Source: a phage. Taken from it: a stretch of 64,000 nt of DNA. Below the pieces are notes generated by a model. The model did no database searches. It was not told the origin of the DNA and worked only from the letters and a program-made list of their open reading frames with translations. Numbering within the stretch: position 1 is the first letter of the stretch; each line of letters starts with the position of its first letter. Of this stretch, positions 1-64,000 are shown piece after piece. The stretch is taken from the sequence record PZ212788.1; one strand, written 5' to 3'. The position numbers and the translations under genes are program-made.

Positions 1-182
1 CATGCCTTAACGGAGCTATCCTCCCAGAGTCCACTATTTATCTTAAAAGCAAGCAATATACAGGCTTCTATAAGGTGATCACGGTGCATCATAAGGGCAC
101 CATAGAAGGTGGTGATTACACTACAGAGCTTGGCCTTGGGGAAACAGTGGGTGGAGTTGTTGACAAAACTGAGGAGGTATGA
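1..182 (+). CDS. 3' end of an upstream ORF truncated by the window edge (hypothetical, probably tail-associated)
   Basis: Open frame from position 3 to TGA at 180-182, overlapping the ATG of the next gene in an ATGA arrangement; no start within window. Confidence 0.35.
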   Translation, partial: CLNGAILPESTIYLKSKQYTGFYKVITVHHKGTIEGGDYTTELGLGETVGGVVDKTEEV

Positions 183-859
183 TGGCAATAAATAGGAAAG
201 ATGCTGCTGTAAGATCTTTTATAGAAAAAATAATGAGGGACTACCACACCAGTATCAGGGCCAGAGTTGTCAGTGTAGACTACAGTATACCTTCTGCAGC
301 CGTGCAGCCAATAGCTGAAACTACGTTTGATGACGGAGATGTGGAGAGATACCCTCTTATCTATGACGTTCCAATTCAGGTGATGTCTGCAAACAGCGGA
401 AAGGCAAGGTTAACACTCCCTATTAAGGCTGGAGATGTTGTAGGATTGCAGTTTTCAGAGAGAAATGAAAACAATAACGACGATCAACAAACTCACGGCC
501 TGTTTCCAGGGTGGGCAATCACCTCTGTTCATTCAGACTCAAACGCCTTACAGATCGATCCTGATAACGTAGAGTTATGGAATGATAGGGTTTATTTTAA
601 ACTGACACCTTCTGGCGATTTTGAGCTTCAAACACCTGGTGGGACATTACGGTGCGACAGCAGCGGGGAGTTTTCTTTCACTAACGGGGCTGCCAATTTG
701 CGAGCTGCTGTGGATGGGAATATCAGAATGAATGGTGCTACAATAGACCCATCTGGTAGAATTATAACTGCTGCTGGCGTGGATTTGGATTCATTCTATG
801 CAGAATATAAAGGTCATACCCACTCTTGCCCTGATGGCGAGACAAGTGGACCGCACTAA
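179..859 (+). CDS. baseplate central spike protein (P2 gpV / Mu gp45-like)
   Basis: 226 aa; C-terminal apex contains GHTHSCPDGETSGP (HxH followed by Cys) as in metal-loaded spike tips; sits at head of a tail gene operon. Confidence 0.5.
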   Translation: MMAINRKDAAVRSFIEKIMRDYHTSIRARVVSVDYSIPSAAVQPIAETTFDDGDVERYPLIYDVPIQVMSANSGKARLTLPIKAGDVVGLQFSERNENNNDDQQTHGLFPGWAITSVHSDSNALQIDPDNVELWNDRVYFKLTPSGDFELQTPGGTLRCDSSGEFSFTNGAANLRAAVDGNIRMNGATIDPSGRIITAAGVDLDSFYAEYKGHTHSCPDGETSGPH

Positions 860-871
860 TAGAGGGCTTTC

Positions 872-1588
872 ATGGCTACGCTTTATAGTGATATATTGAT
901 GGACCCGCAGACAGGCGATTTGGCGATAGACAAAGGTCTTGAGTTGATAGATTCAAACCAGGTAAGTCTGCGCCAGCGCTTGTGGATGAGGTTTAATACG
1001 TGGAAGGGGAGCTGGTACTTTGACGAGCTGTTTGGCTTCCCTTATATGGACTTTCTCAGCAAGAAGGTCATGAAGACTGTTCTTGATAACAAGATCATGG
1101 AAGTGGCAAGACAAGAGCCGGATGTGCTAAACATCATAAACTTCCAGTCTACCATGGACCGAAGATCGAGAACATACCAAGCGTTCTTCGAGGTTGTTAC
1201 CAAAGAGAACGAGATTGTAAGGCTGGCTTTCGTAGGTCTTGATCAGTTCACCTACCCACAGCCTGATTCTGGGACAACCTCTCTCTGTGATGATGAGGGT
1301 TGGATTAAGTGGGCTAATAAACTGTACTATCTGATCAACTTCAGATTGCCTAGAACAGGAGATGCCACATGGTGGAACCAGTATGCTGGCCCTGAGATGG
1401 AAAACCCGATCCCTGTAGGCTCTCTGTTGACTCAGGATAAAGATCTGCTGATGACTGAGGCAGAACAAACCATTAACCGCAATACCTGGACGCTTGCTCC
1501 AGATGAGCGCGAATACTCTGGTGTTATTGCTACCTCCAATGATGAGGCTATTGCCAACCAGTCTGGTCGTGCTATTGATGTTAACTAA
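872..1588 (+). CDS. baseplate wedge protein, gp25/GPW-like N-terminal domain
   Basis: N-terminal segment LIDSNQVSLRQRLWMRFNTWKGSWYFDELFGFPY resembles the gp25/GPW signature; 238 aa is longer than classic gp25. Confidence 0.45.
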   Translation: MATLYSDILMDPQTGDLAIDKGLELIDSNQVSLRQRLWMRFNTWKGSWYFDELFGFPYMDFLSKKVMKTVLDNKIMEVARQEPDVLNIINFQSTMDRRSRTYQAFFEVVTKENEIVRLAFVGLDQFTYPQPDSGTTSLCDDEGWIKWANKLYYLINFRLPRTGDATWWNQYAGPEMENPIPVGSLLTQDKDLLMTEAEQTINRNTWTLAPDEREYSGVIATSNDEAIANQSGRAIDVN

Positions 1589-1597
1589 GGAGAAATC

Positions 1598-2266
1598 ATG
1601 GCTGTAGCTTATCCTACAATACCAATTCCAGATCTTGAAGATGCAGAAACAGTCCTGAGTGATGACTTCTTGGTTGTCAACCAGACTGATGGGACAAGAA
1701 AGGCTAAGATTGACGATGTTGTCAACGATCTTAGTATTACTAAGATAGTCTATTTCACAGAGGGTGGTTATCTTAAGAGCAAGAAGGACTTTGCTTATGA
1801 CCCAGAGACTAAGCGCTACTACACGTGGAACGGGGATTATCCTAAAATAATCCTCCCAGACTCCACCGTAGAGGGTGCTGGGGGCGTGTCTGCAAATGCC
1901 TGGTCTGTTTTTGGTGAGCTTGCTGCAACTTCTTCTGGCAGAATAGTTGATTACGGATCTATCGGTGGTCAGCTTGATATGGATCTTGAAGTTGCGGATA
2001 CCTTTAAGGTTCGACTAACTTCAAATACCACAATCTCTTTTGAAAATCAAACAGAAGGTCTTGAAGGGGTGGCGAGAACTATAACCGTATGCATTACTCA
2101 GACCTCTGGCGGCAACAAAGTCTATTGGCCTGGTAATGTTAAATGGTCCTACGGAAGAGATCCTATCCTAACATTTACAGCTGGTGCAACAGATATTTTC
2201 AAGTTGGAAACCTACGACAACGGGTTAACTTGGTACGGGGCACTGATTATCGCAGGAGCTATCTAA
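1598..2266 (+). CDS. tail fibre-related protein sharing an N-terminal anchor domain with the 4901-8713 fibre
   Basis: First ~100 aa align with the N-terminus of the 1270 aa fibre (LVVNQTDGTRKAKIDDVV vs LVVQQPDLTRRVKIGDVV; FTEGGYL...DFAY vs FKEGGKL...DFAY); AGGAG RBS. Confidence 0.5.
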   Translation: MAVAYPTIPIPDLEDAETVLSDDFLVVNQTDGTRKAKIDDVVNDLSITKIVYFTEGGYLKSKKDFAYDPETKRYYTWNGDYPKIILPDSTVEGAGGVSANAWSVFGELAATSSGRIVDYGSIGGQLDMDLEVADTFKVRLTSNTTISFENQTEGLEGVARTITVCITQTSGGNKVYWPGNVKWSYGRDPILTFTAGATDIFKLETYDNGLTWYGALIIAGAI

Positions 2267-2267
2267 G

Positions 2268-4865
2268 ATGCGTATTCAACATAACATTGATAACGTATTT
2301 CAGATGATTGAGGGGCACAGGAAGTGCCTCGATAACAACACAGGTATTACCAACACCTCTACACAAAATAAGCTAGTAAACCCTGATGGTCTTATAGCTG
2401 CAGGGTGGGCAGGTAATAAGATAAATAATGATTGGGCAATGCATGAGTCCCAAGCTGTGTTGATTCTGGGATACATTGAAGCATACAGGGCATCGAAAAG
2501 CGATTTCTATCTGGATAGGGCAAAAGATGCTTGGGAAGCTTACAATAGCCATCTTCTGGGTGCATATGCAGTAGAAAGTAAAATGCAAAGATTGTCCCAC
2601 TACCCTCTATCCACAGATGGGGTTCCATCACATGGTGGGTTTAAAGATGTGGTGGTGTCTTTTACCAACGGTAGAGGAAAAATCCCAGCTGGATCTCCGA
2701 CATGGGGGGAATACCTTGACAAGGCATTCCAAGCGTATAACGGTGTGTTAGGAAGAAACACTGTAGACTCTGATGTTTACGGTGGCACAGATGCTAACCC
2801 AGATTGGACAACATCCGGATTAAGTTGGTGGGTTGAGTGGTACATAGCATGGGATGGTAACCGCTATTGGGCTAACGGTAGCATAGCCGACAGTGGTCAT
2901 ACGTCTGTAGAGTTCGGCACAATCCAATTACAAGATAAGGGTGTTACAGGCAGCCACAAGGTGACCTATTGTGTAAGATTACCTCAAGAGCAGGGCGGAT
3001 CGGTGATACCTGCAGGATCCCCTGTAATTGTAAATCCTATAAACGTGGTTGCAGATAATCAGGCCCCAGAGTTGGACGGGGAAGAAATGTGGTGTGACGC
3101 TTGTTATCAACTCTACACCTTGACAGGTGAGGAAAAGTATTACACCGCGTTTAAACAGTCTTACAACAAATTGCTTAATTTCAGTGATATAAACGCCTAC
3201 GACAAACTGTTTAGGAAGACCACGTTGATTAAGGCACCGTTTACAGATGGTACTTGCCTTGTTGCAGGAACAGTTCCTGCCATGAGCAGGGACAGTGACG
3301 GGTATATCAATTTTAGAATGAACGCACGCCAGCCTTGCGAAATAATTCAAAAAGGGACTACATACAAAATAGGCAGAGATGCTGAAATTGTTATGAATTT
3401 CGGAGGAGAAGGGGTTCTGTTCCAGCCACATTTCATCCTTAATGATGGCAACAATAACAAAAAACAGTACAGGATAGGGGTTCCTTTTGGAGGGGCAGAG
3501 GTAACAGAAATAGTTGCCAAGGTTACTGATTTCGTAGAGGTAGTTGGTAAAGACGGTAATCCGTATCTCTTACCTAAAGAGGAAAACATTGTCGTAAGCG
3601 GTGGCGCTAGTGTTAGTATGCAGTATGATACCGACATTTACAACCACTCTGACAACTTCACCCGTTGTAATATAGCAAGAGGTAAAGTAACTTTCAATTT
3701 TGGGAGAGAGATTTCTTTAAACTCAGTAACTTATCGATCAGATGATGAGATGGTAAGGGTCAAATTTCTTGACAAAGATAGGTGGTTATGGTATGCTGAT
3801 CTATATGCCACTAATGGACAATGGATAACAGAAACTCTTACTCTAGGAGATTTCAAACTAGATCCGACACAACCTCATCACACCGAAGAAGAGATTAAAC
3901 CTTTCTTTGCTAATCCTAAGGGGCTCACCTCTGTAGATTTCAGCCTAAGCGACAGGCAGATAGGTAATGGCTTGTTTGATCTGTACTGCGTAAACACGCT
4001 GCCGCAGTTCTATATTGCAGATAGGGATGCTTATCTGATCTGGTTTAGCGTATGGATGGCAAGCAAGACAGAATCAACCGCTAAGGTTGGTGATTGCTAT
4101 GTCAGAAACTACAAGCAAGGTGCATACAGGCACACACCAGGTGTGTTCCCTGCCGGAAAGGTGATAGATAAGGAAAACTATCTCTTAGAGGAAAGGCCAA
4201 ATTGGCCCTACCCTGGCATGCAATACCCAGCAGTCTACTGCATGGGTGCAGAAAACATAGATCGCCATAGATTGTCAAATACAATAGGCTTTCTGTATGA
4301 CTCTCAAGTCTGGTATAATAATACGTTTAAGACAGAGGGTCCAGTTGCCTCACGTTATGTATGGCAGAGAGGCAATGAAGGGTTGACTGGTTGGTGGGAG
4401 ATGGTAGATAACTCTAAGCTCCAGTCAAGATCTTTTGTTGCTGCGTGCCGCACAATATATGAGCTCAAGAAACATAAAGAACCTGTTGATGAAAGACTAT
4501 TCCTGTTCTGCCAGAAATGGGCATGGTTCCTCAACAGATTCCAGTCATCTCATTCAGGAAATCTGCCTACAGACTTTAACACCTCTGGGGGATATTCTTA
4601 TCAGGACAGAGGAGACAGGATGTGGGTGGTAGGTGAATGGCTTGCAGGTTGCTGCTGGCTAGGTCTGTGCGGGTATTCAGAGACAATACCTCAAATAGAT
4701 ATTGTTGTGGAAGCCTGTGTGAAGCTACTGCAAAAGCACCACTTCATTAATGGGGATAATATTTTAAACGGCTGCTGGGCAGTTTCTGATCCGGTAGGCT
4801 ATCACTCTGGCGAAATCCTTCGCGGTCTGGGCCTTTATGCTCAATACCGTGGATTGTACCTTTAA
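2268..4865 (+). CDS. large tail-associated protein, possible polysaccharide-degrading tailspike
   Basis: 865 aa ORF translationally coupled (TAAGATG) within the tail operon; no fibre-type N-terminal anchor; enzymatic nature is inference only. Confidence 0.3.
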   Translation: MRIQHNIDNVFQMIEGHRKCLDNNTGITNTSTQNKLVNPDGLIAAGWAGNKINNDWAMHESQAVLILGYIEAYRASKSDFYLDRAKDAWEAYNSHLLGAYAVESKMQRLSHYPLSTDGVPSHGGFKDVVVSFTNGRGKIPAGSPTWGEYLDKAFQAYNGVLGRNTVDSDVYGGTDANPDWTTSGLSWWVEWYIAWDGNRYWANGSIADSGHTSVEFGTIQLQDKGVTGSHKVTYCVRLPQEQGGSVIPAGSPVIVNPINVVADNQAPELDGEEMWCDACYQLYTLTGEEKYYTAFKQSYNKLLNFSDINAYDKLFRKTTLIKAPFTDGTCLVAGTVPAMSRDSDGYINFRMNARQPCEIIQKGTTYKIGRDAEIVMNFGGEGVLFQPHFILNDGNNNKKQYRIGVPFGGAEVTEIVAKVTDFVEVVGKDGNPYLLPKEENIVVSGGASVSMQYDTDIYNHSDNFTRCNIARGKVTFNFGREISLNSVTYRSDDEMVRVKFLDKDRWLWYADLYATNGQWITETLTLGDFKLDPTQPHHTEEEIKPFFANPKGLTSVDFSLSDRQIGNGLFDLYCVNTLPQFYIADRDAYLIWFSVWMASKTESTAKVGDCYVRNYKQGAYRHTPGVFPAGKVIDKENYLLEERPNWPYPGMQYPAVYCMGAENIDRHRLSNTIGFLYDSQVWYNNTFKTEGPVASRYVWQRGNEGLTGWWEMVDNSKLQSRSFVAACRTIYELKKHKEPVDERLFLFCQKWAWFLNRFQSSHSGNLPTDFNTSGGYSYQDRGDRMWVVGEWLAGCCWLGLCGYSETIPQIDIVVEACVKLLQKHHFINGDNILNGCWAVSDPVGYHSGEILRGLGLYAQYRGLYL

Positions 4866-4900
4866 CATAGGGGGCTGTTTGCCCCCTTTCAGGAGAAAGA

Positions 4901-7900
4901 ATGGCTGATATTAAAGTTGTCAGAATTGAATCTCTTCCTGCCACTACCGCAGTGACAGAGGATGATTACCTGGTTGTTCAACAACCAGACCTGACTCGTC
5001 GTGTAAAAATTGGCGATGTTGTCCATGTGGATGGGACTGTTTCTCATGTAATCTCCTTTAAGGAAGGTGGTAAGTTAAACGGCCCAATGGATTTTGCCTA
5101 CTTCGAAGAGGAAGACCTCTACCTGCGTTGGAAAGGCGAATTTCCACACACTGTTCCTGCACTGTCTTCACCGTACTCCGATGGTGGGATTACTGACGCT
5201 GCATGGATGGTATATACAGATCCGTCCTTAAGGGAGGAGCTGGAATCTACTATTGGCGCATCTATGATCATGACAGCCGAAGGGCAGTCTGTCCAGGATG
5301 TGATGGATGTTACGGTTCAGACAGCTAACGATGCTAAAGCACTTGCACAGCGGGTAGATTTTGGTACAGTACATACTGTAGGCGATGTTATTCACCTTGT
5401 CAACTTTGTGGGTCCTGCAGTTATTGAGGAGGGAAGAACCACCAACTACCCTTCCGTAGCAGCTGGTGAAAGATTTCTGAACGGTGTGGTATCTCGTCGT
5501 GATACTACAACTGTTGATGGTATTTTCCGTGGCGCTACCACCGGAGCCATGTACACCATTGCAGTAACCAACGGTGTAGCAACAACGAAAAGAATAGCAC
5601 TTCGTGATGAATTTAAACGCCTAGAGGCAAACAACCCAACAAGAACAGTTATCCGTGCTGGAGATGATTTAAATACGGCAGGGTACTTGCAGCTTGATGC
5701 AACAGGCCGTTGGGGTATGTGGAACCAACAAACAGCTTCGTGGCAACCTCTTGCTATAGAGCAAGGCGGCACAGGGGCTAGAGATGCCGCTGGAGTCCGT
5801 ATCAATATCGGTGCTTTCTATAAGCAACGTGCAGCCCTTGAGCCAAATTTCAATATCAATAACTTGACTGGTAATCAGGATGGTGTATACTATCAGCCAA
5901 TGACTGCTTATGCAACTGAGGCGAATGGTTACCCTGCAGGTTCTGGTGCGGGTCACTTGATTGTTTGGCAGAACAATGCTAACGGCGGTACAGGTTGTCG
6001 TCAGGAATACTATCCATTCTCTAACGTAGATGTTTGGTATTTGAGAACCTATCAGGCCAACACAAATCAGTGGACTGCATGGCAGCCGATGGTCAGACCT
6101 CGTAACGATGATACCTTCAGATCTCATATTGGCCTTGGTAAAAACAACTCGCCAGCCTTCGGGCACCTTTACTTAGCTCAATACTCGGGAGATGTTAAAT
6201 CGGCCTCAGGTATTCTCCATGGAGATAAATATAATACTGACGGTGTCCTTGAGCATGGATATAGGATCTATTCTGAGGTAAGAAACGACAATAAGGCTTG
6301 GTTGACAATCCACCTGCACAAAGGCGCAAAAGGATCTGAAACTCATAGATATTTAGGCTTCCGTGAGGATGGGGTCTTAGATTGTCCTAAATATATGCAG
6401 GTTGGTGATCTGAACGGTCAGATGGCAAACTGGGGACTTGGAGAATGGATCCGCAGTTCAGGAGCAGAAAGAGGTTTCTGGGGATCTAAGAAAGCCGCCA
6501 AGATGGTCATCTGGGATGGCGGTATGGACGAGCAAGGTGAAGGAACGCTTGAGTGGGGTGTTTATAACAACCGGAAAGCCAAATGGGAACCACTACCGAT
6601 AGCTTGTGGTGGTACCAGTGCCAGGACTGTAGGGGATGCTCAAGCACAATTCAGAATCCCTCTGGCAGCAGGTGCTAGACCATATGTAAACCTGCCTAGA
6701 ACTGCAGCTATGCAGGACGGTAAGTATTATCCTATTATCGTCAGAACTGACCCCAACTTTGCAGCAACTATCGGGACAGATTTAACCATTGTCACCAGAT
6801 CTTCTTCTGGCGGCGACCCAATGAACTGTGCTACACTACAGTGTCACTACAGAACTGGTGGCTGGACAGACAGAGGTGATTCTTTCCAAGGGGTTATTAA
6901 TTTCTACCAAAACGAGAAAGCAATCCTCGGATGTGTATCTCCAACCAGAGGTAAGCAGGAGTATGTTGCATTCTATGTAGAGGCACGTGCATTCCCTGTT
7001 ACAGTATATGCTGGCGCTACTGTAATAGAAGTGTCAACCAGGGAGGCTGATTGGCAGGTAGGCAACGTGACAGGTAACCAAGATGGTGTCAAGTTCTGTG
7101 CTCCTCTGGAATCTGCAGATTTGAGTCTTGCAATCAAAGGTGATGATGTAACAAACACCAGACCTCTGGTTGAGTTCAAAGGAACATCAGGTTTCTACAC
7201 TGGTGGTGGAACTATGTGGCACTACCTGGGGACTCCTGAACGCTATGCAGTGATGAGCAAAATGAACATGCCTAAAGTCGAGCTTTGGGCAGACGGTATT
7301 GACTACATTTGTCCTGGTAGTCAGACCACTAGAAAAGCACTGTTCTCTAACGCAGGGTTCCAAGCTGCATCGGAAGGAACAGAGGATCTGATCAACAACA
7401 CCTTTACCTCTAAATGTGGTAATGGTGCAAGACTGCAAGGCCAGGCAGAGTTCAGATCTACTCCGGAAGCTGGTCAAGTTATCGTTCGCGATGTTGTAGG
7501 TACAGCTCATAAGTTCTACAATTTCAACAAAGACGGCACATTTTTCCCTCCTGGAGGCTATGTTTGCCAGACAGGTGCTGACTGGAACAATCAGTTTGGT
7601 AATACAAACCCCTCCAAGATAATGGCTGGCAATGTCAACGGGCCGGAAGGTTCGATGGTTGTTGGTGGACTGTCTGTGGCGTTTTCTGGAAACTATGCTT
7701 TCCAAATGGCTGGTCGCCTTGATCAGTTATACACTAGGTCTATCGAAGGTGGTAACCATAGGGCATGGAACAAGGTTATTCAGCACCGTGGTCAAGGTCT
7801 GGGGACAGAAGACCTTAATGCCTACGATGGTAGCCGTGAAGGTTTCTATCACCAGGGTTCAAACGCTGACGCACTTGTAACAGATCGTCACTACCCTGCT

Positions 7901-8713
7901 CCGTACGCTGGTACACTGCTTGTTTACAAAAACACAGCTAACAGACCTCAAGGTTGTGTGCAGGAATATATCACCTATTTTGGTGACAGATATACTCGTG
8001 CTGGTAACTACGTTGGCGATGTCTTTACTTGGGAAGAATGGAGACACGATGCTGGTAAGGGCATCCAGTTAAGACCTAATTACACTTTTGGTGAAACCAG
8101 TAATCAACTGGAAATTCATATCGGTGCTAATGGTCTTCCCTCCAACGCAGATGGCTTACCTAAGGATGATGCTGTACTCCATTATTGGGGTAACGGCAGC
8201 ACAGGGGATCGTCCAAACGTGTTAGAGTTTAAGGTTCGTGACGAGTCTCAAGCAAATTGGGTATGGCATTGCGGTACCTTGCCGGATAAATCAAGATATC
8301 TTTCTGTAAACGGTGCTGTGAATTGCACATCTGTCAATCAGAGTTCTGACAGAGACCTGAAAGATAACATAGCTGTTATTCCTGATGCGTTAGAAGCTAT
8401 CCGGAAGATGAAGGGTTATACTTACACTCTTAAAGAGAACGGTATGCCTTATGCAGGTGTTATAGCACAAGAGGTGCTTGAAGCGCTGCCGGAAGCAGTT
8501 AGCTCTTTCGTGCAAAGAAAGGAAATCCCAAACCCTGATCAGGATGGAACTCCTTTAGTAACAGAGGAAAGATTCTACAGCGTGGATTACGCAGCCGTAA
8601 CAGGCTTGCTTGTCCAGGTTTGCAGGGAACAGGACGATAAAATAACCGCCCTTGAGGAGCAGGTTAAAAAATTGACAGAGGTTGTTACTGGGTTGCAAGA
8701 GAAACTTAAGTAA
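4901..8713 (+). CDS. long tail fibre with C-terminal intramolecular chaperone (peptidase S74-like) domain
   Basis: 1270 aa; C-terminus ...DLKDNIAVIPDALEAIRKMKGYTYTLKENGMPYAGVIAQEVLEALPEAV... followed by a coiled coil matches the endosialidase/T5 pb1-type autoproteolytic chaperone; N-terminal anchor shared with 1598 ORF. Confidence 0.7.
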   Translation: MADIKVVRIESLPATTAVTEDDYLVVQQPDLTRRVKIGDVVHVDGTVSHVISFKEGGKLNGPMDFAYFEEEDLYLRWKGEFPHTVPALSSPYSDGGITDAAWMVYTDPSLREELESTIGASMIMTAEGQSVQDVMDVTVQTANDAKALAQRVDFGTVHTVGDVIHLVNFVGPAVIEEGRTTNYPSVAAGERFLNGVVSRRDTTTVDGIFRGATTGAMYTIAVTNGVATTKRIALRDEFKRLEANNPTRTVIRAGDDLNTAGYLQLDATGRWGMWNQQTASWQPLAIEQGGTGARDAAGVRINIGAFYKQRAALEPNFNINNLTGNQDGVYYQPMTAYATEANGYPAGSGAGHLIVWQNNANGGTGCRQEYYPFSNVDVWYLRTYQANTNQWTAWQPMVRPRNDDTFRSHIGLGKNNSPAFGHLYLAQYSGDVKSASGILHGDKYNTDGVLEHGYRIYSEVRNDNKAWLTIHLHKGAKGSETHRYLGFREDGVLDCPKYMQVGDLNGQMANWGLGEWIRSSGAERGFWGSKKAAKMVIWDGGMDEQGEGTLEWGVYNNRKAKWEPLPIACGGTSARTVGDAQAQFRIPLAAGARPYVNLPRTAAMQDGKYYPIIVRTDPNFAATIGTDLTIVTRSSSGGDPMNCATLQCHYRTGGWTDRGDSFQGVINFYQNEKAILGCVSPTRGKQEYVAFYVEARAFPVTVYAGATVIEVSTREADWQVGNVTGNQDGVKFCAPLESADLSLAIKGDDVTNTRPLVEFKGTSGFYTGGGTMWHYLGTPERYAVMSKMNMPKVELWADGIDYICPGSQTTRKALFSNAGFQAASEGTEDLINNTFTSKCGNGARLQGQAEFRSTPEAGQVIVRDVVGTAHKFYNFNKDGTFFPPGGYVCQTGADWNNQFGNTNPSKIMAGNVNGPEGSMVVGGLSVAFSGNYAFQMAGRLDQLYTRSIEGGNHRAWNKVIQHRGQGLGTEDLNAYDGSREGFYHQGSNADALVTDRHYPAPYAGTLLVYKNTANRPQGCVQEYITYFGDRYTRAGNYVGDVFTWEEWRHDAGKGIQLRPNYTFGETSNQLEIHIGANGLPSNADGLPKDDAVLHYWGNGSTGDRPNVLEFKVRDESQANWVWHCGTLPDKSRYLSVNGAVNCTSVNQSSDRDLKDNIAVIPDALEAIRKMKGYTYTLKENGMPYAGVIAQEVLEALPEAVSSFVQRKEIPNPDQDGTPLVTEERFYSVDYAAVTGLLVQVCREQDDKITALEEQVKKLTEVVTGLQEKLK

Positions 8714-8720
8714 CTGTTTT

Positions 8721-8750
8721 GCCCTCGCTTCGGCGGGGGCTTTTTGTTTG
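8721..8750 (+). terminator. rho-independent terminator (GC stem with TTCG loop plus T-run)
   Basis: gccctcgc-ttcg-gcgggggc followed by tttttgtttg immediately after the fibre stop codon. Confidence 0.7.
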
Positions 8751-8752
8751 TA

Positions 8753-8781
8753 TTGCGTATTAACTCAAAATCTGGTAAAAT
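8753..8781 (+). promoter_or_regulatory. sigma70-like promoter with extended -10 (TTGCGT-17-TGgTAAAAT)
   Basis: -35 TTGCGT 8753-8758, 17 bp spacer, TGg TAAAAT 8773-8781; same TGnTAAAATA motif recurs at 14284, 20615 and 56290. Confidence 0.55.
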
Positions 8782-8812
8782 AGCTATCATGATTGTTTAA
8801 CCTGGAGGCACA

Positions 8813-9403
8813 ATGTTTTTATGGGAAAGGCCTAGATACCTTCCAGATATTAGATTAGAGCTGCTGGCAGATATTGTTACGTTTAAAAGTCCGTTTACAG
8901 GTAAAACGCAAAAAGTAACCTATGCCACACCTAACTGGAAAGGCACTTTGACGGTCTCCAATATCAGCGAATCCCAGTTGCTAGAGCTTAAGAGCTTTGT
9001 TGATCAGGTGTATAAAGATGGGAACATCTTTCTCATTAAAACTTACGGTCACTCAGTAACAGCTAATGAGCCAATCGCCCTTGGGCCTACTGGTAACGAC
9101 GATTTTTTGAAGACGGTCGGGTGGGAGCCAAACAGAGACATAGCCAGAGCTGGAGATAAAATATCTGTCAATGATGAATTGAAAGTGGTAACAGCTCCAG
9201 TGCGTAGTGATGGTGTTGGGTCTGCTGTTATAGGCATATCTCCAAGACTTAGAAAACCTATTGCCGCAGGGGACACCATGAAGATAATAACTCAATCTCC
9301 GAAGGGTAGGTTTCATATCAGAGATATTTATAAAATTAAGCAAAAAGTCGATGCTATGCAAAAAGGTGATAATATAGTTATCAACTTCTTTGAGGATTTC
9401 TAA
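8813..9403 (+). CDS. minor tail protein (possibly lambda gpM-like)
   Basis: 196 aa; FLW...TLTVS...LLELKSF segments loosely resemble lambda gpM; first gene after promoter, upstream of K-like and J-like genes. Confidence 0.3.
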   Translation: MFLWERPRYLPDIRLELLADIVTFKSPFTGKTQKVTYATPNWKGTLTVSNISESQLLELKSFVDQVYKDGNIFLIKTYGHSVTANEPIALGPTGNDDFLKTVGWEPNRDIARAGDKISVNDELKVVTAPVRSDGVGSAVIGISPRLRKPIAAGDTMKIITQSPKGRFHIRDIYKIKQKVDAMQKGDNIVINFFEDF

Positions 9404-9404
9404 G

Positions 9405-9956
9405 ATGATCAGAGCGCCATTAGATAATTTATTTCTTGAAAAGCTGGAGCTTGATGGTGTTGAGATCTTAATTGCTGCAAAGCTGGAGCTACCGACAGGA
9501 ACTGTCAGGGTGTGCTCAGGCACTGGTGTTGTAGTAATTGAGGGGCAACATTTTATAGGGATAGGTGGATCAGCAACATTGACCGCTGTGTCTGAGAAAG
9601 ATGCCACCAACTTCGGATCTGTGGTAGCAACATTGAACGGGTTTGATCCTAAGTATGTAGGTGATCTGCTGAAGACGGAGTATTCTGGTTGTCGTGCCAC
9701 GTTGTACATTACCGCTATGGAGAATGGTTTGCCTGTTACAACTAATGGCTTGTTTGACGGACTTATAACAGATATGGCTATTCAGACAGGCGAGAATAGT
9801 GCTTTGTCCATATCCATCTCTTCCATCTTCAACAGCTGGTTAAGAGGTTTTCCTTATCGGTACACGGAGGAAAGCCACAGCTCAAGAAACGATAACGACA
9901 GATTTTTTAAATATGTGGATCAGGTGGCGAGCCGCCCGATCATTTGGGAGGTTTAA
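9405..9956 (+). CDS. minor tail protein (tail-tip assembly position, L-like by context)
   Basis: Start trimmed to ATG 9405 directly after upstream stop; positional analogue only, no sequence signature recognised. Confidence 0.3.
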   Translation: MIRAPLDNLFLEKLELDGVEILIAAKLELPTGTVRVCSGTGVVVIEGQHFIGIGGSATLTAVSEKDATNFGSVVATLNGFDPKYVGDLLKTEYSGCRATLYITAMENGLPVTTNGLFDGLITDMAIQTGENSALSISISSIFNSWLRGFPYRYTEESHSSRNDNDRFFKYVDQVASRPIIWEV

Positions 9957-10381
9957 TGAGCACACACCCTCGTTTAGTGGATTGGCAAGAAAGATTGTGG
10001 AAAGTGTTTGACGAAGAGGCCACCATACCTTTTGAATGGGGATTCCACGATTGTTGCACCTTTGCAGCTAAGTGTGTTGATGCCCAATACGGAACAGATT
10101 TTCTTTCTAACTTTGAAGGAACGTATAAAACAGAGTTGGAAAGCAAGAGATGGTGCATGCTTCATTTCAAAACCACACATCTGCCCACTATTTTTGATTT
10201 CTTTATGACTCGACTGGACACTCCTAAACAGGTTCAGCGTGGTGATATTGTTATTTTCGAAGGCCTGAACGGGCTCACCGCTGGTGTGTTCTGGAACAAC
10301 CAGATTTGGGCGAAAGGGGATAAAGGGGTCTTTATGTTCGACATGAAAGATTCTATCGTTGTTGATGTCTGGAGGTATTAA
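9956..10381 (+). CDS. NlpC/P60-like tail assembly protein (lambda gpK C-terminal domain-like)
   Basis: FHDCCTF (catalytic Cys context) and downstream GDIVIFEG resemble NlpC/P60 motifs; start trimmed to ATG 9956 with GGGAGG RBS; TAATG coupling to J-like gene. Confidence 0.5.
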   Translation: MSTHPRLVDWQERLWKVFDEEATIPFEWGFHDCCTFAAKCVDAQYGTDFLSNFEGTYKTELESKRWCMLHFKTTHLPTIFDFFMTRLDTPKQVQRGDIVIFEGLNGLTAGVFWNNQIWAKGDKGVFMFDMKDSIVVDVWRY

Positions 10382-13300
10382 TGCCAATTGCAATGATTGA
10401 TAACATCGTTGCTTCTGCAAGATCTTCAAGTTATGACTGGAACGCATCCAAGGCAGCTCTGGCTGACAGCCTGAACACTGTTACCACCAGAACTCTGGAT
10501 AAGATTTTTGAGGGCAACAAATCTTACAGAAGTCAGCAAGATAGACAAAAGCTTCTCAGATCTTCTGCTGCACCTTGCTCTGTAGTGTATGGGAAGACAC
10601 GCACATCTGGATTACTTGCGTTTTTGGAGCAGGACAGGGACAGGACCCTCCATTGTGCTATTGTTCTTGCCAATCATCCCCTGGAAGGTATAGAAGATAT
10701 ACTCATCGACGGTAATCCTATTTCCTCGTATGGAGATTTGATATCGTGGGAGCTACATAACGACAGAAAAACATCTGATCCTTTCATGGGTACACACTGC
10801 CCGTCGTGGTCACCAGACATGATAGGTAGAGGGATCAGTTGGCTACGTGCCAGCTTCAGGTTTGACCCTAACAAGTTCCCTTTTGGGTTGCCAAACGTTA
10901 CACTCGTCAAGGTTGGTAAAAAATGCTATGATCCTCGTATCAGTAAAGAGGTGTATACCAATAACGCGGCCTTGGTGATTCTAGACTATTTAAGAACGTA
11001 CCTTAAATGTCCTGACGAAACCATCAACTGGGAGTCCTTCAAGGAGGCTGCTAACATATGCGATGAGGCGGTAAGAAACGCGGACGGAACTAGTGAGCGC
11101 CGTTACACCATTAATGGTGAGTTCGATATGGATGAGGCCCCAGCAAGTATTATGGCAGAAATGCTGAAAGCTTGTGGTGCAGATCTCAGCTATGTAGCTG
11201 GTAAGTATGGACTGCTGGTAGGTGCATATTATGGTCCGGCAACAATGACACTGAGTGAGGACTGTGTCTGTGGTGAGGTTAAGATCTATCCGGAAGCCTC
11301 GTTTGACAAAAGATCCAACACAATAACTGGCAGATTCACCAGTCCGACTAAAGGGTATTCTGAAACAGATTTTCCATCAGTATTTGTCCCAGAGTGGATA
11401 GAGAAGGATGGAGAAAGAAAGATAATCGATATAGACTACCGCTTTGTTACCAGTCCTTACCAAGCTCAGCGTGTTTCTGCAATCTTCTTAAGACGTGCTA
11501 GAGCTGGCAGGATTATTGAAGTCACCTGCAATATGCGAGGTTTTAAATTTAAGCCTGGTAGTTACGTTACAATGGACCTTCCAAGTATTGGTATAGTGGG
11601 CCAAGAAATGAGGGTTCTTGAGTGGGAGTTCACTAAAAAGGGTGGTGTTAAGGTAAAACTTCGCCAAGATGCTAAAGAGTGGAATGATGCCACAGGGCAA
11701 CTTCCTGATTCCGGCGATGTAGATATTCCGATATCCCCGTCCGGTGTAGCTCAACCGCAAAACTTCAGATACTCCGTTCTCCAAGCTGGGGAAGTAACTC
11801 ACGGTGTTTTGGCTTGGGACAACGTTGGAACTTACGCTCAAAATATTGTGCAGGTAAGAAAGAACGGAGAGATTGTTTGGACAGCACAGACAGTTGAGCA
11901 GTTTGTCCGAGTAGAAGGCTTGACCAAAGGGTCATACACAGCAACCGTGGTTGCAACATCTTATAAAGGTGGTGTATCTCCAGAAGCCTACTGCGAGTTC
12001 AACATTCAAGCACCTGAAGCTCCTGTTTCTGTAGAAGTTAAGCAGGGATACTTTGCTATCACCTTGATTCCGCATAGTAGGGATTTAGCAAGTGTTAGCA
12101 CCCAGTATGACTTTTGGACATCCGGTATGACAAGGTTGCCAGACACCAGTGATGCAACCGTTACTTCAAAAGCCACCCGTATGGGTGTTGGTTCAACTTG
12201 GACATCTGAAGGTCTGCAGAACGATAAGATTTATTATTGGTATATTAGAACCACAAACGCTTTTGGTAGTTCTCAGTTTGTAGAATGCGCTGCACGCTGC
12301 TACACCTCTATTGAGGATTTGATGCCTCAGATAGATGCTGAATTCAAAAAGACAGAAACTTATAAAGAGTTGATGAGTACTTTGGATTCCTCTATTGAAG
12401 AGGTTGAAAATCGTGTCACAGAACTTAACAGGTACATGGATGGTAGGGTAGATGAAGCGTTCCAGCAACTTGGGGACAGAATAGGTGCGGTAGTTACAGA
12501 AACAACTCAGAAGTTTGAAGATGTCAATGGTAACATTACAGCGCTGGATAGGAAACTTGTTGCTGCACAGAACAAATTCACCAACGATCTGAACACTGAA
12601 AGTGGCAGACTGGCATCTCTGATCGAGACAACCAATAAAGCAACTACTGATCTTCTGAACAAAAAGACAGAGGCTTTAGATGAGAAATTGGTTGCCGCCA
12701 AAGGTGAGCTGGTAGAGCAGATAGAGGGAGTTGAGAGCGGGTATTTAGCCGGAGATAAAACTCTGGATGGTAAGATCAATACTCAGAGAACAGAACTTGA
12801 CGCAAGCATCTTGAGCACTAACCAGGCAACTGTGGATCTTTTGAACAGGACATCTGAAACTCTGGATCAAAAGATCAGTCAGACAAACGCGACGGTATCT
12901 AAAAACTATACCACCCTGGATGGCAAGATAACCACCGCAAAAACTGACCTCAACACCTTGATTGCCAATACCAACAAGGCCACCACTGACTTGTTGAATC
13001 AGAAAACATCTGCACTGTCAGAGCAGATAACTTCTGCACGTGGGGAGATTTCTACCAACAAGCAGGCGATTGATGCTTTGGATGGAAAACTGACTTCCAC
13101 AAAAACAGCGCTGGATGCTACAATTTCCGATACCAACAAAGCTACTGTGGACCTTATCAACGGCACAGCGTCAGCTATTCGTCAAGAACTTGCTGTTGCT
13201 AAGCAGGAGATCATTGATGATGTTGGGGATGTGTCCGAAATCAGGGCTGCAGTAGCTACAACATCTAAGGCTGTAACCGACTTAGAGGGTAAAGTAAATG

Positions 13301-14220
13301 CTCAATGGGGCACAAAAATACAGGTAGACTCCGCAGGGAATAAATATGTTGCAGGTATCCAGTTGGGGATGGAAGGGTCTGGAGGCCAAGTTCAATCCTA
13401 CTTCATGGTTAGTGCAAACAATTTTGCGGTATACAACCCTGGAAATGGAACAGCAACCCTTGCTTTCGCAATCAAGAACAACCAAGCGTTCTTGAAAGAT
13501 GCTTTTATAGAGAACGGGACGATTTCATCTGCCAAGATCGCACAAGAAATTTCGTCAAACAACTACGATGGCAACGGGTACCATAAATACGGTTGGTATA
13601 TTAACAAGAACGGGCACGCCCAATTTATGGATGTATGGGTGAAAGGCAACATCAACGCCAGTTCTGGTAACTTCACAGGGGCAGTTAACGCCACTAGTGG
13701 TACCTTCCGTGGGGATGTTTATGCCAATAATGGTAGCTTTAGGGGCACCATAGATGCAACTGGAGGTACCTTCCGTGGACGTGTAGAAGCTTCCGTTATC
13801 CGTGCTAACCAGTTCGAAGGTGCAATCGTTGCACATAGGACCTACGGTGACTGTTCTCCAGTGTACAACTCGCAGCAAAGGGTTTGCCGTTGGAGGTGGA
13901 GATATGTGGACAACGTGCAAGGCCAAGGTAAGAACGTAACATTCTTCTTTAAACTGAATGGTACTCTTGCCAGCTCACAACTGAATGCATGGATAGCTGG
14001 TCATCAGATCCTTGCTGGCAAGAAGTATTTTAACGACAACAACGGCATGTGTGCGGTAGGGATAACAGGTCTGGGTGAACAAACTATAGACATTGTTATC
14101 GAGATTTACACACCGTGGTCAACGTCTAGCGTGACAGGTGTCACAATCTCCTGTCCTACTGTGATCGTTAGTCGTTCTAACTCAAGCTTCCAGGGACCTT
14201 GGAACGAGTCTCACGACTAA
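10381..14220 (+). CDS. central tail fibre / host specificity protein, lambda gpJ-like
   Basis: 1279 aa; colinear matches to lambda J (YFAITLIPH vs YFQITATPH; YYWYIRTTNAFGSSQFVE vs YYFYIRSVNTVGKSAFVE; KYVAGIQLGMEG vs HYVAGIGLSMED; SYFMVSANNFAVYNPGNG vs SQFLVAANRIAFIDPANG). Confidence 0.8.
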   Translation: MPIAMIDNIVASARSSSYDWNASKAALADSLNTVTTRTLDKIFEGNKSYRSQQDRQKLLRSSAAPCSVVYGKTRTSGLLAFLEQDRDRTLHCAIVLANHPLEGIEDILIDGNPISSYGDLISWELHNDRKTSDPFMGTHCPSWSPDMIGRGISWLRASFRFDPNKFPFGLPNVTLVKVGKKCYDPRISKEVYTNNAALVILDYLRTYLKCPDETINWESFKEAANICDEAVRNADGTSERRYTINGEFDMDEAPASIMAEMLKACGADLSYVAGKYGLLVGAYYGPATMTLSEDCVCGEVKIYPEASFDKRSNTITGRFTSPTKGYSETDFPSVFVPEWIEKDGERKIIDIDYRFVTSPYQAQRVSAIFLRRARAGRIIEVTCNMRGFKFKPGSYVTMDLPSIGIVGQEMRVLEWEFTKKGGVKVKLRQDAKEWNDATGQLPDSGDVDIPISPSGVAQPQNFRYSVLQAGEVTHGVLAWDNVGTYAQNIVQVRKNGEIVWTAQTVEQFVRVEGLTKGSYTATVVATSYKGGVSPEAYCEFNIQAPEAPVSVEVKQGYFAITLIPHSRDLASVSTQYDFWTSGMTRLPDTSDATVTSKATRMGVGSTWTSEGLQNDKIYYWYIRTTNAFGSSQFVECAARCYTSIEDLMPQIDAEFKKTETYKELMSTLDSSIEEVENRVTELNRYMDGRVDEAFQQLGDRIGAVVTETTQKFEDVNGNITALDRKLVAAQNKFTNDLNTESGRLASLIETTNKATTDLLNKKTEALDEKLVAAKGELVEQIEGVESGYLAGDKTLDGKINTQRTELDASILSTNQATVDLLNRTSETLDQKISQTNATVSKNYTTLDGKITTAKTDLNTLIANTNKATTDLLNQKTSALSEQITSARGEISTNKQAIDALDGKLTSTKTALDATISDTNKATVDLINGTASAIRQELAVAKQEIIDDVGDVSEIRAAVATTSKAVTDLEGKVNAQWGTKIQVDSAGNKYVAGIQLGMEGSGGQVQSYFMVSANNFAVYNPGNGTATLAFAIKNNQAFLKDAFIENGTISSAKIAQEISSNNYDGNGYHKYGWYINKNGHAQFMDVWVKGNINASSGNFTGAVNATSGTFRGDVYANNGSFRGTIDATGGTFRGRVEASVIRANQFEGAIVAHRTYGDCSPVYNSQQRVCRWRWRYVDNVQGQGKNVTFFFKLNGTLASSQLNAWIAGHQILAGKKYFNDNNGMCAVGITGLGEQTIDIVIEIYTPWSTSSVTGVTISCPTVIVSRSNSSFQGPWNESHD
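12530..13230 (+). repeat. intragenic tandem repeats (about 42 aa / 126 bp period) encoding a coiled-coil insert in the J-like fibre
   Basis: Recurring units ...LDGKI.T..T.L......TN.AT.DLLN..T..L...I... at least four times; not present in lambda J. Confidence 0.55.
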
Positions 14221-14227
14221 CCTTTAA

Positions 14228-14255
14228 AGCCCCGCTTCGGCGGGGTTTATTTTTA
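14228..14255 (+). terminator. rho-independent terminator (same family as 8721)
   Basis: agccccgc-ttcg-gcggggt followed by ttatttttat after the J-like stop. Confidence 0.7.
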
Positions 14256-14263
14256 TGCTCAGA

Positions 14264-14292
14264 TTGACTATTGTTACAAAATTTGGTAAAAT
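14264..14292 (+). promoter_or_regulatory. sigma70-like promoter with extended -10 (TTGACT-17-TGgTAAAAT)
   Basis: -35 TTGACT 14264-14269, spacer 17, TGG TAAAAT 14284-14292; near-identical spacer/-10 to promoter at 8753. Confidence 0.6.
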
Positions 14293-14325
14293 ACCTTGTA
14301 GAGATTTTCATACCGGAGGAGTGAC

Positions 14326-15816
14326 GTGGCTAAGTATGGATTGACAGAGGCTGGTTTCGTTATACCAACCCTAAATGACCTAATCGTTGAAACTAAGCAA
14401 AGCCTGATCCGTGCTTTTGGCGAAAACTTCAACGTACAGAGTAACTCCGTTGCAGATAAGCTGACCACTATCTTCAACGAGCGAGAGTATCAACTTATTC
14501 TTATGGCAGCATCTGTATACGCATCACAGACGCTGTATGGGGCAGAAGGTATCTACCTAGATGAGCTTCTTGGAAGACAGGGTATTTACCGAAGAGGCCG
14601 TTCTAAATCATCAGGTACCTGCCAGTTGACAATCAACACAACTGTGCCGTACAATATGATTTATGATTCCAAAACTTATACGCTGGACAGTGGCAACTTT
14701 GTTCTTAGCAACGATGTGCAAGTAGCAGGGAATCTTATTGCTCACAGAATAAATGCTCCAGACCTAAGGATTGGGAAATACAACTTCCAAATTACCAACC
14801 AGACAGATGGAAGTATCAAAACAAAAAGTCTGGTTTTAACAGATAAGTCTCTGGACTCTTCTGATTTGCCAAGCTTTTACGGAGAGATTAAGCAATTCAT
14901 TGTCGATAATACAACCCTGTTGAACGACGATTTGATTCAGGTCGATATGTTGACAGGAACGTTGTGGATAGGGTACAATTCGAATCTTGATCAAGTTGGA
15001 CTTAATAGTAGAGTAGATTTCAGAGTATCCCCGATTGTAGGGGAAAGAACTATCACCCTGGATGTTATCGCTAACGAGGCTGGTGAGCTGTCAAGAGAGG
15101 CAGAAACCGTGACAACAATGTCACCTACTCCCAGTGGATTTATCAAGCTTACCAACCGAGAAAGATTCAACGAGGGCAGGGATGTTGAGAAAGATTCCGA
15201 GTATCGCTTAAGAGCTTCCAGCACAAAACAGTTAACATCGAAGGCTACCCGTCCTGCAATCCTTAGCGCTGTAAGCGAGGTGAAAGGTGTTGAGAAAGTG
15301 AGAGTGTTCTCCAACAACACTGATAAAACTGATGCTAAAGGTATACCTCCTTACAAGTTCCAAGTGGTTGTGTTTGGTGGTGCAACGGAGGACATTTGCC
15401 AAGCACTTTACCAAACTATAGCCTGTACGAACAGGACTTATGGTAATATTTTCTACGATGTCACTACATCTGACGGTCAAACTGAAAGAATTTATTACTC
15501 CAAGGCAAATACCTACCGCCTAGATGTAAGAATTACCTATTCCGGCGCTGCGCTTTCCACAACCGAAAAAGATGCCATTGTAGAGGCTCTTTTGCAGGTT
15601 GTTAACGGACTGGATGTTGCAGATACGTTGTACAATATCCAATTGGTCGGTGCTGCATCCGCTGCTGTGTCGATAGGTAGATTTAATAGACTGGTAATTC
15701 AAGTTAAACCAGTAGGAGCTTCTGATGAAGCTTACACTACAAACGATATTGTTGCGAACATGACCGAGGTGTTTGACCTCGACGAAAGTAATATAACTTT
15801 CCAACAAACTATTTAA
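14326..15816 (+). CDS. baseplate J-like (gp6/P2 gpJ-like) wedge protein
   Basis: 496 aa; GTG start with GGAGGA RBS; domain order and C-terminal beta-rich segment resemble Baseplate_J proteins; assignment by motif impression only. Confidence 0.4.
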   Translation: MAKYGLTEAGFVIPTLNDLIVETKQSLIRAFGENFNVQSNSVADKLTTIFNEREYQLILMAASVYASQTLYGAEGIYLDELLGRQGIYRRGRSKSSGTCQLTINTTVPYNMIYDSKTYTLDSGNFVLSNDVQVAGNLIAHRINAPDLRIGKYNFQITNQTDGSIKTKSLVLTDKSLDSSDLPSFYGEIKQFIVDNTTLLNDDLIQVDMLTGTLWIGYNSNLDQVGLNSRVDFRVSPIVGERTITLDVIANEAGELSREAETVTTMSPTPSGFIKLTNRERFNEGRDVEKDSEYRLRASSTKQLTSKATRPAILSAVSEVKGVEKVRVFSNNTDKTDAKGIPPYKFQVVVFGGATEDICQALYQTIACTNRTYGNIFYDVTTSDGQTERIYYSKANTYRLDVRITYSGAALSTTEKDAIVEALLQVVNGLDVADTLYNIQLVGAASAAVSIGRFNRLVIQVKPVGASDEAYTTNDIVANMTEVFDLDESNITFQQTI

Positions 15817-15827
15817 GGCGGCGAGAT

Positions 15828-16514
15828 ATGGCAGAGATTAAGTCGGATGTTAACCACATCCACACTCTGCCAGATTTTGTTCAGGGAGGTCTTGACTACC
15901 TGCCTGGAGATTTTCTGGCTGAGAAGGTTAATTTAGTCACATTCTTAACCGTATACCTTAAAAGGTTGGAGGATGTTGATAAGATGCTGGTAGGTTTGGC
16001 TGAAGGAAGATTGCTTAACAATGCCAGCGGAAGATACCTTGACGAAGTTGGTAATCAACTTGGTATTCTTAGGAATGGACTTTCAGATGCTGATTTTCGT
16101 GCCACACTAATTATTCAGCAGGCCGCAGCATCAAGGGGCGGGACTCGCGAAGATGTCATCTCCACCTTGCGACAATTGTTCGGAAGAGACAATTTCGATA
16201 CGTGGAAAGGAGACAACTTCAGGTTTGACATAAATATTAGAAAAACTTGCTTTGACATATTGCAGTCTATCGATCAGATCTTAGATATGCTACCATTGCC
16301 TTGTCATTTGCGTCTTACAGAATCGCAAGGGCAAGCTTTTGGTTTTGAAGGGGACTCTACAGCTCTTGGCTTCGGATCAGTATGGGAAGAAAACCAGTTT
16401 GGAGTTGGTGGGCTGGCTACTTTGCTGTATGTTCCTGACGTAAGACCTGATTGGGACACCACAACCATTTATTGTGAAAGTATTACAGTAAACGCAACTA
16501 GACAGGAGGGTTAA
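15828..16514 (+). CDS. tail/baseplate protein (gpI-like position)
   Basis: 228 aa ORF following J-like baseplate gene; no recognisable signature. Confidence 0.3.
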   Translation: MAEIKSDVNHIHTLPDFVQGGLDYLPGDFLAEKVNLVTFLTVYLKRLEDVDKMLVGLAEGRLLNNASGRYLDEVGNQLGILRNGLSDADFRATLIIQQAAASRGGTREDVISTLRQLFGRDNFDTWKGDNFRFDINIRKTCFDILQSIDQILDMLPLPCHLRLTESQGQAFGFEGDSTALGFGSVWEENQFGVGGLATLLYVPDVRPDWDTTTIYCESITVNATRQEG

Positions 16515-18586
16515 TGGCAACAGCTGTTTTTAAACCTTACCGTGATTACTCTACAATGGCTGCACGGTTTCATTACCGAACAGTTCAGGATACTGCCGTT
16601 CCTGGTAGGGATTATGATCATGTTGAGGGCGATGTAACTATCCCAGTTGGGGCAACCAGTATTGAGATCCCCGTGGAAATTGTTGACAAATTACCCAACA
16701 GGTTGCCAAGAAGCTTCTTTATGGAGTTTTCATCAAAATCTCAAGGGGTGATGATTGGAACACAAAGGGCGAAATGTACAATAGTTTCAGATGAGAATCT
16801 TGACAGGATATCTTGGGATACTGTTGAGGAGAGAATGTTTCACCCAAGATATTGGGTTACAACCACTCAGCAGACTGAAAGTACCTGTATTGTTGCAGAT
16901 AACAACTGTTGTATTAACCGTTTAGTGTCAAGAACATATGGAGGTATGGCTGGGTGCATTTGGGAAACAGTTGACAAGTATGACCATTTCGGTATTGGGT
17001 TTGATGATCACTATGAGATGAGAAACACCAAGCTTTGGTTCAGAATGTCAATAACCAATGCCAGCAACTTCTCCACCCCTGAAAAGATGATTATGACTGT
17101 AGACCTTGTTGATGGCACAATCATCTATGTTCCTTTAGCTCAATATGCTGTCAGCATCTCAGAGGATAAGAATGTTGCAGAGATTCATATTGATTTCGAG
17201 GACTGCGTCGGGATGGATCAGAACAACAACATGATGGGTGTTGATCCTCGACAGGTGAGAAGGATTTTAATACCGCTTATGCCTAAAGACTGGGTAAGTA
17301 ATAGCACAGACCCGAGAACGGAAAATGTAGAGTGTGAGTTGCGCCTAGATCTGCTCCAGCCAGACACAGGCTGGAAAATGATGCAACTTAACAATATTCA
17401 GGTTAAAGAGCACGACGTTGGGATCTGCACCGCATATGACGATATGTGGAACGTATCTCCTTTAAGGGTGTTGAACAATATCAAGCGTCTGGGCTATACC
17501 GGAACCATAAACCATTATGTTGGTATGAGTCATTATTATGACTACACATGGTCAGGAACCCAATGGTCTATAAACAGAACAGGGGCGCTAAACGCTGCAG
17601 CTTATAAATGGCATGATGATTTTATGTACAATGCCAAACGACATAACTTCGACGTTATGCAATCTGTAAGTTTTGAGCTTTTCAGCGATGCCTGCCCGTT
17701 GGAATGGACCCAAAGAGACTGGAACGATAACTACGCTAAAACAGGGTATACACCCTGTAGCTACCTCCTGTCTCCAACCATTGAAGAGGGTATGAATTTC
17801 CTTACTGCAGTATTTAAGAATTTTGCATCAGCCGCTATGAGAAACAACCTGCCAGTGATTATGCAGGTTGGTGAACCGTGGTGGTGGTACAATACCGATA
17901 CTCGTAGACCTTGTATTTATGATTACCCTACAAAGCAGGCGTTTTATGATGAGACAGGTGAGTATGCATTAGATATTGGGACTATTGACGATCCTAAAAC
18001 TGGCGGTGTTTACGACAAGTATGTAGCATTTTGTCGTGGTAAGCTTGGCGCTCGTATTGCGGCTATTTCAAAGGCAATAAAGGCACACGCTGCATCAGCT
18101 CAGATGACAGCTTTGCTGTTTTTCCCAACCATCATGGAAACCGAGCTTACGCAAAAGCTGAACCTTGCTGACCAATATAAAAAGGAAGCAGGTGCTCTTG
18201 ATTTCTTCTGCACCGAGTGCTACGATTGGGTGATGCAGGGAGGTATTGAAAAGGCAAAAGAGTCTGTAAACATACCTATCGTTAAGTTAGGTTGGCAACC
18301 GTCTGAAATACAATACCTTGCAGGGTTCGTTCCTAGTAAAGAGCTTGCTCCGGTATATGGCTACGACCCAACCAGGAATTACCAAGAATTTTTATGGAGA
18401 TGTATCTGCGGAAACATGGCAACCATAGAGTATAGATACCCTGAGGTAAAACAGTATGTGTGGGCATACCCGCAAGTAATGTCTGACAGCATCACTGTTA
18501 CAGCCAGAGATTCTACCGTGCTTCATATGGGGCAGGTTGCTCTGAAAGGGTATGTAGAAGATGTTGTCCCTCCAGACTTCTCATAA
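16514..18586 (+). CDS. tail-associated protein with possible glycoside hydrolase (TIM-barrel-like) domain
   Basis: 690 aa; central region with FELFSDACP ... MQVGEPWWWYNT patterns reminiscent of acid/nucleophile strands of clan-A glycosidases; translationally coupled in tail operon. Confidence 0.35.
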   Translation: MATAVFKPYRDYSTMAARFHYRTVQDTAVPGRDYDHVEGDVTIPVGATSIEIPVEIVDKLPNRLPRSFFMEFSSKSQGVMIGTQRAKCTIVSDENLDRISWDTVEERMFHPRYWVTTTQQTESTCIVADNNCCINRLVSRTYGGMAGCIWETVDKYDHFGIGFDDHYEMRNTKLWFRMSITNASNFSTPEKMIMTVDLVDGTIIYVPLAQYAVSISEDKNVAEIHIDFEDCVGMDQNNNMMGVDPRQVRRILIPLMPKDWVSNSTDPRTENVECELRLDLLQPDTGWKMMQLNNIQVKEHDVGICTAYDDMWNVSPLRVLNNIKRLGYTGTINHYVGMSHYYDYTWSGTQWSINRTGALNAAAYKWHDDFMYNAKRHNFDVMQSVSFELFSDACPLEWTQRDWNDNYAKTGYTPCSYLLSPTIEEGMNFLTAVFKNFASAAMRNNLPVIMQVGEPWWWYNTDTRRPCIYDYPTKQAFYDETGEYALDIGTIDDPKTGGVYDKYVAFCRGKLGARIAAISKAIKAHAASAQMTALLFFPTIMETELTQKLNLADQYKKEAGALDFFCTECYDWVMQGGIEKAKESVNIPIVKLGWQPSEIQYLAGFVPSKELAPVYGYDPTRNYQEFLWRCICGNMATIEYRYPEVKQYVWAYPQVMSDSITVTARDSTVLHMGQVALKGYVEDVVPPDFS

Positions 18587-18598
18587 TCAGGAGATAAA

Positions 18599-19639
18599 AT
18601 GTCAAAACCTAGTTTTCCATTAGAGATTTGGGCAGAGGAGGATCAGGTTCTGCCTAACACCCACAGACAGAACAGGCTACGCCCGATTGATGATTTGTGG
18701 AGAAAAGGTTGGGATCTTGGTCAAAAGCCATCCTGTGAAGAACTTAACTATATTTTCAATATGCTCGGAACTTGGGCAAAATACATTGCTGACGAGCAGA
18801 TCCCCGCTCAAGAAGGCCGTTATCTGGTACGTGATAATAACTTGAGCGATCTTTTGAACATCCCTGTTGCCCGTAGAAACCTTGGGATTATCACTAAGGA
18901 AGAGGCAGACGCCAGGTATGTAAAAGTTACAGGTGATACAATGACAGGCCCCTTGGGGTTGCAACGTATCAACTTTAAAGCTGCCGAGACAGATAAGGCT
19001 TGGATAGAGACAACTATTGGCCCAGATAAGACAACTCTCGACTTTGGGTTAAGTGATAATACCGGGTCGTTTGATGATGGTGGTACATCTACAGTAGATG
19101 CGTTTCGTTGGAGATTCCAGCCAACTCAGCCGGATATTAATCCAGAGTTCACTTTGATGTACCTTAACGCGATCACGGCTAATCGTGCGCTGTTGAAAGT
19201 GGTAGGCAATGTTGAAGTTGTCGATAACATGAGGTGCAATAACCTTACTATCAGCAATACAGCAACATTCACCAACTGTAATGTGGCTAGTCAGTTGACG
19301 GCTGGGTCAGTATATGTTAATGGTGGTGCAAGTTGTGACAGTATGGTTGTAAGAAGCCAGCACTGTGTTGTCGGTAACAGAAATGTGGTGCGCTCCGTGA
19401 ATGGAGTGACGGCTAACGGTAACGGTGATGTAACGATCACTATCCCGCAGACAGGTGTGCAAGACATCAGAATCGGTGCAAGACTTGTGGACGGCGTTTC
19501 TGAATCTCCAATCCGCAACGGCTACGTTGTCACAGGCTGGCATTTCGGTGACAAAAAAGAGATGCGTGGTTCAACCTACTGGGCAGGACCTTTACAAAAA
19601 CTTGTAAATGGTCAATGGATCACTGTTAATTATGCATAG
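18599..19639 (+). CDS. tail fibre protein (paralogue A)
   Basis: 346 aa; N-terminal ~200 aa and C-terminal YWAGPLQKLVNGQWITVNYA shared with 20654-21697; followed by a Tfa chaperone gene. Confidence 0.6.
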   Translation: MSKPSFPLEIWAEEDQVLPNTHRQNRLRPIDDLWRKGWDLGQKPSCEELNYIFNMLGTWAKYIADEQIPAQEGRYLVRDNNLSDLLNIPVARRNLGIITKEEADARYVKVTGDTMTGPLGLQRINFKAAETDKAWIETTIGPDKTTLDFGLSDNTGSFDDGGTSTVDAFRWRFQPTQPDINPEFTLMYLNAITANRALLKVVGNVEVVDNMRCNNLTISNTATFTNCNVASQLTAGSVYVNGGASCDSMVVRSQHCVVGNRNVVRSVNGVTANGNGDVTITIPQTGVQDIRIGARLVDGVSESPIRNGYVVTGWHFGDKKEMRGSTYWAGPLQKLVNGQWITVNYA

Positions 19640-19653
19640 ATCGGAGGACTAGC

Positions 19654-20238
19654 ATGAAAATACTTCAAGAGTTTAAACTTTACCAACCGGGATCTGGCGA
19701 ATACCACTCCAACAAGGAAACCAAGGAGCTGACCCCTCAAGAGGTCGAGGATTACACCGCATACACTGGGTATTTTTTACGTAATGATGATGGTGATTGG
19801 TATGTGCAGTCACGAACATTACGACAAGAAAATCCAGGGTGTATCTTCCTACTTGTTGACGAGAAGGGAATTCTTAAGACATCTACAGAAGAACCTGATG
19901 CCTTATGGCCTGCTCCAGGTCTTCGTGTGGTTATCGCCAAAAAAGAAGAGGTACCAGAAAACATTATGCTTCACCACGACGCTTTGCGTTTAGTTGGTGA
20001 TGAATTTGTCACAGACAATGAATTCTTTGTTCAACAGGCAGAGGGTGTCATAGAGACAGAACTTGCTTGGGCTACTGCTAGAATTGGTGCCTATCAAGAC
20101 ATGATTGACCTTGAATATGATCTTACTGATGACCAGAAACGTAACATCAGAGATTTGAAAATGTACAGGGTAAAACTTCTTGAAATAGATACATCTAAAG
20201 CCCCTGACATTTTCTTCCCGGAGCGACCTACCCTCTAA
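19654..20238 (+). CDS. tail fibre assembly chaperone (Tfa/gpG-like)
   Basis: C-terminus ...DLKMYRVKLLEIDTSKAPDIFFPERP matches the conserved tail-fibre-assembly protein C-terminal motif (KxYRVxLxxxDxSxAPDIxWPxxP). Confidence 0.7.
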   Translation: MKILQEFKLYQPGSGEYHSNKETKELTPQEVEDYTAYTGYFLRNDDGDWYVQSRTLRQENPGCIFLLVDEKGILKTSTEEPDALWPAPGLRVVIAKKEEVPENIMLHHDALRLVGDEFVTDNEFFVQQAEGVIETELAWATARIGAYQDMIDLEYDLTDDQKRNIRDLKMYRVKLLEIDTSKAPDIFFPERPTL

Positions 20239-20249
20239 GAGGAGGTGTT

Positions 20250-20564
20250 GTGGAGTTGGATTTGGCGGCATTGTACGGTATCTGCATGGGTACCGTTGTC
20301 CCGATCTGTGTATGGGCTTTCAACCAGTGGCACACCAAATGGAAAGGCATTTCCAAGAGGTTGGATGAGCTGGAGAAAGACCTCATCTTAGTGAAAAACA
20401 GTATGGTTACAAAAGATAGACTTGATTCCGTTATCGAGACTCGGTTAAGCAAGCTAGAGGCCGATATTAACGACCTTAAGCAGGATGTCAGGACAGATGT
20501 CTCCGGCATCCGAGCTGATGTACAAAAGATTTTGCACATGCTCGTAGAGCATAGTAAAAGGTAA
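20250..20564 (+). CDS. membrane-anchored coiled-coil protein (holin- or spanin-like candidate)
   Basis: 104 aa; hydrophobic N-terminal helix (ALYGICMGTVVPICVWAF) then charged heptad-like region; GAGGAGG RBS. Confidence 0.3.
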   Translation: MELDLAALYGICMGTVVPICVWAFNQWHTKWKGISKRLDELEKDLILVKNSMVTKDRLDSVIETRLSKLEADINDLKQDVRTDVSGIRADVQKILHMLVEHSKR

Positions 20565-20572
20565 ACAAAGGT

Positions 20573-20607
20573 CAGAACGGAAAGGACTCCGTTCTTGCAT
20601 TTTGTTC
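20573..20607 (+). terminator. rho-independent terminator
   Basis: cagaacgg-aaaggact-ccgttcttg followed by cattttgttc. Confidence 0.55.
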
Positions 20608-20623
20608 TCTAAAGTGTTAAAAT
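20595..20623 (+). promoter_or_regulatory. sigma70-like promoter with extended -10 (TTGCAT-17-TGtTAAAAT)
   Basis: -35 TTGCAT 20595-20600 overlapping the terminator stem; TGt TAAAAT 20615-20623; shares TAAAATAG with other promoters. Confidence 0.5.
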
Positions 20624-20653
20624 AGTCCTAAGGAATTTTCTCAGGAGAACGTG

Positions 20654-21697
20654 ATGACTAAACCAGTTATCCCTCTTGATATTTGGGCCAATCAGGATGT
20701 TGTGCTTGAAAATACGGGAGAGTTGAATAAGTCTCAACCAAAAAAAGAAGAGAGATTGAAAGGTTGGGATATGACACAAAGAATGGCATGTGAAGTTGTT
20801 AACTTTGAACTTCACATGCTTTCTGCGTGGTTGAAGCATTTAACAGAAGATGTTGTCCCAGGATGGGATAATAGATTCTTAAAGGTCACTAATAATCTAG
20901 CAGACGTTCCAGACAAAGCTGCTGCACGTCAAGTTCTCAATGTATACTCACCTGAAGAAATGGACGATCTATATGTTGACAAGTCTGGAGACATAATGAC
21001 TCAGACTCAAACTTTAGGTCTCCAAAGAATCGAGTTTGCATCTGCGTCAACAGACAGTGCGGCAATATATACCACCATAACGCCAGACAAGACGACGATG
21101 GATTTCTGGATTATGGACAACATCGGTGGTGCTGACGGCACAGACCTTGATGATCCTTCTCACCAAATAGACGGGTTCCGTTGGAGATTTCAACCTTCTG
21201 GTGGGCAGCCTGTGTTTTCGGCTATGAAGCTCAATGCTATAACTGCCAACCGTGCAAGACTGGCTATCCAAGGAAATCTTGAATGCAACGATGCAAAAAG
21301 TTCCTCTGCAAATGCCAATGCGGTCACGATACCAAGAGCCACTGTTAACGGACAACAATCCTGCGGAAGCGCTCAAATAGGTGGAAGAGTTGATTGTAAC
21401 GATGAAACCGTTAGAGGCCAATATGCAACCGTTGGTGGAAGAAACGTGGTCCGCAGGGTAAACGGTAACAGCGCAGACGGTAGTGGTAACCTTACTGTCC
21501 CTATGCCCAGTAGAGGGGTTGACGATGTAAGGATAGCAAACCGTTTCAAAACCACCTACAGAGAGTCAAGAGTCTACCCTGGACATGTGATGTGCTCTGG
21601 TAACTACGCTTATAAACACCCTTATCAAGGTGATTACTGGACAGGTGCTATCCAAAAACTTGTAAACGGTCAATGGATCACTATATCTTATGCTTAA
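20654..21697 (+). CDS. tail fibre protein (paralogue B)
   Basis: Start trimmed to ATG 20654 (AGGAGA RBS); N-terminus and C-terminal YWTGAIQKLVNGQWITISYA homologous to 18599 ORF, central region divergent. Confidence 0.6.
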   Translation: MTKPVIPLDIWANQDVVLENTGELNKSQPKKEERLKGWDMTQRMACEVVNFELHMLSAWLKHLTEDVVPGWDNRFLKVTNNLADVPDKAAARQVLNVYSPEEMDDLYVDKSGDIMTQTQTLGLQRIEFASASTDSAAIYTTITPDKTTMDFWIMDNIGGADGTDLDDPSHQIDGFRWRFQPSGGQPVFSAMKLNAITANRARLAIQGNLECNDAKSSSANANAVTIPRATVNGQQSCGSAQIGGRVDCNDETVRGQYATVGGRNVVRRVNGNSADGSGNLTVPMPSRGVDDVRIANRFKTTYRESRVYPGHVMCSGNYAYKHPYQGDYWTGAIQKLVNGQWITISYA

Positions 21698-21708
21698 AAA
21701 GAGGGTAA

Positions 21709-21975
21709 ATGAAACTAACTCAGTTTTTATGGGGACTGGTTGCGGCATCTGATGACCCTACGAAAGTATCCCAATCTAAGCTATGGTCGAACATAGGCAT
21801 GGCGGTGATGACTGGGGTGTTTATTCATATGGGGTATAATGATACGCTTCCTGAATGGTATGCGTGGATATATGCACCTTCAGTAGCCTGCCCCCAGCTT
21901 ATTAGCAAATTCATCTCGCTCCGGTGGGGTTGCCAGCACCCTGACCACGTTAAAAACGAAGAGCAAAAAGCTTAA
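21709..21975 (+). CDS. small membrane protein downstream of fibre paralogue B
   Basis: 88 aa with one hydrophobic segment (IGMAVMTGVFIHMGY); RBS AGAGGG. Confidence 0.3.
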   Translation: MKLTQFLWGLVAASDDPTKVSQSKLWSNIGMAVMTGVFIHMGYNDTLPEWYAWIYAPSVACPQLISKFISLRWGCQHPDHVKNEEQKA

Positions 21976-21984
21976 GGAGAAATC

Positions 21985-23730
21985 ATGGCGCAAGACATGA
22001 CAAGCTTCGAGCAGGCGGTAGATCAAGTAATTGTTGATTCTGAACGTTTGCACTTGATTGTCAACGGTAACGCTGTGGATGAAGTTGTCGTAGAGGATGG
22101 GACCACTATCCCTACGGTACGAAAAGCCATGCTTGACACCCTTTATTTTAAAACGCCACCAATCCCTTGGGCGTATGGTGCATCCACAACAGTTTTTAAC
22201 CAGTTGTATGAGTTTAAAGGGGATACAGGCACTCAGTGGTGGTACGCCCCAGCAGCATCAAAATCTAACCCGGTTAGAATGCCAGCAGATCCTTCACAAT
22301 CTCCAAACTGGAGATTATACACCGACTCTGCAGTAATGGCAAAATACTACGCAAAACTTAACAGCCCAAGGTTCGAAGGTGACCCGCGAGTACCTACACC
22401 TCCAATGGACGACAAATCCGAGTCTATAGCAAACACAGAGTTTGTTGTTGACTATGTGGATAGCATATTTGAAGCCATGGAGGGAATGAAAGTTACTGTA
22501 GGGTCTTTGGTGGTAAAAGGTCTTACAGAACTTGCTAACACTATAGTTGGTGGCACACTCACCTTACATGGGCCTGTTAATGGAGCAGATTCTACTGCAC
22601 GCTTCAGGAACCTAATCCTCACGGCAAATACTTCTACACTTACTTTTGCGTGGAGTGATCCTAAGCATGCAGACTGGAGAAGCACAGAGCTGCAACCTCA
22701 TGAAGTGTCCACCCACAGGGTTATAGCTGACACTATAACTTCTGGGAAACCAGTGGCTAATAATAACGATGTGCATTTTGATGGTCTAGGTAATAACTTT
22801 TTTGACTACGTGTACATTCGTGGTAATGCCATGAAGGCAGCAACCGAACCGACATTGCAGGTAGATGGAACCACCAGGGTTAAGAACCTTGAGGTGACAG
22901 GCACTGTTACAGGGATAACCTACTCTGTCGATGGCACCATGATTTACCCTAGCTATATTGAAAGCACGGGGGACGCATTAATAAATGGTGATTTAGAAGT
23001 TGGCGGATCTGTAGTTATTCGAGGTACAGCCTCTATCCAAAACATAGCTCTGAATACCCTAAGAGTCAATGAGCGTGCAACTTTTGAAGGGGAAGGGCTT
23101 ACAGCCAACAAAGGTGTAATTACCGAGCTGACAACCACTACTTTAACTGCAACAACTGCAAACTCTGAAAACTGCAACGTTACCAGAAACTTGCAGGTAA
23201 ATGGAGATGTTAGTTTAAACGCAGCAGGGACGGGCACCACCTACCTTCACAACCTTGAAATATCCGGCACAGTGACTGGGTGGCTGCCAGACTTCTCTAA
23301 TGTCAACTTTGTTTGTAATGGCATTAACTCCAGTGGCAAGATAACCACCTCTCAAGAAATTGAGGCGGGTAAAACCATTACTGCCCCTACTTTCCACGCA
23401 GGAAAGGTAGATTTTGATTTAGAGGAGGTTGACGCGTCCAGTGGGACATGGACACCTAACGGGCAGGCCAGTATGTATGTTGTCCACGCGAAAGGGGATT
23501 TTACAATAGGACAATGGCCTGGTACATCAGCGGAAGATAAACCTTATCCATTCACTGCGGTTATCTATGTCATTCAGGATGCTGTAGGTCACAACGTGAC
23601 TTTGCACGATAAGTATGCTATCCTGTCGGCAACGCCTGTTATTAATAACAAGGCTAATAGTGTTACCTTGCTGCAATTAACATATTGTGGTGTTGGTGAT
23701 ATCGTAGACGTAGTAATTGCACAACGTTAA
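21985..23730 (+). CDS. tail fibre protein
   Basis: 581 aa; N-terminal region contains the fibre collar-type motif PRFEGDPRVPTPPMDDKSESIANTEFV seen in side tail fibres; AAGGAG RBS. Confidence 0.55.
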   Translation: MAQDMTSFEQAVDQVIVDSERLHLIVNGNAVDEVVVEDGTTIPTVRKAMLDTLYFKTPPIPWAYGASTTVFNQLYEFKGDTGTQWWYAPAASKSNPVRMPADPSQSPNWRLYTDSAVMAKYYAKLNSPRFEGDPRVPTPPMDDKSESIANTEFVVDYVDSIFEAMEGMKVTVGSLVVKGLTELANTIVGGTLTLHGPVNGADSTARFRNLILTANTSTLTFAWSDPKHADWRSTELQPHEVSTHRVIADTITSGKPVANNNDVHFDGLGNNFFDYVYIRGNAMKAATEPTLQVDGTTRVKNLEVTGTVTGITYSVDGTMIYPSYIESTGDALINGDLEVGGSVVIRGTASIQNIALNTLRVNERATFEGEGLTANKGVITELTTTTLTATTANSENCNVTRNLQVNGDVSLNAAGTGTTYLHNLEISGTVTGWLPDFSNVNFVCNGINSSGKITTSQEIEAGKTITAPTFHAGKVDFDLEEVDASSGTWTPNGQASMYVVHAKGDFTIGQWPGTSAEDKPYPFTAVIYVIQDAVGHNVTLHDKYAILSATPVINNKANSVTLLQLTYCGVGDIVDVVIAQR

Positions 23731-23739
23731 TATATCTAA

Positions 23740-23765
23740 CCGCTCCTGACGGGGCGGTTTTCTTA
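23740..23765 (+). terminator. rho-independent terminator
   Basis: ccgctcc-tgac-ggggcgg followed by ttttctt. Confidence 0.55.
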
Positions 23766-23778
23766 TCTGGAGAACACA

Positions 23779-26700
23779 ATGCTTCCAATCCCTTTGCTAA
23801 AACTTGGTCGTCATTTCCTCGATAAGAGGGGTGGAATTAAGGAACTTGCTGTTCTGTCATACCCAATAGACAACAGTGATGGTACAAGCAACACAGTATC
23901 CTATGTAAATAGCTTAGCTATACTTTTTGATGATGGTCAGCTTAATATTACTGGCTATAATAGGTTCGGAGAGTGTCGGACTGGAGATCTTGATACAATA
24001 AACTATCCTAATGAGGCAGCTTGGAACGTAGACCATGTTTGGAGAGCTGACCGTGCATTTGTAATCCGCACATTCGATAATAAATTTTTCTATATTGGTT
24101 GCACAGCTGGTCTTATCGGATCGGAGGCAGCAGGTGGAAACGATGTTTGTGTCAGAGAGTGGACACCTTTGCCGGAACAGATCGTAACAGGGTTGCATTT
24201 GGACACCCATCCTGAGAGACTTGTTGAAGTAATGGGTGGCGTAAACAATACCGTGTGGGTAATTGCTGCACCAGAGGCTGATGGTATGCTTCACCTGTAC
24301 GGCTCTGGCAATAATACTTACGGCTCTCTTCATGTTGACAAAAGTCAACACGCTACTCCAGTTAAGATCGGTGAAACATCTGAAAGTCCAGAGACAGGTC
24401 CTTGGAAAAATCCAAGAATTAATTGTGAAGTTCATGACAACTCGGTTATTTTTGGTGGTCCTAACGGATTCTGGATTGCAGGTTACGACTTTCTGAGAAA
24501 TAACAGTAGAAACGACCTTGTTTGGCCTCCTGTGCAGATTACTCGTAACGATTTGAGGGGCATTCCTGCAGATGAGGAGTGGAAAGGGTTTATGTGTGGT
24601 CCTAACGGGGCAGTAATTGCTACACAGAGGATGCATAGACCCGATGACCAGCAGCTTGTTAACGTATTTTATGGTCAAAACATTTGGGGAGATGATACAT
24701 GGCGGGAACTGAATATCACCTACACCCATGAGGTAATGATGGCTCGTGGGTACGGCACAAGTGGCATTTTCTTCAATAATGGCACCAAGCAGTATCGTGG
24801 ATTCTCTCGCAACTTGTGTAATGATATTGGTGCACAATCTGCAAACAATAGTCCTAGGTCCGATTTTATCCACTATCAAGCTCTTGCTACAGCTAAATAT
24901 GTTGAGCAACGCCTGCCAGTTAGCTGGACAGAGAGTGTTTATTTCCAAGGCATCCATAGAGAAGGTTTCTTAGGGACCTTTACTGTTGTTAATGGTAAAC
25001 TTTGGTGGTCAGGCATCCCAAGGGGAAGTTTTGCAGGCTCTAACAACCTGTTTGGAGGCAGACTTAATAGCCAGGGGTTCACAGAGGTTCCTGAGAATTG
25101 GTATAAAAATGTCCCGGTAGACAGTTGGGGTGTTGAGGATATTTTCGACGTTAACGGTGTTAGCAGCGTTAGCAATATTTACATTGGTGACACGGTCAAG
25201 ATGAAGTTGAAGCCTCAGCCAGAGGGGGCTACGTTCATTATTGACAAGATTGAACTGGTAAATGCTGCAGGTACGGTTGTTACAGATGCAAATTACCAAT
25301 TCTCCACCAACTGGAACCACGGAGGGGCCAATGAAGTTGTTGTCACCCAGTATAACAGAAATGTTAACAGACGTGGCCTGTACTCTGTAAAAATAACCTA
25401 TCATGACAAGCATGGCACAGGCAGAACCCATACGACAAGGACTTTGAACTGGAACACCATAGTTCCTGCGTACCCGTCTGATGGTAAATGGCATACTGTC
25501 GGTAGAAACAAACAGTTCCATGTCAACGATACTGTATACTTTGGGTTGAATGCGGCTCAGCCTGCAGTAGAAGGGGATACATCGTATATGGTCAGACTCC
25601 ATAGAATGGATGCCGGATCAGTAACTTATGATGTTACCCAAGAGATTTATAATCAGCGACGAAATACCTATGATAACTTGGTGCAGACACAGGCCTTATG
25701 GGAGTTCAACCCAAACGGCAGAGGTGGTAAAATGTTGCAGGTCAATGAACAAAACGGGACATCGTTAACTGTTCACGAACACCCAAACCCTTGGCCTGAT
25801 CCTGGAAAACCTAACTCTGGTGCTCGTACACTGAAAATTGTCAGCCATGATGTAGGATATTTCGGAATACGCTGGGAAGCTACAGTAAGATATGCCGACG
25901 GGACAACAAACAACATAGGGATCACTCTTGGTGGCACTAGTGAGGATAACTCACTGAAAATTGCCTACACCCCTAGAGGCATCTCTATTGACAATATGGA
26001 TGTTGTTCGCAACGGTTACGGCGATGTGAATGTCAAAGTTACTCTTGGCGAACATCTTGGTGGGGAAAGGATCATCATGTATGCCTTTGATCATGACCCT
26101 CGCACCAACGGAACCTATGCAGACCAGGCGTGGAGCTACCTGATAAGCGCACCTGAGCCAAATACTAAAGAGTTCTACTACGGTATGAAGCGAGATGTGT
26201 GCAAGAAAACAGGAACACATGACTGGATTGCTATCTGCGTTAAAGATGAGCGCACAGCTTGGGACGAGCCTGTTAACAGATGGTTCATAGGGATTCCTAC
26301 CAGAAGTGATAAATACGTTGAAGACTATATCGTGTGTATGGGCGGCACCAACCTCAACATGTGTTGGAACGAGGATGCTGCAAACAAATACTCTGACTAT
26401 GACTATATGAGGGACTACTCTTGCAATCAATGGTTTAACCAATCCGGATATGCTAATCGACAGTCAAGAGTAAATCCTGCAATCTTTACAGATACGCAGG
26501 TTTTCTTGTTGAAACAGGCAAACGAGGTTCAGACCTTCAAGAATAACTATGACCCTAATAAGTGGTTCTACAACTGTTACGGGGCATACTTTTGGGGACC
26601 TGCTGAACTGCCTGACAGCGGCTCTTGCTTCGAGGCTGCAACCTACGGCAGCGACTATATCATGGGACAGGTCAAGAAGTACAAGATGATCCCAGGGCCT

Positions 26701-29406
26701 GAAACTTTAGGTAACGCTGTTGACCCATACATAAATTTCGCAGCTTTGCATGCGAATATGGATGGTGCAAGGTATCCGTTCAACGTTCCAGTCGCCAATG
26801 GGTACAGACGTGTCGTGATGATTATCAAATGCGATCTGATCGGAAAGCAAGTTCTTGCAGAAAACGGAACATCCACACATCCTTTTGAAGTTGCTCTGCA
26901 CTACCAGTTTGCAGACTCACCATATGCGGGAGATAAAAGAATCTCCGACACAGACTCTAAGCGCTGTAAGAAAGTTTTACTTGGAGCCGGGTGGTGGTGG
27001 TACGAGTTTGATTTAACAGATAAGTTCACAGATGATACCAAAACTCTCACAGGTATCCGTCTGGACCTTGGTGAGAACATGCACAAAGCTGTTTGTGATG
27101 GCACCTACGGTGATCCTACAGTATACTTGAAGTATGTCTCTCTTGAGCATCCAGAGGATGCCGTAATCGGTCCTAAACTGAAATTGTTCGGCTCATGGAT
27201 TGCCAAGGATAGAGTAGGAATGGGTAAGAAAGTGAGAGGATTCCTGATAGACGCAGGGACAGAGGACATGCTGGTTAATGCAGTGTGGCCTACGCTAGAA
27301 GGCACTGCCTACAACAATGCAGCTAGGTCTATAAATTGGTTCAACATTCACAGAGCTATGTGGACCACTAACTGCTACTTGTGGAGAGAGCTTAACGATC
27401 AGGCCTTTGGCTTTAGTGACGGCAGAAGGATGGCGATCATTTGCTGGACAACACTGCAAAGATGTTATGACCATGACTACGAGATTGGCGGTAGAGCATG
27501 GAAAGATATCAGAGATAGAATCATATACAATTTTGCAGATGATAATGGTGGCGGGGCATATAACTTTGGCACAAGCCGACTTATCCACTTGAACGGATCT
27601 TTAGCCTACAAGAAAGAAGGTTACTCTGGGTCCATGATCGAGTGGGGCCTGGTAAAAGATGCTCGTATATTGATGGGCCAGCAACTTGCTGCCGCAATAG
27701 GACCTAGCGCAGTGCAGTCTGTTAAACCAGCGTGGTTCGATATTCCATTGTGGTCACCTGGAACACCAGGAACTGCTGCAATCAACCCTACCACTGGGGA
27801 TCTAGAAATCTCATGGGAGGACTTGAAGCAGGTCGGTGGTTGGGATAAAACAGGGTATCAGGTTCAGTGGTGGAGGCCTGATGGATCTTTAGCCGCTGAT
27901 GAGTTTGTTAAGGACAATTTCTACACTATGTCTTCTGCAAAAGCACAGCAATTGTTCGGTCAGGCCACTCCGTCAACGATCACCATGTCTATGTGCTGTA
28001 AAGACAACAGGACTGGAGCTCTGGGACCGAGGGTTGCTAAGGTTTTCTCAGGTATTAAATGGAATCTTCCTGTTCAAAGTGTTTCATGGAAGCAAATAGG
28101 TGATAACAAGCTGCTGGTTACCCCTGCCTGTCAGTTCAACGCAACTCTTAACGTTGATCCTGCTGTTGCGGCAAACTCAGCTAAAGCTTCTGACTTCTCT
28201 GTGTCTAACACTGCTATGGCAGATGTGAGGAAGATTGACACACTGAACGCCAGAATTACCTGTAAAAACACTTATGGCACATTCCAAATCATCAACAACT
28301 TCACAGATGCTGATTCTAAGGTAGTAAGGACAGCAAGCCAGACTCTGAGTTTAGGGACTCTGGCCTATGCGGCCCTGATCACCGAGCAGTCGGCAACACT
28401 CCAAGGAGGTGGTGTAGGCAAGTCCATTGCAACACCTGTGTGGAAGCCAAATGAGTGGGTTGTGTTTGATTTGACTGTGGACTTCTCCAGCGATAATAAC
28501 TGGACATGGGTAAGGAATTGTTTGTCACAATTGATGGGAGGTCCAAGCTCCGTTAGTGATAGTCACGACTCTACTGACCCGAGTGTGTTCCAGGTAGGTA
28601 AAACTCACCCAGAGACTGGAGAAACGTTGCCTGACAGGAAGTATGCGTTGGTTTGCATCTCTTACGGGAAGGCAGATGTCACCTTCTCGGGGACACACAC
28701 TTATAACGGAACATACAATTTCTCAAGGAAGTATAGTCTCAAAGCAGGGAACATTATAGACGAGGTTGGTGCACTGTATAATCCTGGAAACGGCATAGGG
28801 ATTGTGGGTGGTCAACTGCAGATGCAGGAACCTTCTATTACCCCTTCCAACGTATCTGGGATTAGAAAGACTTGGGAAAGTAGCAATACCAACATTGCAA
28901 CAGTGGATGCTACCACAGGGCTGGTAACATTTAAAGCTACTGGGAATGTCACCATAAAGTTTGTAGTTACAGATGATGCAGGCCGCAAAACGTCCTCAAC
29001 ATCATTCACTGTCAAACAGATGGCACCTCAGTGGTTTATTTGGGAAGGAAATCCTCTTGACGGGGCCTACCCTAGACCTGCAGGAACGTCTAATATGAGG
29101 GTCTTTACCGGTCCGGTAATGAACAATCCGACCACAACCACCAACCCTACATTTTTTGGTGCTTACATACCTGAAATTATTGGCCTACCAAGGAACCAGA
29201 TACAACTGCTTTTCGGAGCAGGTGTTGATGGTCTAGCCACTTTTGGGTACAGTGACAACATTGATGCAGCCAGAAGCTCTGGTTGGATTGGATTTAAGTT
29301 TCAGTGGAACCCTGGTGGTAGAACATTAGGTATTGCAAGCATAGGTGTTATGCTACCTGGTAACCAGCAATACCATCTCGAAGCTTATACAAACTTCCCT
29401 AGTTAA
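23779..29406 (+). CDS. giant tail fibre/adhesin-like protein with bacterial Ig-like (Big_2-type) domain
   Basis: 1875 aa; C-terminal segment ITPSNVSGIRKTWESSNTNIATVDATTGLVTFKATGNVTIKFVVTDDAGRKTSSTSFTV resembles Big_2 domains; last gene of late operon. Confidence 0.5.
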   Translation: MLPIPLLKLGRHFLDKRGGIKELAVLSYPIDNSDGTSNTVSYVNSLAILFDDGQLNITGYNRFGECRTGDLDTINYPNEAAWNVDHVWRADRAFVIRTFDNKFFYIGCTAGLIGSEAAGGNDVCVREWTPLPEQIVTGLHLDTHPERLVEVMGGVNNTVWVIAAPEADGMLHLYGSGNNTYGSLHVDKSQHATPVKIGETSESPETGPWKNPRINCEVHDNSVIFGGPNGFWIAGYDFLRNNSRNDLVWPPVQITRNDLRGIPADEEWKGFMCGPNGAVIATQRMHRPDDQQLVNVFYGQNIWGDDTWRELNITYTHEVMMARGYGTSGIFFNNGTKQYRGFSRNLCNDIGAQSANNSPRSDFIHYQALATAKYVEQRLPVSWTESVYFQGIHREGFLGTFTVVNGKLWWSGIPRGSFAGSNNLFGGRLNSQGFTEVPENWYKNVPVDSWGVEDIFDVNGVSSVSNIYIGDTVKMKLKPQPEGATFIIDKIELVNAAGTVVTDANYQFSTNWNHGGANEVVVTQYNRNVNRRGLYSVKITYHDKHGTGRTHTTRTLNWNTIVPAYPSDGKWHTVGRNKQFHVNDTVYFGLNAAQPAVEGDTSYMVRLHRMDAGSVTYDVTQEIYNQRRNTYDNLVQTQALWEFNPNGRGGKMLQVNEQNGTSLTVHEHPNPWPDPGKPNSGARTLKIVSHDVGYFGIRWEATVRYADGTTNNIGITLGGTSEDNSLKIAYTPRGISIDNMDVVRNGYGDVNVKVTLGEHLGGERIIMYAFDHDPRTNGTYADQAWSYLISAPEPNTKEFYYGMKRDVCKKTGTHDWIAICVKDERTAWDEPVNRWFIGIPTRSDKYVEDYIVCMGGTNLNMCWNEDAANKYSDYDYMRDYSCNQWFNQSGYANRQSRVNPAIFTDTQVFLLKQANEVQTFKNNYDPNKWFYNCYGAYFWGPAELPDSGSCFEAATYGSDYIMGQVKKYKMIPGPETLGNAVDPYINFAALHANMDGARYPFNVPVANGYRRVVMIIKCDLIGKQVLAENGTSTHPFEVALHYQFADSPYAGDKRISDTDSKRCKKVLLGAGWWWYEFDLTDKFTDDTKTLTGIRLDLGENMHKAVCDGTYGDPTVYLKYVSLEHPEDAVIGPKLKLFGSWIAKDRVGMGKKVRGFLIDAGTEDMLVNAVWPTLEGTAYNNAARSINWFNIHRAMWTTNCYLWRELNDQAFGFSDGRRMAIICWTTLQRCYDHDYEIGGRAWKDIRDRIIYNFADDNGGGAYNFGTSRLIHLNGSLAYKKEGYSGSMIEWGLVKDARILMGQQLAAAIGPSAVQSVKPAWFDIPLWSPGTPGTAAINPTTGDLEISWEDLKQVGGWDKTGYQVQWWRPDGSLAADEFVKDNFYTMSSAKAQQLFGQATPSTITMSMCCKDNRTGALGPRVAKVFSGIKWNLPVQSVSWKQIGDNKLLVTPACQFNATLNVDPAVAANSAKASDFSVSNTAMADVRKIDTLNARITCKNTYGTFQIINNFTDADSKVVRTASQTLSLGTLAYAALITEQSATLQGGGVGKSIATPVWKPNEWVVFDLTVDFSSDNNWTWVRNCLSQLMGGPSSVSDSHDSTDPSVFQVGKTHPETGETLPDRKYALVCISYGKADVTFSGTHTYNGTYNFSRKYSLKAGNIIDEVGALYNPGNGIGIVGGQLQMQEPSITPSNVSGIRKTWESSNTNIATVDATTGLVTFKATGNVTIKFVVTDDAGRKTSSTSFTVKQMAPQWFIWEGNPLDGAYPRPAGTSNMRVFTGPVMNNPTTTTNPTFFGAYIPEIIGLPRNQIQLLFGAGVDGLATFGYSDNIDAARSSGWIGFKFQWNPGGRTLGIASIGVMLPGNQQYHLEAYTNFPS

Positions 29407-29416
29407 CAGGAGGAAA

Positions 29417-29449
29417 ATAAAAAAGGGGCCAAACGGCCCCTTTCTTTTT
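29417..29449. terminator. bidirectional rho-independent terminator between convergent operons
   Basis: A-run, GGGGCC-aaac-GGCCCC hairpin, T-run; lies between the + strand giant gene and the - strand block. Confidence 0.75.
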
Positions 29450-29453
29450 ATAA

Positions 29454-29654
29454 TTAGTAATATTCCCAACATGCCCCATCTTCAGACGGCTTGACGCGCT
29501 TACCTTTATGGTCAACATAGGTATAGCCACAACCTTCACAAATAACAGGTGCTGCATAGCCTTCCTTCCACTGATCCTCAGTGATCAGACCTTCCAAATC
29601 TTTGCAGTCAAAGCCAAACAACTCTTCAGAGCAATCTTTACAAAAATCAGCCAT
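29454..29654 (-). CDS. small Cys-rich (putative zinc-binding) protein
   Basis: 66 aa with CxxC...C...CxxC pattern; RBS present. Confidence 0.4.
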   Translation of the reverse strand: MADFCKDCSEELFGFDCKDLEGLITEDQWKEGYAAPVICEGCGYTYVDHKGKRVKPSEDGACWEYY

Positions 29655-29657
29655 TTC

Positions 29658-30065
29658 TCAGTCCTCGCATTTAACAAATTTTTCTATAGATCCACCAAGC
29701 ACAGCTTGTTGTTTGATGGCACTTTCTTCATCATAGTGGATAGACTTATGTTCCGTACCTCCAAACTTACCTGTGTGGAAGGTGTGCACCCAAATCTCTT
29801 TAGGAAGGGATTTATTCTCTTCCTCCACCAACTCCCACATACCCCACAAGTGATCTGTGATATCTCTGATGAAATATCCCTCGCCGAGGTTTGTATTCAC
29901 ACTGTAAGCTGATTCGTGATCTCCGCAAATATAACGGAAGGCAGTGTACTCTTTACCTGGTGTGAAGTGAGTATCCATTAGTATGGCTGTTAAAGAATAA
30001 GGGTCTCGAAAGCCCAAGAACTTTAGTTTAACAATTTCGACATTTACATCTGCAAGATTATCCAT
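29658..30065 (-). CDS. hypothetical protein
   Basis: Start trimmed to internal ATG (MDNLADV...) preceded by GAGGAG RBS. Confidence 0.4.
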   Translation of the reverse strand: MDNLADVNVEIVKLKFLGFRDPYSLTAILMDTHFTPGKEYTAFRYICGDHESAYSVNTNLGEGYFIRDITDHLWGMWELVEEENKSLPKEIWVHTFHTGKFGGTEHKSIHYDEESAIKQQAVLGGSIEKFVKCED

Positions 30066-30226
30066 GACGATCTCCTCTGTTTGGTTGGTGAGAATTATAT
30101 ATAGATCTGGTGGTGGTGTCAAGCTTAATTTTAAGAGATCTGAGAGGGTATTTTATTCAGGAAGGCAATCGCACAGGGTGGAGAAATTTATGAAGGCACA
30201 GGCCTCGTTTGAGGCCTTAAATTCTA

Positions 30227-30607
30227 TTATGACACTTTGACATAGCGCTCTGACAAAGCTGGGAAGCCAAAAGTAGTGCCTATACTACCATAGGCTATCC
30301 ACCATTGGAGTTCATCGTGACACCATTTTCCGATCAGGAAGGTGCTGGGATAGCGGGTCAGTATTTTGGCATAAGCTTTAGGATCTGCATCTTCTGGGAT
30401 AATGATGCTTGGAATATCTTTGTTATGACCACAGCAGCAGTTTAGCGTTTTCAAACCTGCTGCCCACAAACTCATGATAGGCTTAGCCATACACTTATCA
30501 AGGCACACACGTTTTTTGCCGTCACGAAGATTTTTAGGCACATCAACGATAACATTTGGATGCTTGGCACCTTTCACTTTCCAATTATAGGATTTACACT
30601 TGCACAT
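30227..30607 (-). CDS. Cys-rich hypothetical protein
   Basis: 126 aa, multiple Cys including CCCGH cluster; GGAGA RBS. Confidence 0.4.
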   Translation of the reverse strand: MCKCKSYNWKVKGAKHPNVIVDVPKNLRDGKKRVCLDKCMAKPIMSLWAAGLKTLNCCCGHNKDIPSIIIPEDADPKAYAKILTRYPSTFLIGKWCHDELQWWIAYGSIGTTFGFPALSERYVKVS

Positions 30608-30833
30608 TTAATCAGTCTCCGTCTAGAAAGCCGCACTATACGTTTTTGAGGTATACTTTACTTAAAGTCTTTATCACCTGCCACGATTGCATGAATCCAC
30701 TCATTGTGATGCTCAATAGCGGTGAGATGTAACATGATGTAGTGATCGTCATTGCCAAACATGATATGATAGGCTTTGGCAGCATTTTGATATAACTTCC
30801 ACATCAGGTAATGATATCTTCGCCTCATGGCTC

Positions 30834-31298
30834 TTACTCCGGTGCAGGATCTGGGTAATCTTCAATAATAAAGGGCCATCCGTTCCGCTTAGCCTCAGAC
30901 TTATACTCAATCTCCTTCATTGCAAACTCTAACTGATTCTTAGCCGGAATACATGCCGGAGAATCATCAATCCAGATATCTGGGTAGATATCAAACTGCG
31001 CCAGGTAGGCTGCCTTCTGAACACCACCTGTGTAGAACACACCAACATCGAGCTCCTTGCGCCAATACTCAATGTCTACATTGTCTTGAGTAATGAATCG
31101 GAAAGTCACAAGGTAGACTGTCCACCCCTCCTTCTTCAGATCCCTGATCAGGCGGGAGAAGATGAAAGGGCTCGCATTAAACGTTCCATCAAAGTCGATG
31201 GCAATGATGTGCGTGCCGTGGCGAGTCTCATATGGATTGCTCGTGGTAAGATTGCTGTAATTAAAAGGGACTTCTTCCCCGCAGTAGCTGTAGTCCAT
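30834..31298 (-). CDS. HAD-superfamily hydrolase (putative nucleotidase/phosphatase)
   Basis: IAIDFDGTF (HAD motif I DxDGT) and IWIDDSP (motif IV DD); start trimmed to ATG 31298. Confidence 0.5.
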   Translation of the reverse strand: MDYSYCGEEVPFNYSNLTTSNPYETRHGTHIIAIDFDGTFNASPFIFSRLIRDLKKEGWTVYLVTFRFITQDNVDIEYWRKELDVGVFYTGGVQKAAYLAQFDIYPDIWIDDSPACIPAKNQLEFAMKEIEYKSEAKRNGWPFIIEDYPDPAPE

Positions 31299-31300
31299 AT

Positions 31301-31576
31301 TCACACCTTCTCGTTGATAAATTTACGGGCGGTTTGGTGAGTTGTTTCTGCTGTCTTCAGAATGATATTAATTTTATCGTCAAGATCATTCATCTCGGCA
31401 GTTAATTCAGGAATCTCTCCGGCATGCATGGTGAAATCATACATAGACATGCCCAAGATCTCATTGATGCGGCGGTTGCATTCTGCAGCACGCTGGTTCA
31501 TTTTCCAAGCTAACACCAAAGCCTCCTGCGTAGCCTCTAGTGCAAAATCTAATACGTCGGCCTCTTCTTTCGTCAT
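31301..31576 (-). CDS. hypothetical protein
   Basis: 91 aa ORF with AGGAGA RBS. Confidence 0.4.
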   Translation of the reverse strand: MTKEEADVLDFALEATQEALVLAWKMNQRAAECNRRINEILGMSMYDFTMHAGEIPELTAEMNDLDDKINIILKTAETTHQTARKFINEKV

Positions 31577-31633
31577 CTTAGTCTCTCCTGTTGTATTGTT
31601 GGTAGGTGTATGAATACCTTATAACTCACCTTT

Positions 31634-32200
31634 TTATTCAAACTGCAATAGTAAGTCCACCACCGCGCTAGGTCTGTCAACAAATTCCCCAGGTCCACAT
31701 GCCCACAGAGGGTATCCGTCTACATACCGCCAAATCCAACCTGCAGTGTGGAGTTCGAGCAGGGCAGTACCGTCCTTACTGTCAACCACTCTTTCCCACA
31801 GTGTCGGGCAGCGAAGCTTGAGGATCGGATCCCCTCCCTTATACCCATCCATGTAGATACCCATTGCAAAGTTCAGCATCATCTTTTTGTGCACTGATCT
31901 TTTACTGAGGGTACTCATCACTTCCTCTTTGTGAATGTTTGTAAGCTTCTCCTTGGCTACCCGCAGATCGTTGCAACCATTGTTCAGCAGATCTTCCAGA
32001 CACTTGATCCGAAGGTCGTGAATGTCTTTGTCGTGTACCGTTGGCACAGGGTCGTAGCGGTATAGCACTGTTGATACAAGGTTGCTCGGGTGTGGGTCTG
32101 ACAGCAACCCATAACCCCAATACTCTTCTGTATCTGAAAGGACAAGACACCCAATGTCTCTGTCAAGCTTTCCTGTGTTGTAAGCCACATTGACCGCCAT
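31634..32200 (-). CDS. hypothetical protein
   Basis: 188 aa ORF with RBS; no motif recognised. Confidence 0.4.
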   Translation of the reverse strand: MAVNVAYNTGKLDRDIGCLVLSDTEEYWGYGLLSDPHPSNLVSTVLYRYDPVPTVHDKDIHDLRIKCLEDLLNNGCNDLRVAKEKLTNIHKEEVMSTLSKRSVHKKMMLNFAMGIYMDGYKGGDPILKLRCPTLWERVVDSKDGTALLELHTAGWIWRYVDGYPLWACGPGEFVDRPSAVVDLLLQFE

Positions 32201-32202
32201 GA

Positions 32203-32448
32203 CTATAGCTCCACTAGCAAAGTGCTTTCAAAGTGCCGTTCATGCAAACCGTTGTAAGGGACCACTTCTACAACGCCATCACGGACATATGGGGCCATCA
32301 TGGTGGTATAATCTCCAAACGGGTTGGTATTGTCACTAACCACAACCACCTTCTGCCCTTCCTTGGCAGAGTGCCAAATAGATCTGCACTTCATCAGGTG
32401 TTCGAGAGCTCCAGGTAAAATTTTGTTACGTTCTTTACGGGTCTTCAT
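32203..32448 (-). CDS. hypothetical protein
   Basis: 81 aa ORF with AAGGAG RBS. Confidence 0.4.
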   Translation of the reverse strand: MKTRKERNKILPGALEHLMKCRSIWHSAKEGQKVVVVSDNTNPFGDYTTMMAPYVRDGVVEVVPYNGLHERHFESTLLVEL

Positions 32449-32894
32449 AACAGATATAGCTCCTTATGAAAGTGGTCTTTTAATTTCTCACTGAGAAACT
32501 TCTTGATACCTTCCTCTAAAGTGTTTTCGATGTAGTCCAGCTTAACTGCTTCGATGGACATATCATAGATCGCCAGCTCTAAGCTGTCAAGTCCCATCAT
32601 AGCATGAACCATAAGATTTTCATCTTCAGATACATTCAGGGGGCTTCCTATAACATCTGGAGGCAGAATAGTTTCCCAATTATTCTGGGCGGTAGTTCTC
32701 CCTCCCTCTACTTTACGGCGCAGTTCGAATGTGTTCTTAGTGTAGAACACTTCATAAGAAACGATACGACTGTCGCTCTCGTAATAAACGAAGTTCAGGT
32801 AGGAGCCTAGCCGCAGTCGGCAAACTTCTACCCCAAACCATTGTTTCTTATAAGAATTCAGGCTAATGCTGTCGCATTCACGTTTGCTCAACAC
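32445..32894 (-). CDS. hypothetical protein
   Basis: 149 aa ORF, GTG start with AAGGAGAGA RBS. Confidence 0.4.
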   Translation of the reverse strand: MLSKRECDSISLNSYKKQWFGVEVCRLRLGSYLNFVYYESDSRIVSYEVFYTKNTFELRRKVEGGRTTAQNNWETILPPDVIGSPLNVSEDENLMVHAMMGLDSLELAIYDMSIEAVKLDYIENTLEEGIKKFLSEKLKDHFHKELYLL

Positions 32895-32910
32895 GGCTCT
32901 CTCCTTTTTG

Positions 32911-33147
32911 TTAATCTTCGTAAATCAGGATTTCTGCTTTAGGTTTTCGTGCTTTCATGTCCAGCTCTATCCAGTGCACCATAGCTGTTTCAAGAAAAAC
33001 AGCCTGGATGCATCCGTCCTCAGCAGCGTGTCCTAGCAGCATAACAAGATCTTCTCCTTCGTCATCTGCATCACGAACATACAGAATCTCCCCGGGTTCA
33101 AAATCTTTAACAACCTGATTGTTGGATAATTTACGAATTTTCGCCAT
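32911..33147 (-). CDS. hypothetical acidic protein
   Basis: 78 aa ORF with RBS. Confidence 0.4.
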   Translation of the reverse strand: MAKIRKLSNNQVVKDFEPGEILYVRDADDEGEDLVMLLGHAAEDGCIQAVFLETAMVHWIELDMKARKPKAEILIYED

Positions 33148-33148
33148 A

Positions 33149-33412
33149 TCAGAAACCCTCTAAAAAGCTCTTGTAGAAAACAATCTCAGTATCCACACCA
33201 GTCACAATCTTGTCGTTCCTGATTTCATCGGTAAGATAGGTGTCAAAACGCAGAACCTGTGTGGTGTTGTCACACATCCACTCAGCTGTGACCATTGCGA
33301 AAATCTTAGCATCTTCATTATCTGGTGTGAATGTTACCACCTCACCGCACTTAAACTTTTCGATAGGCTGAGTGTTAGCTTTCGGTTCTGCGATAGTGAT
33401 TTTTGTGGTCAT
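33149..33412 (-). CDS. hypothetical protein
   Basis: 87 aa ORF, coupled to upstream gene. Confidence 0.4.
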   Translation of the reverse strand: MTTKITIAEPKANTQPIEKFKCGEVVTFTPDNEDAKIFAMVTAEWMCDNTTQVLRFDTYLTDEIRNDKIVTGVDTEIVFYKSFLEGF

Positions 33413-33669
33413 TACTCTTCCTCCATAGTTTCACCAAATACTTCGATACGAGCATCGAGCTCGGTTGCTTTCAGCTCCCCAACAAAATCTTTTAGTTCTT
33501 TCTCGTCCAGATCGTAAGCCCACACACAAGAAGAACATGCAGATTTCACAATCAGTAGAGTAGATACACGACCTGACTCTGTGATCATGCTCACAATGGT
33601 CCCCACAGGGAACGTGTTGATAGCTTTTTTAACTGGGCGTTCAGCTTTAATTACTACCTCTGTTGCCAT
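33412..33669 (-). CDS. hypothetical protein
   Basis: Start trimmed to second ATG (MATEVV...) with better RBS spacing. Confidence 0.35.
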   Translation of the reverse strand: MATEVVIKAERPVKKAINTFPVGTIVSMITESGRVSTLLIVKSACSSCVWAYDLDEKELKDFVGELKATELDARIEVFGETMEEE

Positions 33670-33684
33670 AAATAACATCCTCTC

Positions 33685-35145
33685 TTACTTAGCGTACTCG
33701 ATTAATTCCACAGTTTTACCAAAGCTAGGGATATAATTTTTATTATACCCTTCGGTGAGAACCCATAAAGTATCGTACTTTTTCCACCTGTTGTCAACAG
33801 CCTTTTGTTCAAAGTTATGCTCAAAGTATAGGTCGGTCAGGACGATGACATCTTTTGCATTTGGTATGTTGGCATCCAGATACTCGAACACGCAAGCAGC
33901 TGTTGTGCCCCATGTTGAGTGGACCTCATAGTTGATCATCTCGTCTATGTTGCCGCGAGTATATACTTTAACCTCTCCGACTTCAGTTGACCAACAGAAC
34001 ATTGTAACCTTAAACTCTTTATACAGGTTGCACAATCCGGTGATTTCATTGAACATTTTCTTTAAAGTTCTTTGAGAGATCGAGCCAGAAACGTCTAAAG
34101 CCACCACAATATCTATAGTGTTTTCCGGATTACGACCCGGAACAATAACGTGTTGGTTCTTGTTTATAGCTCCAACTTTTCGCATTGTGCTGGTCAAAGA
34201 CCCAGATCGGCGACCAGGTTTTCTGTAGGTCAGTTCGGCCTTTCGTTTAGACAACATGCGTTGCTTGATGATGTCTATATAATTGATTACAGGCTTACCT
34301 CTGTTCTTGACAAACTCACGAACCGCCTCAGGGCAACGACCTCCGGAAGCTTGCATTGCTGCCTCCAGCATGTCACCAGAGTCCTGCATGGCCTGATCTT
34401 TATCAGATTGGCTGATTACAGGTTGTGGCTGATCATACCCCATAGCCTTTCCAAGATCATCACTAGTGCCACCGTTCCCACTCATGTGATCATCGGTTTG
34501 TCGCTTATCACCTTGAAAGTTCTCACCTTTACCGTTCTTACTTTTACCGTTATTTTGATCTCTTTGCTTATCAAGAACTGCATAAACGTTCTCAGCAATC
34601 CATCCATGAAACTTCATGTCGCAGTAGCAGCTGGCTAAGAAGCCAAAAGGCTTACCTTTTACGAACGTAGTGCTTTTCCCTTTTGGGAAGAAAACACAAG
34701 GAGGCTTGCTAAAGTCAACCACAAGGCCTGTGTTGATGACGTGATCACAAGCAATGTTGAACAGTTCCGGTTCAAAGCTTTTACCACGGACCAGGTGATC
34801 ACAGATAATATGCCCCACCTCATGTGACAGAAGAAAGGCCACCTCTTTCACAGATTTGGGGGAATAGAAAACCTCAGCCATCTCAAACTGCTCGTCAGTT
34901 AGAGAAGCCTTAAGAATAGCCTTGCGTTCATCAGCCAACCCCATAATGAACTCAGGACTGTAATAGATGCGTTTATGGTCGGTTGCCATGGTGGAGCACC
35001 ATGTGTGGTTTTCTACGAACTGCAACCCTGACAGTAGTGTGCCATAAAACGGCAGCTTTTCAAGGAGATACATACGTGCAGCCTGCAACATTCTCAGGGC
35101 ATCATCTTTCTGTGAGGCAATGATTTCTGAACTTCTGCTATCCAT
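33685..35145 (-). CDS. metallopeptidase-like (HExxH) plus von Willebrand factor A domain protein
   Basis: HEVGHIICDH zincin-type motif in N-terminal half; VVALDVSGSIS (MIDAS DxSxS) in C-terminal half; start trimmed to ATG 35145. Confidence 0.6.
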   Translation of the reverse strand: MDSRSSEIIASQKDDALRMLQAARMYLLEKLPFYGTLLSGLQFVENHTWCSTMATDHKRIYYSPEFIMGLADERKAILKASLTDEQFEMAEVFYSPKSVKEVAFLLSHEVGHIICDHLVRGKSFEPELFNIACDHVINTGLVVDFSKPPCVFFPKGKSTTFVKGKPFGFLASCYCDMKFHGWIAENVYAVLDKQRDQNNGKSKNGKGENFQGDKRQTDDHMSGNGGTSDDLGKAMGYDQPQPVISQSDKDQAMQDSGDMLEAAMQASGGRCPEAVREFVKNRGKPVINYIDIIKQRMLSKRKAELTYRKPGRRSGSLTSTMRKVGAINKNQHVIVPGRNPENTIDIVVALDVSGSISQRTLKKMFNEITGLCNLYKEFKVTMFCWSTEVGEVKVYTRGNIDEMINYEVHSTWGTTAACVFEYLDANIPNAKDVIVLTDLYFEHNFEQKAVDNRWKKYDTLWVLTEGYNKNYIPSFGKTVELIEYAK

Positions 35146-35178
35146 TAAAACTCCAGAAGGGGACAATGGCCCCTGTCA

Positions 35179-36156
35179 TTATTTAACGTGTTTGAAAATA
35201 CCTGCCAACTCGGTCATTGTCATGCGGGTGGTCTTCATAAGATCTGTCATAGCTTTCTCCATAATTGGAGATACTACCATAAAGTTTCCTTTAGTGAAAC
35301 CTTTATTCCAGTCGGTCACCAACAGTGGTTTAAGTCCAGCTCCGAGACGTTCACCAGTTAAAGCACAGCATTTGCGAATATACGAACTCTTAAATTGGCT
35401 GAACGACAGATCAACTTTCATACCTGCATCGTAGAACGTTTGACAATAGAAAGTGTAAGCCTTAGCAATCTCAACATCATCAGGCAGTGCAGGAACTTCT
35501 TCTGTAATATCCTCTTCGACCTCCTGAGGATCTTTTTCCTCTTCAGAGTTCTGTTCTTCAATTTCTTCTGTCACAGTCTCGTTTACGATGTCTGAAATGT
35601 GTTTGTTGGCTGCACGATCAGCCATGAAATTTTTAAAGTCCTGCATTGGTGACATATCTTCCTCCTCTTCGTCAAATAGTGCTAGTTTATCTTCTTCTGT
35701 CCCGTATTGCAAGATGAAATCTTCAAAAGTATAATCACCTTTCAATTTCTCCATACGCTCTTCGCTCAGGTGGAGCATCATCTGCTGGACAATTTTTCGA
35801 TCAGTTTTATCTTTTATCAAGATTGCAGTCTTTTTATCTACCAGACAGTCCTTCAGAGCGTTGCACCTCAATCCCACCACACAACAATTATCAATTGAGT
35901 AAGGACCTTCATCATCTATCCGCTCCAGAGATGGATAGAAAGGATTTCCCAGCCCGTTTTCATCTGTGTGCATGTCAAAAGGTATAAGGGTGTAATCGCA
36001 CACTCCATCTCCTAAAAGTTTTTTACCAAATAGGAGGTATTCTTCCCATGACAGGTTGAACTCTATATCCCGTTTCCGTGCATTATTCTGTTTGCGTCTA
36101 TATTTTTTGAGCAGGCGCTCTAACTCTTCTGGTGTATAATATTTTTCAAGATTCAT
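35179..36156 (-). CDS. HNH-like nuclease/DNA-binding domain protein
   Basis: N-terminal region ...SLERIDDEGPYSIDNCCVVGLRCNALK resembles HNH-type loops; acidic central linker; track start is TTG without RBS, trimmed to ATG 36156. Confidence 0.35.
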   Translation of the reverse strand: MNLEKYYTPEELERLLKKYRRKQNNARKRDIEFNLSWEEYLLFGKKLLGDGVCDYTLIPFDMHTDENGLGNPFYPSLERIDDEGPYSIDNCCVVGLRCNALKDCLVDKKTAILIKDKTDRKIVQQMMLHLSEERMEKLKGDYTFEDFILQYGTEEDKLALFDEEEEDMSPMQDFKNFMADRAANKHISDIVNETVTEEIEEQNSEEEKDPQEVEEDITEEVPALPDDVEIAKAYTFYCQTFYDAGMKVDLSFSQFKSSYIRKCCALTGERLGAGLKPLLVTDWNKGFTKGNFMVVSPIMEKAMTDLMKTTRMTMTELAGIFKHVK

Positions 36157-36187
36157 GAGTTGTCTCTTGTGCTCTGTAGGTGAAGAA

Positions 36188-36216
36188 ATCTTATCAAGTG
36201 CCTCAACAGATGTCAA
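36188..36216 (-). promoter_or_regulatory. leftward early promoter (TTGACA-17-TAAGAT on minus strand)
   Basis: Reverse complement of 36211-36216 is TTGACA; 17 bp spacer; TAAGAT; about 25 nt upstream of trimmed start 36156. Confidence 0.5.
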
Positions 36217-36229
36217 CCTCAAAAACGTG

Positions 36230-36258
36230 TTGACTTTACCCTAAATCCACGATATAGT
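36230..36258 (+). promoter_or_regulatory. rightward early promoter (TTGACT-17-TATAGT)
   Basis: -35 36230-36235, spacer 17, -10 36253-36258; 40 bp upstream of ATG 36299 with AGGAG RBS. Confidence 0.6.
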
Positions 36259-36298
36259 GCACCCATTCGAAAGAAAACGAACACAGGAGTACTTAATC

Positions 36299-37198
36299 AT
36301 GGCAAATCTTAACAGCTTTAGCACTCGGTGGAAACAAGATATCACAACCAATCTCTCAGCAGGCGATATCCTTTCTGCAATTTACGAGGCTTTGGATGAT
36401 AAAGCTACTTCAAAAGCGGTTTGTACCAACCCACTAATTCCTGTAGTGATGAAGGTTATTGAGCGTAGATTGGTATCCGGGTCTGATAAGTGGACATATT
36501 TAGATAATGAAGGACACACCTATTCCAATGGGTACGTCGATATAAAAGTAGAATACGCGGTATCATACCGCCGGAGCGGTTCTGTAACTTTCAACTTCTC
36601 TGGAGGTTTTCGATCTCTGGCTACCTCACCTTTTGTTTCCTCAGAGGAGAAGTATGAGCTTCCATTTCTTTGGATGATGGCTAACGCGACAGGAAAAACC
36701 CCCGTTAGCATCCGAGTAAAATACAACTACAACGGATCTAGTAAGATCTATGCCGAGAGTGTCTCAGCAAGTTTTTATTTTGTGATGGGGGATGGAATCC
36801 TCAAACATATAAAGATGTGCGATATGCATGATGTTATAAATGAAGTGACTGATAAGAATGTTCTGGTGAAGGATCTCAACAATTTTTATACACCCGGAGA
36901 CTATTACGTCAGCCGTCCACTGTGCATCTTTAATGCCGCACACCCTCTAGGTGAGTATTTGATCGCCAATAGCGATATTGCCAATAACCGCTTCGAGGTA
37001 GCAAGAGTACAGAATGAGGTATTGACATCTTGCAAGAGCGGTGATAAGTTTACCGAAGAAGAGATGGGTGTTTTAGAAATGATGGGATATAAGTGTAGCC
37101 TTTGGGTAGATGAGGTGTTTAATGATTGCATCTATGGACAGGATATTTACCCATTAAAGAAGTATACTGATTCCAGTTTAATTTACGCGGAGATTTGA
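36299..37198 (+). CDS. hypothetical early protein
   Basis: Start trimmed to ATG 36299 (AGGAG RBS); 300 aa, no motif recognised. Confidence 0.5.
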   Translation: MANLNSFSTRWKQDITTNLSAGDILSAIYEALDDKATSKAVCTNPLIPVVMKVIERRLVSGSDKWTYLDNEGHTYSNGYVDIKVEYAVSYRRSGSVTFNFSGGFRSLATSPFVSSEEKYELPFLWMMANATGKTPVSIRVKYNYNGSSKIYAESVSASFYFVMGDGILKHIKMCDMHDVINEVTDKNVLVKDLNNFYTPGDYYVSRPLCIFNAAHPLGEYLIANSDIANNRFEVARVQNEVLTSCKSGDKFTEEEMGVLEMMGYKCSLWVDEVFNDCIYGQDIYPLKKYTDSSLIYAEI

Positions 37199-37200
37199 CT

Positions 37201-37473
37201 ATGATGAAGTCATGTGGTAGTGTATATTATGTTGGTGAGAATGTTCAGGCAGATAGTGTGTGGAAATCCATTAAGTCCACCACCGATGATGCCTTTCTGA
37301 GCGGGTTATGCTTTCCCAGCCCAGGGGACACTCTCCCTTACCCTGGAGATTTTGTTGTCAACAAGATGGACGGTTATACCGTGTGCCTGATGGTTGAAAA
37401 AATCTTTTTAGACACTAGACACAATCACCGTCTTGTGTTAAAATTTCAAGAATGTAAAATGACAATTTCCTAA
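37201..37473 (+). CDS. hypothetical protein
   Basis: Start trimmed to ATG 37201. Confidence 0.4.
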   Translation: MMKSCGSVYYVGENVQADSVWKSIKSTTDDAFLSGLCFPSPGDTLPYPGDFVVNKMDGYTVCLMVEKIFLDTRHNHRLVLKFQECKMTIS

Positions 37474-37486
37474 GGAGACCTTGCCG

Positions 37487-37843
37487 ATGTCTAAAGTTAC
37501 TTATCGTGCAGCTATTTACTGCAATGAACACCCAATCTATAATGATGGTCACTGCCTTTTTAAAGAAAATCAATTGGGCTGTATTGTCCTACCTGATGAA
37601 GGGAAAGGTTATCTGATTGCATTGACAGGGTTCGAGCCTGAAGCTCTGGAAGCCAATCTGGACTATCTGGTAGAAGAGGGTGCTGCAGACCTGGTTTCCA
37701 ATGGCCTCGCCATAAGCCTTGACGAGGTGGAGCGCTTCATGGGCAATTACCGTGTAGTGCGTGAGTTTACTATCGAGGTGGAAACTCCAGAGTGGGGTAG
37801 CACTGAAACTAACGCCGAAGAAAAAGAAGAGGAGGCAGAATAA
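37487..37843 (+). CDS. hypothetical protein with acidic C-terminus
   Basis: Start trimmed to ATG 37487 (AAGGAG RBS). Confidence 0.45.
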   Translation: MSKVTYRAAIYCNEHPIYNDGHCLFKENQLGCIVLPDEGKGYLIALTGFEPEALEANLDYLVEEGAADLVSNGLAISLDEVERFMGNYRVVREFTIEVETPEWGSTETNAEEKEEEAE

Positions 37844-38100
37844 TGAAAGTGCAGATCTTGACTAATGCCGAGAAGATGTTTATTGAAGATACACCTTTTG
37901 AAGCTGGTGAGCTACAGTTCGTTTATTTTGTTGACTTAGATAAGGTGTTCCCTGCACTGAATCTGGGTCTGGATGAAGTCCCTCATAAAGTTTTGTGCCA
38001 AGTTGTTCGTGCCTTAGCGGCAGATGGGGATTTCCACACCCTTGAAGATATCCAGACCTACGGGTATCTTGAACTGCAACGAGAAGAAGAGGTGGACTGA
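37843..38100 (+). CDS. hypothetical protein
   Basis: 85 aa, translationally coupled. Confidence 0.4.
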   Translation: MKVQILTNAEKMFIEDTPFEAGELQFVYFVDLDKVFPALNLGLDEVPHKVLCQVVRALAADGDFHTLEDIQTYGYLELQREEEVD

Positions 38101-38102
38101 TA

Positions 38103-38483
38103 ATGGCCCGGTGGAAGACAACAGTTGACCTTCATGATCAGTGGTTAGGACGCATCGCTGAAGACGGGAAACTAGTAGAGTGGGACAATAAGCATGTTAG
38201 CGAGTTGGCAAGCATTGTGGCTGGCAAGTTACGCTCCAAGTTCCCTGAACAACTGGATCCTGATAATTCAAAGTTCGATCCTGAGTTGGAGGATGTTGTA
38301 TACTACTTCGATACCGTGGATGACTACGATGCGTGGCTTGCAGCACGGGAGCTTTACCCACAAGGCTCTGCTATGCGCCAGATGGAAGAAGATTATCCTC
38401 CGTGTGAGCAATTCAATAGCGCAATGACTTGCCTCTATGATTGGGCAGATAAGAACCTTGTCTGGATTCGGACTGCATTTTAG
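38103..38483 (+). CDS. hypothetical protein
   Basis: 126 aa ORF. Confidence 0.4.
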   Translation: MARWKTTVDLHDQWLGRIAEDGKLVEWDNKHVSELASIVAGKLRSKFPEQLDPDNSKFDPELEDVVYYFDTVDDYDAWLAARELYPQGSAMRQMEEDYPPCEQFNSAMTCLYDWADKNLVWIRTAF

Positions 38484-38527
38484 TGGGCAGGAATGGCGGC
38501 AAGGATGCCGCTTAAGGAGTAGTAGAG

Positions 38528-38797
38528 ATGTTATACCAGCAATATGAACTTCGTGCAGAAAAAGAGTTAAATTTTGACAAAGATATTCACAGATATTATT
38601 ATGGGAAAGTTAGAGGGCAAGCAAGAAAGTGTACTCCAACACTCTTTTATGCCAGCAGACGACTAGCGCCAGAAGAGGCAACAGCAGAAAGGGTTGCGTA
38701 CAACTGGAGAGTCACGTATGATATTGACAGATTCGATGTGATATCTGTTTTGGAAAACTTTGAAAACACTTACACACAAGTAGAGGACTTTTACTAA
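38528..38797 (+). CDS. hypothetical protein
   Basis: 89 aa ORF with GGAG RBS. Confidence 0.4.
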   Translation: MLYQQYELRAEKELNFDKDIHRYYYGKVRGQARKCTPTLFYASRRLAPEEATAERVAYNWRVTYDIDRFDVISVLENFENTYTQVEDFY

Positions 38798-39981
38798 TGT
38801 CAAGAAACGTATTCGAAAGTGGTCAAATCACTGTCCGTGAGTTGCCAGCTATTATTCAGTTTGCCCAACGTCATAGCCGATCTGTCCTAATTTTGGGACC
38901 AATGGGTGTGGGTAAAAGCCAGGTGATGAAGCAGATCGCTGATAATATGTTCGGTGAGCGAGATGACAACCTTGTTGACGTGCGACTGTCAGATAAAGAT
39001 CCTGCCGACTTATCTGGGCTACCTATCCCTGTAGAAGCGGATGGAACTACACGTACAGTGTTTGCAATTCCAGAATTTTGGCCTGCGGATCCTGACTGGA
39101 GCGGAATTATCTTTCTGGATGAGCTCACTCATGCAGATAACTACCTGCAAAAGGTTGCAATGCAAATTATGCTTGACCACAAGTGCGGCACCTATGCATT
39201 CCCTAAGGGTTCTGTTTTTGTGGCTGCGGGTAACCGTTCTACAGATGGTGCGGTTCTTTCGGCGCTCGAAGCCCCTCTGGCTAACCGTTTTATCATTGTA
39301 GAGGTTACAAGCAATGCAGAGGTGTTTATTGAGGACTACGCATTCCTCAACGGGGTTCACTCCTCTGTAATTGGGTATCTGAAAAGAGTTCCATCAGCTA
39401 TTGATAATTATGAGGCTATGGCTGAGATTAATTGTCCATCTTTTGCCACACCACGATCTTGGGTTGCTGCATCTGACATCTTGCACGATTTTGACAGCGG
39501 TATTATTTCTGACGCTATGGCCCGTGTTCTTCTGCAAGGTGCTATTGGTCACACTGCAGCGGTAGAGATCTGGACATACCACACCAAGAAACGCAATTTA
39601 CCGGAAATCGGTCGGATTATGGCAGGTGGCTGCAAAGAATACGTAGGTCCTAAGCAGCCAGACATTTTGTGGATTCTTGGATCTGAAGGTTGTATCGCTA
39701 TTCGTAATATGATGGAAAATGCAAGTATCTCAGACGAAGATCTTGTCAGCTGTGTGGCAAACTTCCTCGATTTCCTTTGGGAAAACTTCAAGGACGAGAA
39801 CCGAGATTTTGTATTCTCAGTCTTTATGGCGATGATGAAACCTAATGCCTTAGGAAATGCCTTGCTTATCGGTAAAGGGCGTGACAAGATTGTTGCTCAG
39901 CTGATCAAAGCATACCCAAACCTGATGAAGATTGTAAAAGAGTTTGGTGAAGAGTTTAGCGCCATTTTGGCTAAAGCTTAA
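38797..39981 (+). CDS. AAA+ ATPase, MoxR/AAA_5-like
   Basis: Walker A LILGPMGVGKSQ; Walker B IIFLDELTHA; 394 aa. Confidence 0.7.
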   Translation: MSRNVFESGQITVRELPAIIQFAQRHSRSVLILGPMGVGKSQVMKQIADNMFGERDDNLVDVRLSDKDPADLSGLPIPVEADGTTRTVFAIPEFWPADPDWSGIIFLDELTHADNYLQKVAMQIMLDHKCGTYAFPKGSVFVAAGNRSTDGAVLSALEAPLANRFIIVEVTSNAEVFIEDYAFLNGVHSSVIGYLKRVPSAIDNYEAMAEINCPSFATPRSWVAASDILHDFDSGIISDAMARVLLQGAIGHTAAVEIWTYHTKKRNLPEIGRIMAGGCKEYVGPKQPDILWILGSEGCIAIRNMMENASISDEDLVSCVANFLDFLWENFKDENRDFVFSVFMAMMKPNALGNALLIGKGRDKIVAQLIKAYPNLMKIVKEFGEEFSAILAKA

Positions 39982-39991
39982 GGGGGGTTGT

Positions 39992-40372
39992 ATGGCTAAA
40001 GTAGGTAAGCGGGGAAACTACCTGGTGGTATTGACCGAGGAGCCGGAGAAGGAGTACGAATGCAGCTCCACTTGCGTGATCGATATCCGAGAAAAAGATG
40101 TAGATGAAATCTGGTTTAAAATATTGGACGCTTGCGATAGCAGTGATTATTTCTTCATTTATGTCAACGATAAGGCTGGATTCTTCCATGACGACGGAGA
40201 GTTGCCGTATGAAATCTATGAACTTGTAGAGGCTTGCCATCGTGGAGATGCGGAGTTGTTTGGCCTACGGCTGAAAAGCGGTAAATTCTTCTATCAAGAT
40301 GAGTGCATGAATCTTCATAACTTTGTAGAGGGAACTTGCAACGATGGAGAGATTTTGGCACACTACGATTAA
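39992..40372 (+). CDS. hypothetical protein
   Basis: Start trimmed to ATG 39992 after GGGGGG RBS-like run. Confidence 0.4.
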   Translation: MAKVGKRGNYLVVLTEEPEKEYECSSTCVIDIREKDVDEIWFKILDACDSSDYFFIYVNDKAGFFHDDGELPYEIYELVEACHRGDAELFGLRLKSGKFFYQDECMNLHNFVEGTCNDGEILAHYD

Positions 40373-40383
40373 TTTCTAAGACC

Positions 40384-40411
40384 TCCCCCGCTTCGGCGGG
40401 GATTTTCTATT
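40384..40411 (+). terminator. rho-independent terminator (TTCG-loop family)
   Basis: ccccgc-ttcg-gcgggg followed by attttctattt. Confidence 0.65.
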
Positions 40412-40421
40412 TGGAGTCATT

Positions 40422-40922
40422 GTGAAAATTAAGATCTTTGCTATTATTTTGAGCGCACTTTTATCGCTGCCTGTTGTTGCAGCACCAAAACAAAAAGTAT
40501 ATCATACTTGCAAGCCCTCAGATACTAAGGAAAACATTCTGGCATGCAATATCTACAGGGAGGCTAGAGGGGATGGCACGATGGGTATGCTGGCATCAGG
40601 GTTTGCCACACTAAACAGGAAATCTCACCCCAAATACCCAGACACTATAAGAAACATTGTCTACCAACCTAACCAGTTTTCGTGGACAAACCACGGCAAA
40701 ACTTTTAAGGTGACAGAAAAAGATTCATGGGATCACGCTAAAAGTCTTGCAAAGATGCTTCTAAAGGTCTATAATAACAACCATGTTGCATACATGGCTA
40801 TGGACATAACAGGTGGAGCAACACACTACCATACAACCAAAGTACGACCGAAATGGGCAAAAAAGATGCAGAGGACAGCTCAATTCGGGAGTCATATCTA
40901 CTACAAGGAGCGCAATAAATGA
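40422..40922 (+). CDS. secreted cell-wall hydrolase, SleB/CwlJ (Hydrolase_2)-like; candidate signal-peptide endolysin
   Basis: N-terminal signal-like peptide MKIKIFAIILSALLSLPVVAAP; catalytic-domain motifs NIYREARGDG ... GFATLNR ... IVYQPNQFSW; GTG start with GGAG RBS. Confidence 0.6.
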   Translation: MKIKIFAIILSALLSLPVVAAPKQKVYHTCKPSDTKENILACNIYREARGDGTMGMLASGFATLNRKSHPKYPDTIRNIVYQPNQFSWTNHGKTFKVTEKDSWDHAKSLAKMLLKVYNNNHVAYMAMDITGGATHYHTTKVRPKWAKKMQRTAQFGSHIYYKERNK

Positions 40923-42901
40923 TTGTAAACAGTAATGAAACTAAAGCAGTACTAACCGGAAATATGGAGGTCACCAGGGGCTCAATTTCTCTGAACAAAG
41001 AGACTTTTGGGCTAATCATTAAAGGGATTTACGAAGATAAGGTGCTGGCAAGCTGCCGTGAACCAATCTTCAATGCTGTGGACTCCCATGTTGAGTCTGG
41101 ACGGGGTGATGTACCTATCATCATTCACTCTCCTACAGACCTTGAACCATACTTCTTTGTGCAGGACGTTGGATTGGGCATGTCAGAAGAGATGGTCCGC
41201 AACACTTTCATGAATCTCGGGGAGTCAACCAAGCGCAACAGCAACGCTCTGGTAGGTAATAAAGGTGTTGGTTCAAAGGCTCCGTTCAGTATGGTGGACA
41301 CTTTCGATGTTATCAGTGTGCACAATGGTGTTGAAAGCACATATCTATTGTTCTTGGATCAGGGTATCCCAAACGTTACCAAGATCCGCGAGCGAAAGAC
41401 TGAAGAGCACAACGGGGTAAAAGTTCAGTTCCATGTTAAGAAAGAGCATGTTCTGAAATATCGCACTGCTATTGCGTCATGCCTACGCTATGCAAAGTTT
41501 CCGTTTACCGTTACCGACCCTATGACCAGTAAGATGCTGGAAGGTGACAAGGTTGAGGCGCAGTATCGCTACGAGAAAGATGGTTGGAAAATGACTATCC
41601 TGAAAGGTTATACCAGCTCTGATGAGAGCCGTGTGGTGATGGGACACCAACCTTACCGCTCTAAGTTTCTGGAAACATTGACAGACTACCCTGCAATCTG
41701 TGTAGAGATCCCTATCGGGGATTGCAATATTAACCCTGGGCGCGAATGGACCATAGAGGGGCACGACGATGGTGGATTCCAGGATCGCCTGGAGGCCTTT
41801 GTCAAAGAAGGTATACGTCTTCGTGGGGCAGAAGTTGTTGCGGAATTGGAGACAGCAAAAACATCCTCAGAAGCACGTGAGATGATGAAGAACAGTGGAG
41901 TGTTCGGACACATCTTCGGCAAAAACTTTATGTGGAACCGTTGGGAAGAAACAGGGCTTGGCGACTTAGGCGATTGTGAAATTTTCGCTGGCGGCTTAAA
42001 TAAAGGCCGCATAGGCTATGCTCGTTACGGAAAGTCGGAGTTCTTACGAGGTGTATACCTTGTATTTAACGACGGAGACGGCAAATATAACCGAAATAAG
42101 TGTAACTACTTAAGCGAGATCACCGGACGCAACGTTTTCTATTGCCGTAACACGGATCTGATGGAAGAGTTTAAAGAAGCGGCACACCACCCGTTCTTTG
42201 CAGATACGGTCAAATTGTTATCAGAGCTCCCTCGCCGTCCTGTAAAGAAAGGTGAAACAAAAACTCACTATGAGCCAGGGTATTGGGTTAAAAAACTTGA
42301 GAAAGATGGTTACTTCCGTCGTGAGCGTATTACTAAGGCAGAGTTCAAGAAGATTAAGCACTGCATTCCTTATGAGGGTGATATCCAACGTGGAAGTTGT
42401 TGGCTGGGACAGCTAAGTAACATCTACCAGCAAAATTATGACCGTGTGCGTGCGGCACTCAAGATTCCTGAAGGGGAAGATCTGTACCTGGTATCAGAAT
42501 CTCGTCTGCTTTGGACTGATCCTGATTGCCAGTATGTTACAGAGAAAAATGTGGAACATTTGTTGAAAGAGGACGCCTGGAAATTCTTACTGACTCGCGC
42601 AGCAAATGAAACTTCATATGACAGCCTGTATAGACAATTAGGGAAAATTATCCCCATGCAAGATTTTGGAAATTATCGGCCACATTTCCACAAGTGGGAA
42701 GGTAACACCGCGTGGAAGCACAGTGAGCTAAATCATCGTGCCAAAATCTTAATCGCCAACCGAGTCAAGTGCGGGAAGGCCTATATTGCAAGATTGGAAA
42801 AGAAATATCCACTTTTGAAGCATGTGGGCTTGAAATATTGGGACACTCCTGCTATGATTGAATACCGTGAACTGATCGACGCAAAGAATAACACCAAATA
42901 A
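40919..42901 (+). CDS. GHKL-type ATPase domain protein (rIIA-like)
   Basis: N-box REPIFNAVDS, G1 box QDVGLGMS, G2 box GNKGVGSKA in N-terminal region of a 660 aa protein. Confidence 0.5.
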   Translation: MIVNSNETKAVLTGNMEVTRGSISLNKETFGLIIKGIYEDKVLASCREPIFNAVDSHVESGRGDVPIIIHSPTDLEPYFFVQDVGLGMSEEMVRNTFMNLGESTKRNSNALVGNKGVGSKAPFSMVDTFDVISVHNGVESTYLLFLDQGIPNVTKIRERKTEEHNGVKVQFHVKKEHVLKYRTAIASCLRYAKFPFTVTDPMTSKMLEGDKVEAQYRYEKDGWKMTILKGYTSSDESRVVMGHQPYRSKFLETLTDYPAICVEIPIGDCNINPGREWTIEGHDDGGFQDRLEAFVKEGIRLRGAEVVAELETAKTSSEAREMMKNSGVFGHIFGKNFMWNRWEETGLGDLGDCEIFAGGLNKGRIGYARYGKSEFLRGVYLVFNDGDGKYNRNKCNYLSEITGRNVFYCRNTDLMEEFKEAAHHPFFADTVKLLSELPRRPVKKGETKTHYEPGYWVKKLEKDGYFRRERITKAEFKKIKHCIPYEGDIQRGSCWLGQLSNIYQQNYDRVRAALKIPEGEDLYLVSESRLLWTDPDCQYVTEKNVEHLLKEDAWKFLLTRAANETSYDSLYRQLGKIIPMQDFGNYRPHFHKWEGNTAWKHSELNHRAKILIANRVKCGKAYIARLEKKYPLLKHVGLKYWDTPAMIEYRELIDAKNNTK

Positions 42902-42911
42902 GGAGACAGCT

Positions 42912-43493
42912 ATGATTTTCATCTACGAACATTTCAAAACTCGTAAAGAAGCACGCGACCGCCGTGCAGAACTTGAGAAGAAGGGTTTCACATGTGCTAT
43001 TGAGAAAGGTACTACAACATGGACACTGGCAGTAGGTGCCCCAGAGCTGTTTGATCCTGACCGAGACAGTGTCTGCTATACCCGTGAGGATTTTGAAACC
43101 CGCGAAGAGGCCCGTTTATTCCGCTACGGACTGGAAGACAACGGTAAGTACGCCATGATCTTAGATTCAGGTGAAGGTTCCGTTAAACGTTGGGGCGTGG
43201 TATACCCACTGTGTGTTGTTCACGGTGTGGGGGTCACTGGGGTAGCAATCAAGTCAGAAGAACCTTTAGTAGAAGTCAAAGATCCGGTGCTGGAAGTGGT
43301 GAGCAGTGTGTCTCAGCAACAGTCTCGAAGCATCGAGCCTTTGGTAGTTATTTGCGGGGAACTCCTCCAGATCACCTGCAACGAAGGCATTTTTGAAATT
43401 CGCCGCAGCGAAAGTGAGGAAGTTTACCAGAAAGTCTTCGACCATATTTCTGTTCAGGAATATGATGAGGCAATTGGTGAAATCCTTGTCTAG
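42912..43493 (+). CDS. hypothetical protein
   Basis: 193 aa ORF with AAGGAG RBS. Confidence 0.45.
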   Translation: MIFIYEHFKTRKEARDRRAELEKKGFTCAIEKGTTTWTLAVGAPELFDPDRDSVCYTREDFETREEARLFRYGLEDNGKYAMILDSGEGSVKRWGVVYPLCVVHGVGVTGVAIKSEEPLVEVKDPVLEVVSSVSQQQSRSIEPLVVICGELLQITCNEGIFEIRRSESEEVYQKVFDHISVQEYDEAIGEILV

Positions 43494-43538
43494 CTGGAAC
43501 GCAAGAATGAGTTCACCACACTTGCAGACAACCTGATC

Positions 43539-44117
43539 ATGAAAGATGGTAAGCTCTACTACTACGGTGTAGAGATGCGATCCACCATTGCAAAGAAAAT
43601 TGAGAAAGATTATGCAGACGGAACGCTGGATGACCGCTATGTGAAATTCCTCGTTCGCCTGCTACGCAATCCTTCTGCAAAATCTGTAAACATGCTCTAC
43701 GATTTTATGCAGGCCAACGATATCCAGATTGCAGAAGATGGTCGAATCATTTGCTACAAAGGGGTTCAGTTTAACGGCAGCAAGTGGGTAGATTGGCACA
43801 GTGGTAAAGTTCCACAATACCAGGGTGCTTTTGTATCCATGCCTCGTAACTTTGTAGAGGATGATCCGGAAGCTGCGTGCTCCTATGGCTTACACTGCGC
43901 CAGCAAAGAGTATGCAAAGAGCTACGGCACTGTAATGACTGTCATGGTTGACCCTGCAGATGTGGTTAGTGTGCCATACCAACACAATAGCGCCAAGTGC
44001 CGTGCATGCCGCTATGAGATTGTGGTAGCTCCGGAAGCACGCAAAGATGGAGACCCTATTGAATATGTAGTTGATCGTGACGGTAACACTATCGACATTC
44101 TTTACGAGGAGGCGTAA
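43539..44117 (+). CDS. hypothetical protein
   Basis: 192 aa ORF; weak RBS. Confidence 0.4.
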   Translation: MKDGKLYYYGVEMRSTIAKKIEKDYADGTLDDRYVKFLVRLLRNPSAKSVNMLYDFMQANDIQIAEDGRIICYKGVQFNGSKWVDWHSGKVPQYQGAFVSMPRNFVEDDPEAACSYGLHCASKEYAKSYGTVMTVMVDPADVVSVPYQHNSAKCRACRYEIVVAPEARKDGDPIEYVVDRDGNTIDILYEEA

Positions 44118-45487
44118 TGGAAAAAGGGCAGTATGATGTAGGCACAGATGCTGCCCTCGTTGCAATCATGAGCGGTGAGAATGTCTTCGTTTCAGGACCT
44201 GCAGGTTGTGGGAAGACGTATCTCATCAACATGATCCAGTCGATGTATGGAGACTCTTGCATAACGGTTGCCCCGACAGGGGTAGCCGCTTTAAACGTTA
44301 ATGGAGCAACAGCACACCGAACCTTCGATCTTGCAGCAGGTGTGAGCATGGAGTCAGACTGGACCGCAATAAGGGCAAAAACAGCAAAGCCTTTGAAAAG
44401 CAAGGCATTTACCATCCTAATTATCGATGAAATCTCTATGATCCGTGCTGATAAGTTTATAGAGATGGATAGGAAACTCCGCTTCCTTCGAAAAAATGAC
44501 AAACCTTTCGGAGGCATACAGGTCATATTGTTTGGCGATTTTTACCAGGCACCTCCTGTTGTCTCTTCTATGGAGAAGGAAGCCTACTTCAACTTCTACC
44601 ATACGGACCTGTGTTGCTATACCGAATCTTGGAAAGAGCTTGACCTCCACAACATAGCCCTAATAGATCAGTTCCGACAGGAGTCTATTCGATTTGCTAC
44701 AATGCTCAACTGTGTTCGTGAGGGTCGTCGCATAAAAGAGGTTGTAGCAGAACTTAATGCTCGCTGTTACAAAGGAGGTGTACCAACAGACGCTCTCACA
44801 ATTTGCGCCACCAACAAACAAGCAGAGGAAGTGAACAGAAGGTTCTATGATGCCATCAACGCCCCAGAGAAGGTATACACTGGTGAAATGAAGGGTAAGT
44901 TTCCCTCCACCCTGCCAGTTGAGCAGGAGATGAAGTTGAAAATTGGCATGAAAGTTATGATAACCGCCAACGATGTTGACCCGACGCACAAAGTACCTTA
45001 TTATGTTAACGGAACACGTGCTACAATTGTTAAATTTAAGAACAAGGCGGTGGTGGTAGAGCTTGAAGATGGAACACAGGTTGACATAGAGCAGAGGTTG
45101 TGGGAGAATAACGAGTATAAGCCATCCCAGAGATACAACATTGCAGAAAGGAAGATGGAGAAGTTTATAGAGAGGGTAGTGATTGGGTCATACAAGCAAC
45201 TTCCTCTGAAATCTGGGTACGCTGTAACATCTCATAAAAGTCAAGGACTTACACTAGATTGTTACAACCTAGACCTTGGAAAGAACGGAGCTTTCTCTCC
45301 TGGGATGACGTATGTCGCTTTGAGTAGAGTTAAGACAATACAAGGAATAAACTTGTTGCGTCCACTAAGAGAGGTTGACATTATTGTTGACCCGCGAGTC
45401 GTAGAGTTTTACAATACAACATTCCCTGACTTAGACAAAATTGTCAGGAAAGATTTTGAAACCAGAGCAGAAGAGGGGGACGTATGA
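44117..45487 (+). CDS. Pif1/RecD-like (Dda-type) DNA helicase
   Basis: Walker A SGPAGCGKTY; IIDEISM; ILFGDFYQAPPV; VTSHKSQGLTLD; YVALSRVK. Confidence 0.75.
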   Translation: MEKGQYDVGTDAALVAIMSGENVFVSGPAGCGKTYLINMIQSMYGDSCITVAPTGVAALNVNGATAHRTFDLAAGVSMESDWTAIRAKTAKPLKSKAFTILIIDEISMIRADKFIEMDRKLRFLRKNDKPFGGIQVILFGDFYQAPPVVSSMEKEAYFNFYHTDLCCYTESWKELDLHNIALIDQFRQESIRFATMLNCVREGRRIKEVVAELNARCYKGGVPTDALTICATNKQAEEVNRRFYDAINAPEKVYTGEMKGKFPSTLPVEQEMKLKIGMKVMITANDVDPTHKVPYYVNGTRATIVKFKNKAVVVELEDGTQVDIEQRLWENNEYKPSQRYNIAERKMEKFIERVVIGSYKQLPLKSGYAVTSHKSQGLTLDCYNLDLGKNGAFSPGMTYVALSRVKTIQGINLLRPLREVDIIVDPRVVEFYNTTFPDLDKIVRKDFETRAEEGDV

Positions 45488-45825
45488 GTTTGTGGAGAAA
45501 TATCGTTAACTACGTGTGCGGCAATCCAACTCCTGAAGAGAAGGATGTTGTGATTCACGATTTTACTAAAAGATCTCGTGAAAAAGATCTACTGCTAACA
45601 AAGGTGACTGATAAAGATCCTGCAGTAGGGGACTGGGCAGGTTTTGCGTTTACATCGGACAAATACACCTTTAACAAAGGTGACTACCTTGTTGTGGATT
45701 TTAACGAAGACATTGAGGGTGCTGAACCTTACTATCAAACCCTTATTGTTGCAGGGTGTGTTGATCTCTCTGCAGGCATGCACAGTTTGATTCTTTTTGA
45801 GCTTGACTCTGAAGACCTTGAGTAG
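45484..45825 (+). CDS. hypothetical protein
   Basis: 113 aa, coupled to helicase gene. Confidence 0.4.
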   Translation: MSLWRNIVNYVCGNPTPEEKDVVIHDFTKRSREKDLLLTKVTDKDPAVGDWAGFAFTSDKYTFNKGDYLVVDFNEDIEGAEPYYQTLIVAGCVDLSAGMHSLILFELDSEDLE

Positions 45826-45885
45826 TAAGATGTGAGTATAAAGGGGAGGCACTCCTCCCCACAAAAACTAAGGAAGCACTAAACG

Positions 45886-46188
45886 ATGAAACGTTATAAA
45901 CCATACACTTTTGAAATCGATTTCGAACTTGACGATATGTTTACTGTGGAAGCTCAGGCAGTTGTCCAGTTGCCAGACTCGGAGTGCCGTGACTCTGATG
46001 TTGACTATTACGGGTTTAGACAAATTACCGATGTGCGTGTTTACCACAACGGTGAAGAGGTGGACTTCCACCAACTGCCAAACGATATGCGCCACTCAAT
46101 TTACAAACGTGCAGCCCGTGAACTAGAGTCCTATCTGGATGCAGCGACGACAGCAGCTGCATTTGCTGAAGAAGTGGGAGGTTTCTGA
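45886..46188 (+). CDS. hypothetical protein
   Basis: 100 aa ORF with RBS. Confidence 0.4.
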   Translation: MKRYKPYTFEIDFELDDMFTVEAQAVVQLPDSECRDSDVDYYGFRQITDVRVYHNGEEVDFHQLPNDMRHSIYKRAARELESYLDAATTAAAFAEEVGGF

Positions 46189-46583
46189 TGATTACAGGTG
46201 TGAAGATTATCCAATACCACTTAACCAAATTGGAAGATGCTGAAAAAGAGCTTGCAGAAGTTCTGAATAGTGGATATACTTTGCTATCATGCGCCTGCTC
46301 AGACACATACGCTGTGTGGACACTTATCCGGAAGGAAGAGCCTGCGGGGATCTTGGTGCCAAACCCTAAGATCATTAGTGAGGTGGATGACTACGCTCAG
46401 GACGGCCTGCCAGAAGGCTGGGAAGTATGGGAAGGTGGTGAAAACCCTGCACCAGGTAAGTGGGTAAAATACAAACTGCGTAGTGGCGCACAGTACGCTG
46501 ACTATTCTGATGACCTGGACTGGAGTCATTCTTCACCAGAATCATCTGCAAGTTCCTATGATATCATAGCTTTTAAGGAATAA
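46188..46583 (+). CDS. hypothetical protein
   Basis: 131 aa ORF, coupled. Confidence 0.4.
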   Translation: MITGVKIIQYHLTKLEDAEKELAEVLNSGYTLLSCACSDTYAVWTLIRKEEPAGILVPNPKIISEVDDYAQDGLPEGWEVWEGGENPAPGKWVKYKLRSGAQYADYSDDLDWSHSSPESSASSYDIIAFKE

Positions 46584-46595
46584 GGAGAAGGTGGT

Positions 46596-47078
46596 ATGTC
46601 AGATTTTATGTGGAAAGTTGGTTATTCCTCCCCTGAAATGTGTAAGGCCTGTTTTGTGAAAATAGGTCGCGAGGATATCGACAAAGTGATTCTTAAGTTT
46701 CGTGATGTGGCTGTAATCGGCAACCGAGTGCTTAAGCACTTAAAGAATCTGAAGCTCACCAAAAAGAAGTTCTTTGGACTTTTCGAAGAGAAGGTTGATG
46801 CTTGGACCCATTGCATTCAGGAAGCTAAATCTCACTACAGTGCTATCATTACCCCAGAACGGGTAGCCAAGATGGAAGGATTCATCAACAGCACAGAGTT
46901 TGAGTGCCTGAAAGCTGCACTTGATAGTTATCCGAAATGCCTCAAGCACTTGGACAAGTATGTAGAAAAGGATGGGGAAATGTACCTAACCCTGGACGCA
47001 TATTATGAGATGCAAGAAATTTTAAATTTAGATTTGACATTGGTATCCACCGAGTATACAATAGGTATCCAGGTTTAA
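46596..47078 (+). CDS. hypothetical protein
   Basis: 160 aa ORF with AAGGAGAAGG RBS. Confidence 0.4.
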   Translation: MSDFMWKVGYSSPEMCKACFVKIGREDIDKVILKFRDVAVIGNRVLKHLKNLKLTKKKFFGLFEEKVDAWTHCIQEAKSHYSAIITPERVAKMEGFINSTEFECLKAALDSYPKCLKHLDKYVEKDGEMYLTLDAYYEMQEILNLDLTLVSTEYTIGIQV

Positions 47079-47084
47079 CACTAG

Positions 47085-47112
47085 GCCCTGCCCGAAAGGG
47101 TGGGGCTTTTTG
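47085..47112 (+). terminator. rho-independent terminator (GAAA-loop family)
   Basis: gccctgccc-gaaa-gggtggggc followed by tttttg; identical stem-loop recurs at 58590. Confidence 0.7.
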
Positions 47113-47129
47113 CATTAGGAGACAGCAAA

Positions 47130-47894
47130 TTGAAATTCATCTACAAAGAACACTACCACAAAGGTGTTGTGTGGAGTCTATTTGACGGGTCTGGTGGTGC
47201 AGTTATTGACTGGGCAAAAGCTGGGTACCTGTGCCTGTGCTTTAATGCAGAAGGTGCTGACCACGGCAGTTATGCAGAGGTGATAACCGATCATCCTAAC
47301 ATTCACTATGTGGATTATTGGATTGACCCATGGTTCCCTCAGGAAACTTTTTGCATGTATCCAGCTCCAGACTTTATTCTTGCATTTCCTCCGTGCACGC
47401 ATTTAGCGGTATCAGGTGCTGCACATTTTAAGAAAAAGCTGGCTAAGGATCCTTTGATCCAAATTAATGCTGTAAAGGATGCTCGGGTTGCGGAAGAGTT
47501 GGGAGAGATTTACGATTGCCCGTGGCATGTAGAGAATCCTGTAGGGGTTATGTCCACACTGTGGCGAAAACCTGATTACCGTTTTCATCCTTCGGATTAT
47601 GGTGGGTATTTACCGGAGGATGATGTAAACCCCTGGTTTCCTGAATTTATAGCTCCACGTGATGCCTATCCAAAAATAACTTGCGGCTGGATAGGCAATG
47701 GATTTATAATCCCGGCCACAAAACCTGTCCCGCAAATAGTTGACGCGGTTAGCGGGTATTCCATGCAACACGCCAAGCTGGGTGGAAAGAGTGCAAGAAC
47801 GAAGATGATCCGAAGCCTCACGCCACGTGGCTGGGCAAAAGCCGTATTCTTAGCAAACGAGCCTGTAGTAAGGAGCAGAATTAATGGGAAGTAA
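47130..47894 (+). CDS. C5-cytosine methyltransferase-like enzyme with variant catalytic motif
   Basis: Motif I SLFDGSGG, motif IV-like FPPCTH (PC-T instead of PCQ), motif VI-like HVENPVG; track ORF start lies inside the terminator, so start placed at TTG 47130 after AGGAGA. Confidence 0.5.
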   Translation: MKFIYKEHYHKGVVWSLFDGSGGAVIDWAKAGYLCLCFNAEGADHGSYAEVITDHPNIHYVDYWIDPWFPQETFCMYPAPDFILAFPPCTHLAVSGAAHFKKKLAKDPLIQINAVKDARVAEELGEIYDCPWHVENPVGVMSTLWRKPDYRFHPSDYGGYLPEDDVNPWFPEFIAPRDAYPKITCGWIGNGFIIPATKPVPQIVDAVSGYSMQHAKLGGKSARTKMIRSLTPRGWAKAVFLANEPVVRSRINGK

Positions 47895-49962
47895 ATTTAT
47901 GGCATCTGCATACAACCGTTTCGGTGAGCCAAACCCGAAAGCAACTAAGTATAAAAGTGGGGGAAGTGTGAAACGAGACTATCGTGATGAAAAAGAGGTT
48001 GAAACTGTAGAGACTGTTTTAGAAAATACTAAAATTGTCCCTGTCCCACAACAAAATATCGGTCTGATGGCTGCACAATATTTTGGTGTGCGATCAGCAT
48101 TGTCACAAGAAGACGGTGTGACAGTCACTGCAACATATTTCCCATATTACGACCGCTACGGAAATCTGTCCGGTTTCAAAAAGCGTGACTGGACTATTCC
48201 TAAAGAACAAAGGGGCCACTTCTCCGTTGTTGGCATCGTAAAGGCCAACTCCCAGATGTTTGGTCAAAAGCTGTGTGCATCTTCCAACAACCGTAAGCAG
48301 ATTAACGTTTGTGAGGGAGAAGGTGATGTTATTGCAGCATGGCAGGCTGCATATCAGATACAAGTAAAAGGGATTCTCACCAACGCTAAAGCCCCGGCAA
48401 AGGTGAAGCAGTGGGCTAAAGAGGTCCAGGACGGGATCGACGCAGTTATCAACGGTGGTGATCTGGCAGGAAAACCCTGCCTGCCTTTTGTTGGAATTAA
48501 CTGTGGATGTGCAAACGCAGTAGATACTTTTGCAAACAATGAGAAGTTTATCCGTAGCTATGGAACAGTTGTGCTGGCAATGGATAACGATGCAGCTAAC
48601 GAGGTAGAGAAGCAAAAACACGTCATTAAAGGTGTTGAGGCCACGCACAATATCGCAGCATTTTTGATGGCTGATAACGTTTACCACGTAGAATACCCTG
48701 GTGAAGTAAATGACCCTGACGGGGTAAAAGATATCCGTGACATGCTGAAGGCTAAAAAGCTGGAAGATATTGTCAACATGTTCCGGCATCCTGTTAAATA
48801 TGTGCCTGATGCTGTGTCGGACTTAGAAGACTTCTCTATCGAGTCTTTGCGGAAAAAGACTTCCAACGGGGTAGATATCAGCGCAGAGTTCCCAAAACTG
48901 CAAAAAATGCTAAAAGGCTTGCACAAAGGGACACTCGTAATGCTTACAGGTCCATCAGGCGGTGGTAAAACAACCGTGGCTAAAAAACTGGAACACTGTA
49001 TTGCAAGATATCTAATGGACCCGACATGCCCGAAGGCTGATGACTATGAAGAGGATGATCGTCTATGTATGATCCATCTTGAGGAGGACCCAGAGGAAGC
49101 AATTAACTCCTTGTATGCAAACCAGTTAGGGTTTGATGTTAAAGAGTTTGTTGAAGATCCTAGCCAGTTTTTAACTGATCAAGAACACGCAGAGATTCAC
49201 CAATCATGGGCAAAAGCTGGAAAAATCAAAGTGTTCAAACATTTCGGATCTATTCCGGTGGACGAGTTGATTACTAAGCTTAAGCAAATGGTTTGCCTGT
49301 ACCATTGTCGTTATATTGTGCTGGATCACCTGTCCATGGTAATTTCAGGGCTTAATGTTAAAGATGAGCGAAAAGAACTGGACATGGCTATGACCCAACT
49401 GGCTGCGTTTTGTAAGCAGTTTAACGTGTTTATCTTGGTGATCGCTCACCTCAAACGTACAGAGATTGTGCCTCCTAAGGACAAGGATGGTAACCCATTA
49501 CCTTTCTGGTATCCTGTGCGAAAAGAGAATTTGCGAGGATCGGCTGGGCTTGAACAGTTGAGTTGGGTAGTCATAGGTGTCGAGGCCGAAGAAATGGTGG
49601 ATCGTTCTCGTGGGCGTGTCCGTCTGGTAGGTCTTAAAAACCGTCCAGCAAAAACTTTAGGTATTGCTGACACTTTAGTTATGGATCCGCATACAGGTAA
49701 GTTCCATGATGCCAGTAATTGGTACTGGGACAAAGAAATGCAGATGTTTACAGACGGAGAAGGTGGGGAGGTTGTTTGGAGACCTCAGGCCATGTTTGAG
49801 GACCAAGAGCATGCAGTTGTAGAAACACCTATGGGCAAGGTTGTAGCCGATAAGGTTGTAACTCCTACTATTAAGCCTGTTGACACGCAGGAAGACCTCC
49901 AGTACGATGATCCATCCTCTGACCCGGTCCCTGGTTTTGAGGATGATGAAACGCCTTTTTAA
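47884..49962 (+). CDS. DNA primase-helicase (TOPRIM primase plus DnaB/T7 gp4-like helicase)
   Basis: TOPRIM motifs NVCEGEGDVIAA and LAMDNDAANE; Walker A MLTGPSGGGKTT; acidic C-terminus ending DDETPF. Confidence 0.8.
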   Translation: MGSKFMASAYNRFGEPNPKATKYKSGGSVKRDYRDEKEVETVETVLENTKIVPVPQQNIGLMAAQYFGVRSALSQEDGVTVTATYFPYYDRYGNLSGFKKRDWTIPKEQRGHFSVVGIVKANSQMFGQKLCASSNNRKQINVCEGEGDVIAAWQAAYQIQVKGILTNAKAPAKVKQWAKEVQDGIDAVINGGDLAGKPCLPFVGINCGCANAVDTFANNEKFIRSYGTVVLAMDNDAANEVEKQKHVIKGVEATHNIAAFLMADNVYHVEYPGEVNDPDGVKDIRDMLKAKKLEDIVNMFRHPVKYVPDAVSDLEDFSIESLRKKTSNGVDISAEFPKLQKMLKGLHKGTLVMLTGPSGGGKTTVAKKLEHCIARYLMDPTCPKADDYEEDDRLCMIHLEEDPEEAINSLYANQLGFDVKEFVEDPSQFLTDQEHAEIHQSWAKAGKIKVFKHFGSIPVDELITKLKQMVCLYHCRYIVLDHLSMVISGLNVKDERKELDMAMTQLAAFCKQFNVFILVIAHLKRTEIVPPKDKDGNPLPFWYPVRKENLRGSAGLEQLSWVVIGVEAEEMVDRSRGRVRLVGLKNRPAKTLGIADTLVMDPHTGKFHDASNWYWDKEMQMFTDGEGGEVVWRPQAMFEDQEHAVVETPMGKVVADKVVTPTIKPVDTQEDLQYDDPSSDPVPGFEDDETPF

Positions 49963-50020
49963 TGTTTAACAAAGAGTGGGAGGGGTAGTACAACCGCCTC
50001 CCCTTTAAGGAGAACACTTT

Positions 50021-50755
50021 ATGAACGAGTTCAGAGATCACTGTGTAGCCAATCACTTGTGGTCAGAAATATTGGAGTATGACGGTCAAAATCTTTTTTG
50101 GAAGATAGACATTCTGGCAGGTAGCGGTGTAGGATATGTTAAAACTTCAGCAGGCTCCAGAGCCGACAAGGGGCAAGATGCTGATGGCAGGCCTGTGGTT
50201 AGCCTAGGAAAGCATTGCACTAAAGGTGCCCACGTCATAATTTGGGAAATGTTTAACGGTCCTGTACCGGAAGGGTATGAGGTTGACCACATCAAGGAGA
50301 TAAGGGAAACAGGTGGTGTGGCTGATAACAGTATTCAAAATTTGCAACTACTCGAGCCCACAGATAACAAAAAGAAAAGTTGCAAGATACCTCGTAGCAA
50401 CAACAAATCTGGCAGGGTCGGGGTGCACTATTCTGAAGAAAGAGAGGCATGGGTAGCTCAAGGCACAGACTCTGTAGGGGAAAGGGTCTGGCTAGGCCAG
50501 TACAGAACTTTCGAAGAGGCAGAGTGGGCAAGAAAGTTCTTCGAAGATAATGGTTTTTCGCACAAGAGTGGAAGAGCCGTGCAGTATAATAACACCAGCG
50601 GTTGCTCAGGGGTGAATTGGGATAAAACCCATGAGAGATGGGTAGCCAGAATTTATGTAGATGGTAAAAGGAAATGCCTTGGGTATTTCAAGAATAGGGA
50701 CGATGCAATAGCTGCAAGAAAGAATGCTGAGAAGAAACAGGAGGAGACAGTATGA
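50021..50755 (+). CDS. HNH homing endonuclease with tandem AP2-like DNA-binding domains
   Basis: HNH core around GYEVDHIKEI; two AP2-like repeats (SGRVGVHYSEEREAWVAQ..., SGCSGVNWDKTHERWVARIYVDGKRKCLGYF). Confidence 0.65.
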   Translation: MNEFRDHCVANHLWSEILEYDGQNLFWKIDILAGSGVGYVKTSAGSRADKGQDADGRPVVSLGKHCTKGAHVIIWEMFNGPVPEGYEVDHIKEIRETGGVADNSIQNLQLLEPTDNKKKSCKIPRSNNKSGRVGVHYSEEREAWVAQGTDSVGERVWLGQYRTFEEAEWARKFFEDNGFSHKSGRAVQYNNTSGCSGVNWDKTHERWVARIYVDGKRKCLGYFKNRDDAIAARKNAEKKQEETV

Positions 50756-53529
50756 GTAATTGGTGCTTCGATCTGGAGGCCTCCGGGCTTTTGGAAGACC
50801 CAGATCTTTATTATCACTGCGGCCTGTTTAAAGAGCTGAATAAGAACCGTTTTATGCTGTTCCTTCCTCTAAATGACCGCACACACTACTCCGAGGAGGA
50901 TATAGAAAAGGCTAAGAACTTCATTCTGGCAAAGAAAACTCTTTATAAAGATTTTGAAGTTCGCATAGCAGATTTTTCAGAGTTGGAAGGTTGGCTTACA
51001 GGAAATTCTGACTGGTCACCAACAGCTTTGAACTGCCATAACTGCTACAGTTATGACTTTATGCTGATGGAAAGATTATCTGGTATTCATTTTGATATGT
51101 TCCGTGATCCTAAATGTATGGGGACTATCAACGATCACCAGGTTAACCTGTTTGATACGTTGGCGATGAGCCGAATCTTGTGGCCTGATCGCCCTTTACC
51201 AAAAGGTTGTCCGGACTCTGTATTCAACCCGGTTACTAAGAAAATGCAACCTGTTGGTCCTCACGGCCTTATGGCATGGGGCTACGCCCTTGGTAACCAG
51301 AAAGTTCAAATTGATGACTGGCGCGATCTTCCGTTGTGGAAGTATGTGGATCGTGTATTCGAGGACGTTATCATCCAGGAGCTGCTCTGGAAAGAGCTGG
51401 TAGCGGAATCAAAAGGTGTATTCTACGGCAAATCTGACATGCAGAACTTTATGTACGATCCAGCCAAAGAGAAGCCGAAAGGGTTCAAGAAAATCACCTG
51501 GAAGAACGCATTACGCCGAGGCATGCTGCAGCACTTCCTGATGGAGCTGCAGGCCCGTCAGGGTGTGTATTTCGACATAGATGGGGCTATTGCTTTACGT
51601 GACCGTTGCGATGCGTGGATGAAAGAGATCGCTGATCGTGTTGAACCTCAACTTCCTTTAAAAGAGTTGTCAATGTCTCAGCGGCCCAAGTTCCCTGAAA
51701 AGCCGTTTAACCAAGATGGGACAATCTCCAATAATGGTTGGAAATGGTTAAAAGATAAGCTTGGCTATCCTGTAGACATGAGCGCTTTAGAATTCAAAGC
51801 CCCGCCTAAGCGAGCATTTACCTCCACAGGAGATGTCAGCAAGATGGGGATAAAATGGTGCGAAGAGATGGGCTGCAAAGACCCCGACAAGATGGCTGAT
51901 TTCTTGAGAGGTTATATTAAGGGCACCTCCACACCACAACCTTTACCTAAAGAGCTGATGGATCAGGCAATAAGTGATCTGCAGCAGAAGCGAATGCCTG
52001 ACTGCAAGATACCTATGAAAATCAGCAATCAGGACGACATTAAGCGATACCTGATCAGTGCTGGTTGGCTCCCAACAATGTGGAGAACTAAGGATGTAAC
52101 TAAAGACAGCAAGAAGAAAGCTCTACCTGATGCAGATGTTGATGCACGAGTGTATGCATATATGGACGAGCTTTTAGAGTCAGAGTATTGTGACCTAATT
52201 ATCAACTTCTGGAACAAAACTGATGCTAAGTTCCAGACAACCGTGCACAAGTTCCGAAGCTTTCCTAACTCCGAAAGGATTAAAAAGGAAGTATTCGGGA
52301 AAATACGTAGAAAAGCTAGGGCACTTATTACTTCTCCGCAACTGAAAGATACGTTTGGACACCTATGCCCGAATCTTGAAAAATTGAACGGAGAGATGGC
52401 TAAAGATATCGTCTTGTGGTTATCATTGCGAAACCGCAGATCGGTCCTTGATCCAATTAAGGAGGATAAGGTTGATACTGGTCTTCTTAATCACCCACGT
52501 TTGAAGATTGACCATAAGCTTCCTGCTAAAAGCTCTGGATTAACAAACACTTCCAGACAGAAACACAGTATTTGTGCAAACATGCCTAAACCATCTCCTA
52601 AAGTGGTTATGGGTAAAGAGATGCGTAGTCTGTGGGGTGTTCCTCCGGGATACTTTGAGATCGGTATTGACGGGTCCAACTTAGAGCAGCTTATCGGGGC
52701 TTGGGGTGCCTTTGAGTTCGACAACGGCTTGTATTATGATGTTGTAAGTAACGGAGACGCACACCAAAACAATGCTGAGGCATATACAAAAGTGGCAGGC
52801 AGAGAGGTGTCCCGTAACGACGGTAAACCTATCACGTATGGGGTTATGTACGGGGCACAAAAAGATAAAGTTGCAGATATGCTGGACATCTCCCCAGAGT
52901 TGGGACAAAGGGTAATCGATGCACTCTGGGATGCCAACCCAGGTCTTAAGGGGCGCAAAGAGGATCTGGAGAAATTCTGGGAAGCAACAGGTAAGAAGTT
53001 TATCTACTCTTTTGATGGTCATGCTATCTGGACCCGATCTAAACACTCTTTACTTAATGCATACCAACAAAATGGCGGTGCATCGTTGTGTGACTTAGTT
53101 GGAATACTCATGCACCACCAGATGGTGAAGCGTGGGTGGTACGATGAAGGTGTTCGTCGTATTATCTATTACCATGACGAATATCAGCTTCAAGTCCCTG
53201 ACACACCGAAGTATAAGACTGTGTACACCTTCGACACAATCGAAGAACTGGAAGCATTTAAGGCAGAGCAGGAGGCCAAACTTCATGTGTTCGACGGTCA
53301 TAAGTACAAAAAGGCACGCAAGGATGAGGACGGAAACGAAGTGGTTGACAGAGACGGAAACACGGTGTACGATCCTATCCTGAATGATGACGGAAAGCTT
53401 GAACTTATCTGGAGCCCTGTGGGTGAAATGGTGGTGCATTGCTTCTGGCAAGCTTCTAAAATGATGGGCGTCCCGTTCCAGATCACAGGTGAATACTTGT
53501 GTGGTCGTAATTGGGGCGATTGTCACTAA
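50752..53529 (+). CDS. DNA polymerase, family A with 3'-5' exonuclease domain
   Basis: Exo I FDLEASGL; motif A-like IGIDGSNLEQLIG; motif B-like R..GKPITYGVMYGAQ; motif C YYHDEYQL. Confidence 0.8.
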   Translation: MSNWCFDLEASGLLEDPDLYYHCGLFKELNKNRFMLFLPLNDRTHYSEEDIEKAKNFILAKKTLYKDFEVRIADFSELEGWLTGNSDWSPTALNCHNCYSYDFMLMERLSGIHFDMFRDPKCMGTINDHQVNLFDTLAMSRILWPDRPLPKGCPDSVFNPVTKKMQPVGPHGLMAWGYALGNQKVQIDDWRDLPLWKYVDRVFEDVIIQELLWKELVAESKGVFYGKSDMQNFMYDPAKEKPKGFKKITWKNALRRGMLQHFLMELQARQGVYFDIDGAIALRDRCDAWMKEIADRVEPQLPLKELSMSQRPKFPEKPFNQDGTISNNGWKWLKDKLGYPVDMSALEFKAPPKRAFTSTGDVSKMGIKWCEEMGCKDPDKMADFLRGYIKGTSTPQPLPKELMDQAISDLQQKRMPDCKIPMKISNQDDIKRYLISAGWLPTMWRTKDVTKDSKKKALPDADVDARVYAYMDELLESEYCDLIINFWNKTDAKFQTTVHKFRSFPNSERIKKEVFGKIRRKARALITSPQLKDTFGHLCPNLEKLNGEMAKDIVLWLSLRNRRSVLDPIKEDKVDTGLLNHPRLKIDHKLPAKSSGLTNTSRQKHSICANMPKPSPKVVMGKEMRSLWGVPPGYFEIGIDGSNLEQLIGAWGAFEFDNGLYYDVVSNGDAHQNNAEAYTKVAGREVSRNDGKPITYGVMYGAQKDKVADMLDISPELGQRVIDALWDANPGLKGRKEDLEKFWEATGKKFIYSFDGHAIWTRSKHSLLNAYQQNGGASLCDLVGILMHHQMVKRGWYDEGVRRIIYYHDEYQLQVPDTPKYKTVYTFDTIEELEAFKAEQEAKLHVFDGHKYKKARKDEDGNEVVDRDGNTVYDPILNDDGKLELIWSPVGEMVVHCFWQASKMMGVPFQITGEYLCGRNWGDCH

Positions 53530-53578
53530 TGTAAACTATCAACACATGGAAGTGTTGTTGAGCAAAGAGGAGACTTTT

Positions 53579-53863
53579 ATGGTAGTAGAGCCAACAAAAA
53601 CATTTACATCCATGACCATTCCTGTTATTATGCAGGTGGAGTGTGTTCAGGTATCTCAAGTGTGGCCTGGCACCAAAATCCCAACAGGGCCTGATTTCTT
53701 TCAGGTTGGGAAAGTGTACAATGTCTGGAAGGCACCAGATTGTTACCCTTTCATTAAAGATGACCGTGGGATGCTGTGGTATCTTGGAAATGACTTGACA
53801 CTGCACCTTGGGAATGCTATTATTGCAGTATTCAGACTTAACAAGAAGGAGACCGATCAATGA
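53579..53863 (+). CDS. small protein, member of a local paralogous family
   Basis: Start trimmed to ATG 53579 (AAGAGGAGA RBS); contains FIKDDRGMLWYLGND matching the family (K/E)DD.G..W motif. Confidence 0.45.
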   Translation: MVVEPTKTFTSMTIPVIMQVECVQVSQVWPGTKIPTGPDFFQVGKVYNVWKAPDCYPFIKDDRGMLWYLGNDLTLHLGNAIIAVFRLNKKETDQ

Positions 53864-54087
53864 CGACTTTGGTTAAAGCTACCTTTGTAGAAGAAAAGAT
53901 GACAGACCTGTCATTCTTTAAAGAAGGAAAGACCTACGAGGTTTATTACGATAAAGCTCGTGCAAACAAAATGATTAAAGACGAGGAAGGGGTTGCCTGG
54001 TATATCTCTCACCTGGCAAACGGTGAGTATCATATCTACGGAACCACTTTGCTTGCCAAGTTTGTAGTTGTTGAAGAGGACCTATGA
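53860..54087 (+). CDS. small protein, paralogous family member
   Basis: 75 aa; MIKDEEGVAWYISHLANGEY. Confidence 0.5.
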   Translation: MTTLVKATFVEEKMTDLSFFKEGKTYEVYYDKARANKMIKDEEGVAWYISHLANGEYHIYGTTLLAKFVVVEEDL

Positions 54088-54278
54088 AAGTAAAGTATCT
54101 TGCTGAAGGTATGAATAGGTATTTTACCCTTGGGGAAGAATATTGGCCCTTTACAAACAACGGTGATGTCTACGTGAAAGATAATTTCGGCACGCCGTGG
54201 TTTCTGCACTCTAATGGGCTGGGATACTCCATTTACTGCGGTGCAGTGAACAACACAACTCTTGCAGAGTTCGTTTAG
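54084..54278 (+). CDS. small protein, paralogous family member
   Basis: 64 aa; YVKDNFGTPWFLHSNG. Confidence 0.45.
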   Translation: MKVKYLAEGMNRYFTLGEEYWPFTNNGDVYVKDNFGTPWFLHSNGLGYSIYCGAVNNTTLAEFV

Positions 54279-54288
54279 AGGAGGTAGG

Positions 54289-54660
54289 ATGTTAGTAAAA
54301 GGTACCCACACAGTCAAACAACGTATTGAAGTTGAGATTGATGATTGTGAGCTGAAGCATATTTTACGGTCATGCTCCAACGTTTTGCTCCTTAGTATTC
54401 TTCAGGAGCGAGCGGAGAACGAGTTCTTAAATGCATTGGCAGGCCGTCCCGGTGACTTCTGTGTGCGTAAGCGTGGTGACAACAAGTCGTGGTTGTGGGA
54501 GATCGATGCCGACTGGGATTACCACAAAAATGAGGGTATAGATGAGCCTATTCGTGAACTGACGGACAAAGAGATTCAGATGTACAATGAAGTTTGTCAT
54601 TGGGCAACACGCCAACAAATTTACCTAGACCCTGTGTGGCTGATTGAAAATAGTCGTTGA
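54289..54660 (+). CDS. hypothetical protein
   Basis: Start trimmed to ATG 54289 (GAGGAGG RBS). Confidence 0.4.
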   Translation: MLVKGTHTVKQRIEVEIDDCELKHILRSCSNVLLLSILQERAENEFLNALAGRPGDFCVRKRGDNKSWLWEIDADWDYHKNEGIDEPIRELTDKEIQMYNEVCHWATRQQIYLDPVWLIENSR

Positions 54661-54736
54661 CAAGAAGTAAGGTTAGATGTAAGATACTCCTCACAAACAG
54701 AGTATTGATTGTTAAATAATTAAGGAGACCTCTAAG

Positions 54737-54991
54737 ATGAAAATCATGTTGAAACCAGAATGCGTTGCAAACGACCGAGCTTTTAAAGATTGCACACTTG
54801 GCGCTACTTATGAAGCAGAGTTTTGTGAGAACCCTTTGGTAAAAGCCCTTTTGGAAGAAGGGGCCCCTCTATCACAAGAAGAGCTTGATGAGCTGGAAAA
54901 CTCAGCACAGTGCCTTACCTTTAAAGATGATGAAGGAGACTCTGTCTGGTGCACTGTTAACGAAGTAGTTTTTGTAAAAACTGAACATTAA
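54737..54991 (+). CDS. small protein, paralogous family member
   Basis: 84 aa; KPECVANDRAFKDCTLGATYEA ... FKDDEGDSVWCTVNEV, clearly alignable with 55055 ORF. Confidence 0.5.
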   Translation: MKIMLKPECVANDRAFKDCTLGATYEAEFCENPLVKALLEEGAPLSQEELDELENSAQCLTFKDDEGDSVWCTVNEVVFVKTEH

Positions 54992-55054
54992 TACTTGACA
55001 ACAGCGATAGGACCTAATACAATGGTCCTATCAAAACGAAAGGGGACCACAGCA

Positions 55055-55315
55055 ATGACCAAACAATATCAACGAATTAAAGCCAAGGTTAAGCCAGACT
55101 ATCTAGAGAAGGACTCTGCTTTTCGGGACTGCACAGCTGACAAAGTTTACACAGGGGCCGTCCTGTTGAACGATAAACTTGAAGTAGATGTGCTGGGTAA
55201 AGAGGCCGTTATCGAGGATGACAACGGTGACTGTGTTTTCTGCACCACACGAGAGCTAGAAGTCTTAGAATATTTCGGTGAAATCTTCAACTCCTTAGAC
55301 GACGAGGAAGCGTGA
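55055..55315 (+). CDS. small protein, paralogous family member
   Basis: Start trimmed to ATG 55055; KPDYLEKDSAFRDCTADKVYTG ... IEDDNGDCVFCTTREL. Confidence 0.5.
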   Translation: MTKQYQRIKAKVKPDYLEKDSAFRDCTADKVYTGAVLLNDKLEVDVLGKEAVIEDDNGDCVFCTTRELEVLEYFGEIFNSLDDEEA

Positions 55316-55704
55316 TGAAAAATATTTGGGATATCGATATCTTTGAAGCCTCTAAGCTTGACGGTGCTGATGGAGTGATTATGGTGTCTGATGGCAAGGC
55401 AACACTAACTTCCGGAGATATCATCTATGCCTTGGACGAGCTGGCGCTTCTGAAATCTACCGGTAACACTTTGGAGGAGCGTCTTCAGGGATTCGCTTTC
55501 AAAGAAGGTACAAATACAGCCATGATGTGCACCACACGGACAGTTCAGGTTGGTAACGGTGTCTATATGATTATTGCTGTGTGTCCTAAATTCAGCAACG
55601 TCAACAAAGATGATGCTGACGCGGTCAACGATGTGGTTGTTCTCTTCGTGGGTGACGCTATGGCAGATCTGATGAATGCAGGAGAAGCAGCAAATGAAGA
55701 CTGA
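55315..55704 (+). CDS. hypothetical protein
   Basis: Start at ATG 55315 overlapping upstream stop. Confidence 0.4.
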   Translation: MKNIWDIDIFEASKLDGADGVIMVSDGKATLTSGDIIYALDELALLKSTGNTLEERLQGFAFKEGTNTAMMCTTRTVQVGNGVYMIIAVCPKFSNVNKDDADAVNDVVVLFVGDAMADLMNAGEAANED

Positions 55705-55996
55705 AAACATCACCCCAGCAGGGTTCTTAAAAGTATACCGTGAACTGCTATATACTACAGAGGACAGTGTTCTAGAGTATCCAGAATATCTTTTGCTGTA
55801 TAAGTATCTGCAGGAGGCTGGTGAAAATCTGCCAGTTAGTGCAGAAGGTGGTCCAAACTGGATATACAGCGCATGGAGAAAGGTTGACATTCTCCCAGAC
55901 CCAGGTAAAGATATGGTAGTTTGGCAGCTTATCAACAACATCGGGATTCCAATCTTTGATGAAGCTGTTAAAATCTATTTTGAACTTGACGATTAA
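55694..55996 (+). CDS. hypothetical protein
   Basis: Start trimmed to ATG 55694 with AGGAGA RBS. Confidence 0.4.
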   Translation: MKTENITPAGFLKVYRELLYTTEDSVLEYPEYLLLYKYLQEAGENLPVSAEGGPNWIYSAWRKVDILPDPGKDMVVWQLINNIGIPIFDEAVKIYFELDD

Positions 55997-56013
55997 TATC
56001 AGGAGACCTTAAG

Positions 56014-56259
56014 ATGACTGAAGCAGTTGCTCGCGCAGGACAGAAAGTACGTTGTGTTGAAGTAGGTTTTGGTGGCAAAGGGTGTCAAAACTTGACTCAA
56101 GGCAAGGAATATGCTGTTATCTCTGGTGGTGGCGACGAAAGTATTGTGTTCGAGGGCCACATCCTGGATGCTGAAAACTTTGAAATCTTTGACGACGATG
56201 GGGATCCGATCACCTGCCTGCTGGACGGGAATTGGGGAACTTTCGAAGTGATTGGCTAA
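56014..56259 (+). CDS. small protein, distant paralogous family member
   Basis: 81 aa; IFDDDGDPITCLLDGNWG; CAGGAGA RBS. Confidence 0.4.
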   Translation: MTEAVARAGQKVRCVEVGFGGKGCQNLTQGKEYAVISGGGDESIVFEGHILDAENFEIFDDDGDPITCLLDGNWGTFEVIG

Positions 56260-56269
56260 CAAATACCTA

Positions 56270-56298
56270 TTGTAATTTACAGAAGGGGATGCTAAAAT
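56270..56298 (+). promoter_or_regulatory. sigma70-like promoter with extended -10 (TTGTAA-17-TGcTAAAAT)
   Basis: -35 56270-56275, TGc TAAAAT 56290-56298, followed by AG as in the other TAAAATAG promoters. Confidence 0.5.
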
Positions 56299-56342
56299 AG
56301 TGTCTCCTTCTATGTTGTTCAAATAAAATCGGAGATTCCATA

Positions 56343-56711
56343 ATGGAACAAATGAACGATCAAGAGTCGGTTGCGATGAACGAGCAAGAACAACCTCAAG
56401 AATTTTTCTTAGGGTTAAGTAAAGATCAAGTGTCTCTTTTGCTAGTGCTTTCTTCTTTCATGGGAAGACTTCAGGAGCTCACACAACAACCGGAGGCTGA
56501 ACAATTATTTCAGGCTCTGCGTGAAGAAGAAAAATATCGTCGTTTGGACTATGCCTTAGGTTGGGTAGCTCAACAACGAGATATGTTGATGGCCCTCTCT
56601 GGGACCACAAGTTTTGCAATGGGCCTGTTGGCTCAAGTTCAGGACAAATTAATTCAAGCAGGGTTTGCACACACGGCAAACACTAACGAAGAACAAGGAG
56701 ACAAAGAATGA
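56343..56711 (+). CDS. hypothetical protein
   Basis: 122 aa ORF. Confidence 0.4.
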   Translation: MEQMNDQESVAMNEQEQPQEFFLGLSKDQVSLLLVLSSFMGRLQELTQQPEAEQLFQALREEEKYRRLDYALGWVAQQRDMLMALSGTTSFAMGLLAQVQDKLIQAGFAHTANTNEEQGDKE

Positions 56712-57979
56712 GCGTTATTCAACAATTCGCTAACCCGATGAATCCGCGTGAAACTGTTTTACTGGCTCACGGCATGATTAAACGCGTCAGCATCAAGCCT
56801 ATCAAAGGTGCTGATCCTACAACAGGTATTAAAACCACTGTGTGGCAAGGTAAGAAAATTGAGTCCAGCCACACCATCTCTTTACTGATTTCTGAACTGG
56901 ATTCCTCTGATAACCTACTTCAAGGTGGTGAAGAAGTTTGGATCAGTATGGGCGATAAGCTGCTTAAACCGGGTCATCAAGACTCTGTCTCTGTTAAAAT
57001 TGATGACAAGTGGGAAACCGTAACGCCAGGATGGATCGTAAATATCCCTTTGAAGGCAAACGAGCATAACGGTAAGACCTACTACAAAGGCTCACTGGCT
57101 AAGATGGTTAAGCTGGGTGCAGGAGAGGCTCCAGCAGCGACTCAGCAGCAAAAACAGCAACAAGGTGCACAATCACAAGGCCAGAAGCAGAAACCTCAGC
57201 AGAATGCCAATCAGGACGTTTTACGCATCTATGGTGATGTGACTCAGATTGTTGGCAACGTGGTTACTGTTAATGACCACAAGATTGGCGAAGGTGCTAT
57301 GGTTGTAACTGATGAGCAGCTTAAAGACCTGGTGGTAGGTGGTCGTGTTGCAGCCATTGTTGACAAAGACACCGGAAACATTATCAGTGGTTTCAAAGCC
57401 TATCCTCCTAAGGCAGAGAACGGCACTCAAGGCTCTGGTGGCAAGCGTAAATCCTCTTACGACCCTATCGGTGTGGAGACGGGACATAGCATCAATGCGT
57501 TGCAGATCATCCTGGATCGCGGGTTTAAGGTAGACGACCCACTGGGCGTGGCTAAAACACTGCACGTAGTCACCATTGAGCTTAAGAAAGAGTATGCTCA
57601 AGCCACCAACCGAACTGAAGATGAAGTAGGTGCCAGTGTCGGTAATGCGGTGTTGAACGCTTGTCGCCGTATTGACAAGAAAACGAAAGTTGATGATTTT
57701 GCAGTGGCAATTACTGCAGAAGCAAAAGATGTCTTGACTAATCTAGCTGAGCCGTTGTACGATTGGATCAAGAACGGTGCTGAGTCCACTGACCATCAAG
57801 AACCTCAGGCTGCCAAACAGGAAGCAGCTCCACAGCAAAACACTGTAGACGCTCCTCCTGTAAATGATGGGGAAGATGACCCGATGGATCAGAATCCAGC
57901 ACAGTATGACTTCTGTGATGACATACCTTTCGCTCCGGTGGGTTTGCAATATGGAAAAAGCAGAATCCACGCATTGTAA
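56708..57979 (+). CDS. single-stranded DNA-binding protein-like, with internal acidic DDIPF motif
   Basis: Gln-rich linker ([26 protein letters not shown]) and acidic region ...[19 protein letters not shown] typical of SSB C-terminal tips, but followed by 15 extra residues before the stop. Confidence 0.5.
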
Positions 57980-58574
57980 GAGGTGCATCAAGTGCGGAGA
58001 GGTGAAAAACCTCTCCGAGTTCTACAAACACCCAAAGATGTCTGACGGTCATCTTAATAAGTGCAAAGAGTGTTGCAAGAAGGCCAGCAGGGAGGCTGAC
58101 AGGTTTTCCCACGACTCTTCAGAAAAAGGTGTAATACGCGTGCTGTACAAGGCTCAAAAGTGCAACAGCAAGCAAAGAGGCCACCCTCCTCCGACTTACA
58201 CCAAAAAAGAGTTTAAGGAGTGGCTATACCTGAACGGTTACAAAGAGTTGTATGATCAGTGGGTAGCCAGCGGATACGACAAAAGGAAAAAGCCTTCTTG
58301 TGACAGGATAGATGATTTCAAAGGGTACTCTTTTGATAATATCCGTTTAACGACTTGGGGAGAAAATAAAGACAAGCAGACGGAGGATATTCTGTTGCAT
58401 AGAAGCACCAGCGGTAGACGGTGTAAAAATGTAAGAAGGCTGGACATGAATGGAAACGTTCTTAAAGAATGGGTATCCCACAATTCTTGTAGAAGAGAAA
58501 CCGGAATATGTGTTGATTACTACATTCATGAAAAAATTCCAGCCCCCGATGGATACCTCTATGAATACTTTTAG
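57951..58574 (+). CDS. HNH-family endonuclease (free-standing, zinc-finger N-terminus)
   Basis: [10 protein letters not shown]...CKECC cysteine cluster; [27 protein letters not shown]-like core; start trimmed to ATG 57951, overlapping the 3' end of the SSB-like gene. Confidence 0.5.
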
Positions 58575-58589
58575 CACCTAACTAACATA

Positions 58590-58618
58590 GCCCTGCCCGA
58601 AAGGGTGGGGCATTTTTG
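58590..58618 (+). terminator. rho-independent terminator (GAAA-loop family, copy 2)
   Basis: gccctgccc-gaaa-gggtggggc followed by atttttg. Confidence 0.7.
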
Positions 58619-58636
58619 TATAAGGAGATCTGAAAA

Positions 58637-59053
58637 ATGACATTAGAAGATATCATTGTTAAACCTGAGAACTATGACCAATACAACCTGTCAACTCAAT
58701 CTGTAGACCTTGGATGCGCCACAGTTAGTGCGTGGCTGGTTAACGGAAAAGAGCTGGACAAGTGCTTAGAAGCTCACATGTCTGTTAACAAGTTTCTGGA
58801 TGAAAATACTCACTGGCTTGAGGGTGCAGGAGTATATGCTTCATGGTTGGAAAGTATGGGATTCGACTACCAATCTGAAGAAGGGTGGTGGAGCTATTTA
58901 GCTATCTGCCCAGAGACGCTGCAATGCTTCATGAAATATTCTGAAGATTTGGAGTACCGGGCGGTGGTTGATAGTGCTATTGCCCGTTATAGCCGTAAAC
59001 CTTTTTCCCACGACATTAAAACTGTGGAAGAGTTTGTTGAAGTTTTCTGTTGA
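58637..59053 (+). CDS. hypothetical protein
   Basis: 138 aa ORF with AAGGAGA RBS. Confidence 0.45.
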   Translation: MTLEDIIVKPENYDQYNLSTQSVDLGCATVSAWLVNGKELDKCLEAHMSVNKFLDENTHWLEGAGVYASWLESMGFDYQSEEGWWSYLAICPETLQCFMKYSEDLEYRAVVDSAIARYSRKPFSHDIKTVEEFVEVFC

Positions 59054-59078
59054 CACAGGTGGAAAGGTGTGCAATTAT
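59050..59078 (+). promoter_or_regulatory. possible promoter (TTGACA-17-TGcAATTAT)
   Basis: Consensus -35 59050-59055; weak -10 with upstream TG. Confidence 0.3.
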
Positions 59079-59149
59079 AACTTCATAGAACGGGAGGACG
59101 TGATGAACGAAGAAAACTGGGATGTATAACTAACAGGAGGCCACTGCCC

Positions 59150-59347
59150 ATGATTTATCGAATCCGTGTAAGAGAAGATGCACCAGGCTGTTACTTTGAC
59201 TGGCGTGGGTGGTGGTTTCTCCACCCAATGGATGGACTCACAGATAGAATGCTGGATGCTGCCCTTTATACAGATACCGACATAGAATATAATCTCTATC
59301 TGAAGGACGGTATAGATAACGGCCTGTTTGAAGCAATTCCTGTGTAA
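59150..59347 (+). CDS. hypothetical protein
   Basis: 65 aa ORF with AGGAGG RBS. Confidence 0.4.
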   Translation: MIYRIRVREDAPGCYFDWRGWWFLHPMDGLTDRMLDAALYTDTDIEYNLYLKDGIDNGLFEAIPV

Positions 59348-59415
59348 GAGACTGTGATAGCTATGTTTTATGATCTTCCTGTAGCACCACCACCTGTTGA
59401 ACCCGGAGAACTAAG

Positions 59416-59841
59416 ATGATCTATGAAATGCCAAAACTGATTCGTGACGATGCCCAAAACGCCCACACCTTTATCATGGGCAAGCGCATGGATATTATTT
59501 GTCATAAAGATTTCTGGGAAGGTAGTTACTTCACAGAATATTTTGGTAAACTGGATAATGGTCTGCTGATCCAGTTCTACACCGATGCGGAAAACAATAT
59601 CTGCTGGGAGTTCGAAACTGAAGATATCCATAAACTTTTCACCTTCCTAGGTATTAAGGTTGAGGCCAAGTTTGAAGAAGGCGAGTGCGACGATTGTGGA
59701 TTCTACGAGGTAACAGATTTCTATCTCCCAAGTGGTGAGAACCTTTACTATGAAAGCCACTTCGGCAACTCAAATATGCCACAAGGTTGGGATGAGTTTT
59801 TTGAAATTGCGGAAGAGGAGCTGACATACCGTGATTATTGA
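59416..59841 (+). CDS. hypothetical protein
   Basis: 141 aa ORF with GGAGAA RBS. Confidence 0.4.
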   Translation: MIYEMPKLIRDDAQNAHTFIMGKRMDIICHKDFWEGSYFTEYFGKLDNGLLIQFYTDAENNICWEFETEDIHKLFTFLGIKVEAKFEEGECDDCGFYEVTDFYLPSGENLYYESHFGNSNMPQGWDEFFEIAEEELTYRDY

Positions 59842-60289
59842 TACTGTAGCGGGAGATTTAATCTCCCTTTTTAAGAGCGGTGCTGGTCACCTGATCCACG
59901 GTTGTAACTGCTTTCATACAATGGGTGCAGGCATAGCGAAAGATATTGCCCGTGAGTTCCCTCAAGCACTGGCAGCCGACAAAGAGACTGCCTATGGTAA
60001 TCTGGACAAGCTGGGTATGTTTTCTTGTTGGGAGCATTTTGCCAAGAACAGGGTCGTATATGGAATCAACCTGTATACCCAGTTCTACCCAGGGCCCAAT
60101 GCTGAATACTTCTCAATAATGAAAGGTTTTGAGCGAGTCAACGAGGTATTCAAAGGTGTGTCATTGCCGTTCTACATTCCTAAAATTGGATGCGGTATTG
60201 GCGGTCTAAAGTGGGAACATGTAGAAGATGTAATTAATCTTGCAACCACAGATATTGATGTGGTTGTAGTAGAGTACAAAAAGTGTTGA
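59831..60289 (+). CDS. macro domain protein (ADP-ribose binding/processing)
   Basis: HLIHGCNCFHTMGAGIAKDIA matches the macro-domain NAAN..L..GGGVA.AI region; later KIGCGIGGLKWEHV matches the G.GI.G motif; GTG start. Confidence 0.6.
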   Translation: MIIDTVAGDLISLFKSGAGHLIHGCNCFHTMGAGIAKDIAREFPQALAADKETAYGNLDKLGMFSCWEHFAKNRVVYGINLYTQFYPGPNAEYFSIMKGFERVNEVFKGVSLPFYIPKIGCGIGGLKWEHVEDVINLATTDIDVVVVEYKKC

Positions 60290-60343
60290 CGACCATCTTC
60301 TGAGGTGATATAGTTTCCACAACAACTAAGAGAGGAGAGCACT

Positions 60344-60514
60344 GTGGAGACTAAAATCTTAATTCTTGCTGTGGTAGATACAACCGAAGGAGCTATATTC
60401 GAATCTGCAGGGGGGTATTTCTACCTACCATACGGAAAAAGAACTTCCGAGCCAAGTAAAGATTCAATCCTCAAGGTGTTCCCGTGTGCTTTCTGGCTGG
60501 AGATTTTGGTATAA
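60344..60514 (+). CDS. small ORF (56 aa) not in supplied track
   Basis: GTG start 5 nt after AGAGGAGAG; open to TAA 60512-60514. Confidence 0.25.
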   Translation: METKILILAVVDTTEGAIFESAGGYFYLPYGKRTSEPSKDSILKVFPCAFWLEILV

Positions 60515-60540
60515 GATTGCAGAGGATTTGGGAGAGAATT

Positions 60541-60735
60541 ATGAGAAACAAGAAAGAGCTTTACTCTGGTGAGTGGATCAACGATCAACAGGTGGGAGAG
60601 GTAACCTGCTTCCGATGTTTTACCAGGTACAATCTTAAAACTGCACCAAAAAGTGTTCCAAAGACTGATGGTTATTACATAAAAGAACCTCATTGCCCAA
60701 AATGTAAATGCCGATTATACTGGAGTAACCTGTAA
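60541..60735 (+). CDS. small zinc-ribbon protein
   Basis: Start trimmed to ATG 60541; CFRCF ... CPKCKC pattern. Confidence 0.45.
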   Translation: MRNKKELYSGEWINDQQVGEVTCFRCFTRYNLKTAPKSVPKTDGYYIKEPHCPKCKCRLYWSNL

Positions 60736-60798
60736 AAGATTGACATCTGAAAACTGCAGTGTATAATATATGCATAAACTAACAGAGAGTGATGTATT

Positions 60799-60990
60799 AT
60801 GGTAATTTTTAACCGGGATGGTATCATAGTTAGACAGCACCCCTTCCTTGAATACTATCAAATTGAGCAATGGTGCTACGGGGATTGCAGTCACTCCTAC
60901 GGGCAAAGTTGGGGATATCGCACAGTTTTTGAATCAACAGATCTTGATAAAGTAAAACAGAAAGTTTTAGAACTTCTTAACAACAAGTGA
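60799..60990 (+). CDS. hypothetical protein
   Basis: 63 aa ORF. Confidence 0.35.
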   Translation: MVIFNRDGIIVRQHPFLEYYQIEQWCYGDCSHSYGQSWGYRTVFESTDLDKVKQKVLELLNNK

Positions 60991-61000
60991 GTATCGTGCC

Positions 61001-61333
61001 ATGGTAACTTTGGAAAGACGTAAAGCTATCGCCGCCACACTGGCAGACATCTTTTGGGATTGCAACTTAAAAGATACCCGAAATTGTGGTGCATCTGTAG
61101 ATGTATTATTCCCACGGCCTACTATTGTTGCAATGGGCAACCTGCTCGATGTGGTATATGGAGCATGGGACAAGGAAGGTGGATTCTATATCTGGCAACC
61201 TGACTACGGGACTTGGAAAGAGGTTAGTGGTTCTTCGGACTTCACTCCTGCAGTGGCTAAAATGGATGGCTGGAAAATCTATGTCGGTAACGACATGGAA
61301 CTGAAAGGCGAAATTGTTTACTGGTTACCTTAA
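61001..61333 (+). CDS. hypothetical protein
   Basis: 110 aa ORF. Confidence 0.4.
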   Translation: MVTLERRKAIAATLADIFWDCNLKDTRNCGASVDVLFPRPTIVAMGNLLDVVYGAWDKEGGFYIWQPDYGTWKEVSGSSDFTPAVAKMDGWKIYVGNDMELKGEIVYWLP

Positions 61334-61354
61334 GAAAGTCCAGGAGATAAAGTT

Positions 61355-61600
61355 ATGAACAAAGGGTGGACATTTGTAGACGGCGTTAAAAACATGCCTC
61401 TAGGAAAGTATATTGTAGCCATGGCAGATGAGAATGGAAAGGTTGATTTCGGAGTTTGCGAGGTTGTTCTTGCAGGATCTGGTGACTATGCTCACAAAAC
61501 TGGGATAATTAACGGTCATTTCTACTTTGATTACAACCCTGTTGTGGCGTATATGGCTATGCCAGAGTTCGAGCTCCCAAAGGAAGGTGCAGATGTTTAA
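61355..61600 (+). CDS. hypothetical protein
   Basis: 81 aa ORF with CAGGAGA RBS. Confidence 0.45.
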   Translation: MNKGWTFVDGVKNMPLGKYIVAMADENGKVDFGVCEVVLAGSGDYAHKTGIINGHFYFDYNPVVAYMAMPEFELPKEGADV

Positions 61601-61790
61601 GCTTAAATCTGCATGGAACATCGCTGTGGGGGACGAGATCCGTATCCCAGGTGGAAAGACCATTATGAAAATATCTCGTATCGAGTACGAAGGTGATCGT
61701 GTATTTCATATCTTTGCAGAAGATGGTCGAGAGATTTATATACAGGCAGGATCTCACATCTATATTCGTAAGAAAGAGGAGGACAAATGA
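61593..61790 (+). CDS. hypothetical protein
   Basis: Start trimmed to ATG 61593 (AAGGAAGG RBS). Confidence 0.4.
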   Translation: MFKLKSAWNIAVGDEIRIPGGKTIMKISRIEYEGDRVFHIFAEDGREIYIQAGSHIYIRKKEEDK

Positions 61791-62116
61791 CAGAGATCAT
61801 CATTTCAACTGCAGGGTATGTATTCCTGACAATCATTGCACTGGCTATTTTGGTGACAGTGTATGGGTTTGTTATCCTTCCTATCCTTGAGACATTTAGT
61901 TTGTGTCGGTGTTGGAGAAAAGCTTACGGTCCACAACCATGGAAGGACTGGCCCCACCTGGTGCGCTTAGCGTTCTCTTATGCTTACGATCACTCCAGTA
62001 GTGCATGCATAACCGGATACCACGCCCACAACTGGAGCTGGGAAGGGTTGAGGAAATGGAATGTTACAAAGACCATACCTCTGCGCATGTACAAACCTAA
62101 AAACAAAGACAACTGA
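61787..62116 (+). CDS. membrane protein
   Basis: N-terminal hydrophobic helix AGYVFLTIIALAILVTVYGFVILPIL; GAGGAGG RBS. Confidence 0.45.
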   Translation: MTEIIISTAGYVFLTIIALAILVTVYGFVILPILETFSLCRCWRKAYGPQPWKDWPHLVRLAFSYAYDHSSSACITGYHAHNWSWEGLRKWNVTKTIPLRMYKPKNKDN

Positions 62117-62640
62117 TACTTGAAAATTCCTGGCATATCAAGTATAAGGGGGATTTCTAAAATGGATTTCCTCCTTTTGATATTTCACCGGGCTGGATAT
62201 TTTAAAATTCTTAGAAAATCAGAAAATGGATCGAAAACTAAAATGGATTTTTCAGAGTAGGCGCGACAAGCTGAATAACTCATCCTATCGTTTGCACCAT
62301 ATTCCAGGCCACCATTATAGATTTCCCACACATGCTAACCTCTCTCTACTAGAACTTCCTCCACTTACCCTTGACCTTCTATGGTAACAATCTAACCGCT
62401 ATCTTGAAGTTGCGGTGCAGCTTTCCAGGTACTCGATCTACTTTTCATTTCAGGGCTTGGATTTTCTGAAAATTTTTCTCGATAAATTTCTCAGTACTCG
62501 ATCTGTTTTTCGTTTTCTGAATCGGATTTTCTGGAAATCGTTCCGGCTCTCAACCTGAAATTTTTGGGGACGAAATCGATTTTTCGTTTTCAGAAATGGA
62601 TTTTTAAAATTTCTATATGGGAATATTTTAGTGGATACTA
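62116..62640. repeat. repeat-dense non-coding region (iteron-like direct repeats and hairpin), candidate origin or terminus
   Basis: No ORF over about 600 bp; AAAATGGAT(T/C) at 62158, 62221, 62238, 62591; ACTCGATCT twice; GGATTTTCTG(A/G)AAAT twice; TTTCGTTTTC(T/A)GAA twice; inverted repeat ATACTTGA/TCAAGTAT at 62116-62145. Confidence 0.55.
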
Positions 62641-62665
62641 TTTTATAGTAAATTGTTACGGAGGG

Positions 62666-62683
62666 TAATTAGCGTGCTAATTA
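62666..62683. promoter_or_regulatory. perfect 8-2-8 palindrome TAATTAGC-GT-GCTAATTA (operator-like)
   Basis: Read directly from sequence; lies about 40 bp upstream of the first Fur-box-like site. Confidence 0.35.
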
Positions 62684-62720
62684 AATTTATTAAATGCGAG
62701 GAGTTCTCATTTAGAATTTT

Positions 62721-62735
62721 GAATGATAATCATTC
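62721..62735. promoter_or_regulatory. Fur-box-like palindrome GAATGATAATCATTC
   Basis: Perfect 7-1-7 palindrome; core AATGATAATCATT identical to the centre of the enterobacterial Fur box GATAATGATAATCATTATC. Confidence 0.5.
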
Positions 62736-62851
62736 TCGTTTGCAGAATAACGGGCAGGCCCGGTGATTGTCTCCCGGCCCCTGTTGCCCCGGCTTGTTAT
62801 TATAGTATCACACAGGACAAAGAAAGCAAGGATTTTTTGCATAAATTTTTA

Positions 62852-62866
62852 AATGATAATGATAAC
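62852..62866. promoter_or_regulatory. second Fur-box-like element AATGATAATGATAAC
   Basis: Tandem GATAAT/GATAAC hexamers, preceded by TTGCAT at 62837-62842; followed by TTCTC..TTT..TGCAG as after the first element. Confidence 0.4.
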
Positions 62867-63278
62867 CGTTCTCATTTTATGCAGCGCCCATCCCCAGTGG
62901 TTGTCTCCCCCGTCACCGGTGCCTGCCGTCCTTTCGATAGGTATATTGTGCCACCTGGCGGGGCCGCTGTCAACACCTTTCAAAAAAAAAAAATTATAAC
63001 CAGGTGCGCCCACTGCCAGGACCTGGCGGGGGAGAGTGAAAGCTTGCAAACCTGGTAGGGCTATGCTATAGGGTAGGCAACAACTGGAGAGGAGGTACAA
63101 AAATGAAAGGTAATATAATCCCCTGGAAAATGTAGCGACTAATGACGCTGAGGCTATCGCCATGGTTGAAAAGGCTATGGCGGGAGCGTTGGAACATAAA
63201 GAAGAGTACGAAAAAATGGTGGTTAACCTGGCGGGGGCGGCAGGTGGATTCTATCATAAAAATAATTTAAAATAGTCG

Positions 63279-63306
63279 TTGACAACAAGGTTAATCATGG
63301 TATTAT
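63279..63306 (+). promoter_or_regulatory. strong sigma70-like promoter (TTGACA-16-TGgTATTAT)
   Basis: Consensus -35, extended -10 TGg TATTAT 63298-63306; about 50 nt upstream of ATG 63357. Confidence 0.6.
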
Positions 63307-63356
63307 TACCCTACAAGGTGAACAACACCGCACTAACCAGTAAAGAGGATAAATTT

Positions 63357-63554
63357 ATGAACGCATACGGGATCAAAGTACGTCGCAACACTCGCCAGGT
63401 GGTCACCAATCAAGTGATTTGCCGGGTGGATGTAACCATCAACAACGGGCAAGGCCTTTATAAATTTCGTCGCGGTCATAGCTATACCCTGCAACAGCTT
63501 AATCGTTGCGCCCTGACAAAAGGTCAGATCAACCACTGGTTTAATAAAAAATAA
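63357..63554 (+). CDS. small basic protein (66 aa)
   Basis: Track ORF trimmed to ATG 63357 (AGAGGA RBS) downstream of promoter. Confidence 0.45.
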   Translation: MNAYGIKVRRNTRQVVTNQVICRVDVTINNGQGLYKFRRGHSYTLQQLNRCALTKGQINHWFNKK

Positions 63555-63557
63555 GTA

Positions 63558-63586
63558 TTGACATACAGTCAGACACCAAATACACT
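63558..63586 (+). promoter_or_regulatory. sigma70-like promoter (TTGACA-17-TACACT)
   Basis: Consensus -35 63558-63563; -10 63581-63586; upstream of ATG 63619. Confidence 0.5.
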
Positions 63587-63618
63587 AAAAGCACAAAAGA
63601 CACTAAGAGGATAAAATC

Positions 63619-63999
63619 ATGAAAACCACTACCTTTAATTTTGATAATGCAGACTTTTCTTTTTCTGATGTCAAGAACTGCCGCCGTGATCGTGGATTTT
63701 ACAAGGCTTATAATCTGGTGGGCCTGGACGATGACAATAATTTGCACGAAGTAGCTGAGATCCGGTATTATGCCGCCGCCAGCGGGAACACTTACTACTG
63801 CGTTTTTTGGATACACGACAACAAGAACAACAAGTACGGCTATACTGGCGGCAAGGCGAGCGGTCACGGTTATGATAAAGCTAACGCAGCACTTGAGAGC
63901 GCATTAAATGCTATGGGGATCACTGCCGACGGCTGGATCTACGAAGAAGAGTTTTTGTCGGCACTTGCTGACCACCTAGGCTATAAAAAGCACATTGTA
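63619..63999 (+). CDS. hypothetical protein, 3' end beyond window
   Basis: ATG 63619 with AGAGGA RBS; open frame (MKTTTFNFDNADFSFSDVKN...) runs to window end; not in supplied track because no stop codon. Confidence 0.45.
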   Translation, partial: MKTTTFNFDNADFSFSDVKNCRRDRGFYKAYNLVGLDDDNNLHEVAEIRYYAAASGNTYYCVFWIHDNKNNKYGYTGGKASGHGYDKANAALESALNAMGITADGWIYEEEFLSALADHLGYKKHIV

Positions 64000-64000
64000 A

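Follow-up and report, generated by a model that had tools for sequence, protein, structure and literature searches.

In the first 29,406 nucleotides of a 64,000-nucleotide stretch of phage DNA (record PZ212788.1; hereafter the window), genes that resemble the tail tip of lambda lie among genes for a contractile baseplate and a long series of fibres. Is this mixture real, and if so, what could a siphovirus-type tail tip do on a contractile tail? We addressed these questions by Pfam and PHROG profile searches, PDB sequence searches, AF2 models, Foldseek, hhalign, BLASTP and tblastn.

The contractile baseplate core

Nucleotides 1-25000 of the window are 97.6% identical to Escherichia phage EduardKellenberger (Bas59) over 25 kb, 132 phage records match the window, and the array genes are one-to-one counterparts of bas59_0022 to bas59_0040. 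Judged by sequence, the source phage is a contractile-tailed, rV5-like Vequintavirus with E. coli as its host. An earlier, sequence-only reading of this DNA had missed the close kinship to published, annotated phages; the ORFs that it named were all recovered in place on the + strand. The core of the baseplate is encoded by the following genes.

3-182, + strand: 3′ end of the baseplate hub gene, truncated by the window start (counterpart of bas59_0021, 'baseplate hub protein')
179-859, + strand: central spike of the phi92 gp138 / P2 gpV type (PF18352, E 1.4e-9)
872-1588, + strand: sheath initiator, T4 gp25-like (phrog_4233 and phrog_120, 'baseplate wedge subunit')
14326-15816, + strand: baseplate wedge 2, T4 gp6 / P2 gpJ type (Pfam Baseplate_J; phrog_6)
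15828-16514, + strand: baseplate protein, putative wedge 1 (phrog_4056 'baseplate protein', 2.5e-103)

In the Bas59 record, the genes for the tail sheath, tube, tape measure and tube initiator lie directly upstream of the hub gene. PDB sequence searches matched the spike, which has a dN/dS of 0 (versus Bas59 and rV5), to its phiTE (9cuy_Y, 4e-62) and phi92 (crystal structure 3pqi and cryo-EM chain 21vq_t, 2e-18) counterparts, the sheath initiator to that of phiTE (9mjn_d6, 5e-61) and to phi92 gp139 (5.5e-15), and wedge 2 to phiTE Wedge 2 (9cuy_T, 2.6e-158) and phi92 gp145 (1e-55). Together with the profile hits, these matches bear out the gpV-like spike, gp25-like wedge and J-like baseplate protein proposed earlier. 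A homologue of the 15828-16514 protein directly follows wedge 2 in L005 (58%), a relative that lacks the cassette, and in a second locus, L006 (29%), and its position, as in phiTE and phi92, suggests that it is wedge 1. These genes would give a standard contractile baseplate core, with a hub, a spike tipped with iron, a sheath initiator and the two wedge proteins.

A siphovirus tail-tip cassette within the array

The block at 8813-14220 is a whole siphovirus post-tape-measure tail-tip cassette, comprising Dit, gpL-like, gpK-like DUF6950 and J-like genes, and is flanked by two copies of a predicted regulatory module.

8721-8782, + strand: intrinsic terminator then extended -10 promoter, copy 1, directly upstream of the cassette (hairpin GCCCTCGCTTCGGCGGGGGC and T-run, then AAATCTGGTAAAATA)
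8813-9403, + strand: distal tail protein (Dit), first cassette gene (phrog_1302 'distal tail protein', 5e-50)
9405-9956, + strand: gpL-like tube-fold hub adaptor (phrog_2048; fold match)
9956-10381, + strand: DUF6950 protein, probable gpK counterpart (Pfam DUF6950, 4e-33)
10381-14220, + strand: J-like central-fibre protein, 1279 aa (Pfam Phage_Tail_Tip 1e-38; Ig_J_second 1e-30; lambda gpJ structure 8iyk_J 1.6e-28)
14227-14293, + strand: intrinsic terminator then extended -10 promoter, copy 2, upstream of the wedge gene (AAGCCCCGCTTCGGCGGGGTTT and T-run, then TTGACT, a 17-nt spacer and TGGTAAAAT)

The Dit protein shares 33-37% identity with the Dit proteins encoded after the tape measure gene in Seuratvirus KS_A3 and PY54. 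Its AF2 model (pLDDT 89.3) matches DT57C/T5 pb9 over the full length in Foldseek (E 4.5e-9, TM 0.65) and is predicted with high confidence to keep the full two-domain pb9 fold, while BLASTP and hhalign detected no sequence similarity to lambda gpM. The gpL-like protein shares 40% identity with a KS_A3 'tail protein'. Its AF2 model (pLDDT 73) matches the N-terminus of T5 pb3 (2e-6), lambda gpL (8iyk_L, 1.9e-4), a T1 tip protein and the GTA chain 6tba_7A, which we take to be the g13 hub protein; lambda gpL itself was not detectable by BLASTP or hhalign. Unlike its siphovirus homologues, the protein lacks a conserved C-terminal WGSKKDAPxFxYE tail. The DUF6950 protein is 44% identical to its KS_A3 homologue, with an invariant FEWGxxDCC motif. 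Its resemblance to the NlpC/P60 part of lambda gpK is weak and at motif level (hhalign E 0.0028, probability 11%, with FEHGVTDCY and AQPGDVL aligned) and the usual catalytic histidine is apparently absent; it is probably an NlpC/P60-like counterpart of gpK, a weak assignment. The J-like protein runs from a polar N-terminus through hub domains, Ig/FN3 domains, a probable coiled coil and Phage_Tail_Tip to a genus-specific C-terminal 149 aa, and residues 48-758 are 54% identical to the Seuratvirus J. Of the lambda M, K and J likenesses claimed earlier, J is therefore firm, M stands by fold but not by similarity to gpM, and K stays at motif level.

Comparison with siphoviruses points to where the cassette may have come from. 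Its proteins are collinear with the KS_A3 genes directly 3′ of the tape measure (33, 40, 44 and 54% identical) and with their PY54 counterparts (29-42%). The order is kept in three more siphoviruses (a Vibrio phage of 47 kb, another of 83 kb and Serratia phage Serbin) and, with one gene inserted, in Halfdan. Among IMG/VR viral contigs the four genes are collinear in 76 of 80 loci, and in these 80 loci myovirus markers occur only on the one Vequintavirus fragment, the other contigs being at most 76 kb long. At two syntenic loci, one in a phi92-like phage and one in a Seunavirus-like Klebsiella phage whose wedge protein is 60% identical, tblastn found no homologue of the cassette, and the cassette does not appear in the Septuagintavirus gene order of one published gene list. 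On these three sister lineages (two loci and one gene list), the cassette appears to be specific to the genus Vequintavirus, and it was probably acquired horizontally from siphoviruses of the Seuratvirus/PY54 type.

The flanking module, duplicated with one copy on each side of the cassette, suggests how it may have entered. The core CGCTTCGGCGGGG occurs in three exact copies in the window, against 0.02 expected by chance, and in a fourth with one mismatch, and L005 has the same layout of terminator and TATGGTAAAATA upstream of its wedge gene. The probable point of entry is the junction of terminator and promoter ahead of the wedge gene, and the cassette is probably expressed from its own copy of the predicted wedge-gene promoter.

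Selection and a possible role in the virion

The dN/dS values of the cassette range from 0 to 0.035 (Dit 0.02, gpL-like 0, J-like 0.03), as in the baseplate core, which indicates a functional cassette under strong purifying selection. Across 117 Vequintavirus records, the N-terminal 540 aa of the J-like protein keep at least 95% identity. Three features indicate repurposing of the cassette: the lost gpL-like tail, the C-terminal 149 aa of J, found only in Vequintavirus, and the J N-terminus, which is polar (maximum Kyte-Doolittle 0.31, versus 1.9-2.2 in four siphovirus homologues) and lacks the hydrophobic character of its siphovirus relatives.

We propose that the Dit ring, the gpL-like adaptor and the J trimer may still assemble as a tip-like cone. 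Because J lacks the hydrophobic N-terminus and the cassette has no tape-measure partner, this cone would no longer serve as a DNA conduit and may instead be mounted at the baseplate periphery as an extra receptor-binding fibre. Against this proposal, it is not obvious what a hexameric Dit ring would dock onto in the baseplate of a myovirus. In the part of the rV5 proteome study considered here, peptides of gp37, the J-like counterpart, were detected by mass spectrometry in CsCl-purified virions (four peptides, 4.2% coverage, several of them non-tryptic), and the table rows considered list no Dit or gpL-like peptides (PMC3606486). On Bas49 and Bas54, three fibres were all that cryo-EM resolved, and the J-like protein was left unassigned (PMC12143355).

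A simpler arrangement would have the J-like protein alone as a virion fibre, with the Dit-like, gpL-like and DUF6950 proteins serving as small adaptors or as assembly factors that help J to fold or trimerise, and no ring-shaped tip complex. Lambda gpK and gpI offer a precedent, since these assembly factors are missing from virions or rare in them. The loss of the conserved gpL-like tail fits this arrangement, as does the text of the rV5 proteome, which, as far as the part considered goes, names gp37 but not gp38-40 among the detected tail proteins (PMC3606486). That proteome comprises only 19 proteins, however, and absence from it is therefore weak evidence (PMC3606486). The full two-domain pb9 fold predicted for Dit also speaks against J acting alone, as do the low dN/dS values of Dit and the gpL-like protein, which are as tightly constrained as structural core proteins, and the hub half of J, which contacts gpL and Dit in siphoviruses and is its most conserved part. 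On balance, we regard J as the sole virion component of the cassette as possible but unlikely.

The cassette products might also be no virion parts at all, acting instead inside the infected cell, for instance as decoys for host defences that detect or modify the central tail fibres of siphoviruses, or the cassette might be a selfish passenger. Defences targeting central tail fibres and tail assembly are reported (10.1101/2023.09.04.556158; PMC11364771), and the virion mass-spectrometry evidence from the rV5 material considered is weak (PMC3606486). Yet the cassette lies within the late structural array behind a copy of the predicted wedge-gene promoter, some gp37 peptides were found in the CsCl-purified rV5 (PMC3606486), and a 1279-aa Ig/FN3 coiled-coil fibre with a dedicated C-terminal domain and such a low dN/dS is hard to square with a passenger. 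A decoy or passenger is thus improbable, and we retain the peripheral cone as the preferred reading.

Fibres and host range

Apart from the siphovirus-type tail-tip genes, the many-fibred attachment apparatus is ordinary for the rV5-like group. Each of the nine ORFs called fibre- or spike-like from sequence alone, the J-like gene among them, has a tail-fibre or tail-protein profile match or a fibre domain. The other fibre genes and their neighbours are listed here.

1598-2266, + strand: small fibre or adaptor protein, 222 aa, TSP1/gp66-type N-terminal domain (Pfam Tail_spike_N 2e-10; phrog_7760 'tail fiber protein' 8e-120)
2268-4865, + strand: lateral fibre protein, 865 aa (phrog_2871 'tail protein', E 0)
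4901-8713, + strand: lateral fibre, 1270 aa, N-terminal Tail_spike_N, C-terminal S74 intramolecular chaperone (Pfam Peptidase_S74 9e-14; Tail_spike_N 3e-10; phrog_6578)
16514-18586, + strand: fibre, 690 aa, N4 gp65-like TIM barrel (Pfam TIM-barrel_NCTSP 4e-80; NCTSP_N 7e-13)
18599-19639, + strand: short tail fibre paralogue 1, Mu gpS-like (phrog_4465; annotated as short tail fibre in Bas59)
19654-20238, + strand: tail fibre assembly chaperone (Pfam Caudo_TAP 9e-12; phrog_136)
20250-20564, + strand: 104-aa conserved protein inside the fibre array (phrog_5345, unknown function, 1.5e-48)
20654-21697, + strand: short tail fibre paralogue 2 (phrog_4465, 7.5e-166)
21709-21975, + strand: predicted membrane protein, 88 aa (phrog_1322 'membrane protein')
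21985-23730, + strand: fibre, 581 aa (phrog_4549; PDB 9cuy_g 'putative tail fiber protein' 2.2e-77, aa 8-325)
23779-29406, + strand: giant fibre-like protein, 1875 aa, with a Big_2/intimin-like Ig domain, final gene of the array (Pfam Big_2 2.6e-8; phrog_15684 and phrog_11922 'tail protein')

The 865-aa lateral fibre is 35% identical to the tail protein of phi92-like PHB05 over 927 aligned positions, nearly the whole query; the Bas59 annotation calls its counterpart a lateral tail fibre and gives it glycosidase domains, and a PDB sequence search found no solved relative. Fibres of the 1270-aa class and of the short type of paralogue 1 have been placed by cryo-EM on Bas49 and Bas54 (PMC12143355). 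The 690-aa fibre, 43% identical to its phi92-like orthologue, is likely an NGR glycan binder, a receptor assigned to this fibre type in earlier work (bioRxiv 10.64898/2026.04.02.716166; PMC8594841). The 581-aa fibre is homologous to the phiTE tail fibre in its N-terminal part. The giant protein has weak intimin matches, and its rV5 counterpart, gp27, is weakly represented in virions (three peptides) in the proteome data considered (PMC3606486). Among the small neighbours, the 104-aa protein has a homologue in L005, and the 88-aa predicted membrane protein has homologues in L005 and L006.

From so many fibres the sequence-only reading had suggested a multivalent apparatus with a broad or switchable host range. 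Multivalence and breadth are the established reading of the family: the many-fibre apparatus of phi92, rV5 and the BASEL collection has been described as a "nanosized Swiss army knife", three co-expressed fibre sets have been visualised on phi92, and the tested Vequintavirinae all have a broad lysis host range (PMC8594841; PMC13450770). Switching, whether by DNA inversion, diversity-generating retroelements or alternative expression of the short-fibre paralogues, did not hold up. The two paralogous genes (43% identical) are neighbours, and the first is followed by a chaperone gene, a layout with a superficial likeness to the alternative fibres of Mu and P1. However, no inverted repeats of at least 24 nt were found in nucleotides 1-30000, all genes lie on the + strand in one late array, profile scans of the fibre-array proteins (179-29406) revealed no invertase or reverse transcriptase domain, and the literature describes co-expression, not alternation, of fibres (PMC8594841), which leaves switching very improbable.

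That either the lambda-tip-like or the contractile-baseplate-like set was simply misassigned from motifs, the fallback offered with the original claim, is scarcely credible: Pfam is silent for three proteins (8813-9403, 9405-9956 and 872-1588) and gpM and gpL escape BLASTP and hhalign, but the mosaic is real because PHROG profiles, predicted folds for Dit and the gpL-like protein and sequence matches to solved structures independently confirm both sets, and gene order is conserved with bona fide siphoviruses and myoviruses.

The many-fibre apparatus of this phage family is already published; our analysis adds the four-gene block at 8813-14220. What the sequence-only reading had missed is that the lambda-like genes form one discrete, apparently horizontally acquired cassette and not a blended baseplate. 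Taken as a whole, the region is likely to be an rV5-like Vequintavirus's late array of baseplate and tail-fibre genes, with its set of fibres, an acquired tail-tip cassette and a peripheral fibre built from it. As several fibre types are made together on the contractile core, the particle would display several glycan-binding or glycan-degrading heads simultaneously.

Layout of the late gene array and its contractile baseplate core

A megablast search of 50,697 phage records with window 1-25000 gave matches in 132 records, with a single match spanning at least 80% of the query in 96. The best match, MZ501061.1, is Escherichia phage EduardKellenberger (Bas59; Vequintavirinae, Vequintavirus), which is 97.6% identical over the full 25 kb, and a CDS map placed the long plus-strand ORFs of 179-29406 in one-to-one correspondence with bas59_0022 to bas59_0040. 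Directly upstream of the matching region, Bas59 has genes for the tail sheath, tube, tape measure, tube initiator and hub; the sheath and tube genes fall outside the window here and are present upstream in the 97.6%-identical record. On the basis of this match and the upstream gene order, the window comes from an rV5-like E. coli phage with a contractile tail and begins within its hub gene, and the region studied is the baseplate and tail-fibre late gene array of that phage. Gene content and order are identical in the Vequintavirus locus (rV5, LL12 and the BASEL phages Bas49-Bas59), and nucleotide identity to it is 96-98%; there is no substantive difference, and the minor allelic ones lie mostly in the distal half of the gene for the J-like protein. 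Among the matching records, 18 carry the name 'Campylobacter phage' (host Campylobacter jejuni, mostly unannotated); they are ~96% identical to window 1-25000 and look either mislabelled or derived from contaminating coliphages.

Other genes of the window showed three further features. The rIIB homologue (42912-44117) is split by a single in-frame TAG at 43491-43493, where Bas59 has TGG (Trp) within an otherwise identical 86-nt stretch; the TAG is either an amber mutation in the isolate or a sequencing error. A 244-aa ORF with HNH_3 and AP2 domains (50021-50755) lies between the primase/helicase (47884-49962) and DNA polymerase (50752-53529) genes at a place where Bas59 has only a 58-bp gap, and its domains indicate that it probably encodes a homing endonuclease. 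A DUF2201 metallopeptidase/VWA-like protein is encoded near a gene annotated in Bas59 as encoding a MoxR ATPase (33685-35166, minus strand; 38797-39981, plus strand), a pairing that is frequent in bacteria. No tRNA genes were found in the window.

The baseplate core of the array comprises the following genes.

Genes of the contractile baseplate core
179-859, plus strand: central spike, 226 aa; PF18352; matches phi92 3pqi and 21vq_t (2e-18) and phiTE 9cuy_Y (4e-62)
872-1588, plus strand: sheath initiator, gp25-type; matches the phiTE 'Sheath initiator protein' (5e-61) and phi92 gp139
14326-15816, plus strand: wedge 2; Baseplate_J (3.6e-9, above the curated cut-off); matches the phiTE 'Wedge 2 protein' (2.6e-158) and phi92 gp145
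15828-16514, plus strand: baseplate protein, putatively wedge 1; the PHROG is annotated as baseplate protein, and the gene follows wedge 2 in relatives too

The sequence-only reading had described a gpV-like spike, a gp25-like wedge and a J-like baseplate protein, and each of these calls holds: the first through PF18352 and sequence matches to the solved phi92 spike and its phiTE homologue, the second through matches to the phiTE sheath initiator chain and phi92 gp139, and the third through Baseplate_J, phiTE Wedge 2 and phi92 gp145. The OB-fold N-terminal domain and beta-helix that characterise such spikes are indicated by PF18352 and by the phi92 and phiTE structure matches; the phi92 spike combines an OB-fold and a beta-helix with an apex that binds iron, and its structure resembles that of the P2 spike (PMC13450770). 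The position of 15828-16514 after the wedge 2 gene suggests that its product is wedge 1. The closest solved relative of this core is phiTE (Certrevirus, Vequintavirinae; PDB 9cuy, 9mjn). The same core of spike, sheath initiator, wedge and hub is found in phi92 (Justusliebigvirus; 21vq, 3pqi), for which gene roles were taken from a 2026 cryo-EM paper (PMC13450770) and secondary citations.

Fibre repertoire and host-range switching

All nine ORFs that the sequence-only reading had listed as fibre- or spike-like gave fibre or tail-protein signals in profile and domain searches. One of them encodes the J-like protein described in the next section; the others are as follows.

Fibre and tail-protein genes
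1598-2266, plus strand: fibre with a Tail_spike_N domain (TSP1/gp66-type)
2268-4865, plus strand: 865-aa tail protein; tail-protein PHROG; 35% identical to its phi92-like orthologue
4901-8713, plus strand: fibre with a Tail_spike_N domain and a C-terminal S74 intramolecular chaperone
16514-18586, plus strand: 690-aa fibre with an N4 gp65-type TIM barrel (4e-80)
18599-19639, plus strand: short tail fibre paralogue 1, 43% identical to paralogue 2
20654-21697, plus strand: short tail fibre paralogue 2, 43% identical to paralogue 1
21985-23730, plus strand: 581-aa fibre whose N-terminal 325 residues match the solved phiTE tail fibre (2e-77)
23779-29406, plus strand: 1875-aa protein with a Big_2/intimin-like domain

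A Caudo_TAP chaperone gene lies between the two short-fibre paralogues (18599-19639 and 20654-21697). The phiTE chains thus match the N-terminus of the 581-aa fibre (2e-77) as well as the baseplate core. The phi92-like phages have orthologues of the 865-aa, 690-aa and short-fibre proteins and of the chaperone, and phi92 follows the same principle of several co-displayed fibres; they lack the 1875-aa protein and instead carry an endosialidase and a colanic-acid-degrading spike. The Tail_spike_N domain of the 1598-2266 and 4901-8713 products is shared with the tailspikes of CBA120/G7C phages, where it builds branched receptor-binding complexes. The remainder of both proteins is unrelated to Kuttervirus tailspikes, and the shared domain is no evidence of the same branching order.

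Much of this repertoire has been described before. Nine fibre proteins, the short-fibre paralogues and the N4 gp65-like glycan binder are on record for Vequintavirus (PMC3606486, PMC8594841, PMC7229145, PMC12143355), as are extensive fibre sets for both rV5 and LL12 (PMC3606486, PMC7229145), and low-resolution cryo-EM of Bas49 and Bas54 resolved three of nine annotated fibre proteins (PMC12143355). According to recent work, the N4 gp65-like protein of Vequintavirus and phi92-like phages is what binds the NGR surface glycan (bioRxiv 10.64898/2026.04.02.716166). From a deacetylase domain common to both, Maffei et al. had drawn a homology link between the 690-aa type of fibre and N4 Gp64, and they also connected this fibre with dependence on wecB (PMC8594841); the N4 protein in that link, Gp64, differs from the gp65 of the later work. 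A large fibre repertoire, the multivalent adsorption it implies and a broad host range are already known for exactly this phage group, and the finding as first written is therefore ordinary.

The suggestion of a switchable host range fared less well. The inverted repeats and invertase or reverse transcriptase that mark the Mu G and P1 C invertible segments and diversity-generating retroelements were not seen: window 1-30000 contains no inverted repeats of at least 24 nt, and profile searches found no invertase or reverse transcriptase domain in the proteins scanned. Nothing favours switching over simultaneous display.

The tail-tip cassette and its siphovirus relatives

Four consecutive genes (8813-14220) encode a 196-aa distal tail protein (Dit, 8813-9403), a 183-aa gpL-like protein (9405-9956), a 141-aa DUF6950 protein (9956-10381) and a 1279-aa J-like protein (10381-14220). 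The J-like protein matches Phage_Tail_Tip (1e-38), Ig_J_second (1e-30) and Ig_J in Pfam, PHROG 31 'central tail fiber J' (5e-163) and solved lambda gpJ (8iyk_J, 1.6e-28), with which it has the J Ig and Phage_Tail_Tip domains in common. For the three genes 5' of it, Pfam matches were absent or uninformative, and none was to the Phage_min_tail, Phage_tail_L, gpK NlpC_P60 and JAB, or gpI families. PDB sequence searches with these three small proteins returned chance-level matches only, a relaxed-threshold Pfam scan of 48 Dit homologues revealed no consistent family, and lambda M and L were matched neither by BLASTP nor by hhalign of thin alignments. The cassette contains no gpI equivalent.

The relation of Dit and the gpL-like protein to lambda gpM and gpL lies at the level of fold only. 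An AlphaFold2 model of the 196-aa Dit, built from a 48-sequence alignment (pLDDT 89.3), resembles T5 and DT57C pb9 along its whole length (Foldseek E 4.5e-9, TM 0.65). The AlphaFold2 model of the 183-aa gpL-like protein, which is of moderate confidence (pLDDT 73.1), resembles in Foldseek the N-terminal hub domain of T5 pb3 (2e-6), tip or baseplate chains of JBD30, Chi, R4C and T1, lambda gpL (1.9e-4) and a gene-transfer-agent chain, 6tba_7A, which we take to be the hub protein of that agent. The 141-aa protein belongs to DUF6950 (Pfam, 4e-33), in which FEWGxxDCC and RGDxV are invariant and align with FEHGVTDCY and AQPGDVL of the lambda gpK NlpC/P60 domain. The hhalign match to gpK is weak (E 0.0028, probability 11%), and the DUF6950 alignment shows no conserved histidine at the expected NlpC/P60 position. 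These motifs tentatively mark the protein as gpK-like, and the family may be catalytically inactive or differently arranged. The FxWGxxDCC motif without a conserved histidine also occurs in siphovirus DUF6950 members (homologues of the 9956-10381 product in siphovirus loci L003, L004 and L007-L009).

The modelled Dit and gpL-like folds are those of siphovirus tips (lambda gpM-gpL-gpK-gpI-gpJ and T5 pb9-pb3). The earlier description of lambda M/K/J-like genes is thus borne out by fold and gene order, but not as strict family membership except for J. The accompanying reservation, that one of the two component sets might be a motif-level misassignment, can be set aside; the mosaic is real and both sets are supported by profile, structure or fold matches.

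The relatives of the cassette are siphoviral. The Dit query alone yielded 7 homologous proteins, and later searches were seeded with alignments of siphovirus homologues. By tblastn, Dit is found at 90% identity or more in 119 Vequintavirus records; in a listed sample spread over the ranking, all matches outside the genus were less than 60% identical and came from phages of 1.7-83 kb with siphovirus gene layouts, and the N-terminal 540 aa of the J-like protein had the same distribution. In the Seuratvirus KS_A3 and Yersinia phage PY54, the tape measure gene is immediately followed by the homologues, first a distal tail protein, then a tail protein, a small hypothetical protein and central fibre J. 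BLASTP identities to KS_A3 were 33% for Dit (6e-29), 40% for the gpL-like protein (2e-46), 44% for the DUF6950 protein (8e-45) and 54% over 731 residues for J (E 0), a match that spans aa 48-758 and covers the hub half. The same four families in the same order characterise Seuratvirus, Nonagvirus, PY54 and the Serbin and Vibrio siphoviruses, including a 47-kb Vibrio phage, Serratia phage Serbin and an 83-kb Vibrio phage, and Halfdan has this order with one inserted gene. In the Halfdan variant (Lokivirus; L009 6592-9339), the insertion is a 915-aa ORF between the Dit and gpL-like genes, so the cassette tolerates insertions in siphoviruses too.

Scanning of IMG/VR contigs with the DUF6950 alignment as query gave a similar picture among the 80 best loci, which were the ones assessed. 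All four families were present in 76 of the 80 and collinear in 76/76; myovirus markers occurred only on a single Vequintavirus fragment, the other contigs being no longer than 76 kb. The ORF just 5' of Dit had at least 500 aa in 57/77 loci; the median length, 948 aa, is that expected of a tape measure protein. Here, by contrast with the siphovirus position directly 3' of the tape measure, the cassette follows a fibre gene and a terminator/promoter module inside a phage whose contractile tail comes with a hub and spike of its own, and the tape measure gene of this phage type lies upstream of the hub gene (Bas59). The lambda-like calls are genuine, and the genes belong together as a single discrete siphovirus tail-tip cassette. 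GenBank notes for rV5 (2006) state that ORFs 37-40 resemble PY54 proteins, so this similarity was already on record, though uninterpreted.

Probable insertion, modification and proposed role of the cassette

Nineteen window proteins were compared by tblastn with the syntenic 41-kb regions of a Seunavirus-like Klebsiella phage and the phi92-like PHB05. Both regions retain the spike, sheath initiator, wedge, baseplate proteins and short fibres in order, the Klebsiella wedge protein being 60% identical to that of the window, and none of the four cassette proteins was found in either. The phi92-like phages thus lack the Dit/gpL-like/DUF6950/J cassette. In the gene list of Septuagintavirus W70, the sheath initiator gene adjoins the wedge gene (PMC11370258). 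The phiTE baseplate as published contains a short fibre, a long fibre and one more candidate, with no tail-tip-like components named, and likewise the published phi92 and phiTE inventories name no cassette-type components. Across the two sister loci and published lists compared, the cassette is, by these gene comparisons, specific to the genus Vequintavirus.

The cassette is flanked by the two largest intergenic gaps in its part of the array. Both contain a strong intrinsic terminator with the common core CGCTTCGGCGGGG; chance alone predicts 0.02 occurrences of this core, and the 64 kb hold three exact copies and one with a single mismatch. Behind each terminator comes an extended -10 promoter, and the two terminator/promoter modules lie at 8721-8782 and 14227-14293. 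The promoter, AAAT(C/T)TGGTAAAATA, has only two exact matches in the window, and within the window the promoter motif AAATYTGGTAAAATA is likewise exact only at the two cassette-flanking sites. The third CGCTTCGGCGGGG copy is at 40389-40401, in the early/middle gene region. The terminator/promoter pair was considered as an insertion-specific recombination scar and rejected, because a module of this kind, with TATGGTAAAATA after a terminator, also precedes the wedge gene of the Klebsiella relative that has no cassette. The pair is better explained by duplication of a regulatory unit that already existed. Most simply, the cassette would have been inserted at the terminator/promoter junction before the wedge gene with duplication of that unit, leaving the cassette and wedge genes each under its own copy of the native late promoter; both the event and the separate promoters are predicted from these motifs.

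To gauge selection, dN/dS was calculated by the Nei-Gojobori method in comparisons with Bas59 and rV5. The gpL-like protein gave 0, Dit 0.02, and the DUF6950 protein and J 0.03 each; for three core proteins (spike, sheath initiator, wedge) the ratio lay between 0 and 0.02. Across 117/117 Vequintavirus records, identity in the hub half of J never falls below 95%, and residues 874-1279 are 60 to 100% identical with indels. The last 149 residues are 80-100% identical, were found in no other phage record and have a dS of 0.63, compared with 0.1-0.2 in the remainder of J, which suggests allele exchange. The view of distal J as a hypervariable receptor-binding tip was rejected, as the last 149 aa are conserved and genus-specific and the variable stretch with indels precedes them.

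The Vequintavirus cassette also differs from its siphovirus counterparts at two protein ends. In KS_A3, PY54, Serbin and the Vibrio phage, the first ~45 residues of J have a hydropathy of 1.9-2.2 and 1-4 charged residues, whereas the J N-terminus here is polar (maximum 19-residue hydropathy 0.31, nine charged residues in the first 45) and lacks the hydrophobic character of the closest siphovirus clade. The gpL-like protein lacks the C-terminal WGSKKDAPxFxYE tail conserved in siphovirus homologues. Conversely, the C-terminal domain of J was seen only in Vequintavirus and is missing from siphovirus J. The cassette is intact, selected and predicted to be separately promoted, and it stands beside a standard contractile core and several co-encoded fibres.

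These features suggest how the cassette might be used. The hub half of J would still assemble with Dit and the gpL-like protein, as in siphoviruses. Because the phage has its own hub, spike and tape measure and a J without a hydrophobic N-terminus, the complex would no longer serve as a conduit and would be mounted peripherally as an additional fibre. We tentatively propose, as a possibility short of an expectation, that rV5-like myoviruses mount complete siphovirus tip complexes (a Dit ring, a gpL-like adaptor and a J trimer) on the baseplate periphery as an extra long fibre. The rV5 virion proteome includes gp37, the J-like protein, at a thin four peptides and 4.2% coverage (PMC3606486). In two less probable readings, J alone of the cassette products is incorporated, or the products act outside the virion. 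In every sequenced Vequintavirus examined, all four genes are intact, under strong purifying selection and within the contractile baseplate operon. A 'proteomics' paper on O177 phages was rejected as virion evidence, being in silico only. For Bas49/Bas54, the RBPseg authors described a density attached to one fibre head into which no fibre model fitted (PMC12143355), and one may speculate that this density beyond the fibre head is the peripheral tip complex.

Publications on Vequintavirus describe the J-like protein simply as a 'lateral tail fiber with fibronectin type III domain'. In the searchable literature, which omits many subscription-journal papers, we found no discussion of the cassette, nor of the three genes 5' of J as a tail-tip set. 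The residual interest of the array is thus this unexplained genus-wide siphovirus tail-tip cassette and not the fibre repertoire. The question also has a practical side, since phages of the rV5 type are often considered for therapy and for biocontrol of E. coli O157, and the idea is open to test on the existing BASEL phages and the cryo-EM maps EMD-51868 and EMD-51869. To our knowledge, such transfers have so far been seen mainly for single receptor-binding domains. If a tip-like complex does sit on the baseplate rim, the DNA-conduit machine of another tail type would have been captured whole and turned into a receptor-binding appendage, and a whole multi-protein machine could cross tail architectures and change its job.

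Follow-up and report, generated by a model that had tools for sequence, protein, structure and literature searches.

The late (virion) cluster of this rV5-like phage, about 50 kb in length, is probably split into sub-operons by terminator-promoter modules, in which a G+C-rich UUCG-type hairpin and a U-tract are followed by TTGnnn, a 17-bp spacer, (TR)TGn, TAAAAT, A at -6 and a purine near +1. The window analysed, 64,000 nucleotides of record PZ212788.1, corresponded to about half of the phage genome. Sequence comparison assigned it to Vequintavirus (rV5-like E. coli myophages), with 97-98% identity to phage EduardKellenberger and to Vequintavirus genomes including rV5. The late tail/baseplate block occupied positions 1-29450 of the + strand, and the annotated genes adjoining the sites described below were baseplate and tail-fibre genes.

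The late promoter class is not new, and the finding is correct but ordinary, because the rV5 paper already lists the same sites as putative promoters or terminators (Kropinski et al. 2013, Virol J 10:76). Its Table S4 (Additional file 4) includes the putative late promoters P040 (window 8773), P036 (14284) and P030 (20615); its rho-independent terminators include t041 (8721), t028 (23738), t026/27 (29419), t003 (40386), t232 (47085) and t213 (58590); and a TggTAaAAtA motif was found with MEME upstream of the rV5 late genes. The alignment in that paper was, however, restricted to the -10 region, and neither a -35 TTG at 17 bp nor TRTG was reported. Conservation across the subfamily and the pairing of promoters with terminators are added here, as are synteny in six Vequintavirinae genera, the geometry of 28 sites, the preference for TAAAAT and a scan for regulators. 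The rV5 tables contain neither the hairpins at 14227 and 20574 nor the promoter at 56290. No transcript mapping (transcription start sites, RNA-seq), in vitro transcription or Term-seq/3'-end data for Vequintavirinae were found in the searchable literature.

Terminator-promoter modules in the late block

Three gaps of at least 50 bp were present in the late block (8714-8812, 14221-14325 and 20565-20650), and each held a hairpin and then the motif, 31-36 nt upstream of a start codon. The recurrence of such modules in the late operon, proposed in an earlier note on this DNA, was borne out in all three gaps, and the hairpins were well folded.

In the first module, the 1270-aa tail-fibre gene was followed on the + strand by an intrinsic terminator equivalent to t041 (8721-8749; GCCCTCGC-TTCG-GCGGGGGC then TTTTTGTTT), whose hairpin (8721-8740) folded at -16.9 kcal/mol (z -4.3 against shuffles). 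The putative promoter equivalent to P040 lay at 8753-8782 (+ strand), with a -35 element TTGCGT (8753-8758), a 17-bp spacer, TG (8773-8774), the -10 hexamer TAAAAT (8776-8781) and A at -6; the gene downstream, with a match to phrog_1302 (distal tail protein), had its start codon at 8813. The second module followed the 1279-aa tail-fibre gene and began with an intrinsic terminator (14227-14256, + strand; AAGCCCCGC-TTCG-GCGGGGTTT then ATTTTTAT; hairpin 14227-14248, -16.5 kcal/mol, z -3.5). Its putative promoter, equivalent to P036 (14264-14293, + strand; -35 TTGACT at 14264-14269, 17-bp spacer, TG at 14284-14285, -10 TAAAAT at 14287-14292, A at -6), matched 10 of 12 sigma-70 consensus positions and carried TG in addition; a baseplate wedge gene with a GTG start at 14326 lay downstream, and this promoter site was syntenic in six genera.

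The third module was less typical. Its hairpin (20574-20595, -16.0 kcal/mol, z -4.3) belonged to a weaker terminator on the + strand (20574-20605; AGAACGGA...TCCGTTCT then TGCATTTTGT) with four G-C pairs, a loop of 6-8 nt and an interrupted T-run, and the 3' end of this element overlapped the -35 element of the putative promoter equivalent to P030 (20595-20624, + strand; -35 TTGCAT at 20595-20600, 17-bp spacer, TG at 20615-20616, -10 TAAAAT at 20618-20623, A at -6). The gene downstream, for a tail fibre, starts at 20651 or 20654. A G+C-rich hairpin with a T-run, claimed for all three regions, was clear at 8721 and 14227 but weaker at 20574; likewise, the nearly identical spacer (caaaat.tggTAAAATa) described for the three promoters was found at 8773 and 14284 but not at 20615 (ctctaaagTGTTAAAATA).

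The exact motif TGNTAAAATA occurred four times in the whole window (8773, 14284, 20615 and 56290), always intergenic, on the + strand and 17 bp from the -35 element, compared with 0.87 occurrences expected by shuffling (none of 100 shuffles reached four). Three of the four TGnTAAAAT matches in the late block were located in its intergenic DNA, which makes up 2.3% of the sequence (binomial P = 5e-5). Among TGnTAnnnT matches, TAAAAT accounted for 28 of 49 in late intergenic DNA vs. 14 of 294 in coding DNA, and TATAAT for none of those 49. No intergenic TTG-17-TGnTAAAATA site was present in the remaining 48 kb of rV5. In the early region of the window the promoters were TTGACA-type: they carried an A-tract, TTGACA did not vary among them, and their -10 hexamers were variable and other than TAAAAT. 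The restriction of the motif to late genes and its co-orientation with them, together with its intergenic enrichment, the hexamer preference and the synteny described below, support what the note had proposed, a defined promoter class, paired with late-operon terminators.

Conservation across genera and promoter geometry

The module was shared by six genera (Vequintavirus, Mydovirus, Henunavirus, Seunavirus, Avunavirus and Certrevirus), the flanking sequence having diverged. The hairpin with TGnTAAAATA was syntenic upstream of the baseplate wedge gene and of the gene after the tape-measure gene; the neck gene of the six genera was preceded by a promoter without a hairpin. Twenty-eight sites were aligned, chosen by TGnTAnAAT and location only; orthologous sites among them are statistically non-independent. 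At unselected positions, T was found at -35/-34 in 27 of the 28 sites, G at -33 in 23 (T in the rest), T at -17 in 19 and a purine at -16 in 26, the last two fitting TRTGn. The spacer was 17 bp in all 28; A was present at -6 in 21 sites and at +1 in 20. In three genera the -35 element of the baseplate promoter had decayed to TTTATA or TTTTAA, with TGnTAAAATA retained. The -10 of P048 was TGATACAATA in the present alignment vs. TGTTGTAAAAA in the rV5 paper.

These data bear on the reading that the motif reflects chance or the composition of an AT-rich, gene-dense genome, or else an RNA-level or translational 5'-leader element. Relaxed TGnTAnAAT matches were indeed common within genes, with a 19:1 strand bias that tracked the coding strand, and generic sigma-70-like matches in positions 1-20000 (32 found vs. 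35.3 expected from shuffles) were no more frequent than in shuffled sequence. The strict motif, however, was concentrated in late intergenic DNA, was syntenic over six genera despite diverged flanks and was correlated with a -35 TTG that had not been used in site selection. Among orthologues the motif lay anywhere between about 27 and about 52 nt from the start codon, as expected of a promoter but not of an element tied to a ribosome-binding site, and there was no Rfam match. By synteny, late intergenic enrichment and hexamer preference, this reading is effectively refuted, and the probability left to it is negligible.

As judged from their sequence, the sites lack none of the determinants that define an ordinary extended -10 promoter for sigma-70: they have a -35 TTG, 17 bp of spacer, TG at -15/-14, and A-11 and T-7 in the hexamer. 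They resemble the E. coli extended -10 class (TGn/TRTGn) in having TG one base before TAnnnT, 17 bp to a partial -35, T and a purine before TG, and a purine some 7 nt beyond the hexamer, and at all four window sites TAAAAT agreed with TATAAT at five of six positions. They differ from that class in that the hexamer was nearly always TAAAAT followed by A, and TATAAT was never found in late intergenic DNA. Sigma-70 binding is not a sufficient explanation on its own for so narrow a preference; a near-invariant TAAAATA exceeds what sigma-70 would need and leaves room for an added factor.

The authors of the rV5 paper likened the motif to the T4 late consensus TATAAATA, and reported no gp33, gp45 or gp55 homologues genome-wide in rV5 (Kropinski et al. 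2013). A diverged gp55-like phage sigma reading an AT-rich -10 without a -35 would agree with this superficial likeness of TAAAATA, with the A that follows the hexamer in most sites and with the confinement of the motif to late genes, and both kinds of site are AT-rich extended -10-type elements placed before virion genes. Such promoters are nevertheless very improbable here. When aligned at the 3' end, the phage sites matched TATAAATA at only five of eight positions, and both the invariant TG at -15/-14 and the -35 TTG, always 17 bp away, are hallmarks of recognition by a group-1 sigma factor. Neither TG at these positions nor a -35 TTG is a feature of the T4 late promoters, which depend on gp55, gp33 and gp45. 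The replication genes, moreover, are of the T7 kind, with a family A polymerase and a DnaB-like helicase, and are not known to include a sliding clamp that would couple late transcription to replication. The geometry of the sites is, by these comparisons, that predicted for a sigma-70 extended -10 promoter and not for a T4-type late promoter.

With sigma-70 promoters of this kind, the hairpin of each module would halt most, though not all, of the transcripts arriving from upstream, and host RNA polymerase with sigma-70 would re-initiate at the promoter after it, with TG read by region 3.0, TAAAAT by region 2.4 and the partial -35 TTG by region 4.2. In this way the expression of the tail, baseplate and fibre genes would be set separately for each group.

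Transcription regulators and temporal classes

About 59 of the 83 ORFs of the window were scanned against PHROGs or Pfam, and no sigma, anti-sigma 4, gp55, gp33, gp45, MotA or AsiA-like protein was found among them. The sole match related to a regulator was a weakly Srd-like protein on the minus strand (35179-36222), which matched phrog_4592 (“decoy of host sigma70”, 3e-13) and phrog_1400 (“Srd anti-sigma factor”, 4e-9), but far better an HNH-endonuclease PHROG (3e-110).

Alternatively, the late class could be read by a modified host polymerase, in which a phage factor disables -35 recognition or remodels sigma-70 (AsiA-type or co-activator); the TTGACA early promoters may then be shut off and the TGnTAAAATA promoters stay active or become activated, giving an early-to-late switch. 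Several observations agree with this. Two distinct classes exist, one in which TTGACA is invariant and the -10 varies, the other with a weak -35 and an invariant TGn and TAAAAT(A); the late intergenic DNA lacks TATAAT; and the three genera with a decayed baseplate -35 kept TGnTAAAATA. Extended -10 promoters are resistant to T4 AsiA. The presence of the Srd-like protein also agrees with a modified polymerase, and the same idea was raised in the rV5 paper (Kropinski et al. 2013). Against it are the lack of AsiA, MotA or any other RNAP-binding family among the window proteins scanned, the endonuclease affinity of the Srd-like protein, and the -35 TT(G) kept at exactly 17 bp in 27 of the 28 sites, which suggests that region 4.2 is still in use. 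A modified polymerase is in our view unlikely, and re-initiation by the sigma-70 holoenzyme is preferred. The P036 equivalent (TTGACT-17-TGG-TAAAAT) nonetheless looks strong enough to fire immediately on naked DNA, which would be awkward with strictly late expression unless some early restraint acts, and the difference between the late and early promoter classes may underlie the temporal switch.

An early promoter, AAAA(N3-4)TGTTGAC(N17-19)TATAAT, was predicted with MEME in Certrevirus (Buttimer et al. 2020, Antibiotics 9:352). It is sigma-70-like and conserved in the genus and resembles the early-region promoters of the window in its A-tract and TTGACA, but belongs to another temporal class (early/middle regions), with a strong -35 and a UP-like A-tract. 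The late TGnTAAAATA class is not described in that paper, yet it was present in Certrevirus F1M1E.

The fourth exact match to the motif was also of another kind. The note had listed the same -10 at 56290, and the motif is present there exactly, within a separate putative sigma-70-type promoter (56270-56299, + strand; TTGTAA, 17-bp spacer, TGC, TAAAAT, A) of the early/middle region. Its -10 was located within an inverted repeat (56281-56311), genes matching phrog_7310 and phrog_4477 lay downstream, and the orthologous promoter of other genera was a canonical, early-type TTGACA-17-TAAGAT. This site does not belong to a terminator-promoter module and should not be grouped with the three late sites.

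Other terminators and possible read-through

A terminator equivalent to t028 (23738-23768, + strand; AACCGCTCC-TGAC-GGGGCGGTT then TTCTTAT; -14.9 kcal/mol, z -4.0) was found before the last, giant tail-fibre gene (1875 aa, start at 23779). Its hairpin (23738-23759) ended 19 bp before this gene and no promoter was present between them, making the read-through control suggested in the note plausible: promoterless genes placed after a terminator, such as this one, would be expressed by read-through only. The late block was closed against a convergent minus-strand block by a bidirectional terminator (29419-29446, t026/t027 of rV5).

Three further terminators on the + strand corresponded to t003 (40386-40409; CCCCGC-TTCG-GCGGGG then ATTTTCTA), t232 (47083-47112; GAAA loop, -21.2 kcal/mol) and t213 (58590-58617; GAAA loop, -19.1 kcal/mol). 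The two terminator families had been described as recurring verbatim, which applied to the stem-loop cores and not to whole terminators: CCCGCTTCGGCGGG, the core shared by t003 and the terminator near 14230, was exact at 14231 and 40387 and had one mismatch at 8724, and the 22-nt GCCCTGCCCGAAAGGGTGGGGC was identical at 47085 and 58590. The hairpins at 8721, 14227, 20574, 23738, 40386, 47083 and 58590 folded at -14 to -21 kcal/mol (z -2.6 to -4.3) and began 7-14 nt past the stop codons at 8713, 14220, 20564, 23730, 40372, 47078 and 58574/58581, respectively. A T-run was located directly 3' of the stem at 8741, 14249, 23760, 47107 and 58612, and the U-tract was partial at 20596 (TGCATTTTGT) and 40402 (ATTTTCTA).

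Late promoter motif

The extended -10 motif TGNTAAAATA was present in four exact copies, all on the + strand (8773, 14284, 20615 and 56290), versus 0.87 expected, and four copies were reached by no shuffle. The first three belong to the late block: according to the annotation of phage EduardKellenberger, positions 1-29400 (all + strand) correspond to that section of the late gene cluster which encodes baseplate and tail fibres. A minus-strand block (29454-36222) comes next and, from 36257, a + strand block with replication, rII-like and small early genes. Intergenic DNA makes up 2.3% of the late block and holds three of the four TGnTAAAAT matches (P = 5e-5); only three gaps in this block reach at least 50 bp, and the motif is in all of them. 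An earlier note on this DNA had described the sequences at these sites and proposed a promoter class; direct inspection found the sequences as described, and the motif search gave the late intergenic enrichment just stated (3/4 matches in 2.3% of the block). The nearly identical spacer that it had read as “caaaat.tgg” held for two of the three late sites and failed for the remaining one. The relaxed TGnTAnAAT had 19 matches on the + strand and one on the minus strand of the whole window; + strand matches other than the four promoters were all inside genes, and the 19:1 bias reflects which strand is coding rather than any promoter signal.

Conservation and anatomy in Vequintavirinae

Late clusters were compared with those of five further genera (Mydovirus Seu621, Henunavirus pEa_SNUABM_56, Seunavirus FENT2, Avunavirus Av-05 and Certrevirus F1M1E), two outgroups (Plateaulakevirus PAc and phi92) and the remainder of rV5. 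At all Vequintavirinae loci compared, the late intergenic DNA was enriched for TGnTAAAAT (P from 0.012 to 5e-5), and the sites were syntenic, upstream of a baseplate wedge gene, of the post-tape-measure gene and of a neck/tail-completion gene, in flanking sequence that has diverged. Shuffles, intergenic enrichment and synteny together rule out chance or composition as the source of the motif. The motif was absent from the syntenic sites of Plateaulakevirus PAc; phi92 (Stephanstirmvirinae) had a single TTGACA-18-TGATAAAATG at 7809, after the tape-measure gene and thus syntenic with the Vequintavirinae post-tape-measure promoter, and its other late gaps were without the motif.

Twenty-eight sites, the orthologous ones among which are not independent observations, were aligned on the TG, and none of the following features played a part in choosing them: T at -35 and at -34 (27 of 28), G at -33 (23, T in the rest), only A or T from -30 to -28, a spacer of exactly 17 bp (all 28), T at -17 (19), a purine at -16 (26), A at -6 (21) and A at +1 (20). 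The predicted geometry is the one known from sigma-70 promoters of the extended -10 (TRTGn) type, here with a -35 that is partial and reads TTGCGT, TTGACT and TTGCAT at the three late sites of the window. The -35 of the baseplate promoter has decayed to TTTATA or TTTTAA in three genera where TGnTAAAATA was retained, which makes the extended -10 the core of the late promoter. Independently of site choice, a hexamer test over all TGnTAnnnT matches found TAAAAT in 28 of 49 late intergenic matches (TATAAT in 0 of 49) versus 14 of 294 in coding DNA. The TAAAAT preference is thus genuine, and sigma-70 by itself would not call for one so narrow. Enrichment, synteny, -35/spacer geometry and TAAAAT preference thus uphold the defined promoter class, for which the refined consensus predicted from these alignments is TTGnnn, a 17-bp spacer and (TR)TGnTAAAATA, with a terminator paired to it on the upstream side and syntenic positions in six genera.

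Terminators and proposed read-through

Hairpins upstream of the late promoters had folding energies of -16 to -17 kcal/mol (z about -3.5 to -4.3). Exact copies of the stem-loop CCCGCTTCGGCGGG lay at 14231 and 40387 and a copy with one mismatch at 8724, and a 22-nt GAAA-loop hairpin was identical at 47085 and 58590; the “verbatim” recurrence of terminators suggested previously is true of the stem-loop cores and not of the whole terminators. The hairpin at 20574 is a poorer terminator, its T-run being interrupted and overlapping the -35. At the baseplate and post-tape-measure positions of six of six genera, the promoter directly followed a G+C hairpin of UUCG or similar type with its T-run, and this T-run often touches or overlaps the promoter -35; the neck-gene promoter had no upstream terminator. 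As a speculation, the terminator T-tract at about -36 to -47 might double as an UP-like element. No known RNA element was detected in the leaders when the entire window was scanned with Rfam at gathering thresholds.

Read-through control, also proposed in the earlier note, was supported by a good intrinsic terminator (23738, + strand) 19 bp before the largest gene of the block, encoding an 1875-aa lateral tail fibre (23779-29406, + strand); no promoter lies between them, and read-through is therefore apparently the sole route of its expression. In the mechanism proposed, the intrinsic terminators would be leaky, host sigma-70 holoenzyme would re-initiate at the promoter downstream, and this stop and re-initiation would set the expression level for successive groups of virion genes.

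Comparison with the published rV5 predictions

The late promoters and terminators are already known, as putative sites, from the rV5 paper. Promoters P040 (TTAACTTAAAATCTGGTAAAATAACTATC...), P036 and P030 of its Table S4 correspond to 8773, 14284 and 20615, and terminators t041, t028, t026/27, t003, t232 and t213 to 8721, 23738, 29419, 40386, 47085 and 58590, respectively (Kropinski et al. 2013, PMC3606486). That table has no entry for the 14227 and 20574 hairpins or for the 56290 promoter. Published predictions for rV5-like phages are thus confirmed and slightly sharpened, which is of small practical value; phage therapy and biocontrol make wide use of these phages, and the refined consensus can improve Vequintavirinae genome annotation.

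Three further rV5 sites (coordinates on the reverse complement of the record unless stated) were noted. P048 (23942) was aligned on TGTTGTAAAAA in the rV5 paper; TTGTAA-17-TGA-TACAAT-A, 20 nt downstream of it, fits the class better, and the orthologues of this site in five further genera, four of them reading TTGTTT-17-TGATAAAATC, support this predicted shift. At rV5 57941-58016 (about 10975-11070), the putative late promoter P064 (TTGCCA-17-TGG-TACAAT) is upstream, not downstream, of terminator t064ABC, whose hairpin begins about 20 nt past the predicted start site: either the arrangement is attenuator-like or P064 is no promoter. At 12671 (rV5 about 56330), where gp64 and gp63 overlap in the annotation, TTGCAA-17-TGA-TAAAAT-A matches the class in full, and an in-frame ATG preceded by a GGGGA ribosome-binding site follows after about 30 nt. 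This match may be an internal promoter, and the start of gp63 may be later than the annotated one.

Early promoters and the site at 56290

In the window, promoters of the early region combined an A-tract and an invariant TTGAC(A) with varying -10 hexamers (TATAGT, TACAAT, TATTAT, TAAGAT, TATAAT), none of them TAAAAT. The remaining 48 kb of rV5 had no intergenic TTG-17-TGnTAAAATA site, the nearest being TTGACA-16-TGATAAAATT in a “non-coding” box of the rV5 map. The site at 56290 (TTGTAA-17-TGC-TAAAAT-A, + strand), in the early/middle region upstream of phrog_7310 and phrog_4477 genes of unknown function, had been grouped with the late sites for its -10; the sequence does recur, but its context is unlike that of the other three sites, and the orthologous gene in other genera is preceded by an A-tract and a TTGACA-17-TAAGAT or TATGAT promoter. 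Membership of the late class was ruled out on these grounds, and 56290 was treated as a separate promoter. An inverted repeat (AGAAGGGGA...TCTCCTTCT, 56281-56311) has its arms on either side of the -10 hexamer of this promoter. An inverted repeat also surrounds the orthologous -10 in three of the five other genera, each with a differing sequence (aaacggg/acccgtt in Seunavirus, aaagggg/acccctt in Mydovirus, gcgaagag/ctcttcgc in Henunavirus), which suggests that structure, rather than operator sequence, is conserved.

Recognition of the late promoters

These are probably genuine sigma-70-type promoters and terminators, and we infer the activity and timing of the late sites from sequence. Literature searches gave no start-site mapping or transcriptome for any Vequintavirinae; the sole match on both “Vequintavirus” and transcriptomics deals with a T5-like phage. 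MEME had given eight copies of “TggTAaAAtA” upstream of rV5 late genes 27-66; this motif was compared with the T4 late consensus, and gp33, gp45 and gp55 homologues were noted as absent (PMC3606486). On the anatomy of the aligned late sites a T4-like late promoter was rejected, and a gp55-type mechanism is very improbable. T4 middle promoters were considered since several -35 elements read TTGCTT or TTGCAA, and were set aside: the TGCTT would fall about 3 bp upstream of the usual MotA box position, and MotA/AsiA families were not found among the about 59 window proteins scanned.

Three features leave a modest probability that a further factor acts at the late promoters: the clean split between early and late promoters, the way TATAAT is excluded from late intergenic DNA, and how strong P036 looks. 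Similarly tentative is the stronger proposal that TGnTAAAATA with a degenerate -35 is the late-promoter code of all Vequintavirinae, for which sigma-70 holoenzyme would need remodelling by a putative phage factor without AsiA, MotA or gp55 similarity; TATAAT exclusion would then be the signature of that factor. Among about 59 window proteins (the window is about half of the genome) scanned against PHROGs and Pfam, a weak Srd-like match was the only one related to transcription, and most early proteins belonged to families of unknown function. This protein (35179-36222, minus strand) matched “decoy of sigma70” at 3e-13, “Srd” at 4e-9 and an HNH-endonuclease PHROG at 3e-110; its rV5 counterpart, gp11, is called an Srd homologue in the rV5 paper (PMC3606486), an anti-sigma assignment that is weak because the endonuclease match is far better. 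The question these phages raise is that of an early-to-late switch without a known sigma or anti-sigma factor, and the modules of the window are well-defined fragments for first transcription work in Vequintavirinae.

Other observations

Gene calls in the window were mechanical. The rIIA-like gene (40919-42901, + strand) is followed by a 193-aa ORF without PHROG match (42912-43493, + strand) and a 192-aa ORF (43539-44117, + strand) which matches rIIB families at its C-terminal end only; these ORFs may represent an rIIB that is split or greatly reduced in length.

Megablast of 8000-21000 matched 124 phage records, of which 111 had at least 80% query coverage and 90-99% identity and were nearly all Vequintavirus (rV5-like E. 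coli myophages); the closest was EduardKellenberger (97.6% identity). Eighteen records titled “Campylobacter phage” (MG0656xx, host C. jejuni) shared about 97% identity with this E. coli Vequintavirus, which looks like host mis-assignment or contamination in those deposits.

What the first reader, a model, noticed from the sequence alone, without database searches (positions are those of the whole stretch)
12530..13230. Coiled-coil tandem repeat insert in the lambda J-like central fibre
Between the J-like core and C-terminal region lies a block of at least four ~42 aa repeats (TN.AT.DLLN..T..L...I) absent from lambda J. Tandem repeats at DNA level can expand or contract by recombination, changing fibre length.
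Basis: seen in the sequence. Interest (0 to 1): 0.45.

Follow-up and report, generated by a model that had tools for sequence, protein, structure and literature searches.

The report
Repeat-built coiled-coil shaft in J-like fibre
A tail-fibre protein of an rV5-like E. coli phage carries a roughly 330-residue three-stranded helical stalk built from old, diverged copies of a 44-residue unit, and related phages carry 2, 3, 4 or 6 copies, so the fibre comes in several lengths; it is a real but fairly ordinary variant of a known fibre design.

Summary
The repeat is real. In the 1279-aa lambda-J-like protein (window 10381-14220, the rV5 gp37 orthologue), the motif TN[KQ]AT[TV]DL occurs at aa 751, 813, 864 and 918, with a degenerate fifth copy at 961. 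Spacing is 62/51/54/43 aa, not 42.

The repeats lie in a proline-free block (aa 645-975) with a coherent 3.63-residue hydrophobic period. This block corresponds to lambda gpJ's short alpha-helical shaft between FNIII-2 and the beta-prism, lengthened by about 278 aa.

There is no tandem repeat at DNA level: units share 44-59% nt identity and at most 10 identical bases in a row, so routine slippage is not supported.

Fibre length does vary among relatives. Vequintavirus genomes carry cassette alleles with 3 units (FFH2-type, 1199 aa), 4 units (this window) and 6 units (ECP32-type, 1381 aa). Flanks are 92-100% identical. One isolate has an exact 315-nt in-frame deletion between motif copies 2 and 4.

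Within an allele class the shaft is under strong purifying selection.

Most likely it is a length-setting trimeric coiled-coil stalk. Its prism-proximal end is homologous to the fold-switching shaft of F-type pyocins. Long shafts in J-like fibres are already known, so novelty is modest.

The parts
10381..14220 (+). Gene for the 1279-aa lambda-J-family fibre protein, the orthologue of rV5 gp37
   Evidence: ORF list and translation. It is 95-99.5% nt identical to Vequintavirus genes, including rV5 gp037 'central tail fiber J'. It matches phrog_31 'central tail fiber J' at E = 5e-163. rV5 gp37 was detected in virions by mass spectrometry (PMC3606486).
11857..12336 (+). Two Ig/FNIII-like domains (Ig_J aa 493-545; Ig_J_second aa 547-652) that precede the shaft
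   Evidence: Pfam: Ig_J_second at E = 1.4e-30. Ig_J scores 24.7 bits, below its 29-bit cut-off. The region aligns to lambda gpJ 666-844.
12313..13305 (+). Alpha-helical coiled-coil shaft, aa 645-975: the whole helical block that contains the repeats
   Evidence: There is no proline between aa 650 and 980. A single hydrophobic-moment peak lies at 3.62-3.64 residues, with power 198 against a shuffle maximum of 127. The AF2 monomer model is helical over aa 644-976, with breaks only at aa 789-793 and 949-950; mean pLDDT is 62.5. By position it is equivalent to the lambda gpJ alpha-helical shaft.
12499..12630 (+). Unit 0 (aa 707-750, 44 aa): a degenerate repeat unit starting TTQKFEDVNG
   Evidence: Read from the translation and the unit alignment. 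Assigned by eye.
12631..12816 (+). Unit 1 (aa 751-812, 62 aa), starting TNKATTDLLN
   Evidence: Motif positions.
12724..12771 (+). Gly/acid-rich segment EGVESGYLAGDKTLDG (aa 782-797) inside unit 1: a possible kink
   Evidence: It holds the only internal helix break and the lowest pLDDT in the AF2 model, at aa 789-793. The FFH2-type allele lacks 18 residues here (aa 788-805). The comparison with the G955 kink that docks side fibres on the F2 pyocin shaft is inference only.
12817..12969 (+). Unit 2 (aa 813-863, 51 aa), starting TNQATVDLLN
12970..13131 (+). Unit 3 (aa 864-917, 54 aa), starting TNKATTDLLN
   Evidence: This unit is replaced by ECP32-like sequence in phage Aya.
13132..13260 (+). Unit 4 (aa 918-960, 43 aa), starting TNKATVDLIN: the conserved, non-variable unit next to the prism
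   Evidence: It holds 3 of the 7 full matches to the SxSxxMxxLxS pattern, at aa 921, 929 and 949; a fourth, at aa 960, begins on its last residue.
13261..13305 (+). Junction motif TSKAVTDLEGKVNAQ (aa 961-975): a degenerate fifth copy conserved across the family
   Evidence: It aligns to F2 pyocin TTSQAVTSLDGNVKA and lambda FSKEWKDASDKWNA.
12824..13138 (+). 315-nt segment (105 aa, two units) deleted exactly and in frame in E. coli O157 typing phage 14
   Evidence: Pairwise alignment with KP869112.1. The junction lies inside motif copies 2 and 4, with 8 nt of exact microhomology (ACTGTGGA).
13249..13671 (+). Phage_Tail_Tip (PF09327) beta-prism domain, aa 957-1097
   Evidence: Pfam E = 1.2e-38. 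It aligns to lambda gpJ 844-991, the F2 pyocin fibre and T1 gp33.
13672..14217 (+). Distal C-terminal region, aa 1098-1279. It includes a 4 x 11-aa repeat (aa 1092-1135) and is nearly invariant among the allele classes
   Evidence: Translation, DNA repeat D3 and the three-allele alignment.
8813..10381 (+). Upstream lambda-like tip module: distal tail protein (8813-9403), tail protein (9405-9956) and a DUF6950 protein (9956-10381)
   Evidence: phrog_1302, phrog_2048 and phrog_2134; PF22262; the same gene order occurs in rV5 gp40-gp38.

Best explanation
The block is the alpha-helical shaft of a lambda-J-family fibre protein. It is most likely a parallel three-stranded coiled coil between the last Ig/FNIII domain and the C-terminal beta-prism. 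In lambda this linker is about 44 residues. Here it is 323 residues.

The extra length came from old serial duplication of a roughly 44-residue unit made of four 11-residue hendecads. That unit is a paralogue of the conserved shaft/prism junction motif. The 3.63-residue hydrophobic period predicts a nearly straight rod of about 48 nm that sets how far the distal beta-prism and tip are held from the hub.

The shaft exists in the Vequintavirus population as a few deeply diverged, internally conserved cassette alleles with 3, 4 or 6 units, plus one 2-unit deletion derivative. These alleles move between genomes by homologous recombination in the near-identical flanks, which gives predicted shafts of about 32, 36, 48 and 63 nm.

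Shown here: the repeats, the helical periodicity, homology of both flanks to lambda J, the allele classes and the deletion. Inferred: the trimeric state, rod geometry and length-setting role. Also inferred: by homology, the last roughly 55-100 residues may refold into beta-prism on triggering, as in lambda gpJ 841-861 and F-type pyocins.
For: Repeats and their statistics.

Flanking domains and the 278-aa excess over lambda J.

Helical character:
- No proline, and a single coherent 3.62-3.64 period with power 198 against a shuffle maximum of 127.
- The AF2 monomer model is helical over aa 644-976.
- Lambda gpJ has a three-helix alpha-helical shaft at this position (PMC11101478).
- The F2 pyocin shaft is a solved three-stranded coiled coil, and phmmer aligns it to aa 873-1075 at E = 2e-16.
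- AlphaFold-multimer models of BASEL Vequintavirinae fibres include a class with 'large coiled-coil domains' and a central-fibre-like N-terminus (PMC12143355).

Allele classes and mosaic boundaries.

Census: about 58 records rV5-type, 43 FFH2-type, 13 ECP32-type.

Cassette type is incongruent with flank similarity. rV5 is 97.9% identical to FFH2 in the 5' 1.9 kb, while some FFH2-type carriers are only 96.3-96.7%, yet all FFH2-type cassettes are at least 99% identical to each other.

The 315-nt deletion at the motifs.

Purifying selection in the shaft within a class: 35 synonymous and 0 non-synonymous codon changes against AlexBoehm, and 32 and 2 against rV5.

Family survey: FNIII-to-prism linkers run from 43 aa to about 480 aa without proline.
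Against: - There is no experimental or multimer structure for this protein. The AF2 run was a monomer with a 5-sequence alignment and low confidence (pLDDT 62.5).
- The block is Thr-rich (13.9%). Its Chou-Fasman alpha and beta propensities are about equal, and its hydrophobic core is sparse. A beta-prism native state or marginal stability therefore cannot be excluded.
- Where this J-like protein sits in a contractile-tailed virion is unknown. Cryo-EM of two BASEL Vequintavirinae located only three of nine annotated fibres.
- Strong purifying selection within allele classes argues that the shaft is more than a passive spacer.
Confidence: 0.72

Rival explanations
1. The whole 320-residue block is a metastable 'spring'. 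It is assembled as a trimeric coiled coil and refolds into a beta-prism on receptor contact, as the 163-residue shaft of the F7 pyocin central fibre does. Unit number would then tune the stroke or stored energy rather than only the reach.
For: - He et al. [quoted passage not shown] They predict it in 21 of 24 siphophage central fibre proteins, with an 11-residue pattern per strand and a beta-prism seed just downstream.
- Here the shaft abuts the same Phage_Tail_Tip prism and has hendecad-type periodicity.
- It is homologous to the F2 pyocin shaft over its last 100 aa or so.
- It is Thr-rich, with beta propensity equal to alpha propensity.
- It is under tight purifying selection.
- Lambda gpJ 841-861 also converts from helix on LamB binding.
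Against: - The SxSxxMxxLxS pattern is not enriched over the whole block: 7 full matches against 4.9 +/- 2.2 in shuffles, P = 0.2. Five of the seven matches lie in aa 921-974, so at most the conserved last unit fits.
- The pyocin 'small' positions are mostly Ala; here Thr dominates.
- The host phage has a contractile tail and so does not need this energy source.
- The first 20-60 residues of such shafts do not switch even in the pyocin family.
- Two-state prediction could not be run, because no deep alignment was obtainable.
Confidence: 0.22
2. The repeated motif, or the Gly/acid-rich segment at aa 782-797, is a docking site for other fibre proteins. Unit number would then set how many side fibres, or which ones, are carried on the shaft.
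For: - In F2 and F7 pyocins, three trimeric side fibres attach to a negatively charged kink of the shaft (G955; Asp950-961).
- This phage group carries many fibre types.
- The segment EGVESGYLAGDKTLDG is the only predicted helix break, and 18 residues are missing here (aa 788-805) in the FFH2-type allele.
- Strong sequence conservation within allele classes.
Against: - No partner has been identified.
- The other strongly variable fibre gene (window 4901-8713) assorts independently of the shaft cassette, so no co-variation supports a partner.
- The similarity to the pyocin kink is positional and compositional only.
Confidence: 0.15
3. The block is a DNA-level tandem repeat that acts as a high-frequency contingency locus, expanding and contracting by homologous recombination or slippage.
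For: - Copy number differs among relatives.
- One deletion is bounded by two motif copies.
Against: - Tandem Repeats Finder finds no array.
- Units are 44-59% nt identical, with at most 10 nt of exact identity.
- 71 of 72 records of this allele class have identical length.
- All 43 FFH2-type cassettes have one length and are at least 99% identical.
- Length classes differ by 25-57% at the protein level, so they are old alleles rather than recent slippage products.
Confidence: 0.03

Closest known systems
Alpha-helical shaft (AHS) of bacteriophage lambda gpJ (PDB 8iyk, 8xcj; PMC11101478)
   Same: - It occupies the same position, between FNIII-2 and the beta-prism 'central straight fibre'.
- Both flanks are homologous: aa 497-678 align to lambda 666-844, and aa 957-1116 to lambda 844-991.
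- It is a three-helix bundle.
   Different: - The lambda linker is about 44 residues, against 323 here, and lambda has no internal repeats.
- The lambda C-terminal LamB-binding domain is not matched.
- Lambda has a non-contractile tail; this phage is a myovirus.
Extended coiled-coil shaft of F-type pyocin central fibre proteins (F2: PDB 25vf, PMC13455828; F7: PMC12874032)
   Same: - It is a long three-stranded coiled coil directly upstream of a Phage_Tail_Tip-type prism.
- Sequence homology reaches about 100 residues into the shaft (phmmer E = 2e-16).
- The TTS(K/Q)AVT.L(E/D)G junction motif is conserved.
   Different: - The pyocin shaft is about 163 residues, Ala-rich and not built of recognisable TN.AT.DL units.
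- Its fold switch and side-fibre docking are shown experimentally; here both are only inferred.
- The fold-switch motif is not enriched over the variable units.
Phage T1 central fibre protein gp33 (PDB 9l9p; PMC11945409) and other long-shaft J-like fibres (RBPseg classes TC5/TC9, PMC12143355)
   Same: - These are J-family proteins whose region between FNIII and prism is much longer than in lambda.
- T1 gp33 also contains a tandem repeat in this region.
- RBPseg notes coiled coils 'of varying lengths' in J-like fibres, and a Vequintavirinae fibre with large coiled-coil domains.
   Different: - The T1 repeat is near-exact and has a different sequence.
- The unit-number polymorphism and cassette exchange described here were not reported in the papers read.
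Hendecad (11-residue) coiled coils
   Same: The hydrophobic period of 3.62-3.64 lies close to 11/3, and the 44-aa unit divides into four a-d-e-h hendecads (the register was assigned by eye).
   Different: - Heptad insertions give units of 43-62 aa.
- Thr occupies several core positions.
- The oligomeric state and handedness were not determined.

Membership tests
Lambda gpJ / 'central tail fiber J' family (phrog_31) | Overall profile match to the family | tested here: met
   phrog_31 at E = 5.3e-163, covering aa 143-1144. phmmer to lambda gpJ 8iyk_J at E = 1.6e-28.
Lambda gpJ / 'central tail fiber J' family (phrog_31) | N-terminal hub domains (Phage-tail_3 / COG4733, gp27-like) | tested here: inconclusive
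   Pfam Phage-tail_3 reaches only E = 0.074, or 13.4 bits against a cut-off of 23. The rV5 paper reports COG4733 and HHpred hits to Mu-type hub proteins.
Lambda gpJ / 'central tail fiber J' family (phrog_31) | Two Ig/FNIII domains followed by the Phage_Tail_Tip beta-prism | tested here: met
   Ig_J_second at E = 1.4e-30 and Phage_Tail_Tip at E = 1.2e-38. The first Ig_J domain is below its cut-off, at 24.7 against 29 bits.
Lambda gpJ / 'central tail fiber J' family (phrog_31) | A trimer closing the tip of a non-contractile tail, with a Dit/gpL/gpI-type module | not testable with these tools
   A Dit-like gene and two small tip-module genes lie upstream. However, the phage is a myovirus, and the location of the protein in the particle is unknown.
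Fold-switching coiled coil of F-pyocin-type central fibre proteins | A long coiled coil immediately N-terminal to a beta-prism seed, homologous to the pyocin shaft | tested here: met
   Helical periodicity over aa 645-975. The F2 pyocin fibre aligns from aa 873 into the prism at E = 2.2e-16.
Fold-switching coiled coil of F-pyocin-type central fibre proteins | SxSxxMxxLxS pattern in each future strand | tested here: inconclusive
   There are 7 full matches against 4.9 +/- 2.2 in 2000 shuffles (P = 0.2). Five of the seven fall in aa 921-974.
Fold-switching coiled coil of F-pyocin-type central fibre proteins | Two alternative folds, either predicted (deep versus shallow alignment) or observed | not testable with these tools
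   Only a monomer AF2 run with 5 sequences was possible, and it was all helix. A deep alignment could not be assembled.
DNA tandem repeat / contingency locus | Head-to-tail DNA copies similar enough for slippage or homologous recombination | tested here: not met
   Tandem Repeats Finder finds none. Unit cores are 44-59% nt identical with exact runs of 10 nt or less.
Protein-level tandem repeat | Significant self-similarity at a defined spacing | tested here: met
   Autocorrelation z = 5.5-6.9 at lags 51, 54, 62 and 105, against a shuffle maximum of 4.9. The 8-residue motif occurs four times. Units are 33-51% aa identical.
Hendecad-type coiled coil | A hydrophobic period near 3.67 rather than 3.5, kept in phase over the segment | tested here: met
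   The peak lies at 3.62-3.64 over 331 residues. Sliding windows give 3.57-3.68 for windows starting at aa 643-907, and about 3.5 only in the windows starting at aa 621 and 929.

The most novel reading that the evidence does not exclude
The hendecad shaft is a modular, cassette-exchangeable fold-switch element working in a contractile-tailed phage. [quoted passage not shown] The population would keep a few co-adapted 'spring' alleles. This would extend the F-pyocin fold-switch mechanism beyond non-contractile tails and give natural length variants with which to test it.
Probability: 0.12. Interest if true: 0.7.

Novelty: new member of a known kind. Interest (0 to 1): 0.38.

Why it matters
The BASEL study flagged this gene as one of two with 'very strong allelic variation' in Vequintavirinae and read the variation as receptor contact. 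The analysis here shows that the variation lies almost entirely in the shaft, while the distal 300 residues stay 87-100% identical. What varies between these widely used therapeutic-candidate phages is therefore fibre length or shaft type, not the tip. The natural 2-, 3-, 4- and 6-unit alleles, in otherwise near-identical proteins, form a ready-made series. They could be used to test how shaft length affects adsorption through O-antigen or capsule layers. They could also test whether the coiled-coil to beta-prism switch recently shown for F-type pyocins operates in a J-like fibre of a myovirus.

Tried and rejected
- **Word-indexed protein searches.** Searching with the shaft and with the last unit plus prism returned only 5-6 hits, because low-complexity words saturated the candidate list. 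No deep alignment for two-state structure prediction could be built.
- **Structure prediction with the allele alignment.** The permitted run was a shallow monomer model of low confidence, used only for secondary structure.
- **Strict scan for the pyocin fold-switch pattern.** The result was not significant over the whole block.
- **Co-variation with the other hypervariable fibre gene (window 4901-8713).** None was found; the two loci assort independently.
- **The phi92 structure paper.** It mentions no J-like protein and gives no location for this fibre.
- **Chance or low-complexity artefact.** Rejected on the shuffle statistics and on conservation of the units across alleles.
- **DNA slippage locus.** Rejected.
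Full report
**What the window is.** The finding lies in ORF 10381..14220 on the + strand, which encodes 1279 aa. The gene is 95-99.5% nt identical to genes of rV5-like E. coli myoviruses (genus Vequintavirus). These include rV5 gp037, annotated 'central tail fiber J'. Pfam finds Ig_J (aa 493-545, below cut-off), Ig_J_second (aa 547-652, E = 1.4e-30) and Phage_Tail_Tip (aa 957-1097, E = 1.2e-38). PHROGs places the protein in phrog_31 'central tail fiber J' at E = 5e-163. rV5 gp37 has been detected in virions by mass spectrometry (PMC3606486). Upstream lie a Dit-like gene, a tail protein gene and a DUF6950 gene. Downstream lies a Baseplate_J gene.

**Checking the observation.** The motif TN[KQ]AT[TV]DL occurs at aa 751, 813, 864 and 918, and a degenerate TSKAVTDL follows at aa 961. 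Spacing is therefore 62, 51, 54 and 43 aa, not about 42.
- BLOSUM62 autocorrelation of aa 641-960 peaks at lags 105, 54, 51 and 62, with z = 5.5-6.9. The largest z in 500 shuffles was 4.9. Further peaks fall at 7, 11, 18, 22, 29, 33 and 40.
- A 39-residue core around each motif is 33-51% identical between the four good copies.
- At DNA level, Tandem Repeats Finder reports nothing. The cores are 44-59% nt identical and share at most 10 identical bases in a row.
- The repeat is thus real and far beyond chance, but it is an old protein-level repeat rather than a DNA tandem array.

**Relation to lambda J.** phmmer against solved structures aligns aa 497-678 to lambda gpJ 666-844, and aa 957-1116 to gpJ 844-991. 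About 278 residues have no counterpart in lambda. The lambda structure paper describes gpJ as hub domains, two FNIII domains, an alpha-helical shaft (a three-helix bundle), a beta-sheet prism and a receptor-binding domain. Residues 841-861 of the shaft change secondary structure on LamB binding (PMC11101478). The block found here is therefore an expanded version of that shaft, not an element foreign to the family.

**Evidence that it is a coiled coil.**
- There is no proline between aa 650 and 980.
- The hydrophobicity spectrum of aa 645-975 has one dominant peak at 3.62-3.64 residues, with power 198. The 99th percentile of shuffles is 98 and the shuffle maximum is 127.
- 66-residue sliding windows starting at aa 643-907 give 3.57-3.68 throughout, and about 3.5 only in the windows starting at aa 621 and 929.
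- By eye, the 44-residue unit seen in relatives divides into four hendecads, with Leu/Ile at d/e and Thr or Leu at a/h.
- An AF2 monomer model is helical over aa 644-976, with breaks only at aa 789-793 and 949-950. It used a 5-sequence alignment and has mean pLDDT 62.5, so only the secondary structure is used here.
- A published AlphaFold-multimer atlas of BASEL fibres describes a Vequintavirinae fibre class with 'large coiled-coil domains', a central-fibre-like N-terminus and a beta-helical C-terminus. It also notes coiled coils 'of varying lengths' in J-like fibres (PMC12143355).
- The composition is unusual for a coiled coil. Thr makes up 13.9%, mean alpha and beta propensities are about equal, and strongly hydrophobic residues are sparse.

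**Variation among relatives.** A tblastn search with aa 641-1000 shows that Vequintavirus genomes fall into discrete classes. Alignment of representatives gives three classes:

| Allele class | Protein length | Motif copies | Spacing (aa) |
|---|---|---|---|
| FFH2-type | 1199 aa | 3 | 44/47/43 |
| rV5-type (this window) | 1279 aa | 4 | 62/51/54/43 |
| ECP32-type | 1381 aa | 6 | 44/44/62/51/54/43 |

- Each class also has the junction copy.
- Outside aa 650-975 or so, most 30-codon windows are 92-100% nt identical. A few dip to 80-89%, chiefly in the last 90 codons of ECP32.
- Inside that range, identity falls to 44-65% nt against FFH2-type, and to 52-78% nt against ECP32-type over aa 691-915.
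- All indels begin and end at the TN motif.
- Megablast census: about 58 records are rV5-type, 43 FFH2-type and 13 ECP32-type.

**Exchange and constraint of the cassettes.**
- Cassette type does not follow flank relatedness. rV5 is 97.9% identical to FFH2 over the 5' 1.9 kb, whereas some FFH2-type carriers are only 96.3-96.7% identical to it. Yet all 43 FFH2-type cassettes are at least 99% identical to each other. This indicates exchange by recombination in the conserved flanks.
- Phage Aya has rV5 length but an ECP32-like unit 3.
- Within the rV5-type class the shaft is tightly constrained. Synonymous against non-synonymous codon differences are 35 and 0 against AlexBoehm, 32 and 2 against rV5, and 67 and 8 against JEP1.

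**One direct contraction event.** E. coli O157 typing phage 14 (KP869112.1) carries an rV5-type allele of 1174 aa. It has an exact in-frame 315-nt deletion corresponding to window 12824-13138. The junction lies inside motif copies 2 and 4, where 8 nt (ACTGTGGA) are identical. Two units (105 aa) are removed, which matches the strongest autocorrelation lag. That record is a partial genome, so independent confirmation is desirable. It is the only one of 72 records of this class with a different length.

**Family context.** An exhaustive HMMER search with the prism domain found 1084 relatives at E of 0.001 or below. Among hits that also carry the FNIII-2 domain, the distance from FNIII-2 to the prism runs from 43 aa (lambda-like), through 72, 108, 129, 243, 299, 323, 397 and 484 aa, up to 2479 aa. 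Several of the 240-480-aa linkers contain no proline and show helical periodicity. The longest ones contain other domains. T1 gp33 (PDB 9l9p) has its own near-exact tandem repeat in this region. Its C-terminal part is predicted to protrude about 37 nm (PMC11945409). The TN.AT.DL unit itself was seen only in the rV5 lineage.

**Mechanism.** I commit to the following reading. This is a trimeric, nearly straight coiled-coil stalk that sets the reach of the distal prism and tip. At about 0.15 nm per residue, a textbook value, the FNIII-to-prism linkers of 218, 243, 323 and 425 aa predict shafts of about 32, 36, 48 and 63 nm. Two further roles are known for homologous shafts and are not excluded here.
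- **Fold switch.** In the F7 pyocin, the 163-residue coiled coil refolds into a beta-prism on target contact, and this refolding is required for killing. The same behaviour is predicted for many siphophage central fibre proteins, with an SxSxxMxxLxS pattern per strand (PMC12874032). phmmer aligns the F2 pyocin fibre to aa 873-1075 at E = 2e-16, including the conserved TTS(K/Q)AVT.L(E/D)G junction. A strict scan for the pattern is not enriched over the whole block (7 matches against 4.9 +/- 2.2, P = 0.2), but 5 of the 7 matches fall in aa 921-974. At most the invariant last unit therefore looks switch-competent on this test.
- **Side-fibre docking.** F2 and F7 pyocin side fibres dock on an acidic kink of the shaft. 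Here EGVESGYLAGDKTLDG (aa 782-797) is the only predicted helix break, and the FFH2-type allele lacks 18 residues at this point (aa 788-805). No partner is known, and the other hypervariable fibre gene assorts independently of the shaft cassette.

**Novelty.** The BASEL paper had already noted 'very strong allelic variation' at this gene and read it as contact with variable host structures. The refinement made here is that the variation is confined to the shaft, while the distal 300 residues are 87-100% identical. Long coiled-coil shafts in J-like fibres are already documented. I found no description of the unit architecture, the 2/3/4/6-unit polymorphism, the cassette exchange or the deletion at the motifs. 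These are details of a known kind of structure.

**Verdict.** The feature is real and ordinary in kind. It offers a useful natural length series and a speculative link to fold switching in a contractile-tailed phage.

Noticed in passing
window 13654-13785 (aa 1092-1135 of the same gene): A second repeat array lies in the distal region: four 11-aa units (NASSGNFTGAV / NATSGTFRGDV / YANNGSFRGTI / DATGGTFRGRV). The first two units are 73% nt identical (family D3). Metagenomic proteins of 1500-2300 aa match this stretch 15-17 times (P0010-P0013).
   Followed up: partly
window 4901-8713: The neighbouring 1270-aa fibre gene (the rV5 gp41 homologue, with Tail_spike_N and Peptidase_S74 chaperone domains) has its own allelic mosaic. 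Its 3' 23% is replaced in many relatives. It assorts independently of the J shaft cassette. For example, Phage 206 is 99.5% identical in the J gene but only 86.5% identical over 88% of this gene.
   Followed up: partly
window 8813-15816: A lambda/siphovirus-type tip module (Dit-like, phrog_2048 tail protein, DUF6950 and J-like) sits inside the baseplate gene cluster of a contractile-tailed phage, directly upstream of a Baseplate_J gene. Where this module sits in the myovirus particle appears to be unknown.
   Followed up: partly
GenBank MG0656xx records (e.g. MG065655, MG065658, MG065677): Eighteen records named 'Campylobacter phage', with host Campylobacter jejuni, are 95-98% identical to E. 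coli rV5-like phages across this gene. They carry all three shaft alleles. The host labels are probably wrong or reflect contamination.
   Followed up: no
L004:1581-5181 (Escherichia phage vB_Eco_Alma, OV101294.1): The J-like gene is annotated as two overlapping CDS (1581-3923 and 3910-5181). The match to the FFH2-type cassette spans 740 nt against a 739-nt query, which suggests a 1-nt indel inside the coiled-coil region. This is either a sequencing error or a pseudogene.
   Followed up: partly
L006:1307-5146 (Vequintavirinae sp. EcoIv14a_Aya, OX460980.1): This allele has rV5 length (1279 aa), but its unit 3 (about aa 850-917) carries ECP32-type sequence. It is a recombinant within the shaft itself.
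   Followed up: partly
Proteins P0016, P0022, P0028, P0039, P0076 and others: Giant metagenomic proteins of 2000-4800 aa carry the same tail-tip prism domain near the C-terminus. In those that also have the FNIII-2 domain, the linker between the two domains reaches 2479 aa and contains additional, non-helical domains.
   Followed up: partly
PDB 9l9p_S (phage T1 gp33), residues ~930-1000: The T1 central fibre protein has a near-exact tandem duplication (…ATETEALSREIDQLKAQIGDDIQASLTDIRE… twice) in the region upstream of its prism. Repeat-built shafts therefore recur in the family.
   Followed up: no
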